The notes beneath the pieces were generated by a model. It worked only from the letters and a program-made list of their open reading frames with translations. It did no database searches and had not been told where the DNA came from. This document shows, piece by piece, positions 1-64,000 of a stretch of DNA of 64,000 nucleotides; within the stretch, counting starts at the first letter, position 1, and the number at the start of each line of letters is the position of its first letter. The translations under genes and the position numbers were made by a program. Origin of the DNA: Lepidodermella squamata (lineage: Eukaryota; Animalia; Gastrotricha); assembly GCA_047495785.1 (NCBI GenBank), contig JBLDXI010000013.1, forward strand, positions 3,596,001 through 3,660,000. The letters are read 5' to 3'.

Positions 1-1669
1 AAGTTGACAACATCGCCAATTTGGAAAGGGCTCTTCGACGGCGTGATTTGTTTAGCATTGCATGGCACGATCGGTAGCTTACATGTTATAGCTGTTATTT
101 GAGACGCAAAAGCATTAAATAGGATGATGTGAAATAGGTTTTAGCTTACGCTTTGGTTTGCATGTGAATGCAGGCTTTGTCCAAGTGCCGTCGCTTTGGC
201 ACGACACCTGGGCACATGATGTATCACTGCATGTCGCTGTAATGTCGTAGCCAGGCTTGCATTCATAAGTTATACACTCGTCGACCATAAATTTGCCATC
301 CGATGGCAGTTGCGAGATTTCCTAATGAAATTCAAATCTTGGAATGGCTGAATTTTGATATAATCCAAGCACAAACCACAGCACCCGGTGGCGGCTGAGG
401 CATGGTACAAGGGAACAAGTTAGTCGGAAGAGTTGCCGGGCCTTCATGAGGACCATTTCCTGTAGCGTTGCAAACAATTGTAGCTGGTGACCAAGTTCCA
501 TCCGGCTTGCAAATCAGCCTAAATATCGGGTTGTAATCGGTTAACTGTTGGGGCAAAATTTACTTCTCCACGGCTGGTTGAATAAAACCTGGGCTGCATC
601 CAATGACGATGTCACATCCGACGGGAAATGTGACCTGTTGACTAAGGATTTGAGTGTTTGGCGGCAGAACCGGCGGGGAGCAGCTGCTAGCTATACTTCC
701 ATCTTTCACGCAGTAAACATTCGAAGTTGACCTAGGAACGATTTTGGGATTAGAGGGTTAGTAGCGAAGTTTGACAAACCAGTTGCCACTAGTCATGCAA
801 GCTACTCGTCCCTCGCCAACCTTTCGGTAGCCATCGTTACAGGCGTATTGCACTATAGATCCGACCGGGTAATTCCCATCCAGCGCAGCCGGTGGAATGC
901 TAAAAAAGATGTAATGATCCCGAAAATCGTTAGTTTCGGTTATAGTTTATACCTTTGAATAACGCCGTTACTTGGAGTCCTTGAACTCGGAATCGGAGGG
1001 CATCTTCCCTTTCCGGGCACTGGCTTCGACGTAGGCAGGCTCTTAGTTGTAGTCTGCCGTGTATTGCCGGACATTGGCGTAGCAGAAGTTGAAGGCGCCG
1101 CATTAGGATCTGGTGTTGAGACACCGGCTAGACAAGCTGATGGAAGAAATAGATTACGGCCGAAACAGCGCGGGGAAGAAAGAGGCTCGCAAATGCCAGG
1201 GTGAGTCAACTGGGCTGGTATTGTGACAGCAGGAATAGCCCCGGGGACCCAAGAGCAATTGGGATCTCCAAGTTCCTAAACCGAAATTTCTCAACATTTC
1301 CTTTCTTGGCTATAGAAAGGCATTACTTGGCCATTCGTTCTACCATCGCCGTCGCTATCCAGCCGGCATAGACCAACCTGCCATCTACTCCCAGCGGCTT
1401 TGAAGTCAATGCCGAAAGGGTTTAGATTGCCACCGCCATCTACCAACTCATGACCAACTTGAAATTAAAGCGTTTTTTTCAGAATAAAAAAACAAATTTG
1501 AGCGATGATATATACCTCCTTGCCATGTAAGATTTCTGTTGCATGGGTTTGGCACACGTGCGCCATTTGGCAGAAGGTTCTGAAACTTGGGCAGGCTGAA
1601 AACCGCGGGGACTAATGTACAGCTGAACAGAAAGAGAAAAAACTTCGTACAAAAAGTCATTTTTTTCAT
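1..1669 (-). CDS. 5' part of the left copy of the Temptin-Sushi gene (continues beyond the window start)
   Basis: Matches 8522-10190. Confidence 0.9.
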
Positions 1670-2054
1670 CAACAGAAATATATCGTGTTCAGAGGCAGAA
1701 ACAAAATTTCAGTACAAAATGCGATATATATGTTGGTTGGGGAGGGGTGGCCACGCATTAACGCATCGCCGTGGAATCTTCTTTTCAGTAACATGGCTAA
1801 TATCTTTATTGATATGTACATCAGCATTTTATTAACGTAGGGGTGACGGTTTCGTGCGCGAAACTGCGCCCAGGTTTAATGACAGAAAAAAAACGTGTGA
1901 GATATATTAAAACTAACGTTTCGGTGCGTTTCGCCCTTGTGTAATAAGAATCCAGCATATGAAAAACCGCAGAATATTCCTTTCAGAGAGTTTAGAACAA
2001 CCAATTGTTGTTTACTTGCTATAAGGCAAGTTCATGAGATTCCAGATGTTTAGT

Positions 2055-2597
2055 TCAAATCGATGCATACGAACTAACAGGCGTTTCTTGAATGGGATTG
2101 TCACTGCAGAAATTAGCAATCGGAGACGCCAGAATCATCAACAGCCGGAAGCCGTGGAAGAATAGGCTCATAAACGGCAGATAACTTGAGAATGATATCG
2201 GAAGTTCTTGAGTCCAATAGAAGACTATCGAAAGCAGCGCGGTTGTACAACAGGAGCTGAGTAACATTGCGATTGACACGAACGTCTTGAAACGACCTGT
2301 GTGGAAAGGGATATATTATTCTTCACGAAATATAAACATGAGTAGATGCCAACTGGGTAGGTCTGACGAACAGCATTGCATTAATATTGCGAAGCCAAAT
2401 TCCACGATTCCAATCAAAATCACGCTGCACGTGATGATGAAAGTTTCCTGAAGAATCCAGTGTTCTGCAACAGGGGCTGTTTTACGAACACCCGCCAATT
2501 CGGATAGGAACCACAGTTCAAAGATAACTGAGCCGATTGTTAGCGAGAAGAATACGTTGCAGAGCTTCTTCAATGTAGAATTCCACGGCAAGCACAT
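2055..2597 (-). CDS. Four-TM family member (2 exons, phase-1 intron ~2298-2353); identical copy at 10576-11118
   Basis: Two hydrophobic helices per exon; TM2 'GIVEFGF', TM4 'FHGFRL'; acceptor ccacacag. Confidence 0.7.
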
Positions 2598-3581
2598 TTC
2601 GAAGCTATGTCGATTGATCAGGAAAAATATAGGAATCCTTGAACTCGACTCCCACCTTGTGCCTTATGGACAACAACTCCTTGTCTGCAGCTGATAGTAA
2701 AAAGGCCTCAAATTATAATACAAGTATGTTGCCATTTTATTGCTTTTAAGCTGTCATGATTTCCACTTGAACGATTTTTGGGACTTCGTAGGCACTGTAT
2801 ATAAATTCGAAATTAAATTCCTTTACGTCGCGGTTTTGCGGTCACATGTGAGACGTGGTCAGTGCGGTGATATGAAAATTACGGAATTGCATGAGGCACA
2901 CGAGTCGCCTTTGAAAAAGGGGGTTCCTAAAGCGGTTTCAATAAGACAAATGATTCCAACGATGCCCTCCTTTATGGAAGTACATTGCACAAAGTTGCCA
3001 AACTGTCTCATTAGAAGCCATTTGCCACTTGCGGCGGTTCCCGTCCGCGCGACTCATTTGCGTACCCGAGAAGCATCGATTGGTTGCCGGCGGATAGCGA
3101 TCGAGGTTTGAGCTTCGTGAACCGCCACTGTTAACATCAAGAAGACCAAGAAGATTGTCACCAGTTCAACCACTCGAGATTTTGCGGCGACAAATCTGAC
3201 AGAGCCGATAGAGAGTCGTACTCTCTAGAATGTCGTACTCTACCTCTTTCCGAAGATTTTTCAAGTCTTTCCGCAACTTGTGAACATCAGTTTATTCTGG
3301 AATCAACACACTAGACCTGTCACGCAATCGCTTGAACCAAGGCTGAACATTTTTTTGTAAATAAAAAAGTAAACTTGATTTTGCTCGACACGCTTCATGC
3401 CTGCGCACCATGTAAGAGTCGAGCAGATCGCGTCGTTAGGCAGTGAGACAATCTTCCTGTTTATTCGATATTCAATAAGACCTAGGCTATATTCAGTCAA
3501 CTGATAGGGTTTCTAAAGGAATCGCGAATCTCTTGATCTGTCTTGTTGGTTAGGCGGCATCCGCCGATTTTGCATCAGTTC

Positions 3582-4059
3582 TTAGACTGACCCATCCGTC
3601 ATCTGTTCTGCTAGTTCACATTGCTCAATTGATTTGTTGTATCTGCGTACCATCCGAATGCCGTATAGTACGTCAATAATCGCTGCTATCACGGAGACCA
3701 TGAAAGATCGCTCTACTAAAGCATTGATCATGAAAGCGAGCATCACGATGACCATCGCCACTAGCAAAAATTGCCTTATAGCAGCACTTACTGCTATCCC
3801 TTTGCCTTAGAGAAGAAAAACGAAAATGACAATTGGTATGTAATATAAGCAAATATAAGATGTTTTTTGGTCATCAAAGCTTACAAAAAAACTTACATCC
3901 TTTTTTCAAAACGAGCTTCGCTAAGATGCAAGTATGGCAACATTCGATGATGGACACAACTCCAGTTACCACAAATCCCCAGATCAGTTTGTCCCCCCAC
4001 GAAATCCCGACTATTACACCAATAACTGCCAGTATCAGGATGGCAAATTTCGCAGCCAT
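3582..4059 (-). CDS. Four-TM family member (2 exons); identical copy at 12103-12580
   Basis: MAAKFAILILAVIGVIVGISWGDKLIWGFVVTGVVSIIECC... gtaagt donor; exon 2 ...IIDVLYGIRM. Confidence 0.75.
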
Positions 4060-4526
4060 ATAAACGCTGGAAATTGATCCGGAGACGATAATTTGTATCG
4101 CTGATCGCTCGATGGAAAAATTACTCTAGACGGCGGAGATAAAATTCCGGCTTTCAAAAGTGCTTCTACAATGTCACAAATTTCAATTTTGCAACAACCC
4201 ATGGTCATAAAATATGGAATTTTACGATTGGCGCACATGGTCAGAGGCTGTTCTGCAAAACAATTTCCGGAGTTCATAAATAATCAAGCTTTATTTGTTT
4301 CCTTCAAGCAAATCATTTTCTTTTGGTTATGCATTGAGAATGCTGTCGGCTGTGTGGTCGCCTATTAATATTGGACATTATACAGAGTGAGGAGGCATAA
4401 GCAAAAATAAGGGCAAGGGAGACTTCATGTTTCTCCGATAAAGTAGTCTTTGAAGAATTATCAATTCTGATTCTGGGGTTTCGAAACGATGCTTAGGTTC
4501 AGCAACCGTTGAGATCCCCTCAGTTC

Positions 4527-5064
4527 CTAGGCTGACGCATACAGCAATTCGGTTTTCTCTTCAGATTGCTCAGGTGTTTGTTTACATTTGCGCATCATCC
4601 GTATTAAATATATCATGTCAATAATCAGTAATATCACGAAGATCAACAAAGCTCCCTCGAAAAAGGCGAAAATCGAGGAAATGAGGATCGTGATGAACAT
4701 CGCCAGTAGAGAATAAGGCCCAAAAGCGGTTCCAATCGACATGCCTTCAAAAGAAACAGAAAAACCGTACCGAAAATAATGAAATTAATTGTATAAATAT
4801 GTTAGTTCTATAGACGCGAAGAATTTCAGAGCAATCACAAGCATGTCGCCTGTCAAGTGACACTTCATTTTAATCGAAATTGCGATAGATTGATACCGCG
4901 CCAACATTTTTGAACAGTTCAAGTTTTCAAGCTTGAAAATACTGCTTAAAAGGCTCATCATCAGTTTGCTACATTCTTTCTGGAAAATCCTGTAAATTTA
5001 GATCTTATTCCCACAGCCCACAGAACAACAGCGGATTTTCGGTTATCATTATTACAGTTTTCAA
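4527..5064 (-). pseudogene. 5'-truncated copy of the four-TM gene at 13048-13753 (exon 2 plus intron only)
   Basis: Exon 2 matches 13048-13265; exon 1 and the GTAAG donor (13586-13590) lie just outside the duplicated unit. Confidence 0.85.
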
Positions 5065-5175
5065 ATCTTGAAATTCAAAAATTCGTAAAAAAATCCAACT
5101 CAAAATGTAGCTCAAAATGTAATTATCCTTCGTAATGTGTAACTTTATTTGAATCGTTCGAAACTCCTTTGAAAA

Positions 5176-5702
5176 ATGTATTGCCAAAAACGCGACCGAT
5201 CGACGTCGAGAAGCCGGCAGCAGGCAACGCCGGACAACGTTTACAGCTTCGACGAGATCAGGCAAGCGATGGAGAAGGCTGGAGAGCCAGTGAAAACAGT
5301 TGCTTATCCCAAGGTTGATATGAAATCTGCAGACACTGAAACCGAAATGGCGAAGTACTACAACAATCGCGAGCCGATCACCACGCGCAAGTTAACATTT
5401 TCCAATAGCCAAGACACTCCGCAACCGATCGGTTCGACCATCAGCAGGTATGATGTTAGAATTACTAACAAATTTTCCTAATTTTTTTTCTATGATTTTC
5501 TAGTTATGCTCGTTCGCGGCTGCTAGACGATCTTTCCGCTTCGAGTCCTTCGAGCAGCTCCAGAAATATCACTCCAGATGACCTGAAAATGAATAAATTT
5601 ACAGCTTCATCTTCGAACAGCCTTCCGCTAGCTACTCGCCGCAATCGATCTCGAAGCCGCAGTAAATCAAGAAAGCGATTTAGGTCAACTAAGAGAAATT
5701 GA
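5176..5702 (+). CDS. Small Ser/Arg-rich basic protein of unknown function (2 exons: 5176-5447, 5504-5702); may be 5'-incomplete
   Basis: AAAAATG start; intron gtatga...ttttctag; C-terminus RRNRSRSRSKSRKRFRSTKRN*; AATAAA downstream. Confidence 0.6.
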
Positions 5703-6744
5703 AGACAAATTAGTGGAAAATGGTCTCAAAGTTTCTCTTAAAGAAACAAATTGAGGATGGTAAATAAAATAAGCTTTCATGAAGTTATCAGTAATTTTGA
5801 AAGTCACTTTTATCATCCGGAGTTCAAGTCCGAAAACTGAACACTAATTTACCTGGCAGTGGAATTTCATTTTCAGTTTTTAGATTTTTTTCCGGAATAA
5901 TTCTCAGTCGAGCGAAGAGGGCAAAAAATATATTTGAGCAGTTAATCATTAGGTAGCAAAATGTCGCGATAATTCAGAAATAAAAAATGCACCTTAATGG
6001 AATGATGAGCAATAATTGTAAAATTGGTTAAAATCGAGCACGGAATTTTTTTCAAACTCGAAATGGCATCACAGCGTTGTCGCGATCATCGTTTGATTCA
6101 TTGCTACCATTGCTCATGGGGCCGCGTCGATGTTGAAAAGTAAGTATGGCAAACCAAACACTTAGCCAATGAGGCTCGCTCATATTTTCCGTTTAAAGAC
6201 CGCTCCAAGTTCAATGGCCTAGCAACATTCAAAATACAAATCGCCAAAATAAATCCGGCGAGCGGAACGCAGACAAGCAATTAGCTGGCAGTTCGGCTGA
6301 ATCTTTCCAGGTCGACGACATGGAAAAGCTGGCTCAGGTGCTGGAAAATTCAAGACAAATCCGCCCAATGCCTCGCAGGATTTTAAAATTGTCGCGACCG
6401 AGAATCAGCAGTCAGCCGAGTAAAGAAAATTAAACAAAAATCGAGATCTAGCGCCAGAATACTGAGTCAAAATGAACAATAAACATGATCAAAAACAATT
6501 TCAATAATTGATTTTTTGATTTTTCATTGTCAAGAAAGAGATAGTTCGGAGAGAGGTGGATGTTGGGGTTCAAGATTTTTTAGTTAAATGTCAAATTTCG
6601 AAAAAATCTTCCTTATTTTTATCTTCTCTCTGATTACCACTTATTGTTACGTCATCCAATCGCCGTCGTGTTCTATAAAACGACGACAACATAATACGCC
6701 TAAATTTTTCACTCACCCTCTTATGTGATTTTACACTCCGGAGA

Positions 6745-7343
6745 ATGAGCCTTCGATCGACCATCAGATTTCACCTATTAGCAAAAGCGTGCTGCGGACT
6801 ACTTGCTGTTTTGACGCTCATCTTCGCCGCCGCTGGCCTAGTTCTTACTGAGTATCATGACAAATTTCGAGGCGATAAAGTCTATTTCATCACTGGCTTC
6901 GCGATCGCAACAGCTTCGGCAGTTGTCGAGCTGTTTTTCGGCTGTTTTATCAACGAAATTACCCTTGGCCTGAATTTTTGTAATTAAATAATTTCAATTG
7001 AATTTCTTTTATTTTTCCAATTTCTTCAGGTGAATTTGTTGCCATGGGCGTGGTATTTATGGCCTCGGTTTTCAGCTTCATCGTTCTCGCAATGGCTATA
7101 TCAAGCGGGTCACTTATTGCTCAATCAAGCGCAGCAGGGTGTATCAACGGCTACGGCTGTGCCAACATTGTAGCAATCATCTGCTTAGCCCTATACGGCG
7201 TTCGCCTCATCGCTGCAGTAGTCGGTCTCGTCATCGCTATAACAGCCCTTATTTCATTTTGCTGCCTTGTCGCGAACGCTACGTCATTCGCAAGTGCTGT
7301 TGTATATCGACACGATGAATGCGGTGCGAATGATCACATTTGA
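6745..7343 (+). CDS. Four-TM family member (2 exons)
   Basis: DKFRGDKVYFITGF...VVELFF | ...AGCINGYGCANIVAIICLALYGVRL; AATAAA at 7344. Confidence 0.8.
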
Positions 7344-7407
7344 AATAAAAAACTGGTTTTTTACTGACATTTATAATTAGATTGAAAAATGCTGGTAATA
7401 ATTTTTT

Positions 7408-10190
7408 TTAACATGAGCATTGAGGCATTGCAGTCCACGTGCCGTCGTCATTGCAGATAATTTTCGAATCACCTATCATTTTGAAGCCGGTATAACAGCG
7501 GTAGACGAAAAAGCTGCCAGGCTTGTACACAGCCAAAGGATCGTCTATTCAAGAAATAATCGCTTTAGTCTGTTACCCTGTTTGCATACTCAACTTACTT
7601 CCATTGTATAAAATGTTTTCACTGACAATCTGAGAATAAGCCGGAGTTACAGGCTGGCTGCAGCGAGGTAAGCCAGGACTTGGAGGCCTAGTCGAGGAAG
7701 GCCCAGCAACGGGTGTTGTAGTCGGGACGGGCGTGGGTGCAGGGGGTGGCGGCGTTGGTGAGGGGGTCGGGGATGGCGTGGGTGGCAGGGTTTGCGTGGG
7801 CGCTGGAGTTGGCGCTGGTGTAGGTGCTTGAGTCGTTGGCCTAGTAGTTGGCGGCTGGGTGGCTGGAGCAGAGCCAAATCTAGCCGCTCGGCCAGGCTCA
7901 CAAACGTAGGTAGCTCCACTCCATGTACCATCGTCCAAACACGTCAATATACCAGTCTCGTAGTTATCACCAATGCACGCGTCTTTGTTTTGAGGTTAAA
8001 CTTCATATTTCATCAAGCGAAGAGACTTACATTCAATGAACTCGCCGATATTCATCACAGTATCTGAGCCGGCGGCAGATGTTAAAGGTGGGCCTTGTGG
8101 AACTTTGCAGCAACCTGGTTGGATCTGCTCTGTTTTCACCCCCTTCCCACTTGCTAGAACGCTTTGAGATGCGCTCTGGCAATACATAGCATTCGAGGTC
8201 CAGGTTCCATCAGCTTGACACCGCACTGTGCCCCAGATTGTAAAACCCTTCTGACAAGTGTATTGGACCTGGCAAATAATCCGTGACAAACCAGAATTGT
8301 AAATGACAATGGGACGCACCTTTTCACTTGTGTTGTAGCGGCTAGCAAGCGGAGCGCCGTTGTTCGACATGACTAGAGAATTTCGAGGCAGCTCCGGTTG
8401 CGGGCAGGTAGACTTAACAGGTGTACGTTTGCATTCCATCTTACTATCAGTCCAATTTCCAGTAGGTTGACACGTGACATTCGTACCACCCGAAACAAGA
8501 TTGAAGCCATCAACGCATTGAAAGTTGACAACATCGCCAATTTGGAAAGGGCTCTTCGACGGCGTGATTTGTTTAGCATTGCATGGCACGATCGGTAGCT
8601 TACATGTTATAGCTGTTATTTGAGACGCAAAAGCATTAAATAGGATGATGTGAAATAGGTTTTAGCTTACGCTTTGGTTTGCATGTGAATGCAGGCTTTG
8701 TCCAAGTGCCGTCGCTTTGGCACGACACCTGGGCACATGATGTATCACTGCATGTCGCTGTAATGTCGTAGCCAGGCTTGCATTCATAAGTTATACACTC
8801 GTCGACCATAAATTTGCCATCCGATGGCAGTTGCGAGATTTCCTAATGAAATTCAAATCTTGGAATGGCTGAATTTTGATATAATCCAAGCACAAACCAC
8901 AGCACCCGGTGGCGGCTGAGGCATGGTACAAGGGAACAAGTTAGTCGGAAGAGTTGCCGGGCCTTCATGAGGACCATTTCCTGTAGCGTTGCAAACAATT
9001 GTAGCTGGTGACCAAGTTCCATCCGGCTTGCAAATCAGCCTAAATATCGGGTTGTAATCGGTTAACTGTTGGGGCAAAATTTACTTCTCCACGGCTGGTT
9101 GAATAAAACCTGGGCTGCATCCAATGACGATGTCACATCCGACGGGAAATGTGACCTGTTGACTAAGGATTTGAGTGTTTGGCGGCAGAACCGGCGGGGA
9201 GCAGCTGCTAGCTATACTTCCATCTTTCACGCAGTAAACATTCGAAGTTGACCTAGGAACGATTTTGGGATTAGAGGGTTAGTAGCGAAGTTTGACAAAC
9301 CAGTTGCCACTAGTCATGCAAGCTACTCGTCCCTCGCCAACCTTTCGGTAGCCATCGTTACAGGCGTATTGCACTATAGATCCGACCGGGTAATTCCCAT
9401 CCAGCGCAGCCGGTGGAATGCTAAAAAAGATGTAATGATCCCGAAAATCGTTAGTTTCGGTTATAGTTTATACCTTTGAATAACGCCGTTACTTGGAGTC
9501 CTTGAACTCGGAATCGGAGGGCATCTTCCCTTTCCGGGCACTGGCTTCGACGTAGGCAGGCTCTTAGTTGTAGTCTGCCGTGTATTGCCGGACATTGGCG
9601 TAGCAGAAGTTGAAGGCGCCGCATTAGGATCTGGTGTTGAGACACCGGCTAGACAAGCTGATGGAAGAAATAGATTACGGCCGAAACAGCGCGGGGAAGA
9701 AAGAGGCTCGCAAATGCCAGGGTGAGTCAACTGGGCTGGTATTGTGACAGCAGGAATAGCCCCGGGGACCCAAGAGCAATTGGGATCTCCAAGTTCCTAA
9801 ACCGAAATTTCTCAACATTTCCTTTCTTGGCTATAGAAAGGCATTACTTGGCCATTCGTTCTACCATCGCCGTCGCTATCCAGCCGGCATAGACCAACCT
9901 GCCATCTACTCCCAGCGGCTTTGAAGTCAATGCCGAAAGGGTTTAGATTGCCACCGCCATCTACCAACTCATGACCAACTTGAAATTAAAGCGTTTTTTT
10001 CAGAATAAAAAAACAAATTTGAGCGATGATATATACCTCCTTGCCATGTAAGATTTCTGTTGCATGGGTTTGGCACACGTGCGCCATTTGGCAGAAGGTT
10101 CTGAAACTTGGGCAGGCTGAAAACCGCGGGGACTAATGTACAGCTGAACAGAAAGAGAAAAAACTTCGTACAAAAAGTCATTTTTTTCAT
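7408..10190 (-). CDS. Secreted protein: signal peptide + Temptin-like domain + Pro/Thr-rich linkers + 7 Sushi/CCP domains; multi-exon, no TM segment
   Basis: Spliced translation MKKMTFCTKFFLFLFSCTLVPAVFS-LPKFQNLLPNGARVPNPC...WQG|VGHELVDGGGNLNPFGIDFKAAG...LCRLDSDGDGRTNGQ|ELGDPNCSW...THPGICEP carries Temptin signatures (PNG, GVGH, NPFG.DF, DSDGDG.TNG.ELGDP.C.W, HPG.CEP). Seven C...Y/F.C..G(Y/F)...C...G.W...C repeats follow; ends PQCSC* (TAA 7408-7410). Confidence 0.88.
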
Positions 10191-10575
10191 CAACAGAAAT
10201 ATATCGTGTTCAGAGGCAGAAACAAAATTTCAGTACAAAATGCGATATATATGTTGGTTGGGGAGGGGTGGCCACGCATTAACGCATCGCCGTGGAATCT
10301 TCTTTTCAGTAACATGGCTAATATCTTTATTGATATGTACATCAGCATTTTATTAACGTAGGGGTGACGGTTTCGTGCGCGAAACTGCGCCCAGGTTTAA
10401 TGACAGAAAAAAAACGTGTGAGATATATTAAAACTAACGTTTCGGTGCGTTTCGCCCTTGTGTAATAAGAATCCAGCATATGAAAAACCGCAGAATATTC
10501 CTTTCAGAGAGTTTAGAACAACCAATTGTTGTTTACTTGCTATAAGGCAAGTTCATGAGATTCCAGATGTTTAGT

Positions 10576-11118
10576 TCAAATCGATGCATACGAACTAACA
10601 GGCGTTTCTTGAATGGGATTGTCACTGCAGAAATTAGCAATCGGAGACGCCAGAATCATCAACAGCCGGAAGCCGTGGAAGAATAGGCTCATAAACGGCA
10701 GATAACTTGAGAATGATATCGGAAGTTCTTGAGTCCAATAGAAGACTATCGAAAGCAGCGCGGTTGTACAACAGGAGCTGAGTAACATTGCGATTGACAC
10801 GAACGTCTTGAAACGACCTGTGTGGAAAGGGATATATTATTCTTCACGAAATATAAACATGAGTAGATGCCAACTGGGTAGGTCTGACGAACAGCATTGC
10901 ATTAATATTGCGAAGCCAAATTCCACGATTCCAATCAAAATCACGCTGCACGTGATGATGAAAGTTTCCTGAAGAATCCAGTGTTCTGCAACAGGGGCTG
11001 TTTTACGAACACCCGCCAATTCGGATAGGAACCACAGTTCAAAGATAACTGAGCCGATTGTTAGCGAGAAGAATACGTTGCAGAGCTTCTTCAATGTAGA
11101 ATTCCACGGCAAGCACAT
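10576..11118 (-). CDS. Four-TM family member (duplicate of 2055-2597)
   Basis: Same translation at +8521. Confidence 0.7.
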
Positions 11119-12102
11119 TTCGAAGCTATGTCGATTGATCAGGAAAAATATAGGAATCCTTGAACTCGACTCCCACCTTGTGCCTTATGGACAACAACTC
11201 CTTGTCTGCAGCTGATAGTAAAAAGGCCTCAAATTATAATACAAGTATGTTGCCATTTTATTGCTTTTAAGCTGTCATGATTTCCACTTGAACGATTTTT
11301 GGGACTTCGTAGGCACTGTATATAAATTCGAAATTAAATTCCTTTACGTCGCGGTTTTGCGGTCACATGTGAGACGTGGTCAGTGCGGTGATATGAAAAT
11401 TACGGAATTGCATGAGGCACACGAGTCGCCTTTGAAAAAGGGGGTTCCTAAAGCGGTTTCAATAAGACAAATGATTCCAACGATGCCCTCCTTTATGGAA
11501 GTACATTGCACAAAGTTGCCAAACTGTCTCATTAGAAGCCATTTGCCACTTGCGGCGGTTCCCGTCCGCGCGACTCATTTGCGTACCCGAGAAGCATCGA
11601 TTGGTTGCCGGCGGATAGCGATCGAGGTTTGAGCTTCGTGAACCGCCACTGTTAACATCAAGAAGACCAAGAAGATTGTCACCAGTTCAACCACTCGAGA
11701 TTTTGCGGCGACAAATCTGACAGAGCCGATAGAGAGTCGTACTCTCTAGAATGTCGTACTCTACCTCTTTCCGAAGATTTTTCAAGTCTTTCCGCAACTT
11801 GTGAACATCAGTTTATTCTGGAATCAACACACTAGACCTGTCACGCAATCGCTTGAACCAAGGCTGAACATTTTTTTGTAAATAAAAAAGTAAACTTGAT
11901 TTTGCTCGACACGCTTCATGCCTGCGCACCATGTAAGAGTCGAGCAGATCGCGTCGTTAGGCAGTGAGACAATCTTCCTGTTTATTCGATATTCAATAAG
12001 ACCTAGGCTATATTCAGTCAACTGATAGGGTTTCTAAAGGAATCGCGAATCTCTTGATCTGTCTTGTTGGTTAGGCGGCATCCGCCGATTTTGCATCAGT
12101 TC

Positions 12103-12580
12103 TTAGACTGACCCATCCGTCATCTGTTCTGCTAGTTCACATTGCTCAATTGATTTGTTGTATCTGCGTACCATCCGAATGCCGTATAGTACGTCAATAA
12201 TCGCTGCTATCACGGAGACCATGAAAGATCGCTCTACTAAAGCATTGATCATGAAAGCGAGCATCACGATGACCATCGCCACTAGCAAAAATTGCCTTAT
12301 AGCAGCACTTACTGCTATCCCTTTGCCTTAGAGAAGAAAAACGAAAATGACAATTGGTATGTAATATAAGCAAATATAAGATGTTTTTTGGTCATCAAAG
12401 CTTACAAAAAAACTTACATCCTTTTTTCAAAACGAGCTTCGCTAAGATGCAAGTATGGCAACATTCGATGATGGACACAACTCCAGTTACCACAAATCCC
12501 CAGATCAGTTTGTCCCCCCACGAAATCCCGACTATTACACCAATAACTGCCAGTATCAGGATGGCAAATTTCGCAGCCAT
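12103..12580 (-). CDS. Four-TM family member (duplicate of 3582-4059)
   Basis: Same translation at +8521. Confidence 0.75.
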
Positions 12581-13047
12581 ATAAACGCTGGAAATTGATC
12601 CGGAGACGATAATTTGTATCGCTGATCGCTCGATGGAAAAATTACTCTAGACGGCGGAGATAAAATTCCGGCTTTCAAAAGTGCTTCTACAATGTCACAA
12701 ATTTCAATTTTGCAACAACCCATGGTCATAAAATATGGAATTTTACGATTGGCGCACATGGTCAGAGGCTGTTCTGCAAAACAATTTCCGGAGTTCATAA
12801 ATAATCAAGCTTTATTTGTTTCCTTCAAGCAAATCATTTTCTTTTGGTTATGCATTGAGAATGCTGTCGGCTGTGTGGTCGCCTATTAATATTGGACATT
12901 ATACAGAGTGAGGAGGCATAAGCAAAAATAAGGGCAAGGGAGACTTCATGTTTCTCCGATAAAGTAGTCTTTGAAGAATTATCAATTCTGATTCTGGGGT
13001 TTCGAAACGATGCTTAGGTTCAGCAACCGTTGAGATCCCCTCAGTTC

Positions 13048-13753
13048 CTAGGCTGACGCATACAGCAATTCGGTTTTCTCTTCAGATTGCTCAGGTGTTT
13101 GTTTACATTTGCGCATCATCCGTATTAAATATATCATGTCAATAATCAGTAATATCACGAAGATCAACAAAGCTCCCTCGAAAAAGGCGAAAATCGAGGA
13201 AATGAGGATCGTGATGAACATCGCCAGTAGAGAATAAGGCCCAAAAGCGGTTCCAATCGACATGCCTTCAAAAGAAACAGAAAAACCGTACCGAAAATAA
13301 TGAAATTAATTGTATAAATATGTTAGTTCTATAGACGCGAAGAATTTCAGAGCAATCACAAGCATGTCGCCTGTCAAGTGACACTTCATTTTAATCGAAA
13401 TTGCGATAGATTGATACCGCGCCAACATTTTTGAACAGTTCAAGTTTTCAAGCTTGAAAATACTGCTTAAAAGGCTCATCATCAGTTTGCTACATTCTTT
13501 CTGGAAAATCCTGTAAATTTAGATCTTATTCCCACAGCCCACAGAACAACAGCGGATTTTCGGTTATCATTATTACAGTTTTCAACTTACATTCTTTTCC
13601 AAAAGCGAGTTTCCCTTCAAAGCATTGATGAAAAATTTCAATAGCGGACACAACTCCAGCTAGTAAAAATCCCAAGATCAGTTTGCCTTGCCACCAGATT
13701 CCAACTATTGTACCAATGACTGAGAGTATCAGAATCGCTACTTGTAAAAGCAT
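13048..13753 (-). CDS. Four-TM family member (exons 13591-13753 and 13048-13265)
   Basis: MLLQVAILILSVIGTIVGIWWQGKLILGF...SAIEIF...GKE T|GC MSIG...IYLIRM; GTAAG donor and tttgaag acceptor, in frame. Confidence 0.8.
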
Positions 13754-14122
13754 TTTTAGCTGAAAAGCAATGAAGAAATAGCTTGTATCATTAATCCTTT
13801 CGTTTATAAGTTACTTAAAACTGACTTGCCAAGATTAAATCGTGGCTTTTCCTGTTTCATATTTCATTATTCCAGCACCCTATGGTCATAAAATGAAACT
13901 TCACGACTCGACCACATGGTCAATGACTCTTCTGAAATACCTAAATGTTCATCAAATTATGGAAAATATTGAATCCCATGAATATTCTTTTTTGAAATTT
14001 ATTCATTCATTTATTTATTTATTTATTTAAGGAGCCACAACGCCCGGAAGAGGACAGCTCAGCTCACGCCAAGTCAGAATAGGCATCTTCTTTGATTTGC
14101 GCATTGCAGTCATTGCTCGCCC

Positions 14123-14705
14123 CTATGCAATATCGTCGGATATTTCCTTCAAGTTGCTGCTCTCCATATTATAGCCATAATCAACCTGAACAGCGAGGCC
14201 GATAAGCAGGCGTGAACAGTGAATGATTAGGTCCACGAAAAGCAGTAATACACCGCTCCTGAAGTAGAACGAATCCATTCGCAGATTCTCAGATGCGATG
14301 GACGATAACAGACCGATAATCACCAAGGAGCTCAACAACATTAAAATACCAGCGAAACTCCGCAAACATGAAGCTGCAATGGAAATGCATGATCAAACCT
14401 TTAAACATAGGACAGCCAACCACTTTACCTGGCTCTGACGAATCCTGAATGAGACGAAAACAGTAAAGGAAAAAGGTCTCAAGCATCGAGATCGAAATGG
14501 CAATGCTCAACAGAATTACAGCCTTCTCTCGAATAGGCCGATATCTTTCGCCGTAAGTTTCTGGATCGTATAGCACCCAAAAATTAGCTAAAACACAGGC
14601 CTCAGCAAACAACGCCAGCAAGGTCATCGACTTGAACAAATTGCGTCGTCTTTCGAAGGTTTCCAAGCATGATGGAAGGTGTTTGCTGGTGTAGGCCATG
14701 AACAT
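14123..14705 (-). CDS. Four-TM family member (intron 14374-14428)
   Basis: TM2 'SMLETFF', TM4 'IHCSRLL'; phase-1 gtaaag...ttgcag intron joins the two predicted ORFs. Confidence 0.7.
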
Positions 14706-14889
14706 CGTGAAGCTCTTCGAAAAAGTTCTATCACATTGATAGATCAACAATTCAGCTTAGAACACCTGTATAGCTACATTATCATTTCAATTATTCAATG
14801 AGACAGAATTTATAGCCTCATTTTTTATTTGCAGGTGCTGATACATGCGAATAGACCTAGGATTCGGACGTCAGTTTTCTCTCAGGATC

Positions 14890-15505
14890 TTAAATTGGTT
14901 CGTATGACGATCTGTTATCTTCACAATGTTTCGTGCATCGCATTATCATTTGAAGTGTGATTCGAAGAACATACAGCGCCAAAAGATTGATGGATATGAT
15001 AAATGCGAGAGCAAGGTCAGGTGTTAATATTCCGCAAACTGCGGTCAATATTACTGTGAGGAAAATTCCGATGCAGACTATGATTGACGAGGCTGACCAG
15101 AACACTGGACTGTCGATTACACATCCACCTTCAAAATCAAAAAGACGCATGTCTTCGAAATTGTCTGTTAATGGTTTCCTTGTTGGAATTCCTACCTTTT
15201 CGACTGTTTCTACATTTCGCTTGGCAGAAATTGAAATTTTCCAGGAGAGAAAGCACCGTGGTTATTGTGAATGTGATTAGAAATGGAAGCCTTGCTGGTA
15301 GAGAATTTGCCACGGCGCAGCCGATTAATCCGATTATTGATAATATCAGGGTGGCCGTAGCTGCAGCGATATCTACTACGTACAGTTTTCGGCTCGTTTC
15401 CGATACGATGTCCTCTCCTGAAGCTTCGACCGGCATCGCCTTGTAGTTATAAGGACGGGAGGGCCATTCGTACGGTGACTTTAATTTGCTCAATGACTGA
15501 CCCAT
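14890..15505 (-). CDS. Four-TM family member (2 exons, ~43-nt intron)
   Basis: TM2 'SLLENF', TM4 'ALYVLRI'; gtagga...ttcgaag joins the two ORFs in frame. Confidence 0.65.
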
Positions 15506-16189
15506 TCGCAAACGGAGGAGAGATTGCAGAGAACAAAAGGCTTATCCCTAGCCTTCCCTTATATATAGTGTCTTCACTTATTATTCAATAGATAAAATAT
15601 TATTATGGGCCTTGAGTGTAGGCTGGAATGTTGGATACTCATGAGAGAAGTACTGAATCTCCCCGGACCCAGATGCTCTTCTGATTCATCAAAGAATTCA
15701 TGAAAATAATAGTTGAATTCTCCTGGTTCACTCACCCTTATGATCGGTGAAATGAACACGCTAATACTTACCGGGTAATGATGATTTTTTCTGATTTACC
15801 TGGCTGAAAGCTGATGGATTTTGCAGCATTTTTCGATTTTGTCTGACGCTTATTTCAAGTATTTTTAATATATTACGAGTCTTGACATCATAATGGCAGG
15901 AAAAATGTCTGATATATTGTAACGTGTCGCCGGTCGCCGAAGGGAAATCAATGGAACCTTTGAAAAATGTCTCCGTTTACAAGCCTTTCCACCTAGAACC
16001 TAGATCCAGCCGTTCCGGCACCAAATTTACTCTTATAATTGAGGTATATTTCAGAGCAACAACAAAAACCTTCCATTTACCCCAGTTTAGGCCTATTGTG
16101 CTCACAATAAGTGGTGTGAAATGTTGAAGGCAGCCTAATACATTGATTAGGTTGAGCCAGCACAACAAAAACAAGCAGTAGATTGAACA

Positions 16190-18643
16190 ATGCTGTACAC
16201 GTCAATTAAGGCTTTACCATTTCTCATTGTCGTCATAGGTAAATTCGCCCTCGCCGAATTATTGAACTTCTCCGATCGGCTTAACGTCACGGTTTTAGAA
16301 GAGGATGATTTGATCGAAAGGCCATCAATCGAGCAGTTGATGAACTTATCGTCGAATCAGAATCTAACTCTATTTGATGAAGAAGAGCTACCTGATGGCC
16401 GTCGTTTACTCACATTCACTCTTCAAATCAGCGGCTACCAGTTGATGGGCTACGATTTTACTTTTACGGAAGACGAGACTGAAGCTATCAAGTACGCATT
16501 GAGCGGCCAAATACTAGACGATATTCCTAAGTTTGATAAGCTGGCCATGCAAGTGATTAAACGTAGCGAGAAGATCGGCAATCAAACAGGTTACGCGGCG
16601 TGCATGAAAGGTCTCGCCGAACAATTTGACTTCAAGGAGGTGAGAAGGGAGTCTTTAACTATCTGTTGACCAGCTAATACTGATCGACAAAATTACGTAG
16701 AGAAACGGTGTCGAAATTGGCAACTTTTCCAGCCGATATTTGTGGTTTGATGGTCAGTTCATGACCATGGTGGAAGGCTTCGGCATTTTCAACAACCTGG
16801 ATGAAGCTCAGAGATATTGTTTGATTTACACTCCCTCAGAGAAATGCCTTATTCATTTATTTAGTTTGCTTACACGACATACTCAACAATACAATCATAA
16901 TGTTGGCTCCAACTTCAACCTATGCCGTCGAGGCAGCAGGTGGAAACAGGAGAATTGGCAAGCGTAAATTGACCCTCGATCTAACAGATAGAGTTTCTCA
17001 ACTGGAAGAGTGCATTGTCGAACATCCGAAAGGGTTTTTTACCATCTACGACATGGAGGGTAATACTTCCATATCGGATGAGGCAGAACCGTTGACCTAC
17101 CCATGCGGCAACTTGAACGAAGACGAGGTACTTCAGGCTAAAATGATCGCTCATTTTCTAGTTGGATATAACTAACAGGTGAATGGCGGTTACGGCATCG
17201 CAGCTGACTGCATGGATTACGCTATCCAAACGCAAAAATGTCTGGCAAAGCATGGTGAGGAATTATGACTCTTGACTAAAGCTAAGTGAAATTGAATCTC
17301 CACAGTGAATATGCACGACTTCGGTTTCATCACAAATGGAAAGCCTCTGCGAATTCACATCAATTACGGGCAGATGAAACCTATAGCATTTTGGAACGAG
17401 AACGGCATTTTCTTCGGTGAGACAACCTCCTGTGGTTGATTCAGGTTGATAAGCAATTTCTTCATTATTAGGCAACGGAGATGTATCGAACGAATATCCT
17501 TCTTGCTCGAGCATCGACTCTGTTTCTCATGAAATCGGCCACGCCTTGACAGCTCGCTTTTCAGGGCTCTACTACTCCGGAGAAATGGGCTGTATCAATG
17601 AAGGTGAGTACAAGGAATAACCATATCAGTGAATAGGTGAAGTTGATTCTAATTCAGCCTTCAGCGACATCACTGCAATGATGGTTCGAGCTTGCGTTCG
17701 AGGTACAACAGATTGGCTGTTTGACATCGATGCACAGAAGGCCAGAGACGCTGCGAGCCGTAATCTTGTTCGGAATCTGAAAAAGCCGACCTCAGATGCT
17801 CAGCAGATAAAGAAATACAGCGAGTACAGGCCAAACATTGACGTACACGTCTGCAGCGGGATTTATAACCACGCTTTCTACTTGCTGTCCCAAACTCGAG
17901 GATGGGATATCTACTCGGCTTACCAATTGTTCTATGGCGCCAATAGATTTAAATGGGTAGATTTTACCAAAATGGCCGACGGACTATGTGGAATCCTCAC
18001 CTATGCTAAATCGCTAGATCTGCCATCGAAAAAAATGGCAGATATCAGAGAAGCCTTTGGAAAAGTTGGTTTGTTCATCAATGGAACGAAATGCGACCTG
18101 TCAGATGGTTTCGAGAAGAATCCCGATGGATTTATAACACTTGACAACTGCGTTACCACTGAAGGCATTCAAGGAGAATCAACTGATATCTATCATTTCG
18201 TCCACGAAGTGAAAAAGAAGCCCGGCAAACCCGCCCCGTCCAAACTAATCATATCTTTGAGGCTGCCTAAGAGCCAAATAGAAAATGATGATGTTTTAAA
18301 CTCAGAGGACAATGACGACTCCGATTGTGATGATTGCGATGATAACGATATCGATGCGGATGATAATTTGGATGATGACGAAGACAGTGGCGAGATGAAA
18401 GTAGATTTACTGATTTATTATGGTATGAAGAACATACCAAACGGTGGTGACATCAAGTACGGGGAATTCGACGCAGTTATAGCCAGACAATCTGAATCGA
18501 TACAACTGGTGATAAAGTGCCCTCCGATCGGGAATTACACCTTTGTAATCGTCTCGACCGGGCAAGGTGCCTACAGCGATGTTTCTTTCAATGTATGCCA
18601 CTTGTCCTCAGACTCAGATGTCTGTGAGGTAAAACGTTTATAG
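16190..18643 (+). CDS. M4 (thermolysin/elastase/vibriolysin-like) zinc metalloprotease precursor, 7 exons, C-terminal PPC-like domain
   Basis: Exons ~16190-16639, 16701-16818, 16865-17127, 17179-17254, 17306-17416, 17472-17603, 17658-18643. Motifs GGNRRIGK, VNGGYG, HINYG..IAFW..FFGNG, HEIGH, SGLYYSGEMGCINEAFSD, DVHVCSGIYNHAFYLL; N-terminal signal peptide. Confidence 0.93.
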
Positions 18644-18921
18644 TATGGCCCATTTTACTCTGTGAAATAGCTTCAAAGATGTTTTGAAACAAAATAAAAT
18701 GTTCTGTATTTATTAACTATTAATTGCTACAATTTTGAAGCACAGGATCTCTAATTCCTCACTTCGTAGACATATGACATTTGTGATTAACAGGCAAAGC
18801 TATATTCAGCGGGCGATATCCATTATTTAGGAATAGAAGCCTTATAGAAGCAGCAATAGATGAATTCAATATATAGGAGCACATTTATGCGAAATCAGGT
18901 CATTCTCGAGAACAATGCAAA

Positions 18922-19513
18922 TCAGCAATAGTAATAGGTTCTTTTTATTTCTTGATCCATATCTTGAACGACCTGATATTGATATCGTGGACACTTGCAC
19001 TTGACACACAGGCAGTACCCGGCGTAATACAAAACTCGGAAGAATTGTGATAAGGCGATTAATATGGCTAGAATATTGACAGCAAATAGGGCTGCAGCGC
19101 GAATTTCAAAAGACTCAACTATTGCGTCCAGCAATAATAGGAATGAAATAAGGGTTGCGAGAGTTGTCAAAGCTGTCATAAACCTACCTAACAGGAAAAC
19201 GCAGGCATTCAAAATTTATAAATGACCGGCTAGAGTTTAACTTACTGAAGCAGAAACAACAGCTGTTCTCTTCTTCGTCGTCGCTATCTTCATCATCATA
19301 GTTTTGGCCATAATTGCTCAAGAAAAAGTCCACAAAAGCCACGGCAATGATTATCGCAAAACCAGCTGTGAATTTACTGCGATCGCCATGATATCTGATA
19401 CCCGTGATCTCATTACCATAGAGCAAAAGCAAAGCGATTAGTGAGAGAAGAACCGGGAAGCTGTTAGTGAAAGACCAGCACCAATTTTTGCGGCTGCACT
19501 CCTTATTGCACAT
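18922..19513 (-). CDS. Four-TM family member (2 exons)
   Basis: RYHGDRSKFTAGF...FVDFF; gtaagt...gttag phase-1 intron; TM4 'SQFFRV'. Confidence 0.75.
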
Positions 19514-20298
19514 TGTCTGGTCAGCTTGAAATCCCTCCAAGTGCCAACTTGTTTGTTGCAGGCTAGTCCAATCAATTCTCTATACAAGGTCCGCCTGCTT
19601 TGCTCTTTAGTCTACTTTTTATTGTCTACCGTGCTGTTGCTAAAACTCATCCGAAGGAACACATGAAAGTTGCAAGGCTAAGTCATAACTGGGCTCAAAC
19701 CTATTGGCCTCTCCTGTTACATATGGCTCATAGTGAATAAAGAATGAGGCAAAATTGCCTCACGCTCAGCAGTTGAATGAAACGAAAGCCGTCTCAGGAG
19801 AACCAGTATGAATCCGAAATGTTCTGATAGGTCGAAGTGTGCAATATTCAAGGGATCATCGTGGCCAAAAAAATGGAAATTCAGCCCGCTGCTTCGACAA
19901 TTTTGAGAGGCTTTTGAAGCATTTTTAGTTGGAAATCTTCAACATTTCCTCGCTACGCTCGATTTTCGGTTGAAATCCCTTGACATCTGGCAAATATAGC
20001 ATCCAAAGATCCAGGATCCAAGGTCGCATCCTGGGTCGAAATGTGTGAAGCCTGTTTGGTTGGCTCAGAAAGTTGTTCAACAATCATCAGGATTTACTCG
20101 CGTTATAATCTTGAAATATTTATAAGAGCTTTTATTTTTATTCAGTATTCAATATTATCTGTGAATTGAAAAGGTTTCATTCTTTGGCTTCACCAAGCAG
20201 ACTACGTAACGAGATTAAACGATTGGAGATGTTACAAGATTGAATAAATTACAATTATTTATATCAAGCAAGAATCATATCATATCTTTAGATTCATA

Positions 20299-21015
20299 TC
20301 AAGCTTCTTCATTTTCTTCACATTTATCCATTAAGCCTTTACGCATTTCACTGTCTGCTTCAGCAATGGTTTCATATTGATACGAAGGGCACTTTTCCTT
20401 TATACAAGCATAGATAAGGTAAACAATTAATCGAATGATGTATAGTATAATGATAAACACAGCGAGAACATTTACAGCTTTGTAATCGCCGCCGGGATCT
20501 TTCTGATTAGCCTCTGCAAGAGCACAAATCAGCAGTACGAATGAACCGATGGATGACAGGGTCGTAATAGCTGTTAAGACCTTACCTGTTAGACGAATGA
20601 AGTGATACAGCTTTTTGTTTCATATATATGACAGTTAAATCATAAACATACCAACTTTTTCCAAAGCGAAGGTATTTTCATGACTGATAAACATCACGAT
20701 TAAGTCCAGAAGGGTCACAGTGAGGATAATAGCGAATCCGGCTCTGAACTTGATAGGATCACCTCGGTAGGAACCGTCAACGTGATTCAACAGTATCAAA
20801 CAGATGGCCGAAGCAACAAACGGGGTTATGTTAGTTAGGCAGCAGAGACAGCACATCCTTATCAAGTTGAACCACATTACGCAACAATCCACGATGATCT
20901 TACCGTATGCAGCGTCCGCTCGGGCCTTCGCGAAACCCGACAACGCTGGGGTACATGGCCGATTGCCATCCTGGAAGAAGTTTGCAGGAGGCGGTAAAGT
21001 GCTACATTGGTGCAT
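20299..21015 (-). CDS. Four-TM family member (2 exons; exon 2 is absent from the ORF track)
   Basis: SYRGDPIKFRAGF...LLDLI | GKVLTAITTLSSIGSFVLLIC...VNVLAVFIIILYIIRL...EEA*. Confidence 0.75.
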
Positions 21016-21158
21016 TTTCCTTAGTGATCTCAATATCGCAAAAACCTAGTTTCCTTTCCCAGTGGAATCTTTTTATTAACAATTTTATTTACCACCATGC
21101 TGTGTTATAGGAATATGATTTTCAAACTCATGCGAAAGGAACACTTAATTTTTCAGTC

Positions 21159-21765
21159 TCAAACCGATTCGTAAGGCTGGCGTTTGCAGCAACAGCAGGC
21201 GATGAGAATAATCGGCAGACGGATGCCATAAAGTACCAAAATCACAATGGCCATAATGTTAACACATCCGTAATCGTCGTAGCAGTGCTTGCCTGGGTTG
21301 GTCGCGTGTGGGTAGCTTCGATCCGCATCTGCAACGCAGTAAACCAGCCAGGCAAAGGTTAGGACAGACGCCACAGCTACAGCAAGGCTAACAATCTTGC
21401 CAACTTAGAATAAACAGAGCTTAAAATGTAAGGAAAAAATAGTTGAAATGAAGATTTTTCTTACTCAAATCCGAGGTGCATCGGCATATGCAAGAATCGC
21501 TTGAAGCCATACTCTGCCCACAGCAACAGCAGAGACCGGCCATACCGACTTCGAATAGGGCGATTATGGTAACGAAGCAAAATCCGGCGAAAAATGACGA
21601 CTGACTGCCGCGAACGTATACCGGGACGTCGGTACCTTTATGCTCATGCAGGGTCATCACCGCTGCGACGATTGCGAAAATCAGCGGGATAAAGCTGGTG
21701 AACAGGAAAAGCCGACATCCGACTTCATCGGTTGAATAAACTGCACGCCGCTCAAGTTGAGGCAT
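21159..21765 (-). CDS. Four-TM family member (2 exons)
   Basis: VRGSQSSFFAGF...LFEVG...CCCC | ...CYDDYGCVNIMAIVILVLYGIRL...CCCC. Confidence 0.8.
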
Positions 21766-22248
21766 TTTTTTGAAAAAATTACTTGCAGAAAGAAAGAAAA
21801 TCAGTGAAATAAGGCATGCAATAAAGCATCAGCCTATAATCTTGACATCATCTGTTCTGGTTGTAAAAATTAAGGCATTGTTACGCCATAAAAAAAGATT
21901 ACTCATCAGTCTGAATAAGAGATGAAATAATAGAGCACCGCGCCCTAAATTCAGCCGCTTTTGGGATTTTCCTTCTTTGCCAGCCAGGTGCACTTTTGAA
22001 AAATAATTGGCAAAAACAGGAATACATAGAGGAGTTCATGGGCTATCAAATGCCGGTTTCCGCAAGTCAGGACGATTTTACCTTGATTTATGGCTAATTT
22101 AGTAGTAACCCGGACTTCTGGCAGAAATTGAATAGACAATGCAAATTGATTGAGTTTCGTGCAAAACACTGCTACACACCGCTTTTTGTGTCCAAATTTC
22201 GGCTGGCGGGCGAAATTAAGGTTTTCAGCTCTGCCGTAGGTGAGGGTA

Positions 22249-22430
22249 ATTTAGGACAAAACCATGAGGATTAATTAAAATCAGTCCTAATTCAGAACAC
22301 ACTGATTTTTCTGGTAAAGGTGAGCCTCGATTTATCGGCAAAATTTGGTGATTTTACGATATTTACCAGAATTTTGGCGATCGAAAACAGTTAATATGGC
22401 TAAAGTTGGACAATTAGCGGGCAATTCTGG
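22249..22430. repeat. Degenerate interspersed repeat shared with ~41535-41690
   Basis: Collinear words taattt(a/t)ggacaaaa, cgattta, gattttacga and ttggacaattagcgg at both loci. Confidence 0.5.
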
Positions 22431-23187
22431 ACGCGCTCATTTGCATATGCATTGGTATTGTGAACTTTTCAGATTTTTCTATGAGCTATGGGTCAATTTT
22501 GGAAAAAATTATGAACTAATGGCACTTTCATTTTCAAAAAAATGAGAAAAATAATGTTTCGTTCAGCCGCATCTTTACACTGCAGTACAAAAATGCCCGA
22601 TTTTCACCTGAACTGGAATCTTCGTTGGATCTTTTCGTTTATATTTCGATAACTAAGAGAACGCCCCTAGGATACCCCAGCCAATTTTCGTCCCAATGAT
22701 TATTTGTTTGCGAGGAGATAGGAATGGGTCCCAAATTGAGATTTGAGTTACCTTGCTCACAAAATGTCTTAAAAATAAATTATTGTTCCAATCACCTTGG
22801 GACATGCGCCATTCGAAAGCTCAAGAGACGGGACATTTTATGCAACAAACCCTGTGTTTTTATCGTACGGCGTTACAAAGCTGTTATAACTTGCAAAGCC
22901 GAAGTGTCCATAATTATGCTGCGCTATGGTAATTCAACATGATTTTATTCGCACAGAAAATATCGTCGGTTTTTGTTCATCCGCCATTCATTTTTGTTGT
23001 GTGTTTCACTCATAAAACATCAGCATGGATGAAGCTTCAAACTAAATTTTCGAATATAAACAGGTACAAATTTGATACATTTCATTTTCGATCGGCACAT
23101 TATATGAGTTCAATTTTCGAATAGCACTTATAGCGCGATGAGTAAAAAAAGCTTCAACAAGCTCGTATATATATATATTAAGGCATC

Positions 23188-26100
23188 TCAAGTCGGCGGC
23201 AGAACGTTGAACATGTAAAAAGGGATCATGATTGAGGACGTTAGCGCCACCAGGAAGACGAAATTATCAATGCAAACCGCCGCTGTCCGCAATCTTCTCG
23301 ACCGCCGCTGCGCCGCTCGCTCCTCGTCACTGCTCATATCTTCATCCGTTTGATAAGCCCGCGCTGGTGGTTGCCGTTTGTACAATGGGTCGTAGCTGCG
23401 CCGGTTCGACGGCGGGATATTTCCGATGTCAAGCTGCCGCCGTTGTTGCGGCGTCGCTTTTTGACGGTGCTTCGAGGTGGGTGGGGGTGCTGAGGCTAGG
23501 TTGGGTAGGGTGCCGTAGTTGGCTCCGGCGTTCGTCAGCATAGTCAACGTGTGGTTGCTAGGCGACGATTTGTCGCCGGAGGAAGATGAAACCACGACTA
23601 GATCGACGTTTGTTGTAGTTGTGAGCTCGGCCGATGAGAACAGGCCGTGCCGCGAGACGGCGTCGAGGCTGTCCTCCTCGAATGTGTCGTCACCGTTGAG
23701 CATAGTTACCGGGGCGCCGGTCGTGCCGGACACGAAGCGATCGTTTAGCAGGCTGGTTGTTCCACCGCCAGGATGCGGCGGCGGCTGCATTTCCAGGTCG
23801 CCGTGCCGCCGGTTGTTGGCGGCGCGGAGACGGCTGCGTTTGCTCGCCGCCGTCATCTTTCGCTCGCGACTGCTACCGCGCCGGCGCAGGAAGCTGAAGC
23901 ACTTGAATAACTTCGGCAGACAACCGTTGCGAATTGTATGGTTCAGCATGTATACGCCTATAAATAAAAAATTTCATTTTAATGCTGTGAGCTGTTCGGA
24001 TATACATCTAGGAATTGCCGTAGCTACTGTTTTACTGCTTAAATTAAGGTTCCAACAATTTAATTATATAAGATTCGATTTCGACTAATATCTTTCTTTT
24101 TCGGCAATGATGCACCCTATAACCCAGGAATTTTCCGAATTGGCTACCTGACACCATCAGTTGTGAATAAAATATCTTGATGTTGGCTTTAAAGACTGCT
24201 GATATCTGAAAAATCTATGATAGATAATACTGAAAGAGTGAGTATTTGCGCCTTTTCTGGGAGGGCAGTTTATTCCAAGTTACCACTTTATCATAAAACA
24301 AGTGATTTTGGTATGCCCATATTTTCTGACGGAAATTGGATGTTCCCGTCTCAATAACGGGCCGGGCGACAGAATAGAATGCGACATAATAGCGAGTACA
24401 CCCGAAATAGCGAGGCACGGCTCAATAAAGCGTGCGCTCGACCCGAAAAAGCTCGCTCCGAAGCTTATAAGTCGAGTGCAAACCCGGACAATTTTAGGTT
24501 TCGATTGACCATACAGAAAAAATCACCGAAAATAATGTTGAGGAAGAAAATTCAAAATCTTCATTTTGGAATGCCGTCGGTCTATTGATATTTCTCGCTG
24601 GCAATTTTTTTTTAAATATAATACTCGTAATGCCACGACCTTTATTCTAACAAATCAGTGATATTTCCAGGTAGAAAATTCCGAATAAATACGATGATTT
24701 GGCTCTGACAAGAAAATATTTCTGATGAAATGTAATGAATTTCAGCCTAAATCGCGCCTGTAATTCAAAATTTTATAGACTGGCAGAGATCGGGCGGGAA
24801 TTAATTTTCCACTACAAATAAATAATTTAAAAAAAATGTTTTTGACAATGAAATAAGTAAATTTCGCAATTATTCAGTTTGCTATGATAGCAATTTTTAG
24901 GAAAACCGGATAAAACGGGCTTTATAATACTCCTAAAACCATATAATTCCGTTAAAAGCGGCTCAACTGTTTGCCAAAAGGATTACCAAATGCGATGAGG
25001 CTTTGATTAGCGATTGAGGCTAGATAAAAATAATAATAATTTACCTAAAATAGCGTCTGCTACAGTAACGACGCTGATACCGGTAAGAAAGTCGATATAC
25101 AGGCAGAGCAGTGGTATTGAGTTTGAGGTTCGCGGCAGTTCACCGACGACGATCGACTGAAACACAATTACTGAAAGCAGAATCGTAGTCGATTGTGATA
25201 TTCGGTCTTCGCTGCCGATCGGCAGGAAAAACGTCAGTATTTGAAGAGCAGATAACATGCCACATGGAAAGAAGACATTAATCTAAATTAAAAAAAAATT
25301 AAAAAATATTCCTATAAATTCTTAGGTCCCCAGAACCTTGTAGTAGAGTGTTTTCCTCCGAATTTCCAAGGTTATTTCAACCCTGGAAAATGCCGTAGAT
25401 GAAGTGACGTAATTGAGCTTAGGAACGGCGTAAGCAGTCATTAGGTCCCATTGACCTAATTAATCGAAAAAAACGGTCCTAATTTTGAGGAAAAATTTAA
25501 ACAAAAATTACCGCTCTCGGTGAAAGTTTTCAAAGAAACTGCCGATTTGTCGTACCGAACAGTTAAATTCAAAAATTCTTTCGGGTACATAGCACTCTCG
25601 AAAACTATTTTTCAAAAATTAATAAATATCGATTTGAAAATTTGAAAAAATACCGATTGGGCATCGTTGAGTATCAAAGGGGAAATATGACCTAAAATCC
25701 ATAATTAACATTTTTTATTAATTTTTTTTTCAATTTTTCTTACAAGTCTAGCTCGCATCGGGTGAATATGGTACCAGTCGGGAACCACCAGATGCAGCCG
25801 TCTGAGTGAAGTTTGAAGTCGAACCTACGGTCGCGAATCAACGCGTAAACATCGTCCAGGGCGTTGATGATTTGAATGTCTGGAATCCAGAGCCGGTCGC
25901 CGGGTATGATGACGTAGTCGACGCCGCCGAAGCTGTCCGGCTCCCACGACAGCGCGCCGTCGCACCAGTTGAGCTGTATTCGCATTGTCACTTCCAAAGC
26001 TTCAGTTTTCACATCTGTCCTTTCCCACTGAGAGCGATTACGGGTTAAAAATTATTAAAATTAAATTAAAATGCAATAAATTACGGTGACATAATTTCAC

Positions 26101-26727
26101 GGTCACAAAATAGCTAAAGGTAGATTACATTACTTCATGCTAGAAAAAAGCCCCAAAGCAATTTAAGATCCTGAAATTTGTAAAAAAAATCCCATGCGAT
26201 ATTCTAAATTAGATCCAACAGGGTGTCTACAACGTCCAAGAAGGTTACATCAAGTTACAGAGGCCAGTCTAATTTTTTTTAAGCATTCCGAGACATTTTT
26301 TTTAGGTTACTACTTCCACTACATTTAAATGCTTATTTTTAGTATACCAAATTTTGAATTTTAATGAGCGATATTCGGGTCCGAACTTCGAGCGTCCCGT
26401 TGTCGGTTGTGAGCGGGCGGGCGTAATACGTATAACCGGCGGCAAGTAGCCGCCTTAAGATTTGCAACTCGTAACGCCGATCGACTGTGGCTGATGAAGA
26501 ACGAGAAACCGTATTAACTGTACAAATGTTTTTTGATAGAAAAAAAGCAACAGGCATGCACCCAAAAGCCCCTCACCCGGGTTGACCTTACCTGTTCCGT
26601 GGTGCTGTTTATCGGCGCCCATCGCCAGCCCGGTCAGCCATAATAGCAATAAAAGGGTGGCTGAAATCAGCCCTAAATCCGGCGGCCTGAAGCCGAATAA
26701 AGTCCCGCCGTGAATTAGCAACCGCAT
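23188..26727 (-). CDS. Cys-loop ligand-gated ion channel subunit, nicotinic/5-HT3-like cation type, non-alpha; ~8 exons
   Basis: Signal peptide; ARPL; W.D..L.W; LWIPDI; Cys-loop C-ELDL|SYFPFDTQR-C; GQW; RRKTLYY; M1-M3 'FFLPIGSEDRISQSTTILLS...ELPRTSNSIPLL'; long M3-M4 loop; M4 'AAVCIDNFVF'. Confidence 0.92.
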
Positions 26728-29690
26728 AATTTCGGTCGCGCTGCTGTAACGATAGCCGCTTCTACACACCAATGTAACAGCAACGGCCGGCTCGGTGGTA
26801 GTAGTAGCCGGCAAATCGGCTCATCGATACGCGTGTTAATTTGAGGAAAAAATCACTTTAATAGTAATAATAATAATAATAGCGCCATATCTAATATGAA
26901 TATGAAAAAATGCGCCTTAATAAAAAGATTTAGCGCGCGCGCACTCCGGCTCGCTCCCCCGCCGTCTCACTCCTTCCGATACATTTATATATCAGATCCA
27001 CTTTGATGAATATCGCAAGTAATATATCGTTGTACAGATGTTTTCAACACGATTAACAATACCCGTGTAGAAAATTGGTGCGCTTAATGAATAAATCATT
27101 GGGAAAACAAAAACAACGCCTGAATGCGAAAAATTTGTAGATACAAACAGCATTTAGAAAGACAAAGTCAATGTTTTTCGATGGCAAGGTCTTAAGAGCC
27201 GATCGGCGGCTCACAATTGACAGGATATATTTATCGCTGACCGGCAGTACTTTGCCTTTCTTCGAAACTGATGCATTAATACGAAAACGCAATATAATTC
27301 GGTAGTAGTAGGGTGGCCAGTTAGTGTTGATGTTTCGCGCTAATAATGATAATAATAATAATAATAAGACTGGCAACAAAATGTCTCTGATATATAGCAC
27401 AGAACCGATAAAAAGGAGACTAGGAAATAAGGAAGTCAAGCCGTTTACATATTATAATAGATTGTGCATTAAAGCGAGGGGCCAGTTTTTTCTGCTATCA
27501 TTCGATGATGGGGCGAAAATACATAATATTCCATTAGTTGACAAATATTTGTACGCATGAAGTCTTGCGCGCGGCGAGACATTAATATACGGCTGTTATA
27601 TTATTATGTTAAAATACTTGGAAATGCCAAGATATTGGAAAGACTGACAAAATTTTTCCGTCAACAAATTATACTCACTCTGTGTCATCTTATTAAAGCG
27701 CCACAGTAGGCACATATACGCGCATTCCTATGTTATTAGGAATTAATAAAACAGCCCCTAATATACACAAATCCAATCAGAGCCCTTACCTTCTTATACA
27801 GGTGCAAACAAGTTCGAAGAAAATTACATCAAACTTTTAGCTAAATAAGAAAAATCACTGCAAGTATGTTTGAAGGCGGAAAAAATTCCAATATGCTATT
27901 ATTTGAGGTAGTGTCTGCCAGCAAGTCTACCTGAGTGCTGGTAATGGCTGAAAAAATAAACAATGCGAGGCATGTATCATCACCTAAGCCGTTTTGCTAT
28001 GCGATATATTAGTTTACAACATGATATATTGTGTAATCAAGGAAAAAATGATCCAGACACATGTGTGTAGTATAACAACGTCTAATGAGCCGTTACATCC
28101 ACAGACAAAACAAATTCTATAACATGATCATCAAAATATTTTACTTGTTTGCGATGAAATCTTGAACTAATTCTTCATTATTTATAGGGTTACAGGGACT
28201 ATTTTAGAAGAAACCCAACTTTTATAGGATGGATTTAAGATTTTTCCGTGTTATTTTAGTATATATTGAATGTATCGGAAAAATCGAAAATAAACGCGCG
28301 CCGATTGTTTGCTATTATTACTCACTCACTCCACGGACGGGCGGTGGTGAGAAATGCAATAATAAACTGGTCGTAACAGACTAGAACAATAGAATTTGCC
28401 TTGCGCTGGTAATAGAATCAATTAACAAATGAATTATTATTACGGCGATCCGTAACATCGGCGAAAAAAATTTGTTTTTTATTTTATTAGTGATTTTGCA
28501 ATGAGATGCTTAATGATAACAGTAAACAGGCGAAGGTGCGGTAAAAATATACGCGAAATTATGTTAACGCAATGAACGCCGCAGGTACTTGAGCCGTAAA
28601 CAACCGGTACAGGCTCGCGCTAAATTGAGCCTAACAATATGTAGATGCAGCGAAGCGAATCGGTAGCGCTTTGGCCATTCACAAGAATGGCGATGTTGAA
28701 AAAATAACCTGAATTGCCACCGGGTTTTTGTTGCGCCGTCTCGTCGTCGATTTTCTCGCGAAGGTGGGGCGAAAAAAATCGATGTATTATTGCATGCGCC
28801 AGCGATGTGAGCGTAATTTGGTTTGTTTATTCGCGCGTGACGCGTGTATCACCACCATTGCTGGGCGGCATTATTAACTTACGCGCATAGACTTTGCCGC
28901 TATTAAGGTGGGTGCGCACGAGCGCGAATTGTTTAAGCGCAAATATTGTGAGCAATTTTTATTATAGTCAGGTTTATTTTCATATACGTTTCTCTACACG
29001 TGATGCGACTAGGAAGCCAAACACCAGCAGCCGGCCGCGCGCACGCGCATTGTCACTTGGTCAAATCTTAATTGGCCAAACTTGAGCGACAAAAAATATA
29101 TCTGGCTCTGTTTATATAACCTTCTGATAGCGCTTTTTCCGCATAGACAATATTGCGAAATAGCCATGGTGACAGTAGCACTTTTATGGTACACGAACAC
29201 AGCGAAAAATTATTTTTTTCGCCAACGACCACCAAAATAAAAGATAATAAAAACTGAGGTTAATTATTTCCATTCCAAATATACCGGTCAGCAATCGGAA
29301 ATCAATCACTCAATACTGCTATGTTTTTCTGTCACGAAAATAATCTAATCAAAGGTTCGCTAGAATTCGAAAGCTCTGTTGAAGTTTCGACAAAAACTCA
29401 TCACATTCGAAGCCGAGATTTTACCGGAAACTTCATCGAATAGTAATCAATTACGTCTCTTGTGAATGGGAGGAAAAAGTCGAAGAAATTTGATCCAACC
29501 AGGTAAAAACCGAAAATTACCGAACCAGTGACCATCAGGGTTTTCACAAGTAAATTTTCAATTTCTTCGGTAACATCGTGGATAAAGATTGGAAGATTCT
29601 GAACTTGATTTCTAAAAAAAGTTAAAATTCCTAAAAAAATCTCAAAATTTACAAATGGCTGCGGAACTTATGGGACATTATTTTGTTCTA

Positions 29691-29852
29691 CAGGGTGGCC
29701 AAAAAAGCCGGAAAAGGGAACTTGATGCGCATTATTATAAATGAGTTTTAGGAAATAGATGAATTGCTAGCATTCTTTTGCTAATGAAACTCTTCAATTT
29801 CTAGAAAATCCTCATCAAATTCGCCTCCTGCGGCTTTTTTTTGGCCACCCTG
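29691..29852. mobile_element. 162-bp MITE, Tc1/mariner type
   Basis: Terminal inverted repeats CAGGGTGGCCAAAAAAGCCG / CGGCTTTTTTTTGGCCACCCTG, flanked by TA on both sides (29689-29690, 29853-29854). Confidence 0.85.
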
Positions 29853-29984
29853 TATCTTTGCAAAAATTCGAAAGAACAAAAAAACAATAAGTTTCGAGCG
29901 CCCTCTAAACAGTGCTATTTATTTAATTTTTCCAACTCAATGTTAAAATAGAAAATCGTAGCTGAAATTGCATGACGACAAATA

Positions 29985-32447
29985 TTATAATTTATTGACC
30001 TCGCAGACATTTGAGTCTGGGGTCAAGTGGCAGGCATTCAGTGAAACACGGTTAAAAGCACCTTTCCTCGAAGATCCGATAATTATGCTGTAAATGCCAA
30101 TCGGAGGGCACTCAATTACCAGTTGTATCGATTCAGATTGACGTAGTAGAACTGCGTCAAATTCTGCGTACTTGAGGGAGTCACCGTCTGAAATGTTCTT
30201 CATTCCGTAATGAATGAGTAAATCTACTTCCATGAGGCCACTGTCCTCCTCCTCGTCATCATCCTCTTCTTCCTCGTTTTCATCTGCATCTTCCTCGTCA
30301 CAATCATCATCACAATCAGTGTCGTCATCTTCGTCATTCACCACAATTTCGCCATTATCAATTTTGGTCGCAGGTAACCTCAGGGAAAGGATTAATTTAG
30401 ACGGAGCAGGTTTTCCGGGCTTTTGCTTAACTTCGTAGATGAATTGGTAGATATCATTCGAATTTCCTTGAAGGTTTTCTTGGGTATAGCAGTTGGGTAG
30501 TGGGATCAATCCATCAGGATTCTCGTCATAACCATCCGACAGGTCGCATGTCGTGCCATTAATGGTAACTCCGACTTTTCCGAAGGCTACCGTGATATCT
30601 TCCACTTTTTTAGATGGCATTGATAGCCTGTTGGCGTAGGTGAGGATTCCGCAGAGGCCGTCAGCCATTTTAAAGAACTCCCCCCACTGAAACCTATTAG
30701 CGCCATAAAATAATTGATAGGCCTTGTAGATATCCCATCCTCGAGTTTGGGACAGCAAGAAGAAAGCGTGGTTGTAAATCCCGCTGCAGACGTGTACGTC
30801 CATGTTCGGCCTGTACTCGCTGTATTTCTTTATCTGCTGAGCGTCTGACGTCGGCTTTTTGAGATTCCGAACAAGATTACGGCTCGCAGCGTTTTGAACC
30901 TTCTGCGCGTCGATGTCGAACAGCCAATCTGTTGATCCTCGAACGCAAGCTCGAACCATCATTGCAGTGATGTCGCTGAAAGCTGCATTTGATCATCAAA
31001 TTTAATAGCGATTAATTCCTTTTACCAACCTTCATTGATGCAGCCAATTTCGCCGGAGTAGTAGAGCCCTGAAAAGCGAGCTGTCAAAGCGTGCCCGATT
31101 TCGTGTGAAACAGAGTCGATGCTCGAGCAGGAAGGATATTCGTTCGATACATCTCCGTTGCCTTGTTGAAAAATGTCTTTCAACTCTGCAGAACCGCAGT
31201 GTTCTGGTACTCACCGAAAAATACGCCGTTCTCGTTCCAGAATGCCGTAGCTTTCATCCGACCGTAATTTATGTGAACTCGCAGAGGTTTACCATTCGTG
31301 ATGAAACCAAAGTCATACAACTGAACTGTAGAGAGAATTGTAGAGCGAAATGCTACGACGAGGGTTGATCTTACCATGTTTCGCCAAACATTTTTGCGTT
31401 TGAATAGCGTAATCCATACAGTCAGCTGCGATACCATAACCGCCATTCACCTTATGGTAATTTCCAATTAAAAAATGAGCTACTGGTATCGCTGAAGTAC
31501 CTCGTCTTCTATCAAAGTACCACACGGGTACGCCAGAGCTTCAGCCTCATTCGATATCGATGTATTTCCTTTCATGTCGTAGATGGCGAAAAATCCTTTC
31601 GATTGTTCGACGACGCATTCATCCAGCTGAGTAACTCTATCTGTAAGATCGAGACTCACTTTACGCTTGCCGATTCTCCTATTGCCACCCGTAGCCTCGA
31701 CGGCATAAGTCGAGGTTGGGCTTAACAGGACGATAGTATCGTTGAGTATGTCGTACATGCATACTAAATCAATTTAGGATAACATTGTGCGAATAGGGAA
31801 TATCGGAAGTTTAACAATATCTCTGAGCTTCATCTAGATTGTTGATAATGTTGAACCCATCATACATGGTCATGGTATGGCTATTAAAATCGTAGAACAA
31901 AAATCGCGCTGAACGGGTATTGATTTCGACCCCATCTCCCTAAGTAATTTCACTGATTAACAGGTAGCCATGAGAACCTGTATGTAACCTCCTTGAAGTT
32001 GAATTGTTCATCAAGACTTTTCATACACGCCGCATAACCTGTTTGATTGGCGATCTTCTCGCCGGGTCCAATCACTTGTCTGGCCATCTTATCGAACCGA
32101 GGAATATCGTCCAGTATTTGACCGCTCAATGCGTACTGGATGGCTTCAGTTTCGTCCTCGGTAAAAGTGAAATCGTAGCCGGTTAACTGATAGCCGCTGA
32201 TGTGGAGAAGGAATGTGAGAAGGCGGCGACCATCTGGTAGCTCCTCTTCGTCGAATAAAGTCAGATTCTGATTCGGTGATAAGCTCAGCAGCTGCTCGAT
32301 TGATGGCCTTTCAGCCAGGTCATCCTTTTGCAAAACTGTGACATTGAACCGATTGGATTGATTGTACAAGCGGGGCTCCTTGGCAAGGGCGAAGTTGCCA
32401 ATAAGAACAATAAGAATTATGCAAGCTTTAAATGACGTGAACAGCAT
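29985..32447 (-). CDS. Second M4 metalloprotease paralogue (inverted), 7 exons, same intron positions
   Basis: GNGDVSNEYPSCSSIDSVSHEIGHALTARFSGLYYSGEIGCINE|AFSD and DVHVCSGIYNHAF are intact; aligns with 16190-18643 over its full length. Confidence 0.93.
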
Positions 32448-33461
32448 TGTTCAATTCACTGCTAAAATTCTAGAATCTGGCTAGCCCTATTTCATGTTAG
32501 TCTGTTTCAACATTTCATGCCATTGTTATGATAACAATAGGCCTTTACTACTAGAGTGATAAAATGTGTTTGTTTTGATTTTAATTACACCTCAATCGTG
32601 AGATTGAACTGGCTGACGCGAGGGCATAAGCTGTGGGGGAAGGCAAATTAGTTGAGGCGTTTTTTCATGCCTCTACTGGTTTTCCGACCTCTGGCACAAC
32701 TAAACCTAGTTTTCCTAGTGTAGCCTTCCTTCCTCTATAAATAAAAAGATTGGGTTGTTACATAGGTACTTCATCTGGTTGATATTTAGGAATTACAACA
32801 AATCTCCACCGAAAATCAACAATGAATTTTCGCTGAAACCGCATTCAGGCCTCTATAATGAAGGGGAATACTGATGAGCAATGCCTCAGAAACTGCCTGC
32901 ATGCTGCATGAGACGAGAAAAAGACGTCTGCCGTTGAAATGCCGTTTCAGCAACTTCATTGCGATCATTGTACATACACAGCACTGATCATAGTGATCGT
33001 AATTTGCATTTACGTTCAATGGTCGAACAATCCAAGAAAAATCTATAAATGTTGAAGTGGTTTTTTTTGGCGCGTCGCTTGGTTGTTTTGGAACGATATG
33101 GAAAGTAGATTTCTTGAAGTTCGGGGCTGGTTCGTGAACATCCATTCAAATGACCTTTAAACAGCCTCTTTATTCAATTCTGCTAGCCGTCCATGATTTC
33201 CATGCCTATATGCAAAGCTCCGATACATAACAACAATAATCTCTGACGACTCATTTATAATCAGTGATCATGCATTATTAAGAAAGGAGGGCTGCATGTT
33301 AAATCAATCTGGCCTATTTCGGTCGCTAAATTGCACAGATTTAGCGGAATCGTTAAATAAACTATCGTCAAGTTCCTTAGTAGATAATCGATCTGCAGCT
33401 TGGAAACCGAGCACTTTTGCAAAACTCAGTCAGAAATCATTGCAGAAACATTCTGTTAACG

Positions 33462-34927
33462 ATGCTCGTTCTCAGAAATTCGGTATTGCTGGTCGCAATT
33501 ATCAGTGGCTTTGCGGGTGCGGCAGTTCCGACAACTACCGCATTAGCCCCGAAGCAGCAGAAGATCATGCAACTCATAATGAGTGAATGTGATCTTTTAG
33601 CTGATTCATTCGGAAGTCTGCTCGAGGAGGAATCAAACGCAAGTATCCCCGCATCGGCTACATTCCACTTGGACCGATTACTCAATGTTGATGACAATAA
33701 CGAATTCGTTGAGGTTATCGGTTCTTTCACCCTCTCCCTTCAATTTGATTGTGTAGCTGATGCTGCAGTGAAATATCGTGATCGCTTGCCGAAAAAATCA
33801 TTTTGGACGCTTACGAACACTCAAGACTACTGGCAGCCACCAATTAGCCATCTAAATAGCAGAGATGACTTCGGTATGAAGAATATCAAATCACGATACA
33901 TCACTGTTCAACCTGACTCGGGTTAGTAAACTATTTTTGAAATCAAGAGGCTATTGCTTTGTTACATTGTTTTCCATCAAGGAGTGGTCAACTTCACATT
34001 TGGTGGCTTGTTTAAGCCAGCGACTCATTTCGATTACGCAGCGTAAGTTTCGAGAGTGCAAGATACTTAAAATACTAATTTTGTTTTGTTCAGGTTTCCA
34101 TTCGATAGACAGGTATAAAAGAATATTTTTCCTTTGTGATTTTGTGTTTGAAACGTTTCATTTTTCCACGTAGACCTGGTCATGGGAAATGGGGTAAAGA
34201 GGCTTTGACGTGCCTTATAAAGCTTTGCAAACATTCATTTTCAGCCTCCAATTATCTCCTGGCTCTATCTCCATTTACCATACGACTTATACCTTCTCGA
34301 ACGGCGAGAGCAAGTTCGTTGATGACAATTTAGGATGGGAGCCCCTCTCGAAGAAGACCAAGGTCCGATATGAGATTACAGGCTCTGAAGCTAGAACCTT
34401 TCACGAGATGGAAATTTCCTTTGTCATAAAACGATATCCAATATATTTCGTCCGAAATACCATCCTAGTCTGCATAGTGCTCACATTTGCTGAGATGGCA
34501 ACTTTTGCGATCCCACCCGAGGCACTTATAAGAAATGAGTAAGAATTTTGACTTGAAGATTGAATTTCGCTTGATTCTAATTCTATGACCTAGCTACGCA
34601 ATGATCATTTTATTGGCGATTTATTTCCTTGAGTTGCACATAAATTCGTTCATACCGAAGACCCCAGCAAAAGTCAACATCAAAGACATATGCATGAGTG
34701 AACTACTCTCTTGCCTTTTCGTCTTCGGCTACTGCACCATCTTGTCTAGTTTCATGGCGTCGAACAGAGAATTGGCCGAACGCAAGGTTCATTTCTTTAA
34801 CAAGAAATTTTCGATACGATATTGCCGGATCGCTGATATCATCGCATGTGGCCTTTTCATGCTTATTATGGTTCAGCTACGAGTCGTTCTGCTCTTCACT
34901 GCGGTTGCCGACTACTACAAGGAGTGA
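33462..34927 (+). CDS. Divergent pentameric ligand-gated ion channel subunit lacking both Cys-loop cysteines; 6 exons
   Basis: Exons 33462-33921, 33982-34042, 34094-34112, 34174-34193, 34245-34538, 34594-34927. Signal peptide; 'RLLNVDDNNE', 'YWQPPI..LN', loop 7 'THFDYAAFPFDRQTW', pre-M1 'IKRYPIYF', four TM helices, 'IPKTP' M2-M3 linker. Confidence 0.85.
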
Positions 34928-35304
34928 GGAAAAACACGTGAACGAATTATCCGGAAAGAAAATACCATGATCTTGCTACTTCGAAAATCATCAGCGTGAA
35001 AATGAGTTAAGCTTAAAGTAACTTTTATAGAGCGCAGAAAGCAATATTTTTGATTGTCAAATTAAACACACCTTGTCCATCTGGGTGAGGAATGTGACGG
35101 TTACTTTCGCAAGACAACAGCATGAAAGGTTTCTTCAACTTTGTATACAGACATTGATTTATCAAAGATGAGTAAAAACATAGGGATTAATGCATTGATA
35201 ATGTTTATTTCATCTTCTTCCTGAGTAATACTCAGAATTAAAGGTTTTGTCTGATTAAACTTAGATCAACCCAGCACCGCTTGTCCGTACTAGTTTCGTG
35301 CCAT

Positions 35305-36617
35305 TTAGGCCTTAGTGTAAGGATTGATGCAGCCATTAGGTTGGCCAATCTTCGTTCCATCCATATTACCAGCAGGACCGTAGTTGCAAACCTTAAATGT
35401 TATATCGTGGATATGCACTCACGCAAAATGAATCATTCGCATACCTGGACGAACTTATATTTCTTGGTCGGGCAGTAAGCCATGGCACAGCTACGAATTC
35501 GAATATGAAACTTTCAATTCGATTTTCCAATAGTCACTTACCCGACAAAACGGCTCCTTTCAGCGACGACTAAGTGAAATTATTTCAATAGATTATCGAC
35601 TGTCCTCATTAAAACTTCAAAAAATCATACCCTGAGTGTAATGTCCGACATCACCAGTAGCGCCAGACTTTTTACCCTTGCCGAATTCGAAATCCTTCTG
35701 TTCCTCAGCCTATCATTATTGGATAAAATGTCAACTAGCGATGAGATAAAATCCTTGATACTTACCCAGGCGTCGATGCAGTTGGACCAGGTACGGTTGT
35801 AGTCGGCGAAGCAGACGTTCTGTCCGGCGTCGTAGTACTCGCCAGGGGTGGCACGAAAAGTCTTCAGAGAGCGATCGTCACCCTTGTCGTGAGGCTGAGC
35901 GGAATCAGGACACTGGGCAGCCCAGCTGTAGTTCAAGTATATGGGGATCGAAATTTGTATGCTTATACATGGAACAAATATCCTACCGTTCCGCTAGAAT
36001 GGCGAGCTCGGGATCCCACTCGAGCTTGCCGAGGTTCTTGGCCGGGGGGTCGGTGATACCTGGGTTTTATGTTATAATCAACAACGGCATAACACGTCAT
36101 CAACTCACCACGCCAGCAGTTGTGGCGATCGACAATCTCCTTCATAGAGACGCCATACAAAGCCTCAGCCTTGTCAGACAGGCAGCGAGTAGTAGGGCCA
36201 GTAATTGATCCCGAGCATTGAGACTGTCAGGCAAAAGATGCTCAAATTAAAACTCAGATGTCGGCTGTGAATGCCGCCTTAGACTTACGCCCCTGGCAGG
36301 AGAGGTGAAAGGAGCGGTCGGGGTGAGCTCAGCACCGCACTTCGACACAGGGCATGTGAACTGGGGTTTGGACCATTCGCCATCTCCGACTTTAGTGATC
36401 TTGCTTTCGCCGATAGCGTCACCCTTGTAGCAGCAGTATTTAGCCCACTGAGTTTTCACTCCTCCGGAAGACGACCAGCCGGAAGAGCAGGCATAGGCAC
36501 CTATATGGTGTAAGGTAAGGTTTTTTACCCGAAAGAGAAACATAGCTTACCAGAGATGGCAGGCTGAGCCTGAGCGGCAGCGACGAGGCACGCAGCAACA
36601 ACTAAGATAAAAGCCAT
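35305..36617 (-). CDS. CAP/SCP/TAPS (CRISP / venom-allergen-like) secreted protein, copy A, ~9 exons
   Basis: Signal MAFILVVAACLVAAAQAQ; Cys-rich N-extension; HNCWR...WDPELA, WAAQC, GQNV, GHYTQVV, VGCAMAYC, VCNYGPAGN. Confidence 0.9.
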
Positions 36618-37008
36618 GATTTATGGTGAAATAATTATCTGAGGAATCAAGCGAGCAATCCGCTTGTTAAATGGACCACTTAGTTTAATCAGCTGCAAAT
36701 TTCCAGAAAATGTTCTCAGGGCTCAACAAACTCCGCTAAGCCAACAACCTCTTCATCGAAGACTTCTTCGCAACGACAAAAAACGGCAGACTTTGTGAAG
36801 CAGATGTAAACAGCTGAAAAAACTGTTGAAAAATGTATTAAATGCTTAAAGGGCGGAGAGCGGATCTAGGGACCAAATTTCAGGATTTAACCTTAACAAT
36901 TTCTTCGCATTTTTCAGGCAACCAAAATCAAGGTGAAAAATAGACTTATCAGATTGAAATTCGGCAGTACTAATACACTAGTAACAAACAGGTTAAACGA
37001 GATGAGTT

Positions 37009-37385
37009 TCAAAAATGTAACCAGGCACTACCAGTGGGTAACCACCGACGATTGCCGTAGCCGAAGCCGAAGCCACCGTAACCGAAGACGCCGTAGCCGT
37101 AACCAGGATAGCCGAGTCCAAAGCCACATTGGTGTTTTTCTTTCGGAGTTTCGACATCGGATGGTCACGACGCTTGCGGCCGATGAAACCTGGGTAACCG
37201 CTACAAATTACGGGAGCGAAGTACCGCTGTAGGGTATGGTAGGGATCATCCCTACCAGTTCAATCGGTACCCACAGCCAACTCAATCAACGGCCAAACGG
37301 GGACCTTTACCTTATCCTTACCAGTTCTGCGGTCCTACTTCGCTCTCTGGCCTTAACCAAGGCCGCCGTAACCGAGGCCAGCTAT
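37009..37385 (-). pseudogene. Degenerate 3' fragment of the Gly/Tyr-rich peptide precursor (paralogue of 40508-41303)
   Basis: Aligns to 40508-40710 ([11 protein letters not shown]...) with indels, KR>KH and W>C changes, an internal insertion, and no signal-peptide exon. Confidence 0.85.
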
Positions 37386-37499
37386 AAACACGATAAATCA
37401 AACGAGGGTAGTTTGGGACAGAATCTCCAATTTATGAATCCAATTGAAATGCTCCGCCAGAAAACAGCCCACATATTGACACATATACACGACCGATGA

Positions 37500-38000
37500 A
37501 GTCGAAATGAGCGAGTGTAATCGGGGCAACACCTACGCTCAATCCTCTGTGAACGCTTCTTTAACGAGTTCGGCGAGCACAAGGGCCGGGGCATCGAGCT
37601 CTGTAAAGATGTTTCCTCGTGTAACGAGTAACTAGTAACGGTTGACGAGCAAGGCAGTACTATCGACAATCGACTTCACCACTGTCCTCAAGATGCGCGC
37701 AGATGCATGCTCCAACCTAGCGAACCCAGGACGCAGCACCTAAGGAACCCGTTGTCGCCACTGCGATAGCTAGACTGAAAACCTTCCCTTCATCCTCGGA
37801 CACTAATGAGGCTAATAAGGAACGCGCGTCACCACCGCATCGCCTATCAATCATCAACCATCGCCGTCGCCGTGGTTAAACAGGGTTACAAAGTCCACGA
37901 GGATAGAACTGGCATGTGTCACAGACGAAGGCCAGCCGAAAAGAGTGGACATCCTCGCATACTCGCCAACCAATCGGCAAGTTGGATCACCGATATATGG
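37500..38000 (+). mobile_element. Degenerate 3' fragment of an REL-endonuclease (R2/NeSL-like) non-LTR retrotransposon
   Basis: Across stops and frameshifts, in the expected order: KGRGIELCKDVSSCNE*L; DFTTVLKMRAD...CRHCDS*TENLPFILGH (CCHC knuckle remnant); RNARHHRI; KQGYKVHED; KRVDILAY...WITD. Confidence 0.7.
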
Positions 38001-38186
38001 CAAGGAACCGCCGATGACTATTGGCATTTTTTCAAGTAACTGAATATATATTATTTGAAACTTCCACCAGGAAGCTTTATTGTATGCAATAAATTTACGC
38101 AAAATTGTTGCTTGTGTTCTCTCGTGGTGGATAGGGCCCACGTAAGAAAAGTGCCTAGGGGCCCTTGAAAGCTTACAACGGCCCTG

Positions 38187-38320
38187 ACTTCACATTTCGC
38201 TTTTGGTGGGCTATTTAAGCCAGCGACTCATTTCGATTACGCAGCGCAAGTCTCGAGAGTGCTAACACTAACACTTTAATTCATTTTGTAACAGATTTCC
38301 TTTCGATAGACAGGTAAGAT
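38187..38320 (+). pseudogene. Relic of the Cys-less channel gene (exon 2, intron and FPFDRQ micro-exon)
   Basis: tttaagccagcgactcatttcgattacgcagc matches 34011-34042; donor GT>GC; small insertion; tttcctttcgatagacag|gtaag follows. Confidence 0.85.
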
Positions 38321-38767
38321 AATCTCTTCTTCTTCATTTCGCGTTTTTCGTGAGTGAGGTAAAGCACTTGAACGAACTATTTGGAAGCGAATATGACTTT
38401 GCTGTTATGCTATGCAAAATTATCATAGAACAACTTTGAAATTAGCTCCAGCTTTTATCAGTTTTATAGCATTAATTGTTATTGTATTGAATATTGAACG
38501 CATCTCGCCCATCTTGGTGCGAGATGTTGTAGTTACCTTTGCAGGCCTTATAAACATACGGTTCCTTCATCCGTATGTTAATTGCTTGATCAAGGAGAAG
38601 TAAAAATAAAAATCTTGGAGGAGTAGAGAATAGGGATTATTCCTCCAAGAATGTAATGCATGAGTAATGTTTATTTCATCTTCCTGATTAATACTCAAAA
38701 TTAAAGGTTTTGTCTGATTACTCTCTAATCAACCCAGCACCACTTGTCCTTATTAGTTTCGCGCCGT

Positions 38768-40065
38768 TTAGGCCTTAGTGTAGGGCATAAGGCTGCCATT
38801 AGGTTGGCCAATAGCAGTTCCATCCATATTACCAGCGGGACCGTAGTTGCAAACCTTGGTGAGAAATCGTGAGGTGATTCACGCGAAATGGCTCGTCAAC
38901 ATACCTGGACGTATTTCATGCTCTTGTTCGGACAGTAAGCCCAGCCGCAGCTAAACAATACGACTTTGAAACTTCCACTTCTGTTTTCAAATACACTTAC
39001 CCGACAAAGCGGCTCCTTTCAGCGACGACTAAGTGAAATTATTCAAGTATAATCGACTGCCCTTATGAAAATTTCGAACAATCATACCCTGAGTGTAATG
39101 TCCGATTTGAGCGTTAGATGGAGAGGTAGCCTTTTTACCCTTGCCGTAATCGAAATCATTCTGCTCCTCAGCCTATTATTATTGGACAAAACGTCGACTA
39201 GCCATAAAAAAATCCTTCATGAATACCCAAGCGTCGATGCAGGAGGACCAGGACTGCTGGTATGAGGCAAAGCAGACGTTTTGTCCAGCGTCGTAGTTCT
39301 CACCAGGGGTTTTACGGAATTTTACCAGAGTGCGATCATCACCCTTGTCATGGGGCTGAACGCCGGATTCGGGGCACTGAGCAGCCCAGCTGCAATGCAA
39401 GATCGAATTTTGGACTCTATAAGGAACAAGTATCCTACCGTTCGGCAAGAATGGCGAGCTCGGGGTCCCACTGGAGCTTGCCGAGGTTCTTGGCCGCGGG
39501 GTTGACGATACCTGGGTTTTATGTCATTATCGGCAGAGGCATAACAAGATATGAACTCACTACGCCAGCAGTTGTGGCGGTCGACAACCTCATTCATGGA
39601 GACGGGAATCAAGGAATCACACTTGTCCGACAGGCAACGAGTGGGAGGGCCAGTGAGTGTTCCCGAGCATTGATTCTTGGCAAAATGAGCGCAATATCAA
39701 ACTCAGATTTTGCAAAATGAATTGTATTATACTTACGCCCCTTGAAGGAGTGGTGAAGTTAGTAGGGGTGAGCGCAGCACCGCACTTCGAAGTAGGGCAT
39801 GAGAACTGGGGTTGGGACCAATCGGCGTTTCCGACTTTGGTGATCTTGGTATCGCCGGTAGCGTCACCCTTGTAGCAGCAGTATTTAGCCCACAGGGTCT
39901 TCACTCCTCCCGAAGTCGCCGATCCAGAAGAGCAGGCATAAGCACCTGAATTATGGGCGAAAGGTAAGATTCTATGTCGATACAGAAACCTTGCTTACCA
40001 GCGATGTCAGGCTGAGCCTGAGCGGCAGCAACGAGGCACGCAGCAGCAACTAAGATAAAAGCCAT
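38768..40065 (-). CDS. CAP/SCP/TAPS secreted protein, copy B, ~9 exons
   Basis: HNCWRS|IVNPAAKNLGKLQWDPELAILAER|WAAQC...GQNV...AW|AEE...GHYTQ|VVAERSRFVG|CGWAYC...|VCNYGPAGN...YTKA*. Confidence 0.9.
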
Positions 40066-40507
40066 GATTTAGTGGAATAATAATCTTAGGAATCCAGCGA
40101 GCACTGCGCTTCTTAAATGGACTACTTTAGTTTAATCAGCTGCGATTTTCCAGAAACTGTTCTCACAGTTCAACGACCTCCGCCAAGTTAACAACATGTT
40201 TGCTGAAGATTTTTTTCTCGCCGTTTTATCTGTCATTAAAACTGCAGATTTTTGAAGCGGCGTTAACAGCTGAAACAACTCGGAGCTGCGGAGTAATGAA
40301 AAGGGCGCGACATCGGCGGCAAGTTGATCTAGGCAATAAACTTTCGGTATATTTACTCAGAACGGAGCATTTCCTCACGCGTTTTACGCCAAAAAAAATG
40401 AGGTGAAAAAAGTCAGTTTCACTAAAAAAGCGCTGTTTATTTTTATCAGATTGAAATTCGCCAGTACTAAGATGCATCAGTAACAAATACGTTAAACGAG
40501 ATGAGTT

Positions 40508-41303
40508 TCAAAAAATGACACCAGGCGCTACCAGTGGGTAACCACCGACGAACCCAGGATAGCCGTAGCCGAAGCCGAAGCCACCGTAACCAAACCCGCT
40601 GTAGCCGTAACCAGGGTAGCCGAATCCAAGGCCCCATTGGCGTTTTTCTTTCGGAGTTTCAACATCGGATGTATCACGACGCTTGCGGCCGATGAAACCT
40701 GGGTATCCGAAACCGCCGTAGCCAAGGCCATAGCCACCGTAACCCAGCCCATAACCGCCATAACCGAAACCAACAGTGCCTATCGAGAAAATAGTTTGAA
40801 CAAACCATTCAACTGATTTCTTCATTACCTGGGTAAAGAATTTGGCGTTTATTCTTTTTGGCATGGCTGACATCTCGACGCTTGCGGCCGATGAAACCAG
40901 GATAGCCAAAGCCACCGTAGCCAAGACCGCCGTAGCCTAAACCGTAGCCAAGACCGCCGTACCCGCCATATCCGACACCCGGTAACAGAATTTGGCGTTT
41001 GTCATTGTCGCCAGCCGGGTCGTCTTTCGTCTCCTCTTTCTCGCCACTTTCCTCGCCCGAAGGGTCGTCTTTCGTGTCGGCTGTTTCGGCATCACGACGC
41101 TTGCGACCGATGAAACCTGGGTAACCGCCGTAGCCGTAACCAAGGCCGCCGTAGCCACCGTACCCGAAACCTAGACCGCCGTAGCCGAGACCAACGGCGC
41201 CTGGGTACAAAATCTGCCGCTTTGCCGTACTATCTTCATCGTGAAGGTAATTTTCTGCTAGGCAAGCAGTGATGGCAAGCAGCAGAACAGCTAGTGTTCT
41301 CAT
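40508..41303 (-). CDS. Prepro-polypeptide encoding four Gly/Tyr-rich peptides (exons 40829-41303, 40508-40779)
   Basis: Signal peptide; three KR-QIL..(GYG)n..PGFIG-RKRR units plus KR-QWG...VIF*; mostly acidic spacers; 49-nt phase-1 intron. Confidence 0.92.
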
Positions 41304-42126
41304 GTTTGAAATGTTCGAGCTGTTTAGATTTCGATGTATTCCAAACGAAAAGTAACGGCTTTATGTAGCCTATCGTCAGGTGTCGCGATCGATGGAATTT
41401 CGCGCGGCGCGAATTATCATGACCCATATTTTGCCAATCGCATGTGACAGAAAATTTACACAGGTGTTGCATATCTTCAGGTCAACTCTGAACACGTCAC
41501 CTTAATCATCAGGACTTATTCCATGATAATGAAACTAATTTTGGACAAAATCGCGATTTAAAATCCGTCTCGATTCCGTAATTTATGATATTTGACACAA
41601 ATTTGGGTAAAGTAATGCCCGATTTATTGGCGATTTTACGACCTTAACCTAATTTTTCAATAAAATTGGACAATTAGCGGATAATTTTGGTAATTTCGAA
41701 TCATTAAAATGTTGTGCGTACATTTCAATTTCAAATTTTTTATTTAATATTTTTTATTAGTATGAAAATTCCACCTTTTGCTATCTTTATCATTAAGGCT
41801 TTGCATGCAGATATTCGAGTTAAGACACCATGAAAGTCAATTTATACAAAAATCCAAAAATTGAACTCGTCTCGACAAGAGGAAATCGAGGTAAAAGTTG
41901 TTCTCAAATTTCTTAAATCGCAGAGCTTCATTCATAAGAAGATGGAATTACTAATGCAGCTGCGATATGGCTAGAAACGTTTTTTTCACGCAGATGGCGC
42001 AGTCAGCTTCCTATATTAAAAAAATGGCTGAAGATCGCGTGCTGTACAAAATGAATAGCTCGATTCAATAAAAGCAATTTTTCACACACCCTTAATAATT
42101 ATTTTGAATTTTCCGCATTGAAAAAT

Positions 42127-42912
42127 ATGTCATCAGCCATGATAAACAGCAGGCTGTCCGAACACCGTGGCAGTATCATCAGCCTATTCGCGCCGATTTA
42201 TAAACAGCACAACCATGCTCATTCGTTGTCGATGCAATCGAACACCTCGGGCCTAACGAACGGCACAACAGATCGCAAGCACTGTAATCACGGCGCGAAA
42301 ATTCGCACTGCAAATATTTGTTCAGCTTTTTGCGCACTTAGCTTCGCGACGGTCGGTTACATCCTCACAAATCAGGGCTTTTACCGCGGTGAGGGTAGCG
42401 GCACTTTTTCCACTATTTTTCTCGTCATTATTGGCCAGTCATTGGTTGAAATAGCCCTGGCTGTTTTGATCTCATTTTGCCAGCTCAACTCCTACTATGC
42501 CGGTCAATCTTCAATGTCATGTGGTGAGCTAAGTTTTGTTATTTTATTAAAAATAAAAAATAGCAAAAATATTGGAAATTTAATTTGGTTAATTTCTTAA
42601 ATTTTATCAAATAATTATCAATAAAAGGCTGAAAGGTCGTTTTGTGTTCATTTAACAGCGACTATCATTTCGACGGCAAGTGCGATCGCGTCGTCAATAA
42701 TTGGTTTCGTGCTGCTGATTTGCCTGCTCATAACAACTGATCGAGATTTCGAGCGATCGCCAGCCGCTGGTTGTACCGGAGGCTACGGCTGTGCGAATGT
42801 GATGGCGATTGTTATTGCTGTCATCTATTGGTCTCGTTTCTACATCATTGCGATGGCCTCAATCGGTTATCTAATGTCTCAATGGCGCGAAGTTGTAATG
42901 ACACCTCCTTAA
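42127..42912 (+). CDS. Four-TM family member (2 exons; start codon uncertain)
   Basis: FYRGEG...LVEIA | AGCTGGYGCANVMAI...YWSRF. Confidence 0.8.
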
Positions 42913-43242
42913 CATTCATGAATAATTGTGAAGATGAAACTGACCTCAAGATTACATTTTAATTTGATATAAAAATAAATTAAAGATCGATAATTTTTTG
43001 GTCGCGAAGTTTTATTTGCATAGCAAGGATGAGTGACCTAGTTGTGGAGCGGAAGGGTGTAATAAAACGACGAGCTTCCGCACTAGGTCAGCCAGCGCTA
43101 TCATAATAATCTTTTCACACTCAGGTCAACCTGATAGCACGCATCATTCCTTTCACATAAATTAGCTAAAACATGAGATTTTTCGATTTGTTCATCCGCT
43201 TTTTTTTAACGGGAGATATCTCTAGGTTTTGCACTTGAAAAA

Positions 43243-44117
43243 ATGAGCAACCGTCGTGAGTCGCGAAGCGAGCAGATGAGAATTGAAGAGTACAGCGACG
43301 ACCGAAGCCCGTCTCACGGCTTTTTTGTGATCAATGTCATTTCAAGCGCTATCCCACTGGCCTTTTCCGTTATAGGCCTCGGCCTGACGTATGGCGACAA
43401 GTACCGTGGTGGCCGCAATCACTTCATCAGCGCATTTTGGGCTATCACCGCGATGTCGATCGTTGAACTCATTCTTGCTGTGATCATTTGCTGCTGTTGT
43501 TTCCGGGCGTTTTGTTGCGGCAAGGATAAATGCTCTGTTTATTGCGGTAAATTTGCCACATTTTTCACCGTCATAAACGCGTCATAGGTTCCACAGGGAT
43601 TATATTTCAGAATACTTCTACCCAAAATCGATTGAAAAAATACTTAAAAATTTGCCTGATTCGAAATTTTGGAGCAAATTTATAGTTTCAAAATCTTAAA
43701 AAATGCGGGACTTAATTTAATTTTAAGGAGGGTTTTTTTATTTTCCTACTAATTTTTTTAATGGAGTTTAAAAATTGAAATTTAATTTAATTTAATTTAA
43801 AATTTTTTAGAAATATATTTCTTCATTTGTAAAAGCCAAGGCTATCATTTTATAGCTCTTAAAATTCTTAAAATTTTTTTCCAGCCACCTCGATCACTGC
43901 TGCCACATCGTTCCTCGGATCTTTCATTGGCCTGGCTCTGTTGATCGTCGCCGTTTACAGCGCATCGGAGACACCTTACGCCTCGCGAGCCGGCTGTGTC
44001 GGCGGCTTCGGCTGCGCCAACATCGTCGCGTTTTTCGGCTCGTTCTTCTACGCCATCCGAGTCTTCGTCATCATGATCGCTTTCTGCTGCTGCATCTGTT
44101 GTTGCCGCAAGAAATAA
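43243..44117 (+). CDS. Four-TM family member (exon 2 at 43885-44117)
   Basis: DKYRGGRNHFISAF...IVELI...CCCC | AGCVGGFGCANIVAF...FYAIRV...CCCICCCRKK*. Confidence 0.85.
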
Positions 44118-44385
44118 AAACGAGAATTCGAGTTGAAAAACAGGAAACATTCGAACTTTTCAAATATGACTCATTTTTTCGATCATGAATTTTCAGGCCT
44201 CTTATATTTGTACTATAATTTAGCGCAATAAAGTTTCTATCTTTGAAATACGAGCTATTCGTCTCTGCGCATCTTGGCCGGAACTTGAATTTTTAGCTCA
44301 ACAGGAAGCTGAAAGTTTGCCTTGTGGCAAATATTGAACGCCCGCATCTTGATTCAAGTCATTTCGTTATTTCAACATCTATACG

Positions 44386-46800
44386 ATGGCAAATAAGTGT
44401 GCGTTTTCTCGAATTTTCTGCTTAGTCATTTCGACTAGTTTATTCAAGGTAATCCTCGCAACTCAGCGATCAGAGCTCAATATTTTGACTTTTATGACAC
44501 TTACTGGCCGAGAGCCAAGTTCAGCTAAAGCTTGCGTACAAACAGTTAAATATGTTATTGAAATCGCCAACAATCGATCAGACATCCTACCTGATTACAC
44601 GCTAAATCTCACCATAGTCGACGAGGCAGTTGCGGGCACGGCTGGTCCAGTCGGATTGATGCGCTTTTTAAATAACGAAAAAGGGCTTATTTCACCTGTT
44701 ATTTTCGGCCCATCGGCCACGTGTCAATTGTCCTCCCTAATAGCGAGACAAAATCACTTGACTCAAATTTCAATCGGCTGTTTCGCGGCGAGAATTGTCT
44801 CAAATCGGCGGCTTTATTCGAATCTCTACCGAATCCAAGCCCCATTAGCTTACCTGGCTGGTCCTTTACTCGTTCTAGTGAAGCAAATTGGGAAGTGGCG
44901 GCAAATGGCGATAATTACGTCATTGAACACCGTGAATGATTTCGAACTTGCTCAAAGCCTTCATTCCGCTTTGGTGACAAATGGAGTTGAAGTCGTGGAC
45001 TATATCGGCGCGGAAGACATTACCATAGGAATGATGCAAGCTCTTAAAAAGAGTAGAGCACGAGTTTTTCTGCTAATTACGAGCCAACCGATTCTGTGCT
45101 TGAGATTTTTTTGCATGACGAACGAATTCGGAATCAACTCAACGAATTACGCATTCATTTTACCCCTTATCTGCATGTTCGCCGTAGACAGGATAAATGA
45201 AAATGCTCTGCCTAACAGATGCTCGACAAAGGTTATTCAGAGGCAACTGCAGATCACACTCTGGATCGGCACGCCGCAGGAATCAGTAGAAAAGCAGAGC
45301 AATTCCTCGCTGGGAATAGGCGAGGAGGAATTTACGAGTTACGCCACCAACTATTTCGGAATCAACTCTTTGCCGGTTGATTTTGACACACGGCATGGCT
45401 GCTATGACGCTATGCTTGCCATCGTAATGATCCTAGACAAAACCGACAGGATTTTGAGGGAGCAGCATAATTTGACTCTCAAAGACTTCGCCCTACAGCC
45501 GAAGTTAGTTGGATCGGTCACGAATGATAGTGCAGCTACGTTGAACATCACTGGGCTCCGAATTGGCCAATTGGCGTACTCCCCGAGAACCCTAGAGGTA
45601 GTCGGGGACTCTAGTTGGATCATGCAATGGTCCCCGAAAACCAAAAATCGCTACACGTATAAAATCATGAGAATCGACGAAAGCCTGCCACTATCCAACT
45701 TGGCATCTTACGAAGTCACTCTGCGTAGTAAAATCATGTGGTCGACAAAATCAGGCCAGCCACCGAAAGATCTGTCCGAAATAGTTCATGTAGTTTCGAA
45801 ATGTCCTCTTTGGCTTTTTTGCTTTATTGCTGGTTTAGCTATTTTGTTTACAGCAATTGAGACATCTCTGGCTGCAGTCATACTGAAGCATAGGAATAAG
45901 CTGTCCGGAAAGTTCTTCGACATCAAAAATGGTGTAATCTTAGCGATTGGCTGCTTGTTAACGAATGCATCGGCAGTTATCGAGGTAGCAGGGTCTTCAA
46001 TGCTTCTACCCGTCGATTTTCAGCGGATTCATTGTTCGATAGCGGTTGCAAGTGGAGTGATAGGCCTATCAATTATCAATGGCTCTGTTTTCTCTAAAAT
46101 AGCCTATTTTTATCGAACTGGCAGAGCTTTGGCATGGAAGCAAGCTAAACTGGCGGTTAAGGCGAAACTAGCAGCTGTGATGTATAGGCGGGATACTGGT
46201 AAACGTCAACAACCAACACTTAGTGCCGAAGAACTTGCTAAACTGTCTAAATCAATCACAATAGGAACTGCACTCTTAGCTGCTGTCGGCATTGTAGTAT
46301 CTGGATTATGGATTTTCGCCGTAGATCCCATCAAGTTCGATCTAATGACTTCACCGATTGACTTTGATGAGTCAATTGATAGCTATTTCGAAACTTTGAT
46401 TTACAGCTGCAAGTCGGAGTTCTTCGGCCAGTGGGCTTACGGTTTAGCGGCACTACATATCGCTCTACTCATTCTAGGCTGCTTTTTCGCTTACGAATGC
46501 TACATGATTCATTTCCCGAATTCTGTAGTGTTGGAAAGAAAAGTCACGAGCTTCGCCGTTTACAACGCTCCTGTCATCATAGTGGCGTTTGCTATATTGA
46601 TCAATCTTGCTCCCTTCGGCTTCGGTCGCCACGTGGCGTTCGCATTTGGACTTTTAATTCACTCTTCTTCGATTTTCGCTTTTATCTTCTACCCGGTCTG
46701 GACGCGACAATGGCCATCTGTTCCTCAACCGAGTGAAAACGCCCTCGCTATCGTTGCCCGTGCTTTTAAATTGCCGGATACTCCTAAGAACAGCACATGA
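44386..46800 (+). CDS. Class C GPCR, GABA-B-receptor-like (Venus flytrap + 7TM, no cysteine-rich domain), intronless, 804 aa
   Basis: Signal peptide; 'ANNRSDILPDYTLNL', 'IFGP', 'YSNLYR', 'LKKSRARVF', 'YDA', 'W...PPKD' running straight into TM1; TM motifs 'GSVFSK', 'W...DP', 'YSCKS', 'GCFFAYE', 'FAVYN'. Confidence 0.88.
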   Translation: MANKCAFSRIFCLVISTSLFKVILATQRSELNILTFMTLTGREPSSAKACVQTVKYVIEIANNRSDILPDYTLNLTIVDEAVAGTAGPVGLMRFLNNEKGLISPVIFGPSATCQLSSLIARQNHLTQISIGCFAARIVSNRRLYSNLYRIQAPLAYLAGPLLVLVKQIGKWRQMAIITSLNTVNDFELAQSLHSALVTNGVEVVDYIGAEDITIGMMQALKKSRARVFLLITSQPILCLRFFCMTNEFGINSTNYAFILPLICMFAVDRINENALPNRCSTKVIQRQLQITLWIGTPQESVEKQSNSSLGIGEEEFTSYATNYFGINSLPVDFDTRHGCYDAMLAIVMILDKTDRILREQHNLTLKDFALQPKLVGSVTNDSAATLNITGLRIGQLAYSPRTLEVVGDSSWIMQWSPKTKNRYTYKIMRIDESLPLSNLASYEVTLRSKIMWSTKSGQPPKDLSEIVHVVSKCPLWLFCFIAGLAILFTAIETSLAAVILKHRNKLSGKFFDIKNGVILAIGCLLTNASAVIEVAGSSMLLPVDFQRIHCSIAVASGVIGLSIINGSVFSKIAYFYRTGRALAWKQAKLAVKAKLAAVMYRRDTGKRQQPTLSAEELAKLSKSITIGTALLAAVGIVVSGLWIFAVDPIKFDLMTSPIDFDESIDSYFETLIYSCKSEFFGQWAYGLAALHIALLILGCFFAYECYMIHFPNSVVLERKVTSFAVYNAPVIIVAFAILINLAPFGFGRHVAFAFGLLIHSSSIFAFIFYPVWTRQWPSVPQPSENALAIVARAFKLPDTPKNST

Positions 46801-47159
46801 CTTGATAGAGTATTTGATTGAGTAAAAATAAACGTCGGTTTTGACCACGAATTCGCACTTGAAAAATATTCGAAGAATAGAACCTTTTACCGCTAACGGA
46901 CGGATGGTCCCCAGAAATTCGATTCCTCCCGCGAAAATCTCGACACGTTGCATTTTTATTTTTAGAAACAATTTCCAGATAAGGACAAGCACTCGCAATG
47001 CCCGTTGAATTTGTTGTTATTGTTGTTTGTGTTTTCCTCTACTTATATTTCTAAATTCATGTTATCACAACGCGGTCATTCCTTATCTCGATGAAATGGC
47101 CAGCTTACTATAATACTATAACGAAATGTTCATAAACAAAATTTTTCAACCCAATAAAC

Positions 47160-47766
47160 ATGGTGAGCAAAAGTTCGTCCCATATGGGTGGGACTCGATT
47201 TGTCCGCAGCTACTGGCTCAAACTAGCGGTCGGGATGCTACTATCTGGCATCCTGCCGATGTCGTTCGCCATAGCCGGACTTGCTCTCGCTCAAGATGGC
47301 TGGAATCGCGGCAATTCGAAGGACACAGTTGTCGCCTTTGCCTTTTCATTCGCGTTCTCCACTATTGAATTCGTCAGTGGCTTCTTAATTTTGTGGTGCT
47401 GTTTCCCAAGGTCAAAGGAGAAGTATCTTCAAAATGAGATAGGAAAGAAGCGTCAGCGTGATGGTAAGATAAAAGTCAAACTACGCCTTAATTGTTTAGA
47501 TTTATATTTGTTTGTTTACAGCGACGATTTCAATGCTTGTCTTATCACTCTCTGGCTCGATTGCAGCGTTCGGCCTTTTGATCTACGCTCTAGTAAATGC
47601 GACAAGCGTACCCCTGACATCAGATGTGGGATGTTTGGACTTCGGATGTGCTAATGTGATGCTTATCGCTTGTGCTTCGTGCTATGGAAATCGTGTTTTG
47701 TACGTCCTTTTGCGTTTATACTACATCTTGTGCTGCCTAAAAACTCCCACTGCTGGAGATCGCTGA
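47160..47766 (+). CDS. Four-TM family member (2 exons)
   Basis: WNRGNSKDTVVAF...TIEFV | VGCLDFGCANVMLI...CYGNRV. Confidence 0.8.
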
Positions 47767-48226
47767 ATGTTTGCAGCAAATAAATCGATTCTGGGTCCAA
47801 AGAGAAATCACTCAATTTTGCAAAATAAAAACAAGTAGGCGGAAACAAAGTCTGCGGTCCATTGACAGCTCTCTCCATTTAGGTTAAATTTCATTCTCAA
47901 ATTGAGTTGATTTTGTTTCCGGAAGGTGACAACAGCTGCTTAGCCAGACACCACGAGAATTCCTTCAAAACAGATTTTTGCTAGGAAAAAGCTTGTTACA
48001 TATATATTTTCTCTAATGTAAGACCATTTATGATACATGAAGACATTCGTATTCTACTAAAACCGGACTAACCGCAGCGTTATCTAATGAACTTGAGTTT
48101 ATCTCCGCCTTCTGACAAACTCTAGCGGACACTCAATATAAAGAGTGCTTTTCTAGATGTCACTCATTGCGTTAAAAAAATTAATTCCTCTCACTAAACT
48201 TCAATCATCAATCTTAGACCAAGCAA

Positions 48227-50802
48227 ATGACGACGTACATGTCAACATTCGACTACATCGTCCTCGCCAGCCTGACAATTCTCTGCGGTTTGGCTGGGCT
48301 CTATCATGTCATTCGAGATTCAATCTGTAAAAGAAGAGGCCAGAAAGAAGAATCGCCTGATGCTTATTTCAACGGGCGAGGGCAACTGGGGCTTTTCACC
48401 GCGGTCAGCTCACTGTTCGCAAGCTTTTTCTCGGCTGTGGGAATGCTTGGTGTTCCAGGTAAGTGGAATCTAGCCATCTAACAAAACGTTTTACGGTGGT
48501 TTTCTTCAGCTGAAGTATACACCATGGGTACTGTGTCATTAATGATTGGTTTTGGCACGATTCCAGCGACGCTGTATACGTCTTTTGTGTTCATCCCGAT
48601 CTATTACCGAAACAGATTCAACAGTGTATTTGAGGTAGCCCAATTTCAAACACATGCCGAATTTATCCTTATCAGTGATTCTTCGATAAGTACGTCGAAA
48701 AAAGGTTCAGGTCGGAAGCACTTCGGAAAATCACCGCAATTGGATGGGCTCTTGCTACAATGGCTTATTCTGCGGTAAATAATGACAGCTATCAAATGAT
48801 ATTTTCATTAAACCAGTTATCTAATTTTAGGTTTGCGCATATGTCCCTTGCTTGGCTTTTTCACTTGGTAAGACCCCTTCCTGTTACGCGAATTTCGAGA
48901 GTTAAAGATGGACATAAATTCTAGCTACCGGTATTCCTGAGTGGGCAGTCATCATCGCAACTGCATGCGTTACCCTATTTTACACCGTTCTGGTAAATTC
49001 TCTCCATCATACTATCAATTTGTATTTTAAAGGAATTTTTATTTTCAAGGGCGGTCTTCGAGCTGTTGTCCTCGTCGATACTATTCAATCTTTCATCATG
49101 TTCGCTGGCCTAATCGCATGCCTTATACTGGTACACCTCCACCTTATCAGTTCATGAAAGATGCTTATATTTTTAAATAATTCAGGGCATTGACAAAGTC
49201 GGAGGTTTGGAAAAAACGTGGGAAGTTGCCAGCCGTTATGGTCGAACAGACATAACTGAGTAAGATATTTCGTCGGTAACAACGTTTTTGCTCATTTGAA
49301 ATTTCAAGCTTTCGAATCGACCCGCGGCTGACACATACTTTCTGGTCCGTTTTCATTGGCCAGACCATCCATTTCACGGCAAAGTACGCTAACAATCAAG
49401 CGACTCTACAACGGTCATGCGCTATGGATACTATGACAAAAGCAAAACTGTAAGAACACATTATTTTGAAATTTAAACGTATATTTTCGAAATTTATAGA
49501 TCCTTGATCTTAATTGTACCGCCCTCGGTGTCCGTCGGAGCTATTTTATGGCTAACAACTCTTGTTGTGTTTGCCTACTACACAGAAATCGTTGGCTGTG
49601 ATCCTTTGAAAAGCGGTAAAATAAGCAGTCCAAATCAGGTGAAGAAACCGAATCTTGCTTGCTGAAGAGCTTTTTCAATTATCTGGTTACTTAATAGATC
49701 ATGCCGCATTTTGTTCACGAAATTTTGACATATCCCGGATTTCTGGGAGTGTACTACACTTGCCTTTTCAGTGGCTCGATAAGGTATTTTCACACGATTT
49801 TCGAAGCATTTGAAGCAGCTGTGCGTTTTAGCTCCATGTCGACCTGTTACAACACAGTATCATCACTTGTTTGGGAAGATTGGTTGCGGCCTAGACTGGA
49901 ATCAAAGCTCACTAAGAGGAAAATCTCTGTTATCATGCAGTTACTTGGTAAGCTTGTCCTTTGGTCTAAGACCGTGTTTAACGCTTACCTTGATTCTATT
50001 AGCTCTTGGAGTTGGTATACTGGTTTCAGGAGGAGCGATTATAGCGAAATATATTGGAGGATCAGCTATGAAGGTGAGGAATTAGAACTGATTATGAAAT
50101 TTACATCATTGATATTGTAGATTGTGGTTTCGATGACTGGCGCGTTCACCGGTAGCGTCCATGCTGTTTTCTTCTGCGGAGCGTTTTTGCCCTTTATCAC
50201 GAGCGCGGTATATCTCCCTTATTTTGAATTGATCCAGCTAAATGAATGAAATATTTAGTCCCTTATTCTGGGCGTTTGCATAAGTTTGCCCTCCACGCTA
50301 ATCATGTTGATCGCTCAAACTTTTCACGGCACGGGGAACAAGTACCCTGTAAAACCCTTCGAAACCGGCCGATGCAATGCTACTATTGCCGTAGAAAGCT
50401 TTTCGACTCAATGGACTGAAACTACAGCAGCTTCAATGGTCACATCCGCCCCAGAGCTACCTGAACCATCCGGTGGAATTCTCTCTTTGTCTTTCTTCTA
50501 TTTCCCGTTGTTTTCTTTCTTGGCCTGTCTCTTCATTGCCTTGGTATTCAGCCTGCTCAGCAGATGCCTTTCAAAAAGTGAGTTTTTTGACGATCCTTCT
50601 CTACTTAATTCATTGTTTTCGTTCAGTTTTCAACCAGGTTGATTGGTTGAAGCCTCCCGCTAATGTTGACCCCAAGTATTACGCCTTTTACAGCGAGGAC
50701 GAGCTTAGCAACGCCTCGGACCTGGAGAAACTCAAGTTGGACTGTGATGAAGAGCAGCAAAAGCCTTTTTTAGCCACTACTGACACTCACAACAAATGTT
50801 AG
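48227..50802 (+). CDS. SLC5 sodium:solute symporter (SMCT/NIS/SMVT subgroup), about 14 short introns
   Basis: FDYIV; SLFASFFSAVGMLGVP|AEVY; FIPIYY; Y.EKRF; GGLRAVV.VD..Q; DPR...TFW; NQATLQR; GCDPL..G.I....Q.MP; PGFLG....FSGS.S. Confidence 0.92.
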
Positions 50803-51128
50803 CATCTGTAACAAATAGATTTTCTAAAATATCCTAGTTGGATGAATAATTGGAGCAATAAATGTCCTACTCCACACCTTGGCTCGGCGTTGTATTCTGA
50901 GTTTGCAATTCGCGACAGCTCTTTGTCATGTGTCGCGGAAAGTCAACAAAGGACAAAAATTGTTGATAATAGTTACGCTAAGCGCTAAGATACTGGGCCC
51001 ACCACTGATTGCAGCTATGTGCATCCTTTTCAGCAAACCATTAGAGAACGCAGGCGTTTATTCAAATCCAAGATGTATACGTAATTATTTCGAGCAAGCT
51101 GAAAAGCAAGTTGTAGCGAGTTGATCGT

Positions 51129-51693
51129 CTACTTTCTTCGTGCTCGGCAACAGCAGCAGCAACAACACAGGAAAAAAGCGACCGCTAAGGCTCGGGCTCC
51201 GTAGAACACAGCGCAAATTATAGCCATAATATTGGCACAACCGTATCCATTCGCACAACCTGCGGCCTCCGACATCTCTACGCCATCCGCACTAACGATG
51301 GCGATGACAAGCAAAACAAACCCGATCAAGGATCCTAAGATTGTCGCGATAGATGACAATATTGTTGCTATTAGGCAAAATTTGAACTAAAATTCCACCA
51401 TGAATTCAAATTTGAAATTCTTTACCGCATAGCATTGAGCAGATGCCTCGACCACTGCAAACTGCTCTGAGGCAACAGCAGCAAATAACGACTGCTAGAA
51501 CAAGCTCGGTAACAGACAGGCCGATTACAACGGCGAATGCATTGATCATTTGGTCTTTGCTGCCCCGAAATTGGTCATTGAAAGTCAACGCAAGTCCAGC
51601 ACTTGCGAATGCAAGAGGCAGCACGCTGGAACCCAAATCGGATCCACGGCTGCTCTTTTGCTGCTTCTTGCTTTTTCCTGATTCAACATCCAT
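51129..51693 (-). CDS. Four-TM family member (2 exons)
   Basis: DQFRGSKDQMINAF...VTELV...CCCC | AGCANGYGCANIMAI...FYGARA...CCCCCCCRARRK*. Confidence 0.85.
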
Positions 51694-51811
51694 TTTACTA
51701 TGCCGTGTGTAATTGAAAACAACTCATTATACCAAACTGCCAGAATGTTATGCTGGGAAGTAGGGAGATAAGATATTCAAATACTTCATTTTATTATCAG
51801 CTCGCACTTAT

Positions 51812-52386
51812 CTAGTGCTTTTTTGATCGGCAACAAGAAAAACAACCGCAAAGCAAGTGAACTCCGACAAGAACAGCTCTACCGCCGTAAAATAGGGTGC
51901 AAACGATTGCTAGGATATTCGCACATCCGAAACCATTGACACAACCAGCTGTTTCAGTCATCTCAACGCCATCCGCGCCGGATAGGGCAGTGACTAGTAG
52001 GACGAAGCCAATAACAGATCCAATAATTGACGCAAAGGCAGACATGATAATAGCTGAAAGTAATAAAAATCGGGAAAGTGTTAGAAATTCAGGATGATAA
52101 ACTCACTGCAGACCATAGAGCAGAATCCTCTATCGCAGCAGGCGACTCTGAATCGGCAGCAGCAAATCACGATAGCTAGCATGATTTCAATTGACGAAAA
52201 GGAGATTACGAAGGCGAAAGCGTTGACCATGTCCAGCTTTCGGCCGCGATATCTATCGACTAGAGTTTCTGCCATTCCAGCGCTTGCGAATGCAAGGGGC
52301 AAAATACTGGTCCCGTGGTGACATCCTGTTGTTCCTCCGTGTTTCTCCTCCTTCTTCTCACCGGCTTCTTCGTCGTCACTAGGCAT
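51812..52386 (-). CDS. Four-TM family member (2 exons), tandem paralogue of 51129-51693
   Basis: DRYRGRKLDMVNAF...SIEIM | AGCVNGFGCANILAI...FYGGRA. Confidence 0.85.
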
Positions 52387-53038
52387 TATTTAATAGTTGC
52401 GTGTTCTACAAAAATGACAAGCACCGATCAGTGAAGTAACCGGCAGAACTTAATCAGACTCTGCACATGACGACTTGACTAACACCTAACTCTAGAAGTT
52501 AAAGTGAGTAGTAATGATCTGCTCACGCGGCGATTTATTTGCTTTTGCCCTGAATAAATAGAGACTGGATGAATTCAAGCTCAGGAATTTATATTCGCAA
52601 ACATTCACGGAATCTTCACACATTTCAACATTGTAAGAGATCGAGAAGAATTGTGAGGTATTGTAACTCTGTTATTGGTATCCATCTCTATCAGCTCACT
52701 CAATTTCAATTTCAAAACCCCCTCAGCCCCCTTTCCAGTAAACCTCTCTAAAAAATGAACTTTCATCATTTCCGAAATTCCACCTCAAGAGGGATTCTCT
52801 CTGAAATAAATGTATGGGCCATCAGACCAACATCAGAAAAACCTAGTTAAGTTGTAAAATTTCCAGCTAATTAGAGCTGCGAATTGATCAAAGGACGTTA
52901 GACGCTGCTCAACACTGTTCAAAGACAAAAATTCAAAAGGTATCAATTATTAATTTATTTGAAGTTATAATGTTCGATAGGACAAGGTGTAACAAGGCAG
53001 AAACTTGGAGAGAAACAGCACGAAACGGTTTACGGTCT

Positions 53039-53447
53039 CTAAAAGTAGCCGCCGTTGTATAAGTAGCCGAGGCAATGAGGCGAAAATGGATTCTGACGGC
53101 AAAACAACTGAGCTGCATACGATGCTTCTCATTGTCGATTGACGTTGAGCGTTGTTGAAGCCATCTTGGTAGCTGTTACTGTTACCATTGCCGCGGTTAT
53201 TGTTCGCTCCGCCCCCGAGGATACCTCCAATAGTACCCTACACCTCAAGGAAGTCACGCCGCATCCGCTTTTCGGAATCGACAACTGCCGAGCCTGCGGA
53301 ATCTTCATCAGACTTCAACATCTAAGCTTCTTCATTGAAGGTGGATTTCTGCCTGAGTGGACCTTCGTTTCCGAGTATTCCTTCGGCTTTCGGCGACATT
53401 AAAGCTAAAGCCGAAAGGAAGAACAGCAGAACGCAAACTCGAAACAT
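53039..53447 (-). pseudogene. Disrupted prepropeptide-like gene
   Basis: MFRVCVLLFFLSALALMSPKAEG...EEA*MLKSDEDSAGSAVVDSEKRMRR-DFLEV*GTIGGILGGGANNNRGNGNSNSYQDGF; in-frame TAGs at 53322-53324 and 53238-53240. Confidence 0.55.
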
Positions 53448-53707
53448 GATTCGAAAAAGATGAAACAAATGAAGCGATGAATTAACCTGTGCTGGTATTT
53501 TTAAATTCCGCCGATTTTATGCGCTGGTATCAACGTCAGTTGAACAGGTGACGGTTCACAAACTTGTCACAAATTAATTAATTACATGCTTATTTACTTT
53601 TGCGTCATAACTGGTTGTTCGATGTTTCGTTTTGCTTAATTGCAAACGCTTTCATCCGACGGAAAAGAAAAATACACAATACACGCAATCACATTGAAGT
53701 TTCTAAC

Positions 53708-53785
53708 TTAGCTTGAACTAGGTTAAACGAAGTTAACCTAGCTTGAACGTCTAAGCTAGCTTGAACGAGGTTAAACGAAGTTAAC
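53708..53785. repeat. Short compound direct repeat
   Basis: tagcttgaac x3; tagcttgaac(t/g)aggttaaacgaagttaac x2. Confidence 0.8.
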
Positions 53786-54578
53786 GTGAAAAAGCTGTTC
53801 TCGCACACGCGTTTTCTCGCTCATTTTTACAGCGGCGTCATCTGGAGATTACCTCCATTTTTCTATCCTCACTTCGACCATGGGCCAAAATGAGAAGAAA
53901 CCCCTCAGTTCTCAGCATTTAAAAGTAATCTCAGCATGTAAAGACGAAAAACTGTCGTTTGGCATTAGTTCTATGAGTGCTCAAAATACGGTTGTGCACA
54001 ACTCGAGCGCCAGGGAAATTTTCAAATGATTTATATTTTTGCGGCAATTTCCTGCTTAACGTCAAGAATCTGCTGCTTTGACAAAATTTGATCTGGCAAA
54101 TCCGACACACATGCTCCTTTGACCTCCGGTTGAGCATATTTTGAGCACTCGTTGAGCAAACTAAGCACCAGTTGTGCACTTAGCTCAACGGACATTTATA
54201 TTATTATTCCTTTTCGGAAATATAGTTACAGTTACGAGATTTAAGCTGCGAACTATTTTCATTCGTTTCCTTGGATTCCATAGCCCAGCGTGAGTAATGT
54301 TGCTTAAAATGTCTAAAATCTGATTTACTGATATTTCGCGTTTACTCCGGAAGCATTTTTAATTCCTAGCGCATCCACGTTTTACCGACTCGGAGATAAT
54401 TTCACAATAGAGCTGGAAAATTAATTCCGAAATGAACAATATTTGGTCTCCATCTCTATTATAGTGAGATTTTCTCCGATTCGGTGATAAGTGCTGCGCT
54501 CCATTTTAAATTTCTAATGTGCGATAACAATTTCCCTTCATAAAGGTTGCATTCTTGGTTTGATCATTTTGTCTACAG

Positions 54579-55089
54579 ATGGATATCCTGGATGCTTTGC
54601 TTCTTGTGGCGCTTTTCGCGGCTTTTCCTCACAGAGCCAGCGGCGATTTTTGGGACGCGTTGGGTGGCGTTCTCGGTGGATTTTCTGGAGCTGACGAGCC
54701 GAACACAGCCCAACATAATTACGACGGCTACGGTTACCCGATTTCAGATCGAGCGATGACAGCCGAAAAAGAACGTTCTATGGGAAATTTCGGTAAGAAA
54801 GTGTTTATTTCAACCTATCGTTGCGTATATGTTACGTATATATTTTTAAGGTGGCTCACTTGGGCGATTAGTTGCTGAGCAAGCCTTGGGCGATCGATTT
54901 GTCTCCGGCTTGCCTCCGAGGCGAAATTCAATCGACGGCTCCATCATTCGTGAGGATCACACTCGACGGCAATACAAACAACCCGCGTTAATTTTTCACC
55001 GACACATCCGTCCCAGTATATACCAGCCACGGCCCGAATACGCAAGTGATTACGACCAACCTATCCCTGTTAACCGCCGGCAAAGCTGA
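54579..55089 (+). CDS. Small secreted protein of unknown function (2 coding exons)
   Basis: Signal-like MDILDALLLVALFAAFPHRASG then DFWDALGGVLGG...; gtaaga...ttttaag intron joins the two ORFs; AATAAA near 55249. Confidence 0.65.
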
Positions 55090-58000
55090 GACCGTTACGT
55101 TTTGTTGACCGCCTCACAAAATCGGCCATCCTTTCACATTCGCAACTACTGCCAACCGGTTCTGTAATTCTCATTGCATTCTGATTATGATTATAATTGC
55201 ATTATTCACTTGAATCCTATCGCGATTGTTTCCTTACTCAAACGACTGAATAAAAGTCTTCCTGAATTGCCATTAAGTTATTCTTTAGTGGGATAGCATT
55301 TGAAAGATACCGAAATATAACTGAATCCGATGATCTTTACCAGAAAGCTGAAAAGCCGGATAATTCAAACTCTCATCCTCAAGCCGCTATTCCGACCTGG
55401 TACTAGAGCTAAATACATTCGAATCAGCAGCGTTTTCAGGTTTATTGTCTTTGGGAAAACATGATATCAAATAGCTGGCTGAGATATTGTAGACGTGTTT
55501 TCCAGCTGATTTCAGAGAGCTCAAAGCTTTAGAGATCGCGGCGGCATGCATCCGATGATTTAGTGCTCTGAGCGCGCTGTGTCTATTGCGTCTACCGAGA
55601 CGTAGAAGAATATGAAAGACAAATTTAAAATCGCAGTGATTAAAAGCGTCTAGCGAACAGTTGTGTCGTGTTCGTGTGGTGCTGCAACCAAGCCGATTCA
55701 AATTTCAGTCGCTAGCCGCCTCCAATTTCATAATTTTAAGCTCAGCCTCATCACAGCAGTCGACTTCAAAACATGGCTAGGTTAAATTCAGCTGTCGTAA
55801 TTATGGGATGATACTCAAAACCACGGCTTCAACCTCTTCCTAACTAATAGTCACGTCGACTCTCCTCCGCCTAGGTTCGTGGTTTCATTTCAATTTTCTA
55901 AAGACAGATGTGCGTCTCGCCTACGCTCAAACTTCTCAAATTACCTGTAATGCTCCTCATGCTCACTGTCGAGTGAAGATGCGATGTCATTCTTCCTTTT
56001 ACATGCTGTTGGAAAGCAGCTAAATTCTTCAAAGAGGTAAGCGTTATTTTTTGATTCTACACAATTTCGCTGACTTGTCATTTATATTCAGCCATAAGAG
56101 GGTCCCTGATGTGCCCAGTCAATTTTCGGTGAAGGGTCTCCTCTCTACTGCTGGATCCAGCAAGTTCTACAATTCTGGGTCAGAACAATCGCCAAATTCC
56201 TACTTCCAACAAACAGCACGCGCCAGTATTTTCCTATAATTACTCTCATCGTTAAGTATTCAAACAGTGTATCAACTCAAAGCTAAAACCTTTGCCCCAT
56301 TAAACTTATGTTACAAGCAATCCAGATAAACTATGTTTAAGAATAGACTGTCATGTAACACCTCAATAGTTTTACCACATAGCAGGCGGATTTTGTTAAT
56401 TACTGGGAACACCATTTTACTTTTACCATAGTCGATATAATTTTTTCACGAGCACGAAAATTCAACTCCAGCTCTGATTTTGCGATTGCCAATTGGCAAC
56501 CGAACTTAGAAATAGACACTAGAATTCGAATTCATACGGTTGATGGGTTCATCATGGGGTAGTGGATGAGTGGAATTTTACGGGAATAAGTGATCTTTGG
56601 CATTGTAACCGGCGAATCTCCTTTTGCATGTCATCAGTATCTCTTCGCCACTCAGCTATATCCCTTTTCAGTGGCTACAGATTTTTCCTAGAGATAGCGA
56701 ATTCGGCAAACCGCCAATGGGTGCGCCAAGTTATTTCTTCCTGCTTCGCCAGCACCGCCTCGAAGCCAAACAGCGTCGCTAACAAAGCGCAGGGTATCAC
56801 TAACCAGGGTCAAATCATACCCGCCTTCCGCAGTTACTGGCCATAACCAATCGTCAGCATGACAACCCAAAGGGACTACAGCTGCTCGCACTCATTCGCC
56901 TTGCAAGCCGAAAACTGTTGAAACCTTCCAAGAAATCGATCATCGCACGCTCGGCGGGCGTCAGGTGTTGGCCCTGAAAACGCCAGGAAAACTATCGTCA
57001 ACGTCCACGGTAAGAGGTCGAACCACGGCCACCTGAGCTGAGTTGGCTAGAGATAGTTGCTAAATTTTCGACAAAGGGGTTTGTGGGACCAGAGGAATTT
57101 CATGGGAGTAAGTAATGGGAGTACGTGATGGAGTTAGTGATGAGTGTAACCTCGTTACTTTCAACTCAAGGTTACTGGAATAAAGGCGGACTCAGTTATA
57201 ACAGTTATATAAGGGGAATATAGTGGCGCACTGGATCGAGTGCCCCCTCATAATCACAAAATTTAGATGAGTGATCGGAAAATTGGGCCATCTGCGATTT
57301 TTGAAAACTAACTTGTGATGAGTGATGAGTGAGAGAGGTCAATCCTCATATCCAGCATGAAGTATGACACATTCCTCACTCGTAATTAGACACCGAACTT
57401 AGAGATGCAGAATGTTAATGTGTGGGCGAGCGGATCTTTTTAACTGGCAACTCCTTCTTTAACGAAATTCGATGAAATGTGAAGCCCCACAAATCACTGG
57501 TGTATTTAATTAGGAAAACGACACGCACGCGCTTAACCATTTATATCTTATACAAAGTAGTGAACGAGACACTGAGACTTATATCCCCATCAAACTTGCA
57601 TCAGGTGAAGTGGTGCGGTCCAACTGGTTAGCTCGTGTTCGAACGTAGTAATTCGGATAATGCGTTCGGCGTCCGGAAGCCATGTTGTACAGTGCTTCTT
57701 GCCGTCGGTGAATTTGCGCTCGTCGAAGGTTGCCACAATTCGATCCATGAAGTTAGTATGATGATTCGTAAGATGACTTATCGAGAAAACCGTGTGTTGA
57801 ATGGCGAACTTTGAACACTGTTTTCCAGGTCACACACTCAAAATTCAAGTTATAAAGCGAATTCTAGATCTTATAGACGATAGACGTAGATCCGAACACT
57901 AGAATTTGAGATTTATGTCTCTACTTCCGAGTTTTGTCAACTTTGCACGATGACCAGATTCCTCAGATTTGAGGCTGTATCTCGACAAGTTATAGTAACA

Positions 58001-58477
58001 GCGTTATCGCATTTTATGTTCACAATCATGTAAGCTAATTAATTTACGAAATATATTTGCTGTGCTAAGTGCTAAGTGTGTGAATGGATATTGAATAAAT
58101 TCGGAATTTGATTCTCTCATTGTCTTTTCTGAGTGTTTTCAGCCCCGGCGTTGTTATTAGCAACAGAAGGCTGGTCATTTACATAGGTCCCATCAACTTT
58201 ATTGCCAATATAACCCGGAGAAGAGGCAAATGGTGCCGGCCCGTTGGTCTTCAGTTGCTGCCATAAATTCAGCAATAAGTTCTTGACCGGCTGGGCTGCC
58301 GTGTTCCTTGTTCCAGATCCTTTGCCTGGGATTAGCCAGACTCTAGAATTTTGGGGATCGCTGATCGATTATTGGCTCCGATTTCAGCCTTTCAATTACT
58401 TCAATTTCAGATGCTTTATTAAAATCGTACACTAGTTATAAAGTAACAAGCAAACATGTGGTCTATGATTTTTCGGC

Positions 58478-60288
58478 TCAACGCGACTGGATTATAATCT
58501 CATATGCTGGCGACAGGTTAATTAGGCCGGACAAATATTCATTGAGATTCACCGGCTTCGACAATCTGAACGAAAATTTGCGCAAGATAGACGTCAAGAA
58601 CAGGAAATACTCGACTCGCGCCAGTGATTCGCCCAAGCAGATGCGGGGTCCAATGCCAAACGGCATGAAGTGCGACGAATGGCTCAGCAGCTTACCGTTG
58701 CTTTCATCTATCCAACGGTCAGGCTGAAACACGTCCGGATCTTGCCAGTATTTAGCGTCATGGTGGACACCCGCGACATTGTAAATAATTAGAGTATTCT
58801 GAGGAACATCGTAACCCGCGATTTTGGCTTGGCAATCCAGGTTCGAATGAAACAGCGCAACAGGGGCGATTGTAACTTTACGAAGTATCTCATTCATGAT
58901 GGCATCCAAGTAGACCAATTTAGGCCGATCAGCCAGGCTAGGCTGTCGATCTGTGTCGTAAAACGAGTCGATACAATCGTGACATTTCTTCTGGATTTCC
59001 GGGTATGTCGCCAGGTGAAGAAGGGTCCAGCTGAGCGCCGTTGCTGTTGTTTCAGTACCAGCCATAAACATGTCGACCATGACGAAGGTGAAGTCGCGAA
59101 TAGACATTTTCTCACCGTTGGGGTCTCGTTCCATTTGGATGAACAAATCTGGGAAGTCGCGGATGTTTTCCTCGTTGTAGTCTTTACGGTGATCTTCTAT
59201 CGCTTCGATCAACATCTTTTCAACGTAGTCAGCAATTTCCAAATGAGCTGTGGTCTGTGGGTTCCAGTTATTTAATGGAACTAAACTTGAAGGTCTAGAA
59301 TGACTTACTTCGCGAGGTTGAGTGAAGTTATCGAGGATGGGAAACGCAAGATATTTGGTTCTCCCGCCAGTCATGTTTCGCGCAAGCTCGGCAATGTTGT
59401 GTAACAGCTTCTGAAATGTTGGATCTCCATACTCAAATCTGCAATAAAAAAGCATTTAATGAGCTATTTAATTAAAAGAGAAAAACGCAGTACAAAAACG
59501 GTGCGAGTCCAAAGCTATTAGGATCTAAAATTTCGCTCATTTCAAATATTTCTATTGATTTTCGGTGAATTTCTTTAGATACGGCTAGAAACTATAGGCT
59601 TAAAAACGGAGCCAAATAAAAAATTGCCCACAGATTTCATCCTTGATTTAGATTTCGCATACCTTTTTCCGAAAACGAATTCGCTGACAACATTTGAAAC
59701 GGCATTGGCGATTAGTTCTCGAGGGTCAAATGGCTTGCTGACGTGCTTCGACATTTCATCAAGGAGCTGTTCGATTTCGAACAAAATTTTCGTCACCATA
59801 GCATCCTTTCCCATTCCTATTTTTAGGAAATATTTTTATAACAGCGATATTGGTCTTTTGAGTCATTTAATACCGAAGTCTCGCATAGCTTTCAGGCCGA
59901 AACGCCGATGCCTTCGCCACTGGTCATTGCTAGTCATTAGAACGCCGTTGTTGACGGCCCCCATTGTTGGCAGAAAATCAGAGCCTCTGGAGCTGAAAAC
60001 CTTAGACTGATTAACGAGAACTTCGCGAATCAGCTCGGCATCGTTGAGGACGAGGGCGCGGAACTGGCCCAAGTACATCGTAGCGATAGGGCCGTATTGA
60101 TCGCCGAGATCACAGAAAAATTGCCACACTTTCCTCGCCTTCACATCAGCCGGGTTTGGGAAATATACGGCGGTACCGAGAAAGGGCACTGGTGTTGGAC
60201 CCGGTGGCAGTTTGTATCGTTTGTCAAGGAGATAACGATAGGAACCATAGAGAAAAACTGCGGCGGGAATTGCTGCCAGATGCCACAT
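58478..60288 (-). CDS. Cytochrome P450, CYP2 clan (3-4 exons)
   Basis: Membrane anchor + LPPGP; WRRHRRF; AGTETT; EILR; PDRW; heme motif FGIGPRICLGESLA. Confidence 0.96.
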
Positions 60289-60963
60289 TTTTTCTGATTT
60301 TTCTAGAAATATTTGATGAAATGGATTTTATAGCTTTTTTGAATGAACTACCTACCTTTTTTACACGCGCGATGTTTTTTTGCTCCTGGACAAAACGTGC
60401 TCCCTGTCTCAAGTCAGGGTTATTTTCTTGCTTTGTCGTAGTGCCTAGTGCCGCTTCTATTGATTAATACTACGTTTTTTGTACGAGACAAAAGCACACA
60501 CCTGGCGCTTATTTATGAATAATTGAACTACAGGTGTTTTGGACAAAAAAATAAACTAGACTATTCCACTGCACTACATAAGATGGCCGAAGACTAATAG
60601 GATTATTCGGGGGATGCATATTCTTTCATTCAAAAAATTCTTCAGAGGGAAAATGATATCTCATTTTTTTCAAGCTGGAACGCTCTCACATTTTTCAATG
60701 CAAATTTTCTAAAATTTTAACTTTGATTTTAGTTTTGAATCTAATTTCCAAATTTTACAAATTTTAAAAAAATTTCGAAAAATTGCCTGCTCTCGATTTT
60801 TTTTGCCTCAAACGCCTCGATTCACTCTCGCTGGGTATTACTCACGCTTCGAATTGCAGTTTTTTGAGAATTTTCAATATTATAGCTCTTGAGTTTTTCA
60901 ATTTTATTCGAATTTTCCTTCACACTGCATCGGCAAAAAACGCACACCATATAGGTAATAACA

Positions 60964-61935
60964 TTAATAAGTGGTGACAGGGCGCTTCTTGATATAAGCA
61001 GCCACATTTGGGTGCTCCTCGACAGTCTCGCGAATTGAAGCCAAACCAGGGTACTCAGCTTTGAATTCTTCCCATGCTATAATAGCCGGACGCTCCGCAG
61101 CTATTTAAAAATCAATAACAAAATTGGAATAAATAATAATTCAAAGCAGCCCTTACCAACGGGGAAAACGATGTATTCAGTTGTCAACGTGTGTATGATG
61201 GAAGCGAAGGCGAAATCAGCGTAGGTGAACTAAACAGAGACCACAAAAGGATCAATTCTGTTACATTTATCGCTAAAAAGAATTTTGTTACCGAATCGCC
61301 TCCGGCTAAATATTTTGTTCCACCGGCTTTGAACGTTTTTTCCATAAATTTGAAAATCGGCGGCATTTGTTTAGTCTTCATTTCATCGATATAAGCCATC
61401 TTTTTAGGAACATCAGGCTCGAGAACAATTTTAGCGGTACCTTCGAGAAGCTCGTGAATGCTAAACAAAATGTCATTCTTTAATAACAAATAATCGCTAA
61501 ATTTTACGAAAATTACCATTCGTACATCTCATCGGCCAGAAGAGATTCCTGAGGATTTTTCCCGTTGAGATTGTACCATCGAGCAATTGTTCGCAGAATA
61601 GCGCCTGACTGGGAAAGAGTTTGATGGTTGCCATTTTCGTCGTCATAATCCAGAGTTGGCACTTGGCCAACAGGTGTAGCTGGAAATTCGAAAATTCATC
61701 GAATATTGCGCAAAAAATGCAGGAGATCAAATTCACTTGGTTTCAATTTCACCCATTCATCCATGTCGGCGAATCGGTGGTCTTCGAAGGGAACCTGGAA
61801 ATTATTATAGAGCGGGTTTTTGTTGATAAATCAATGAATTGTTACGTTTAGGTAGGCCAGGGTTAGGCGTATCGGCTCCGCCCTGCTTCGGCCCGGGAAA
61901 TAAGTCAATTTAAGATTTTTCATGCTAGCTGCCAT
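60964..61935 (-). CDS. Glutathione S-transferase, sigma-like, multi-exon
   Basis: KLTYFPGRSRAEPIRL; PFED; GQVP; QSGAILR; YLAGGDS|FTYADF; W..KRP.T. Confidence 0.92.
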
Positions 61936-62138
61936 TGTATTAAAATTCTAAAATTATTGAGAAGTGTTAAATTGTCTGACTTTGGACAGAACGCTATTCA
62001 TGGTGATGAGATACAAACGCATGTTTTGTCATCTACTTGAGTGAGCGATCCTCGAAAAGGTCACATGACGCTCTACAAAAAACGACATCTGGTCGACGTG
62101 CGCAATTATTTAGAGCTCGATTTTCATTGATGCTTGCC

Positions 62139-62288
62139 TTCGTCAAAAATAAGTGCAAAAAATAAGCGCGTTTCAACTTTGTCCAATTTCAATCCGCGCA
62201 CCCACTCGTATAACAAAATCCCCCATGCCGCTGTCCGACAAAAAAGTAGGTCAAATTCGCAGCGGGTTCTAGACACAAAAAAATCACT
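62139..62288. promoter_or_regulatory. Conserved non-coding block upstream of GST-1, homologous to 63834-63997 upstream of GST-2
   Basis: Both loci share cttcgtcaa...gcaaaaaa(a)taag...tccaatttcaat and aatcccc.(.)gccgctgtccgacaaaaa(a)gt.ggtcaaattc.cagcg.gttct. Confidence 0.55.
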
Positions 62289-62816
62289 TGCTAGTCCGTG
62301 ATGAATTTTAATTGAACCAACTGATTTTCAGCATAGCTAACAGCTTTTGGGCGCCGTGTACCGCCATCAATCAGGGTTTCGCCAGAGTTTTCGAACCTCT
62401 ACCAAGTTCTATGCGGTTTCGTTAAGCTATTTTTCATTATATTTTCATTCAGGTGCTTTCAAAACAGCAATTTAGTCGCGATTTCTTCGAAGCAACCTCT
62501 GCCATTGGCCATTGGCCCCGGTCTCATCAGGTTGAAATTTTCGAAAACCTGGAAAATATTTCGACAATATTAGACATTTTTATAATTTCTATTCAGGAAG
62601 TTGAGGAAAATGTCATCCTTTATTTTTAAACTATCGACACATGAAGAATCAAGTTAAAGCTAGTTTTATCGCAACTCGTCTCGTGAAAGCTTCTTCAATG
62701 TTATTTTCTCTCGTAAGATAGTAAGATAGACGGCAGCTTATAGCTCAAGTGCCTTTCAAGTCTTTAAGCAAAATCAAGCATTATTTTCGTCAAATGGTCA
62801 AAGTTTTGCCAATAAT

Positions 62817-63773
62817 TCAGAATGTGCTTTGAGGGCGCTTCTGAATCCAAGCGGCAATGCTAGGAATAGCTTCAACGGTCTTGCGAACTTGAGCCAGTTC
62901 AGGAAACTTGGCCTCGAACTCCTCAATGGTCAACAAAGCGTCGCGTCTGGCAGCTAAATAAGAAGTAGAAAATACAGAAAATAAACATATTAACTTCACC
63001 AACTGGGCATAACGTTATATTCGTGAGTTGCGAATGCGACAGCAGCGATAAAAGACATATCAGCATACGTCAGCTATGAAAAAAATTAATCATTATATTA
63101 TTAATTATTAGAAAAATGAATATAATGAATTACCGAATCGCCACCAGCGACAAATTTTCCGCCTCCCTCCTTGTGAATTTTAGTCAACAAGTTGAACACA
63201 GCCATCAGCTGACCGTCCTTGAAGGCATTGAAAGCCTGTTCCTTCTTAGCAGGATCCTGTTCCCAAACGATCTTAGCGTTGGTTGGAAAAAAATCCTGGA
63301 TGCTAAATTATATCAAGCGTTAAGAATTGAGCGCGTAAAAATACTCAGATTTGTTCACCTTTCGTAGATGATATCGGCACTTGTGATTTCCTTCTCGGTT
63401 TTGCCCAGGAAGTCGAAACGGCGAGCAAGAGCTCGCAGAATCGCTCCGGACTGAACCATGCAGTGATGCTGGCCGTTTTCGTCGTCAAACTCGAAAATCG
63501 GCAGTTGACCGATTGGGGTAGCTATAATCAAACAAAATTCAAAGACTGAAATCATCAATTTTCAATAAAAACTTACTAGGCTTGACTTTTCCCCAGTCAG
63601 CTACCGGGACGCGTACGTCTTCAAACGGGATCTGTTAGAAATTACTCTTGACATTAAAAGCTTAAATTCGAGGTCAAACTCACGTTGAGGTATGCCAAGG
63701 CTATGCGAGTTGCTTCGGCCTTTCCTTGGCCGGGAAAGTAGGTCACCTTGGCGTTCTTGATAACGGGAGCCAT
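62817..63773 (-). CDS. Glutathione S-transferase, sigma-like, tandem paralogue
   Basis: KVTYFPGQGKAEATRI; IPFEDVR; GQLP; QSGAILR; TYAD; IAAWIQKRPQSTF*. Confidence 0.92.
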
Positions 63774-64000
63774 TTTTATATTTGATGAAAAGTCTACGTC
63801 AATAAACGCCGAACAGAATGCTTCGATGCTAGCCTTCGTCAATAAATAGAGCAAAAAAATAAGTGTGTCAAGTTTATTTCAACGCTTTCCAATTTCAATG
63901 CTTGCAGCCGAGCACCTGCTCGTAATAATCCCCACGCCGCTGTCCGACAAAAAGTCGGTCAAATTCTCAGCGTGTTCTGGTCACGCAAAAATCACGTACT

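Follow-up and report, generated by a model that had tools for sequence, protein, structure and literature searches.

In vertebrates, key roles as organisers and as channel accessories fall to MS4A proteins, tetraspanins, claudins, TARPs and MARVEL proteins. To our knowledge, the invertebrate counterparts of such small four-helix membrane proteins are poorly mapped. Here, we analysed a window of 64,000 nucleotides from the gastrotrich Lepidodermella squamata (contig JBLDXI010000013.1, positions 3,596,001 to 3,660,000 of the forward strand; coordinates below count from its first base). It contains 14 distinct two-exon loci with modelled products of 126-216 aa. Each exon encodes two hydrophobic helices in 14 of 14 models, giving four transmembrane (TM) segments, and in every model the TM2/TM3 boundary is interrupted by a canonical GT-AG phase-1 intron of 50-338 nt. 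The loci define a genuine, lineage-restricted family of four-helix membrane proteins, which is transcribed, as seen in run X1 (presumed RNA). Nine genes of the window belong to it securely, and five very divergent ones probably do. A previous sequence-only reading had described the same gene structure, which all 14 models bear out, and had counted at least 14 paralogues; 14 distinct loci were indeed found, but only nine are statistically secure.

Queries for the database searches were either single exons or the intronless homologue P0002, a protein from another organism. Pfam hmmscan with all exon translations and seven homologues returned nothing above the cut-offs, the PDB sequence search gave no match, and feature and structure look-ups in the ESM Atlas yielded sub-threshold, unrelated rows only. 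Literature searches for a description of such a family found nothing relevant. By sequence, the family thus appears to match no described one, which agrees with its having been called unrecognised beforehand. An AlphaFold2 model was obtained for P0002, which lacks the TM4 Arg (pLDDT 82.4, pTM 0.69). It shows four long helices with a beta-bridge in the C-x5-C loop, and predicts a generic, closed four-helix membrane bundle. The structural rows for this model list sarcospan (Z 11.8), synaptophysin (11.3), uroplakin (10.4), CD20 (9.7) and FceRI-beta (9.3), against a trust line of about 13 for helical bundles; soluble or unrelated bundles (ROP, AhlC and designed bundles, Z 10-10.5) score equally. 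The best Foldseek match is synaptogyrin, at an E of only 0.07. The likeness to MS4A and MARVEL proteins proposed earlier is therefore supported as a four-TM topology.

Like the new proteins, members of the MS4A/CD20-like family (PF04103, including sarcospan and FceRI-beta) are small four-TM proteins with cytoplasmic ends, a tiny outer loop 1 and a short outer loop 2 with a disulfide, here predicted from a near-invariant C-x5-C. They also occur in tandem gene clusters, as the new genes do, and tend to oligomerise, as the new proteins may. However, there is no profile match (CD20 was not listed by hmmscan up to E = 1), the structural Z scores of 9.3-11.8 do not stand out from those of unrelated helical bundles, and the new family has signatures of its own: an RG in loop 1, GCxxG(Y/F)GCAN before TM4, a Glu in TM2 and YxxR in TM4. 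MARVEL proteins (PF01284; synaptophysin, synaptogyrin) are four-helix membrane bundles of similar size with structural rows of Z 9.9-11.3, where unrelated bundles reach 10-10.5; again, Pfam gave no match up to E = 1, and the conserved outer hairpin and poly-Cys tracts belong to the new family and not to MARVEL. Tetraspanins (PF00335; uroplakin and PRPH2, Z ~10) share four TM segments, juxtamembrane Cys residues (palmitoylated in tetraspanins) and a possible organiser role. Their outer loop 2, in contrast, is large and carries a CCG, whereas that of the new family has about 20 residues, a C-x5-C and no CCG; with no Pfam hit either, membership was rejected. The claudin/PMP22/TARP/LHFPL superfamily (PF00822, PF13903) comprises four-TM proteins that act as channel accessory subunits and appears among weak structural rows that include TARPs, GARLH4 and a Cav gamma subunit; the new family adjoins a pentameric channel gene in both species examined. 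Claudins have a large beta-sheet outer loop 1 with W-GLW-C-C, whereas that of the new family spans about 10-14 residues and is free of Cys, so that membership was rejected here too, given also the lack of a Pfam hit. Orai (PF07856) was discarded: exon 1 of g12 alone matched it, with 14.4 bits where the cut-off is 25.

The genes are numbered g01, g02, g03b and g04 to g14. When each member was aligned to a profile built without that member (leave-one-out), g04 and g06 to g13 passed with E values of 1e-17 to 1e-55, and judged by their sequences these nine core genes clearly form one family. Four of them lie on the forward strand: g04 (6745-7343; exons 6745-6979 and 7030-7343; 50-nt phase-1 intron; 182 aa; E 5e-25), which displays FRGD, VVEL, GCINGYGCANI and YGVR; g09 (42127-42912; exons 42127-42523 and 42659-42912; 216 aa; E 4e-34); g10 (43243-44117; exons 43243-43546 and 43885-44117; 178 aa; E 2e-47); and g11 (47160-47766; exons 47160-47463 and 47522-47766; 58-nt phase-1 intron; 182 aa; E 2e-28). 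On the reverse strand, g06 (18922-19513; exon 1 19246-19513, exon 2 18922-19187; 58-nt phase-1 intron; 177 aa; E 2e-17) and g07 (20299-21015; exon 1 20652-21015, exon 2 20299-20585; 66-nt phase-1 intron; 216 aa; E 2e-20) are core members without the C-x5-C loop. They are followed by g08 (21159-21765; exon 1 21465-21765, exon 2 21159-21403; 61-nt phase-1 intron; 181 aa; E 4e-31), with the variant loop HCYDDYGCVNI. Further along, g12 (51129-51693; exon 1 51426-51693, exon 2 51129-51367; 58-nt phase-1 intron; 168 aa; E 2e-55) ends in a C-terminal run of seven Cys, and its tandem neighbour g13 (51812-52386; exon 1 52107-52386, exon 2 51812-52053; 53-nt phase-1 intron; 173 aa; E 5e-51) is 55% identical to it.

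The five divergent genes are all on the reverse strand. The putative remote members are g01 (2055-2597; exon 1 2354-2597, exon 2 2055-2296; 161 aa), with four hydrophobic helices, IVEF in TM2, HGFR in TM4 and an ambiguous donor that leaves the intron in phase 1 under every candidate; g02 (3582-4059; exon 1 3897-4059, exon 2 3582-3805; 128 aa; 91-nt phase-1 intron with a GTAAGT donor; IIEC in TM2, YGIR in TM4); g03b (13048-13753; exon 1 13591-13753, exon 2 13048-13265; 126 aa; 325-nt phase-1 intron; AIEI in TM2, YLIR in TM4); and g14 (14890-15505; exon 1 15196-15505, exon 2 14890-15128; 182 aa; 67-nt phase-1 intron, AAG/GTAGGA...TTGAAG/; LLEN in TM2, YVLR in TM4). The marginal member g05 (14123-14705; exon 1 14429-14705, exon 2 14123-14373; 175 aa; 55-nt phase-1 intron) carries MLET in TM2 and HCSR in TM4. 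Positions 1-5064 of the window recur at 8522-13585 as an exact 5,064-bp direct repeat with a period of 8,521 bp (one mismatch-free run at offset 8521), which may be an assembly artefact. The identical copies of g01 (10576-11118) and g02 (12103-12580) in the second repeat copy, and a reverse-strand copy of g03b that consists of exon 2 only (4527-4784), are therefore not extra paralogues. The partial copy has no exon 1 because the repeat end at 5064 (= 13585) falls 6 nt short of the exon-1 donor of g03b.

Contigs of run X1 sit on family exons and leave intergenic DNA and the adjoining receptor gene bare. In g09, the intron at 42524-42658 is spliced out of an X1 contig, exactly 135 nt with GT..AG ends. 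At the g10 intron (43547-43884), contigs stop at 43546 and 43884, and their loose ends continue into the opposite exon; g11 is also covered by X1 contigs, with no splice joint reported. Compared with the window, the X1 version of g09 carries two synonymous changes and F85Y, and all five variants in the second haplotype of g10 from run X2 are synonymous, which makes seven synonymous changes against one conservative change for the two genes. The consistent gene models, the confirmed splicing of g09 and g10 and the mostly synonymous variants show that the genes are real; chance open reading frames were rejected. The family also has an 804-aa receptor-like ORF as a neighbour.

All motifs listed in the sequence-only reading are present in the sequence. 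An acidic residue in TM2 (Glu or Asp) and a (Y/H/Q)xxR in TM4 occur in 14 of 14 window genes, and the nine core genes have a (Y/F)RG...F..(G/A)F-type loop. The GCxxG(Y/F)GCAN(I/V) motif is found in g04 and g09 to g13, as a variant in g08, and not in g06 or g07. Cys runs follow TM2 and TM4, the longest being that of g12. Lys and Arg are concentrated in the N-terminus, the inner loop and the tail, on the same side as the Cys runs. From hydropathy, charge distribution and the confident model of the homologue, we infer a cytoplasmic N-terminus, a very short outer loop 1 (~10-14 residues, no Cys) with a near-invariant Arg-Gly, a Cys-rich inner loop, an outer loop 2 of ~20 residues ending in the hairpin G-C-x-x-G-(Y/F)-G-C-A-N, and a tail rich in Cys and basic residues. 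This hairpin is probably closed by a C-x5-C disulfide, as the two cysteines are nearly invariant and the homologue model places its beta-bridge there. Palmitoylation of the Cys tracts on the predicted cytoplasmic side is plausible, and so is the predicted Glu-Arg pair within the membrane. Of 20 aligned family members, 14 keep the Glu and all 20 the Asn at the start of TM4, which does not vary within the core family; Arg is present in 14 of 19. No secure case of Arg occurs without Glu, yet three relatives have Glu without Arg. Per alignment column, the BLOSUM sum-of-pairs score averages 2.5 in outer loop 2 and 1.4 in outer loop 1, compared with 0.6-1.1 in the helices and about 0 in the cytoplasmic parts; the predicted outer loops are thus the most conserved regions and the predicted cytoplasmic regions the least.

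An exon-2 profile searched against 1.84 billion representative proteins returned 10 matches, nine of which belong to the family and come from assemblies of metagenomes or runs: one uncultured relative sampled in metagenomes accounts for eight, and another run for the ninth. The strongest match, a stick-insect hypothetical protein of 1,824 aa, is not a relative; it contains a 17-fold repeat that resembles the TM4 stretch only. In a word-index search, the full-length alignment retrieved the same metagenomic relative and nothing else, and the exon-2 alignment no match. On this sequence evidence, the family is otherwise found only in one or two close relatives. Some members outside the L. squamata genome, such as P0002, do not have the TM2/TM3 intron. 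Identity across species is at most 41% (reached by g12 with a gene of the relative), compared with ~90-96% for the adjoining pentameric channel gene, which marks a fast-evolving family. In the tree, paralogues group by genome and not as one-to-one orthologues, with g06, g07 and g08 forming a clade (supports 96/91). This clustering and the contrast with the neighbouring gene fit the birth-and-death evolution suggested earlier. For g02 and g03b, dN/dS is ~0.94 at a dS of 0.48; between core paralogues the ratio is not computable because synonymous sites are saturated, and most core duplicates are therefore old. In the relative, a single 553-aa ORF (L005:16457-18316) spans three complete units with linkers, and phase-1 introns occur three times in it, at the TM2/TM3 position. 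Its uninterrupted frame and the splice consensus sequences, one of them with a GC donor, suggest that the relative encodes a natural three-unit fusion. Orphan membrane families confined to one lineage are common in small invertebrate genomes, and the present family is one of them. It is undescribed and fast-evolving, and its signature of outer hairpin, intramembrane charges and long Cys tracts is unusually clear; together with the apparent fusion, this signature offers handles for the study of oligomerisation and acylation and of a possible role as channel or accessory.

Drawing on sequence, model and analogy, we tentatively favour the view that these proteins are palmitoylated, oligomerising membrane organisers or accessory subunits. 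The juxtamembrane Cys tracts would be palmitoylated, and the proteins would associate laterally as homo- or hetero-oligomers, at which the relative's three-unit fusion hints. Their role would resemble that of sarcospan, MS4A, MARVEL proteins or tetraspanins, organising the membrane or serving as accessory subunits. The conserved outer face would provide a fixed docking surface, and the buried Glu/Asn/Arg network would hold the bundle, or a partner helix, together. Alternatively, the proteins could form the pore of a small oligomeric ion channel, with the TM2 Glu and the TM4 Asn and Arg lining the pathway and the disulfide-stapled, Gly-rich G(Y/F)G hairpins forming the outer mouth. Orai and CALHM are tetraspan-type proteins that form channels, polar and charged residues are retained inside the helices, the would-be outer mouth is the most conserved region and the fusion suggests a fixed stoichiometry. 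We nevertheless consider a pore improbable: the sole channel-family match is the sub-threshold one to Orai-1, the TM3-TM4 loop of ~20 residues is too short for a pore helix and filter, Arg or Glu is replaced in several relatives and the P0002 model is a closed four-helix bundle. We judge it distinctly improbable that the family represents an oligomeric membrane channel of a new class, or accessory subunits dedicated to the pentameric ligand-gated channels that it adjoins in both species; in that case, the disulfide-stapled G(Y/F)G hairpins together with the buried Glu/Asn/Arg would be a permeation or gating element, and the fusion would fix the stoichiometry. The earlier suggestion of chemosensory or immune receptors, diversifying fast with one external ligand per paralogue, could draw on the fact that MS4A proteins can serve as chemoreceptors, on the tandem cluster on both strands, and on the genome-wise grouping, the low cross-species identity and the g02/g03b dN/dS described above. 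It fares badly on the pattern of conservation, since outer loops that are the most conserved and cytoplasmic parts that are the least are the opposite of what a ligand-diversified receptor would display. The predicted extracellular loops total just ~30 residues, variation lies in cytoplasmic segments and helices, allelic variation in g09 and g10 is nearly all synonymous and the duplicates are old, all of which makes a receptor role very unlikely.

A further question is whether all 14 genes belong to the family of organisers or accessory subunits that we favour. Failure of the members to align to one profile had been named beforehand as evidence against a single family. The nine core genes align; g01, g02, g03b and g14 have no significant HMMER score against the core profile, and g05 is a borderline case (E 8e-4 at Z=13, a search of 13 sequences). 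The set could thus be heterogeneous, some or all of the five being unrelated four-TM look-alikes. The relative's contigs yielded no relatives of the five, nor did any of them show signs of expression; the second search of runs, which covered 12050-15550, listed no RNA-like one. By phmmer, g05 matches g06 (1e-4) and g01 (3e-5), g01 connects to g05 alone (4e-6 in a 14-sequence search) and g14 matches g03b (4e-4); g02 and g03b are 43% identical (E 1e-25). Aligned to the core by hhalign, g01 and g05 reach a probability of just 12%, whereas g02, g03b and g14 reach 78% with an E of 2e-5 and a collinear alignment. Homology of the five to the core nine is thus weakly indicated by sequence. We regard a mixed set as rather unlikely, given that all five lie within the same cluster and share with the core the two-exon structure, a phase-1 intron in the equivalent topological position, the TM2 Glu and the TM4 (Y/H)xxR. 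Among all six-frame ORFs, the best matches of the five, weak as they are, are exons of the core family.

A six-frame hydropathy scan of the window was used to pair open reading frames that each encode two hydrophobic helices, and splice sites were modelled by listing all in-frame GT-AG pairs. This yielded 14 distinct two-exon genes for small four-TM membrane proteins of 126-216 aa. As the sequence-only reading had described, every member consists of two exons with a phase-1 intron between TM2 and TM3. This holds for 14 of 14 models in the window, and two of the introns are supported by contigs of an RNA-like run. The introns span 50-338 nt, and their acceptors follow a T-rich tract and end in CAG or AAG. 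The donor is ambiguous in g01 alone, where every option is in phase 1. Contigs from X1, a public run with RNA-like behaviour and presumed to be RNA, lie over the exons of g09, g10 and g11. They are absent from the intergenic DNA among these three genes and from the receptor-like gene at 44386-46800, which lies there too and has no X1 coverage. One X1 contig of g09 omits exactly 42524-42658, while two contigs of g10 stop at exon borders, with loose ends that continue into the opposite exon. Therefore, at least two predicted introns are confirmed as modelled. A search of public runs found no RNA evidence for g01, g02, g03b, g05 or g14.

Based on all-against-all phmmer comparisons and leave-one-out profiles (E 1e-17 to 1e-55), nine of the genes (g04 and g06-g13) form a single family beyond doubt at the sequence level. 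A six-frame scan with the core profile found no further members in the window. The motifs listed from sequence alone were all recovered. TM2 carries a Glu or Asp and TM4 a [Y/H/Q]xxR motif in 14 of 14 genes, and all nine core genes encode a loop that contains RG, with F..(G/A)F after it. GCxxG(Y/F)GCAN(I/V) is carried by g04 and g09-g13 and, in variant form, by g08, and Cys runs lie downstream of TM2 and TM4, the longest (seven residues) in g12.

The claim of one family with at least 14 paralogues thus stands for nine members by profile; the other five share no secure profile alignment. Among these five, g02 and g03b are clear paralogues (43% identity), and weak links join g01 to g05 and g14 to g03b. 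The core profile recognises g05 alone, and only marginally. In profile-profile comparison, g02/g03b/g14 match the core collinearly at 78% probability, with the TM2 Glu and TM4 YxxR aligned, and g01/g05 at 12%. When ORFs from all six frames of the window and the metagenome contigs described below were considered, the weak best matches of the divergent five landed on core-family exons. Profile comparison, together with the common intron phase and position, makes g02/g03b/g14 probable and g01/g05 plausible homologues of the core family. That the five are unrelated to the nine core genes is a minority possibility, to which we still give real weight.

Positions 1-5064 and 8522-13585 form a mismatch-free direct repeat of 5,064 bp whose period is 8,521 bp. 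The repeat ends 6 nt from the g03b exon-1 donor, so that the first copy retains exon 2 only. Because the identity is exact, the duplicates of g01 and g02, and the g03 copy that has exon 2 alone, were not counted. Alleles in the same data show many differing sites, unlike the perfect repeat, which is therefore either extremely recent or an assembly artefact.

The family had not been recognised from sequence alone, and we likewise found nothing above cut-offs in Pfam for any exon or homologue, and no match among the sequences of solved structures. A HMMER search of 1.84 billion representative proteins, using a profile built from the second exons of the nine core genes only and thus liable to miss more distant relatives, returned ten matches at E below 0.001. 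Nine of these are true relatives, eight of them found in metagenome assemblies from a single sample set and the ninth in another sequencing run. The tenth, P0001, is a hypothetical protein of Dryococelus australis (1,824 aa; E 3e-42) and not a relative; it is built from a 17-fold repeat that holds a DCDNVVAIVITITY(I/N)LR-like stretch resembling the family TM4. The metagenome contigs have 37-43% G+C, contain animal genes and come from a relative of the window's organism. This relative carries tandem family clusters with at least 12 units on five contigs. Three of its units adjoin a pentameric channel gene, at the site orthologous to g06-g08 in the window. Taken together, these results show a new, expressed and fast-evolving family whose detectable members are confined to this animal and its close relatives.

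The channel gene lies on the minus strand at 25038-26497 in the window, and its orthologue in the relative at L007:11482-12724. Aligned protein segments of the two are mostly 88-100% identical, and the DNA 69-75%. The gene is far more conserved than its surroundings, and family clusters lie on its flanks in both species.

Intron positions vary in the relative (L001:9877-10527; L003, L005, L007 and L009). One of its genes, encoding P0002, has no intron. Five genes have a phase-1 intron in TM4 just past GCANIxAI(C) and none at TM2/TM3, and the window-type TM2/TM3 intron is found in one further gene and in a fusion gene. The latter, L005:16457-18316, reads as a single ORF of 553 aa with 12 helices, which make up three complete units of four helices each, with acidic or basic linkers between them. 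Judged by its continuous reading frame and by splice-site consensus, its exons fall at 16457-16772, 16846-17367, 17432-17959 and 18021-18316. Each of the three introns is phase-1 and lies between TM2 and TM3 of a unit; a GC donor occurs in one of them. The locus thus appears to be a natural three-unit fusion, as predicted from its sequence.

We folded P0002, the intronless homologue, with an alignment built from family sequences and exon fragments, 37 in all. The model is confident in its core (mean pLDDT 82.4, pTM 0.69, with blocks above 90 across the helices) and contains four long helices and a beta-bridge over a C-x5-C stretch just ahead of TM4. In a Foldseek search against the PDB, no match scored below E 0.07 (synaptogyrin). 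An exhaustive aligner gave Z-scores of 11.8 for sarcospan, 11.3 for synaptophysin, 10.4 for uroplakin, 9.9 for PRPH2 and synaptogyrin, 9.7 for CD20 and 9.3 for FceRI-beta. These are to be read against 10-10.5 for soluble and designed four-helix bundles; by the aligner's own guide, matches between folds of this type can be trusted from about 13. Atlas look-ups added nothing. The modelled fold is a generic tetraspan bundle that fits best with MS4A/sarcospan and MARVEL architectures; membership in these families is not supported.

Three segments, namely the N-terminus, the loop between TM2 and TM3, and the tail, are enriched in Lys and Arg and also hold the Cys runs. From this distribution, both ends and the Cys tracts are predicted to be cytoplasmic, with the RG loop and C-x5-C hairpin facing outward. 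Column conservation was scored over 20 full-length members from the two species as a mean BLOSUM sum-of-pairs value per column. It peaks in the predicted outer loops (2.5 in outer loop 2, 1.4 in outer loop 1) and is lower in the helices (0.6-1.1) and the cytoplasmic segments (∼0). The RG pair has an invariant Gly and a nearly invariant Arg; the Asn opening TM4 is also invariant, and the two Cys and their flanking Gly residues are nearly so. The acidic TM2 residue and the TM4 Arg co-occur in all 14 window genes. In the relative, five genes have both Glu and Arg, P0002 and two others have Glu without Arg, two units of the fusion gene lack both, and Arg without Glu is not securely seen. In this small and related sample, the pattern is consistent with a buried Arg that would need a counter-charge.

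What might these proteins do? We tentatively favour a model in which the four-helix proteins would be palmitoylated and assemble into oligomers, which may organise the membrane or serve as accessory subunits, with the conserved outer face providing a docking surface. The three-unit fusion, if real, suggests an oligomer in which the units function next to one another. That such an oligomer is itself a channel seems unlikely to us. A chemosensory or immune receptor family, as hinted at by the sequence-only reading, is more doubtful again, since the predicted outer loops are the most conserved parts, which argues against diversification for different outside ligands.

Between the species, members are at best 41% identical; the neighbouring channel reaches ∼90-96%. 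The groups supported in a maximum-likelihood tree (g12 with g13, g06-g08, two pairs of the relative and the three fusion-gene units) each hold genes of a single genome, and shuffled genome labels cluster far less than the real ones. Branches are long and most deep forks lack resolution, so the tree points to turnover or very fast divergence rather than to a dated history. Synonymous sites are saturated among most core paralogues. For g02 at 3582-4059 versus g03b at 13048-13753, dS is unsaturated (0.48) and dN/dS ∼0.94, with frames intact and the Glu and Arg motifs kept in both; the pair could be under relaxed or diversifying selection. Present-day constraint is visible in g09 and g10. All five differences of the second g10 haplotype are synonymous and in third positions, and over g09, X1 shows two synonymous differences and one Phe-to-Tyr change.

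The window is animal DNA of 39-47% G+C (4-kb windows), with dense genes and short introns. Family members are interspersed with unrelated genes, including a cytochrome P450, a Sushi-repeat gene and two ORFs with a thermolysin-type M4 peptidase C-terminal domain in opposite orientation (17678-18643, plus strand; 29985-30962, minus strand). The receptor-like ORF at 44386-46800 (plus strand; single-exon, 804 codons) encodes an ANF_receptor domain and ∼7 hydrophobic helices; it has no Pfam 7TM match, and a word search found no relatives at E 1e-10. Differences in its second haplotype are confined to third codon positions.

What the first reader, a model, noticed from the sequence alone, without database searches (positions are those of the whole stretch)
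16190..32447. Intron-containing, bacterial-type vibriolysin/elastase (M4) proteases: candidate domesticated horizontal transfer, duplicated in inverted orientation
Seen: two genes (16190-18643 +, 29985-32447 -), each with 6 short GT-AG introns at the same positions, intact HEIGH and NEAFSD zinc ligands and DVH..SG.YN.AF. In the zinc-site exon the ~8 differences are nearly all synonymous, while the introns have diverged. Established: these motifs and the signal-propeptide-M4-PPC layout match gammaproteobacterial secreted proteases (Pseudomonas elastase LasB, Vibrio vibriolysin), and M4 is mainly a bacterial family. Inference: an old bacterium-to-animal transfer that gained introns, duplicated, and is under purifying selection. 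Introns and animal neighbours argue against contamination.
Basis: partly seen in the sequence, partly recalled or inferred. Interest (0 to 1): 0.8.

Follow-up and report, generated by a model that had tools for sequence, protein, structure and literature searches.

The report
Bacterial-type M4 protease genes in an animal
Two neighbouring, spliced and selected genes in this animal encode secreted zinc proteases of a type otherwise typical of bacteria (Pseudomonas elastase, Vibrio vibriolysin). They look like an old gene transfer, but one probably shared with a few other invertebrates, such as abalone, and not private to this animal.

Summary
Gene A (16190-18643, +) and gene B (32447-29985, -) each have seven exons and six GT-AG introns of 46-61 nt at identical positions and phases. 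They encode 711 and 720 aa proteins that are 76% identical, with dN/dS about 0.2. All pseudolysin-type catalytic residues and both disulfide pairs are kept. Transcript-derived contigs show intron 2 of gene A removed exactly, and paralogue junctions at introns 3 and 6. Animal genes flank the pair and one lies between them, and base composition matches the neighbours, so this is not contamination.

The proteins belong to the pseudolysin/vibriolysin branch of peptidase family M4, and the best named prokaryotic matches are all Pseudomonadota at 32-38% identity. No donor can be named, because the pair sits on a stem of about 2.5 substitutions per site. In careful trees it groups (98/89, 99/86) with M4 genes on eukaryote-like contigs. 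A wider set that includes three Haliotis asinina RefSeq proteins has 98/90 support. Two signature residues agree, but an AU test does not exclude other placements. The six introns are specific to this lineage.

FTP homology is weak and a PPC domain is unproven. First-reader notes flag M4 genes on five other pieces of this genome.

The parts
16190..18643 (+). Gene A: 7 exons (16190-16639, 16701-16818, 16865-17127, 17179-17254, 17306-17416, 17472-17603, 17658-18643), 711 aa. Layout: signal peptide, FTP-like propeptide, M4 catalytic domain, C-terminal beta-rich domain.
   Evidence: Splicing model. It matches positions 6-295 of the 301-residue mature LasB domain at 139 bits. Peptidase_M4_C E 2.9e-19.
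29985..32447 (-). Gene B: 7 exons (32447-31989, 31939-31816, 31763-31501, 31450-31375, 31325-31215, 31161-31030, 30982-29985), 720 aa. Paralogue of gene A, 76% aa identity.
   Evidence: Peptidase_M4_C E 1.6e-18. LasB mature domain 145 bits.
16819..16864 (+). Intron 2 of gene A (46 nt, GT..AG, phase 1), the only intron with a direct spliced contig for this exact copy. The other introns of A are 16640-16700, 17128-17178, 17255-17305, 17417-17471 and 17604-17657.
   Evidence: A contig of run X3 covers 16700-16818 and 16865-16959 and skips exactly 46 nt, GT..AG (tables 5 and 8). Loose ends in run X2 show exon 6/7 and exon 3/4 junctions of close paralogues at the same positions (table 7).
17472..17603 (+). 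Exon 6 of gene A: zinc-site exon with HEIGH (His, catalytic Glu, His), the Tyr of GLYYSG, and the start of NEAFSD (third zinc ligand Glu).
   Evidence: There are 8 nt differences from gene B, of which 1 changes an amino acid.
17660..18070 (+). Alpha-helical half of the M4 catalytic domain (Peptidase_M4_C), with DVH (catalytic His, Asp) and CSGIYNHAFYLL.
   Evidence: Pfam. Best solved structures are pseudolysin 7nlk/1ezm, E 2e-20.
18071..18640 (+). C-terminal domain of about 190 aa, predicted all-beta, interrupted by an acidic Asp/Glu/Cys-rich insert (about 18266-18394). Possibly a degenerate PPC domain.
   Evidence: No Pfam match. A local PPC HMM is not significant. hhalign spans the whole PPC profile with P 0.001-0.004. 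Atlas feature search scores 0.92 to M4_C+PPC clusters. The AlphaFold model has pLDDT 43 and six strands.
16190..16639 (+). Exon 1 of gene A: N-terminal hydrophobic signal-like segment (residues 1-23), then a propeptide with an FTP-like motif (residues about 41-114).
   Evidence: Hydropathy. An HMM built from bacterial M4 propeptides scores 14.8 bits, E 2.6e-6 in a two-sequence search. No Pfam match at E 0.1.
16038..16189 (+). Upstream block duplicated together with the gene (its partner is 32448-32596 on the minus strand). It includes a conserved motif, AGGCCTATTGT...TGAAATGTTGAA. Candidate shared promoter.
   Evidence: The blastn alignment extends about 150 nt upstream of both ATGs. Sequences.
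18693..18698 (+). AATAAA 50 nt after the stop codon of gene A. Gene B has AATAAA at 29918-29923 on the minus strand.
   Evidence: Coverage by the transcript-like run X2 begins in bin 16194-16290 and ends in bin 18619-18715 (table 2).

Best explanation
These are two functional nuclear genes of an animal. Each encodes a secreted zinc metalloendopeptidase zymogen of the pseudolysin/vibriolysin branch of peptidase family M4.

Inferred mechanism, by homology with LasB and vibriolysin:
- A signal peptide directs secretion.
- The FTP-like propeptide folds the catalytic domain, inhibits it, and is removed autocatalytically.
- Zinc is held by the two His of HEIGH and the Glu of NEAFSD.
- The Glu of HEIGH, the Tyr of GLYYSG and the His of DVH catalyse cleavage of the peptide bond.
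- The C-terminal beta domain, probably a decayed PPC domain with an acidic insert, is an accessory or binding module.

Origin: the family is ultimately bacterial. The window pair most likely belongs to a sparse group of eukaryote-borne M4 genes that also occurs in abalone and in several unidentified invertebrate-like genomes. The transfer would then predate this lineage.

Within this lineage the originally intronless gene gained six short spliceosomal introns. A 2.6-kb segment (gene plus promoter) was then duplicated in inverted orientation (dS about 0.6-0.7). Both copies have since been kept by purifying selection, as part of a larger family in this genome.

Shown: gene structure, catalytic residues, selection, integration into the animal genome, partial splicing.
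Inferred: secretion, activation, enzymatic activity, depth of the transfer.
For: - Gene models and identical intron positions and phases.
- The M4 catalytic domain is complete against LasB at 139 and 145 bits. Pfam M4_C E 1e-19. The best PDB matches are pseudolysin entries.
- Zinc ligands, catalytic Glu, Tyr, His and Asp, and both LasB cysteine pairs are aligned and conserved.
- dN/dS 0.20 (NG86) to 0.27 (YN00), lowest (0.10) over the active-site half.
- Spliced contigs.
- Animal genes on both sides and in between: Sushi, ANF_receptor and CYP2-type P450, and a pentameric channel exon at 25743-26012.
- GC3 is 0.51, like the neighbours.
- By their record titles, nearly all of the best 80 GTDB loci are Pseudomonadota (one is titled Deltaproteobacteria).
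- The window pair groups with eukaryote-borne M4s at 98/89 and 99/86. The wider 16-row set has 98/90.
- Those relatives are Haliotis asinina XP_067678922/3 and XP_067678047 on a 67-Mb chromosome, and tandem genes on sparse, AT-rich contigs without Shine-Dalgarno sequences.
- Two signature residues are shared by 25 of 25 eukaryote-borne sequences including the pair. They occur in 10 of 268 and 33 of 268 other sequences.
- The relatives have no intron in the body of the gene, so the six introns are lineage-specific.
Against: - The pair's stem is very long (2.2-2.5 substitutions per site), so its place may be a long-branch or composition artefact.
- The AU test does not reject trees with the pair outside the other eukaryote-borne sequences (delta lnL 32.7, p 0.185).
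- Trees are unrooted, and no thermolysin-type outgroup was available.
P0029 and P0089 were not classified.
- Pfam detects neither a propeptide nor a PPC domain.
- No enzymatic or tissue data exist.
- Direct splicing evidence for this exact copy covers only intron 2.
Confidence: 0.62

Rival explanations
1. Private, lineage-specific transfer. An ancestor of this animal alone took the gene from an unsampled vibriolysin-bearing bacterium, which is the first reader's reading in its strict sense. Abalone and the other eukaryotes acquired theirs independently, and the grouping in the trees is long-branch attraction among fast-evolving eukaryotic copies.
For: - The AU test does not reject the pair lying outside the other eukaryote-borne sequences.
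- No relative closer than 42% identity exists among 1.84 billion representatives.
- No intron position is shared with Haliotis.
- The C-terminal domain shows no detectable similarity to those of the other eukaryotic M4s.
- A JGI metagenome scan with pair-specific patterns found nothing.
Against: - The best trees from two different samplings put the pair with eukaryote-borne sequences, at 98/89 and 99/86.
- Two signature residues that are rare in bacteria are shared with all of them.
- No bacterial group attracts the pair once other long branches are removed.
Confidence: 0.27
2. Vertical inheritance. M4 proteases of this type were present in early animals or eukaryotes and were lost in most lineages, with no bacterium-to-animal transfer.
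For: Eukaryote-borne M4s form one side of a branch with 98/90 support, which a single old origin would also produce.
Against: - The distribution is extremely patchy. Named eukaryotic hits came from one mollusc only.
- The eukaryote-borne group lies among pseudolysin/vibriolysin-type sequences that, where named, are Pseudomonadota.
- The relatives are intronless in the gene body, as expected for genes of prokaryotic origin.
- Some relatives keep the bacterial PPC domain.
Confidence: 0.08
3. Contaminating bacterial DNA, an assembly artefact, or decaying pseudogenes.
For: None beyond the bacterial look of the protein.
Against: - Twelve GT-AG introns.
- Spliced contigs, and DNA contigs from separate studies.
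- Animal genes on both sides and between the copies.
- Host-like GC3.
- Intact reading frames, with dN/dS 0.2.
Confidence: 0.01

Closest known systems
Pseudolysin (LasB elastase) of Pseudomonas aeruginosa, MEROPS family M4 (PDB 1ezm, 7nlk, 8cr3)
   Same: It is the best solved-structure match (E 2e-20 on exon 7). The whole mature domain aligns (139-145 bits). HExxH, NEAFSD, the Tyr, DVH..SSG.YN.AFYLL and both disulfide cysteine pairs are conserved, and the signal-propeptide-catalytic order is the same.
   Different: Catalytic-domain identity is only about 30-34% to any sequence compared. The window proteins have three small insertions (DFGFITNGKP, a 2-residue insertion in NGDVSNEY, and RDAAS). 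They carry an extra C-terminal domain of about 190 aa with an acidic insert. They are encoded by a seven-exon animal gene.
Vibriolysin / Vibrio cholerae haemagglutinin-protease and Aeromonas or Pseudoalteromonas relatives (M4 with a C-terminal PPC domain)
   Same: Same M4 subfamily. Their length and domain order (propeptide, catalytic domain, one C-terminal beta domain) are the closest architectural match. The Atlas feature search points to M4_C+PPC clusters. hhalign aligns the whole PPC profile to the C-terminal domain.
   Different: The PPC domain is not detectable by Pfam or by a local HMM. MAFFT and hhalign disagree on the register. Identity is 32-38%.
Haliotis asinina 'hemagglutinin/proteinase-like' and 'neutral protease-like' proteins (XP_067678922.1, XP_067678923.1, XP_067678047.1), and unnamed eukaryote-borne M4 genes (ENA ERZ26052378, ERZ25071447, ERZ25069853; GCA_022702835.1)
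   Same: They are animal or eukaryote-resident members of the same M4 subfamily, often in tandem copies. They fall on the same side of a 98/90 branch as the window pair, and they share the two signature residues.
   Different: Identity is only 25-33%. Their coding bodies have no introns (Haliotis has one intron after the first few codons), against six here. Their C-terminal regions are not detectably similar to the window's. I found no paper describing them.
Other bacterial enzymes domesticated by animals after horizontal transfer (for example plant cell-wall hydrolases of nematodes and many genes of bdelloid rotifers; recalled from my own knowledge, not tested here)
   Same: The signature is the same: a prokaryote-type secreted enzyme, host-like composition, acquired introns, duplication and purifying selection.
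   Different: This is a different enzyme class. Here the transfer seems old and possibly shared among phyla, and the donor is untraceable.

Membership tests
Peptidase family M4 (thermolysin family), pseudolysin/vibriolysin subgroup | HExxH zinc motif, with the third zinc ligand Glu in NExxSD about 20 residues downstream | tested here: met
   HEIGH and NEAFSD are present in both proteins and align with LasB HEVSH and NEAFSD.
Peptidase family M4 (thermolysin family), pseudolysin/vibriolysin subgroup | Peptidase_M4_C (alpha-helical) domain above Pfam's gathering score | tested here: met
   70 and 67.6 bits against a cut-off of 24.4.
Peptidase family M4 (thermolysin family), pseudolysin/vibriolysin subgroup | N-terminal catalytic half (Peptidase_M4) | tested here: met
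   The spliced proteins match positions 6-295 (A) and 6-297 (B) of the 301-residue mature LasB domain by phmmer, and match many M4 proteins by blastp at E 1e-37 to 1e-44. Pfam itself could not be run on the spliced protein, because it has no reference. Single exons are too short to score.
Peptidase family M4 (thermolysin family), pseudolysin/vibriolysin subgroup | Catalytic His and Asp of the C-terminal half (LasB H223/D221), the transition-state Tyr (Y155), and the subgroup motif DVH.SSG[VI][YF]N.AFYLL | tested here: met
   IDVHVCSGIYNHAFYLL and GLYYSG align with the LasB residues. The first Ser is replaced by Cys.
Peptidase family M4 (thermolysin family), pseudolysin/vibriolysin subgroup | The two disulfide cysteine pairs of pseudolysin | tested here: met
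   All four cysteines are aligned and conserved. Actual bonding was not testable.
Peptidase family M4 (thermolysin family), pseudolysin/vibriolysin subgroup | FTP/PepSY propeptide | tested here: inconclusive
   No Pfam match at E 0.1. An HMM of bacterial propeptides scores 14-15 bits at residues 41-116, in the expected place. blastp alignments to four M4 precursors start at residues 12-51.
Peptidase family M4 (thermolysin family), pseudolysin/vibriolysin subgroup | Zinc-dependent endopeptidase activity | not testable with these tools
   Requires expression and an enzyme assay.
PPC (bacterial pre-peptidase C-terminal) domain | Significant match to PF04151, or a PPC fold | tested here: inconclusive
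   Pfam finds none even at E 10. The local HMM scores 0 bits. hhalign gives P 0.001-0.004 at 20% probability or less. The AlphaFold model has pLDDT 43, too poor for a fold search. The Atlas feature score of 0.92 is a lead only.
Gene acquired by an animal from bacteria (horizontal transfer) | Physically integrated among host genes, not a contaminant | tested here: met
   Sushi, pentameric channel, ANF_receptor and CYP2 P450 genes are on the same contig, and one lies between the copies. The genes have introns and AATAAA signals.
Gene acquired by an animal from bacteria (horizontal transfer) | Transcribed and spliced | tested here: met
   Intron 2 of gene A is removed exactly in a contig of run X3. 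Paralogue junctions at introns 3 and 6 appear in run X2. Introns 1, 4 and 5, and all of gene B, were not directly seen.
Gene acquired by an animal from bacteria (horizontal transfer) | Nested with support inside a bacterial clade (an identifiable donor) | tested here: not met
   The pair has no supported bacterial neighbour. It groups with other eukaryote-borne sequences. The nearest bacterial branch, a ProA-like group, is weakly placed. The trees are unrooted.
Gene acquired by an animal from bacteria (horizontal transfer) | Patchy distribution: absent from most animals, family otherwise prokaryotic | tested here: inconclusive
   Of 671 hits among 1.84 billion representatives, none reaches E 1e-30. 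Named hits are bacteria, plus Haliotis asinina. The library carries no taxonomy, so I could not make a systematic count of animal carriers.

The most novel reading that the evidence does not exclude
One ancient transfer of a vibriolysin-like protease gene, possibly from a ProA/vibriolysin-type proteobacterium, founded an animal M4 protease family. That family survives in several invertebrate lineages: abalone, this animal, and at least three further unidentified hosts. It has repeatedly expanded in tandem. In this lineage alone it acquired six spliceosomal introns, which would make it a dated, clean series of intron gains in a gene known to have started without introns.
Probability: 0.4. Interest if true: 0.62.

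Novelty: new member of a known kind. Interest (0 to 1): 0.5.

Why it matters
M4 proteases are textbook bacterial secreted enzymes and virulence factors. An expressed, selected, multi-copy M4 family in animals would add a protease class to the animal repertoire, for digestion, defence or matrix remodelling. I found no paper describing one.

Because the gene's ancestors had no introns, the six introns here must all be gains. That gives a rare, clean case for studying how and where short introns arise.

The link to abalone and other invertebrate genomes turns a single-species curiosity into a question about an old, patchily retained acquisition. That question can be tested directly with taxon-labelled genomes.

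Tried and rejected
- **Word-index protein search with exon 7**. It returned one hit only, because of the length window.
- **Pfam on single exons**. Only exon 7 scores. The spliced protein could not be given to Pfam, structure prediction or the big searches, because it has no reference and I did not type long sequences. I used local phmmer, blastp and HMMs instead.
- **PPC tests**. All were weak. I did not fold the C-terminal domain with bacterial PPC rows added, because MAFFT's register disagreed with hhalign's and the result would have been circular.
- **JGI metagenome scan with pair-specific patterns**. It found nothing.
- **Profile search with eukaryote-borne M4s**. Bacterial vibriolysins swamped it, and it found no further named eukaryote. 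The one exception was an Idotea baltica record flagged UNVERIFIED_CONTAM.
- **Donor identification by trees**. It failed because of the long stem. In the first tree the pair joined a long Francisellaceae branch, which I treated as long-branch attraction and removed.
- **AU test**. Inconclusive, p 0.185.
- **Paper searches** for animal M4 genes or transfer, and for the accession numbers of the unnamed assemblies. No relevant report; one apparent hit was Peptidase_M41.
- **Naming the animal.** Run names are coded. The neighbouring P450 only shows a CYP2-clan animal gene, with its best named hit in a limpet at 36% identity.

Full report
**1. The observation**

ORF lists and the sequence show two sets of open frames with M4 motifs. 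I spliced them at GT..AG sites that keep one frame.

Gene A (+) has exons 16190-16639, 16701-16818, 16865-17127, 17179-17254, 17306-17416, 17472-17603 and 17658-18643, giving 711 aa. Gene B (-) has exons 32447-31989, 31939-31816, 31763-31501, 31450-31375, 31325-31215, 31161-31030 and 30982-29985, giving 720 aa.

All twelve introns are GT..AG and 46-61 nt long. They interrupt homologous codons in the same phases, 0,1,0,1,1,1.

The proteins are 76% identical and the coding DNA is 80% identical. dN/dS is 0.144/0.724 (NG86) and 0.154/0.582 (YN00). dN is lowest over the active-site half. Exon 6, which holds the zinc site, has 8 nucleotide differences and one amino-acid difference. The introns align at only 54-73%.

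The duplicated DNA is 16038-18646 versus 32596-29982 at 76% identity. That is the gene plus about 150 nt upstream, and no more. The two genes are convergent, 11.3 kb apart, and tblastn finds no third copy in the window. Each gene has AATAAA 50-65 nt after its stop codon.

**2. What the proteins are**

Exon 7 matches Pfam Peptidase_M4_C at E 2.9e-19 for A and 1.6e-18 for B. Its best solved relatives are Pseudomonas pseudolysin entries at E 2e-20, followed by Legionella ProA and Pseudoalteromonas Mcp02.

The N-terminal catalytic half is split over exons 3-6, so single exons do not score. The spliced proteins do match positions 6-295 (A) and 6-297 (B) of the 301-residue mature LasB domain, at 139 and 145 bits. 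They also match many M4 precursors at E 1e-37 to 1e-44.

Alignment with LasB, V. cholerae HA/protease and others shows these features conserved:
- HEIGH, with two zinc ligands and the catalytic Glu.
- NEAFSD, with the third zinc ligand.
- The Tyr of GLYYSG.
- IDVH, with the catalytic His and the Asp.
- The subgroup motif CSGIYNHAFYLL.
- All four cysteines of the two pseudolysin disulfides.

The N-terminus is hydrophobic, like a signal peptide. An HMM built from bacterial propeptides finds the FTP-like region at residues 41-116. The score is only 14-15 bits, and Pfam finds nothing there.

The last 190 residues give no Pfam match, even at E 10, and no local match to any C-terminal region of 439 collected relatives. 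A PPC reading rests on weak evidence:
- hhalign spans the whole PPC profile with the acidic stretch as an insertion, P 0.001-0.004.
- A language-model search scores 0.92 to M4_C+PPC clusters.
- A low-confidence all-beta model has pLDDT 43.
- A local HMM is not significant, and MAFFT chooses another register.

I therefore call the domain 'possibly a decayed PPC'.

**3. Animal gene, not contaminant**

The same contig carries Sushi repeats (7999-8589), an 804-aa ANF_receptor protein (44386-46797) and a P450 (58481-60288). The P450 is of the animal CYP2 clan. A pentameric-channel exon (25743-26012) lies between the two M4 genes. GC and GC3 of the M4 genes (0.45 and 0.51) are like those of the neighbours.

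Reads were laid on 16000-18900:
- Run X1 is genomic. It covers the introns and the flanks.
- A contig of run X3 (same coded organism, different study) covers 16700-16818 and 16865-16959 and skips exactly the 46 nt of intron 2.
- Run X2 covers only bins 16194-18715, the predicted transcript. Its loose ends read exon 6 joined to exon 7, and exon 3 joined to exon 4, in close paralogues at the same junctions.
- Many X1 contigs at 88-95% identity, with different intron sequence, show further paralogues in the genome.

This fits first-reader notes of M4 genes on five other pieces of the genome. I could not check those loci.

**4. Relatives**

The exhaustive search of 1.84 billion representatives with exon 7 found 671 proteins at E 0.001 or better. 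None reached E 1e-30. The best scored 94 bits, at 32-42% identity, and essentially only over M4_C.

The scan of one genome per prokaryotic species used a pattern typical of the pseudolysin/vibriolysin subgroup. By their record titles, the best 80 loci were nearly all Pseudomonadota, including Pseudoalteromonas, Pseudomonas, Vibrio, Aeromonas, Microbulbifer, Lysobacteraceae and Burkholderiales, with one locus titled Deltaproteobacteria, at 32-38% identity. The top hit of the big search sits in a bacterial ruvCAB/aspS neighbourhood.

All 196 catalytic domains collected are of the SSG[VI][FY]N type. No thermolysin-type outgroup was therefore available, and the trees are unrooted.

**5. Trees**

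With all 196 domains, the pair sits on a very long stem. It joins another long branch, a Francisellaceae MAG, and the tool flagged this join as unsafe.

After I removed long rows and thinned to 84 rows, the careful tree placed the pair with P0091, P0046, P0071, P0110 and P0144 at 98/89. The Haliotis group came next.

A second sampling of 67 rows added the bacterial proteins closest to those eukaryote-borne sequences. It gave the same seven-row group at 99/86. It also gave a 16-row group at 98/90, which holds all twelve eukaryote-borne rows plus P0029, P0298, P0042 and P0089.

Where these rows come from:
- P0092, P0240 and P0147 are Haliotis asinina RefSeq proteins, two of them a tandem pair, on a 67-Mb chromosome.
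- P0091, P0110 and P0071 lie on 0.4-7.6 Mb contigs of ENA ERZ26052378, with sparse ORFs and tandem M4 genes.
- P0014 is from ERZ25071447.
- P0298 and P0042 are from ERZ25069853, again tandem, and both keep a Pfam PPC match.
- P0144 is from contig number 91692 of GCA_022702835.1.

The six of these loci I checked (those of P0091, P0110, P0014, P0092 and P0144) have AT-rich flanks and no Shine-Dalgarno sequence. Their M4 coding bodies are uninterrupted. Haliotis has a single intron after the first few codons.

Two residues set the group apart:
- Asp three residues before the N of NGAYSP occurs in 25 of 25 eukaryote-borne sequences, including the window pair, against 10 of 268 others.
- A non-His residue at the H of NDAH occurs in 25 of 25, against 33 of 268 others.

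The AU test does not reject the best tree in which the ten other eukaryote-borne rows form a clade without the pair (delta lnL 32.7, p 0.185).

The nearest bacterial branch is a ProA-like group. Its member P0107 lies on a dense bacterial contig, and its best PDB match is Legionella ProA. The placement is weak, so this is a lead only.

**6. Reading**

The genes most likely encode active, secreted M4 zymogens. Their ancestry is bacterial in type. The most likely history is an old acquisition shared with other invertebrates. After that came six intron gains in this lineage, all before the A/B duplication because both copies share them. An inverted 2.6-kb duplication followed at dS about 0.6-0.7, with purifying selection since. 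A private transfer with artefactual grouping remains a serious rival.

**7. Novelty**

Horizontal acquisition of bacterial secreted enzymes by animals is a known kind of event. Animal M4 genes are already visible in RefSeq annotation. My paper searches found no description of them. I rate the finding a new member of a known kind, of moderate interest. The two most useful angles are the possible cross-phylum animal M4 clade and the clean set of intron gains.

Noticed in passing
window 16038-16189 and 32448-32596: The duplication carries about 150 nt of upstream sequence with a well-conserved block (AGGCCTATTGT..TCA.AA.AA..GG..TGAAATGTTGAA). This is a candidate shared promoter or enhancer of the two protease genes.
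   Followed up: partly
window 25743-26012 (-): An exon encoding a neurotransmitter-gated ion-channel ligand-binding domain (Pfam E 6.7e-16) lies between the two M4 genes. Other ORFs in the 11-kb interval (20635-21033, 23188-23949 and others) have no Pfam match.
   Followed up: partly
window 44386-46800 (+): An uninterrupted 804-aa ORF with an ANF_receptor ligand-binding region. This is unusually long and intron-free for a genome whose M4 genes have six introns.
   Followed up: no
window 58478-60288 (-); loci L082-L084: The neighbouring CYP2-clan P450 has its closest relatives (41-53% identity) on metagenome contigs (ENA ERZ23486764, ERZ23486787, ERZ27333047). Those contigs also carry split P450, spectrin and GH31 genes, so DNA of a relative of this animal seems to be present in those metagenomes. 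The best named hit is a limpet at only 36%.
   Followed up: partly
window about 18266-18394 (gene A) and about 30230-30365 (gene B): An Asp/Glu-rich stretch with conserved cysteines (DCDD.CD) is inserted in the C-terminal beta domain. It is variable in length between the copies, and its function is unknown.
   Followed up: no
window 17177 and 17656 (loose ends of run X2): Transcript-like contigs of at least one further paralogue (reading ..TCGNITEHE|VNGG..) are spliced at the same positions as introns 3 and 6. More family members are therefore expressed.
   Followed up: partly
L085 630-2849 and 10001-12226; L092 8001-10196 and 14890-17253; L087 10001-12298 and 17280-19659: Tandem pairs of M4 genes without introns in the coding body, on eukaryote-like contigs of three different assemblies, including the abalone chromosome. 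Tandem expansion seems to recur wherever eukaryotes carry this family.
   Followed up: partly
L094 6001-7629: A ProA-like M4 gene on a dense bacterial contig with ankyrin-repeat and patatin genes. It shares both 'eukaryote-type' signature residues and sits next to the eukaryote-borne group in the tree. It is a possible hint at the kind of donor.
   Followed up: partly

Follow-up and report, generated by a model that had tools for sequence, protein, structure and literature searches.

The locus at 40508-41303 of the window, i.e., of the 64,000-nucleotide stretch of Lepidodermella squamata DNA analyzed here, raises the question of whether a gastrotrich gene encodes a secreted precursor from which several uncharged, Gly/Tyr-rich peptides with capped ends are cut, and, if so, what such peptides would be used for. 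The preliminary description of this DNA had proposed a multi-copy precursor of this kind and had named an antimicrobial, a neuropeptide and a self-assembling material as candidate functions of its products.

Gene structure and composition of the predicted precursor

Translation revealed a two-exon gene on the minus strand (41303..40508) with an intact open reading frame of 248 residues (158 + 1 + 89), which begins with the ATG start codon at 41303 and ends with a TGA stop codon at 40510-40508. Exon 1 (40829..41303) carries the start codon, the signal peptide and pro-piece, the first two units with the spacer after each, and the start of unit 3, whose first five residues, plus one base of the Gly codon split by the intron, form the exon end; its reading frame runs into the intron and stops there, the donor site being CAG/GTAATG. 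The intron (40780..40828) is a GT-AG intron of 49 nt in phase 1, reads GTAATG...TCGATAG and cuts unit 3 after QILYP, within the Gly codon, whose G is at 40829 and whose GC is at 40779-40778. Exon 2 (40508..40779) encodes the remainder of unit 3, Gly-RKRR, spacer 3 and unit 4 up to the stop codon. The AATAAA at 40436..40441, which lies on the same strand 67-72 nt past the stop codon, is by its sequence a likely polyadenylation signal. All parts enumerated in the preliminary description were recovered by translation and unit-by-unit composition; the intron had gone unmentioned there, and QILYPG...PGFI of unit 3 is continuous only across these 49 nt.

The predicted precursor, whose parts all lie on the minus strand, starts with a putative signal peptide (residues 1-16; 41256..41303), recognized by direct reading of the sequence as M-K/R followed by a hydrophobic stretch and C-x-A and then by acidic residues; the same pattern is present in the paralogs and in the relative P0001, and cleavage is likely after Cys-Leu-Ala. 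An N-terminal pro-piece of 13 residues with Lys-Arg at its end (41217..41255) leads to unit 1 (41109..41216; 36 residues), which is followed by Gly-Arg-Lys-Arg-Arg (41094..41108; codon-pattern match C13:3637092-3637108), a putative amide donor plus furin-type site, and by spacer 1 (40995..41093), which has 33 residues, a net charge of -9 and Lys-Arg at its end. Unit 2 (40890..40994; 35 residues) is likewise followed by Gly-Arg-Lys-Arg-Arg (40875..40889), identified by site comparison and codon-pattern search, and by spacer 2 (40845..40874), which has 10 residues, a net charge of +3 and again Lys-Arg at its end. Unit 3 also has 35 residues (5 + 1 + 29), namely QILYP (40830..40844), the Gly split by the intron and the last 29 residues (40691..40777); the same two approaches placed Gly-Arg-Lys-Arg-Arg at 40676..40690, ahead of spacer 3 (40640..40675), which has 12 residues of the type DT.DVE.PKEKR, a net charge of -1 and KR at its end, a spacer type found in the paralogs as well. 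Unit 4 (40511..40639; 43 residues) begins at residue 206 of 248 after KR, opens with QWGLGF and ends with GVIF at a free C-terminus.

Units 1 to 3 begin with Gln and end with PGFI, and follow the consensus Q-I-L-(Y/L)-P-G ... G-(Y/F)-P-G-F-I after KR and before G-RKRR, while unit 4 reads Q-W-G-L-G-F ... G-V-I-F-stop after KR. All four units are rich in Gly, Tyr and Phe, with approximately 44% Gly (37-46% per unit), 16-19% Tyr per unit and approximately 25-30% aromatic residues. The composition count found not a single charged residue (D, E, K, R or H) at the 149 unit positions, all 52 charged residues among the 248 lying outside the units (hypergeometric P = 3.5e-26 under random placement). 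The earlier characterization of the spacers as charged was borne out by the charge counts, whereas they are not uniformly acidic, spacer 2 being basic. An AlphaFold model built from a six-row alignment displayed the signal helix only, which was the sole helix and the sole segment with pLDDT above 60; the mean pLDDT was 46, and beyond the signal helix values were below 50 and no fold was predicted, which is consistent with an intrinsically disordered precursor.

The 3' end of the gene has a truncated and decayed copy at 36946..37199 (minus strand), which begins at the final residues of unit 3 and reaches into the 3' UTR. It belongs to a tandem duplication with a spacing of 3.45 kb (35213-37163 vs. 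38676-40671), is approximately 89% identical to its source and has lost the reading frame through deletions of 1, 8 and 1 nt. Judged by this alignment, the copy is a natural control for frame loss without selection at approximately 89% identity. The Pfam search with the neighboring duplicated Cys-rich ORFs gave no match.

Relatives of the gene, conservation of predicted processing sites and codon usage

Exon 1 and exon 2 were searched separately. The six-frame genome search with exon 1 detected four more loci: the nearest paralog C13:3809k, which lies 172 kb away and has five units; C7:994k and C7:1364k, both with at least seven; and C13:3190k, which encodes a long polyprotein that, as compared to the gene studied here, adds many acidic, Arg-Arg-flanked pieces. 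Across the family, unit number ranges from the four of this gene to at least seven and unit length from 35 to 53 residues. The word-indexed protein search yielded one convincing relative with exon 1, P0001, and no match with exon 2. P0001 and P0015 come from two cDNA-like contigs of JGI sample 3300036412 with 5' UTR, uninterrupted ORF and AATAAA, and the last unit of P0001 resembles unit 4 in having GGYP and a hydrophobic tail. When 1.84 billion representative proteins were searched exhaustively with phmmer, only P0010 and P0001 fell below 1e-10, neither of them with a protein name; the P0010 contig (Logan SRR28720669) is without the intron of C13:3190k type and differs at many synonymous sites, as expected of the mRNA of a related species. 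The paralogs, P0001/P0015 and P0010 have in common the signal-peptide type, the KR-Gln start, the G-RKRR-D/E end, the intron position and the spacer type, with Leu in place of the Gly before RKRR in the branch formed by C13:3190k and P0010.

Several further candidates were rejected. Marine Gly/Tyr-rich proteins with RKKR sites, found in the word-indexed search with exon 1, were taken as compositional or convergent. Weak phmmer matches came from a nematode (Caenorhabditis auriculariae), a mite (Medioppia subpectinata) and a krill (Meganyctiphanes norvegica), all of them proteins without a name, and fell short of what would be needed to accept them as homologs; they do display multiple copies of uncharged units with a Gly-R-K-K/R-R-D/E end, and suggest that the principle of multi-copy uncharged peptides may be wider. 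Among Pfam families, Lamprin (PF06403) reached 27.3 bits against a cut-off of 34 and over residues 34-63 only, Chorion_1 (PF01723) reached 22.7 bits against a cut-off of 22.3 over profile positions 2-58 of 169, covering signal peptide and Gly/Tyr repeat and thus a third of the profile, and KRTAP stayed below its cut-off; all three were read as compositional. In the protein Atlas, all scores stayed at or below 0.80, and a lead at 0.75 pointed only to an unrelated nematode peptide family. Two metagenome scans returned no match confirmed by tblastn, probably because of low-complexity masking. As far as these searches reach, the genes apparently constitute an undescribed family restricted to gastrotrichs.

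The processing sites were compared in 23 units from the four full paralogs, including the gene at 40508-41303, and from P0001; these units are related by duplication and hence are not independent observations. The tetrad R-K-R-R is present in all 23 and is directly preceded by Gly in 22, with Gly at positions -2 and -3 in none; Asp or Glu follows directly in 21. The codons of these invariant residues vary: Lys is encoded by AAA 13 times and by AAG 10 times, the third Arg by CGT (16) or CGC (7), the fourth Arg by CGC (16), CGT (6) or CGA (1), and the preceding Gly by GGC (15) or GGT (7). At the other end of the units, the 22 single-exon units, here including the C13:3190k branch, are all preceded by KR, and Gln is the first residue in 18 and Ile or Val the second in 21 of them. 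The dipeptides at the C-terminus differ among the paralogs (FI, LV, AY, FY, IY, LL, VI) and are always hydrophobic. A genome-wide search for the codon pattern of G-R-K-R-R-D/E gave 36 matches compared to two for the control, and 20 of the 36 fall in the four full genes of the family and the truncated copy.

The layout proposed earlier, in which a secreted precursor holds several copies bounded by dibasic and RKRR sites, with Gln at the start of units and Gly as amide donor, is supported by sites that are invariant in the paralogs and in a second species while their codons vary. The gene displays several of the features that characterize precursors of this type, i.e., a signal peptide (by its pattern), repeated units with di- or tetrabasic bounds and Gly before the basic site. 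The assignment of this Gly as amide donor gains additional support from the nearest paralog, C13:3809k (L004), which ends in ...Y-P-G-L-I-G-R-stop and has a poly(A) signal in its 3' UTR: a terminal Gly-Arg is useless for endoproteolysis and is needed for a carboxypeptidase plus an amidating enzyme, so that amidation itself appears to be under selection in genes of this kind. From the pattern of the sites, we consider that the layout is selected and not due to chance.

Comparison of exon 1 with C13:3809k gave a dS of approximately 0.9 and a dN/dS of approximately 0.2, values that are approximate because low-complexity sequence aligns ambiguously, and dS was saturated in exon 2. A phase-1 intron just past the unit start Q-I-L-x-P-G is common to the gene at 40508-41303 and to the paralogs C13:3809k and C13:3190k (L006), in which it measures 49 nt, 55 nt and approximately 52 nt, respectively. 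By these sequence measures, the locus is a real protein-coding gene under purifying selection.

Codon usage was compared with that of four other ORFs of the window and of ribosomal-protein exons, i.e., exons of RPL3 (two copies) and RPS3A. For Gly, GGY made up 88% of the codons of the gene as compared to 56% in the other ORFs (Fisher P = 6e-6) and 95% in the ribosomal-protein exons; the corresponding values were 79%, 61% and 92% for TAC (Tyr), 77%, 55% and 97% for TTC (Phe), and 79%, 26% and 83% for CGY (Arg). The bias is partial, as the Lys and Leu codons of the gene depart from the ribosomal-protein pattern. Such codon usage is a moderate sign of high, bulk expression, and homogenization of the repeats could be an alternative source of it.

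Proposed processing and possible role of the peptides

Since the sites at the unit starts are plain Lys-Arg without Arg at P4, they would call for an enzyme of the PC1/PC2/kexin type and not for furin. The genome contains 10 matches to the convertase P domain, 39 to the N-terminal domain of copper type II monooxygenases and at least 22 with E <= 1e-8 to their C-terminal domain. A DOMON domain (E <= 0.001) adjoins a monooxygenase match in only one gene, which is of the dopamine-beta-hydroxylase type, so that, by predicted domains, most of the copper monooxygenase genes are laid out in two domains like peptidylglycine hydroxylating monooxygenase (PHM). One of these genes, looked at individually, has a Temptin_C domain in front.

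We propose that subtilisin-like proprotein convertases would cut the precursor in the secretory pathway after each Lys-Arg and each Arg-Lys-Arg-Arg, that a carboxypeptidase would trim the basic residues, that the Gly thereby exposed would be converted to a C-terminal amide on units 1 to 3, and that the N-terminal Gln would cyclize to pyroglutamate. The predicted products are three peptides of 35-36 residues, pGlu ... Pro-Gly-Phe-Ile-NH2, ionizable only at their Tyr hydroxyls, one peptide of 43 residues with a single C-terminal carboxylate, and three charged spacer peptides. Given aromatic 'stickers' (Tyr and Phe), Gly spacing and zero charge, self-association can be expected once the spacers are gone: the peptides freed from the charged spacers would become poorly soluble and should associate strongly. 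The outcome would be a bulk extracellular material, i.e., a cuticle or scale matrix, an adhesive or an egg envelope, and perhaps also a protective coat, and the conserved peptide ends could serve assembly or recognition by enzymes, although they would equally suit a receptor ligand.

That the precursor is processed into peptides at all is probable on the site patterns. If it is, a role as material has close to an even chance, defense is a weaker candidate, signaling is improbable and some other role slightly more so. Taken as a whole, the reading which we favor, with a probability of about 0.55 on the sequence evidence, is that the gene is real and that its product would be processed to uncharged peptides with capped ends, made in bulk for a role outside the cell other than signaling, as a material or surface coat. 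Production from several multi-copy genes, the codon bias, the zero charge and the variable hydrophobic C-termini lean towards bulk material or surface defense and away from a messenger, the neuropeptide being the least favored of the three functions considered earlier.

The same processing might instead yield host-defense peptides, Gly/aromatic-rich and antimicrobial or antifungal at the body surface, comparable to the epidermal NLP-29 and caenacin peptides of nematodes or to the amidated, Gly-rich spider peptides. A family of several multi-copy genes with rapid length variation and a codon usage pointing to an abundant product would suit such a role, blocked peptide ends protect against exopeptidases, and the QWG start of unit 4 comes near the QWGYG motif of nematode peptides. 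The precedent comes from Caenorhabditis elegans, in which secreted Gly/Tyr-rich peptides are induced by fungal infection (PMC2453101), and from the delivery of such nematode peptides to the cuticle (PMC11993903). Each of those peptides, however, is basic and the only one in its precursor, and undergoes no further processing (PMC11993903); the sequence searches did not tie the gene family to them, and with uncharged units the usual electrostatic attraction to microbial membranes would be absent; we therefore regard host defense as rather unlikely. A neuropeptide or hormone precursor would have the classical prohormone layout that is seen here (signal peptide, repeats, dibasic sites, Gly donor, N-terminal Gln), the capped peptides acting as receptor ligands with pGlu-Ile-Leu and Pro-Gly-Phe-Ile-amide as pharmacophores, and the ends are indeed identical in all three predicted amidated copies of the gene. 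However, uncharged, low-complexity peptides would make poorly soluble messengers, their length varies internally from 35 to 53 residues, and the codon usage is like that of very highly expressed genes. Moreover, the C-terminal residues vary widely among the paralogs, and their always hydrophobic nature would be easier to explain by a physico-chemical requirement than by a receptor pharmacophore. A title-level literature search brought up neuropeptide surveys of lophotrochozoans and mollusks and none of gastrotrichs. Altogether, we consider a messenger role quite improbable.

Two further explanations dispense with the peptides. The protein might be an unprocessed elastomeric or matrix protein, in which charged linkers separate hydrophobic Gly/Tyr blocks, as in elastin, lamprin or resilin, and the basic residues would be there to form cross-links or to bind a matrix instead of being cleaved; this would be in line with the compositional Lamprin and Chorion_1 matches, the GGLGY-type repeats, the alternating domain pattern and the predicted disorder. 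On the other hand, cross-linking would require neither an exact RKRR in every one of the 23 units nor the Gly preceding it in 22 of them, and there would be no need for Lys-Arg-Gln at the unit starts or for a gene that ends with Gly-Arg-stop; in addition, the last unit is without any linker. This explanation is accordingly held to be improbable, if less so than a messenger role. Finally, the gene could be a silent or dying copy that has lost expression behind an intact-looking ORF, as the protein searches with both exons and the two metagenome scans found no transcript or peptide of the gene at 40508-41303 and as it adjoins the tandem duplication that yielded the decayed fragment. Against this, the ORF, the splice sites, the AATAAA and all processing sites are intact at a dS of approximately 0.9 and a low dN/dS, and the neighboring fragment shows how rapidly the frame is lost without selection, so that a silent copy is very improbable.

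Returning to the favored reading of a bulk extracellular product, it can be extended to the tentative and rather doubtful proposal that gastrotrichs mass-produce uncharged, end-capped Gly/Tyr peptides and that convertase cleavage would switch a soluble precursor to a self-assembling extracellular material. If true, this would be a peptide biomaterial system without described animal counterpart, which the PHM-like copper monooxygenase genes, unusually numerous in this genome, might serve, and a natural case in which a protease triggers the assembly of charge-free 'sticker and spacer' peptides, relevant to phase separation and bio-inspired materials. Literature searches on the chemistry of the gastrotrich cuticle gave only morphology, and those on furin-cut Gly/Tyr polyproteins found no relevant literature; if the peptides are building blocks, they would offer a first molecular handle on the cuticle, scales, adhesive and egg envelopes of these animals. 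Should they turn out to be defense peptides, they would be charge-free antimicrobials and challenge the usual cationic model. Under either reading, the family illustrates well how processing signals are kept by selection even as the length of the intervening peptide drifts.

Comparison with known peptide families and polyproteins

The preliminary description had pointed to the nematode NLP-29 and caenacin peptides, which come closest in composition. Like NLP-29 to NLP-31, the caenacins (CNC) and GRSP/FIPR, the products of the gene are predicted to be secreted, are rich in Gly and aromatic residues and stem from a multigene family, and unit 4 has a Gln-Trp-Gly start. In the nematode precursors, QWGYG follows directly after the signal peptide (PMC11993903). 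In contrast, the gastrotrich precursor contains four copies bounded by KR and RKRR, which are uncharged and bear an amidation signal, and its sole QWG start is that of unit 4, far from the signal peptide. Neither the word-indexed nor the phmmer results contained nematode NLP or CNC proteins, and Pfam gave no link. Membership in the NLP-29/caenacin family was rejected on precursor layout, basic charge and detectable similarity alike; the earlier link comes down to a resemblance, and a functional analogy is possible.

The overall architecture has closer parallels. In FMRFamide-type precursors, apidaecin and Drosophila Baramicin, a signal peptide precedes tandem copies that are set apart by spacers, cleavage is at dibasic or furin-type sites, Gly donates the amide and Gln gives rise to pyroglutamate; their known products are short or cationic. 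The gene shares with these multi-copy prohormones and antimicrobial polyproteins the signal peptide, tandem copies, basic sites and Gly, whereas its units are long (35-43 residues, and up to 53 in paralogs), of low complexity and uncharged. In its repeats, it resembles lamprin and silk-moth chorion, which likewise have G-G-L-G-Y-like motifs and a high content of Gly and Tyr and are expected to self-associate; neither, however, is a polyprotein that carries convertase sites and has its ends capped, and their Pfam scores were below or just at the cut-offs and limited to the repeats. The principle that a repetitive precursor is cut into peptide copies which serve as building material and not as signals is known from diatom silaffin precursors and from profilaggrin. 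Sequences, cleavage motifs, organisms and chemistry (polycationic or His-rich) are different in these cases, so that the parallel would be an analogy of principle only. Taken all together, what is new here is the nature of the products and not the architecture of the precursor.

Duplicated and truncated copies around the precursor gene

The closest paralog of the two-exon precursor gene (window 41303..40508, minus strand) encodes five units and was located at positions 1495-2563 of locus L004, corresponding to C13:3809014-3810082 on contig C13 of the same genome assembly. The position of the intron is common to both genes. The last unit of the paralog terminates in Gly-Arg-stop, which would constitute a C-terminal amidation signal at the extreme end of the protein.

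A truncated copy of the precursor gene, comprising its last 250 nt, was detected on the minus strand at window 36946-37199 with approximately 89% identity; it starts within the terminal part of unit 3 and continues through spacer 3 and unit 4 into the 3' UTR. This copy carries three deletions, each of which breaks the reading frame, and it is a relic of a tandem duplication. A 3.45-kb tandem duplication is present at window 35213-37163 and 38676-40671 (73-91% identity), and each of its arms also contains one copy of a small, spliced minus-strand gene. The signal-peptide exon of this gene lies at about 39978-40065 in one copy and about 36530-36620 in the other, and its Cys-rich exon at 39617-39904 and 36247-36543, respectively. 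A Pfam search with this duplicated Cys-rich gene returned no match.

Candidate processing enzymes and metallopeptidases

In the genome assembly, the proprotein-convertase P domain was matched ten times at ten loci, two of which are paired on contig C46 at a distance of 8 kb; for an invertebrate of small size, this number of convertases is rather high. Also unusually large is the set of copper type II ascorbate-dependent monooxygenases, with 39 N-domain matches at C13:1.99-2.36 Mb and elsewhere, the majority of them clustered on C13. A DOMON match (E <= 0.001) adjoins only one of these genes, and in one monooxygenase examined (L026:1132-2685) a Temptin_C domain is fused ahead of the two catalytic domains. 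The size of this set may, speculatively, be relevant to heavy peptide amidation.

Within the window, thermolysin-type (M4) metallopeptidases are represented by C-terminal-domain matches in ORFs of 321 residues (17678-18643, plus strand) and 325 residues (29985-30962, minus strand); this family is uncommon among animals.

Comparison with a nematode polyprotein

An unnamed 661-residue polyprotein of Caenorhabditis auriculariae (P0011, CAD6193568.1; L018:3001-5332) repeats an uncharged unit of about 20 residues approximately 15 times; every copy is preceded by R-x-E-R and ends in A-V-I-Gly-R-K-K/R-R-D/E. Its predicted processing logic is the same as that of the gastrotrich precursor, but the peptide body is different.
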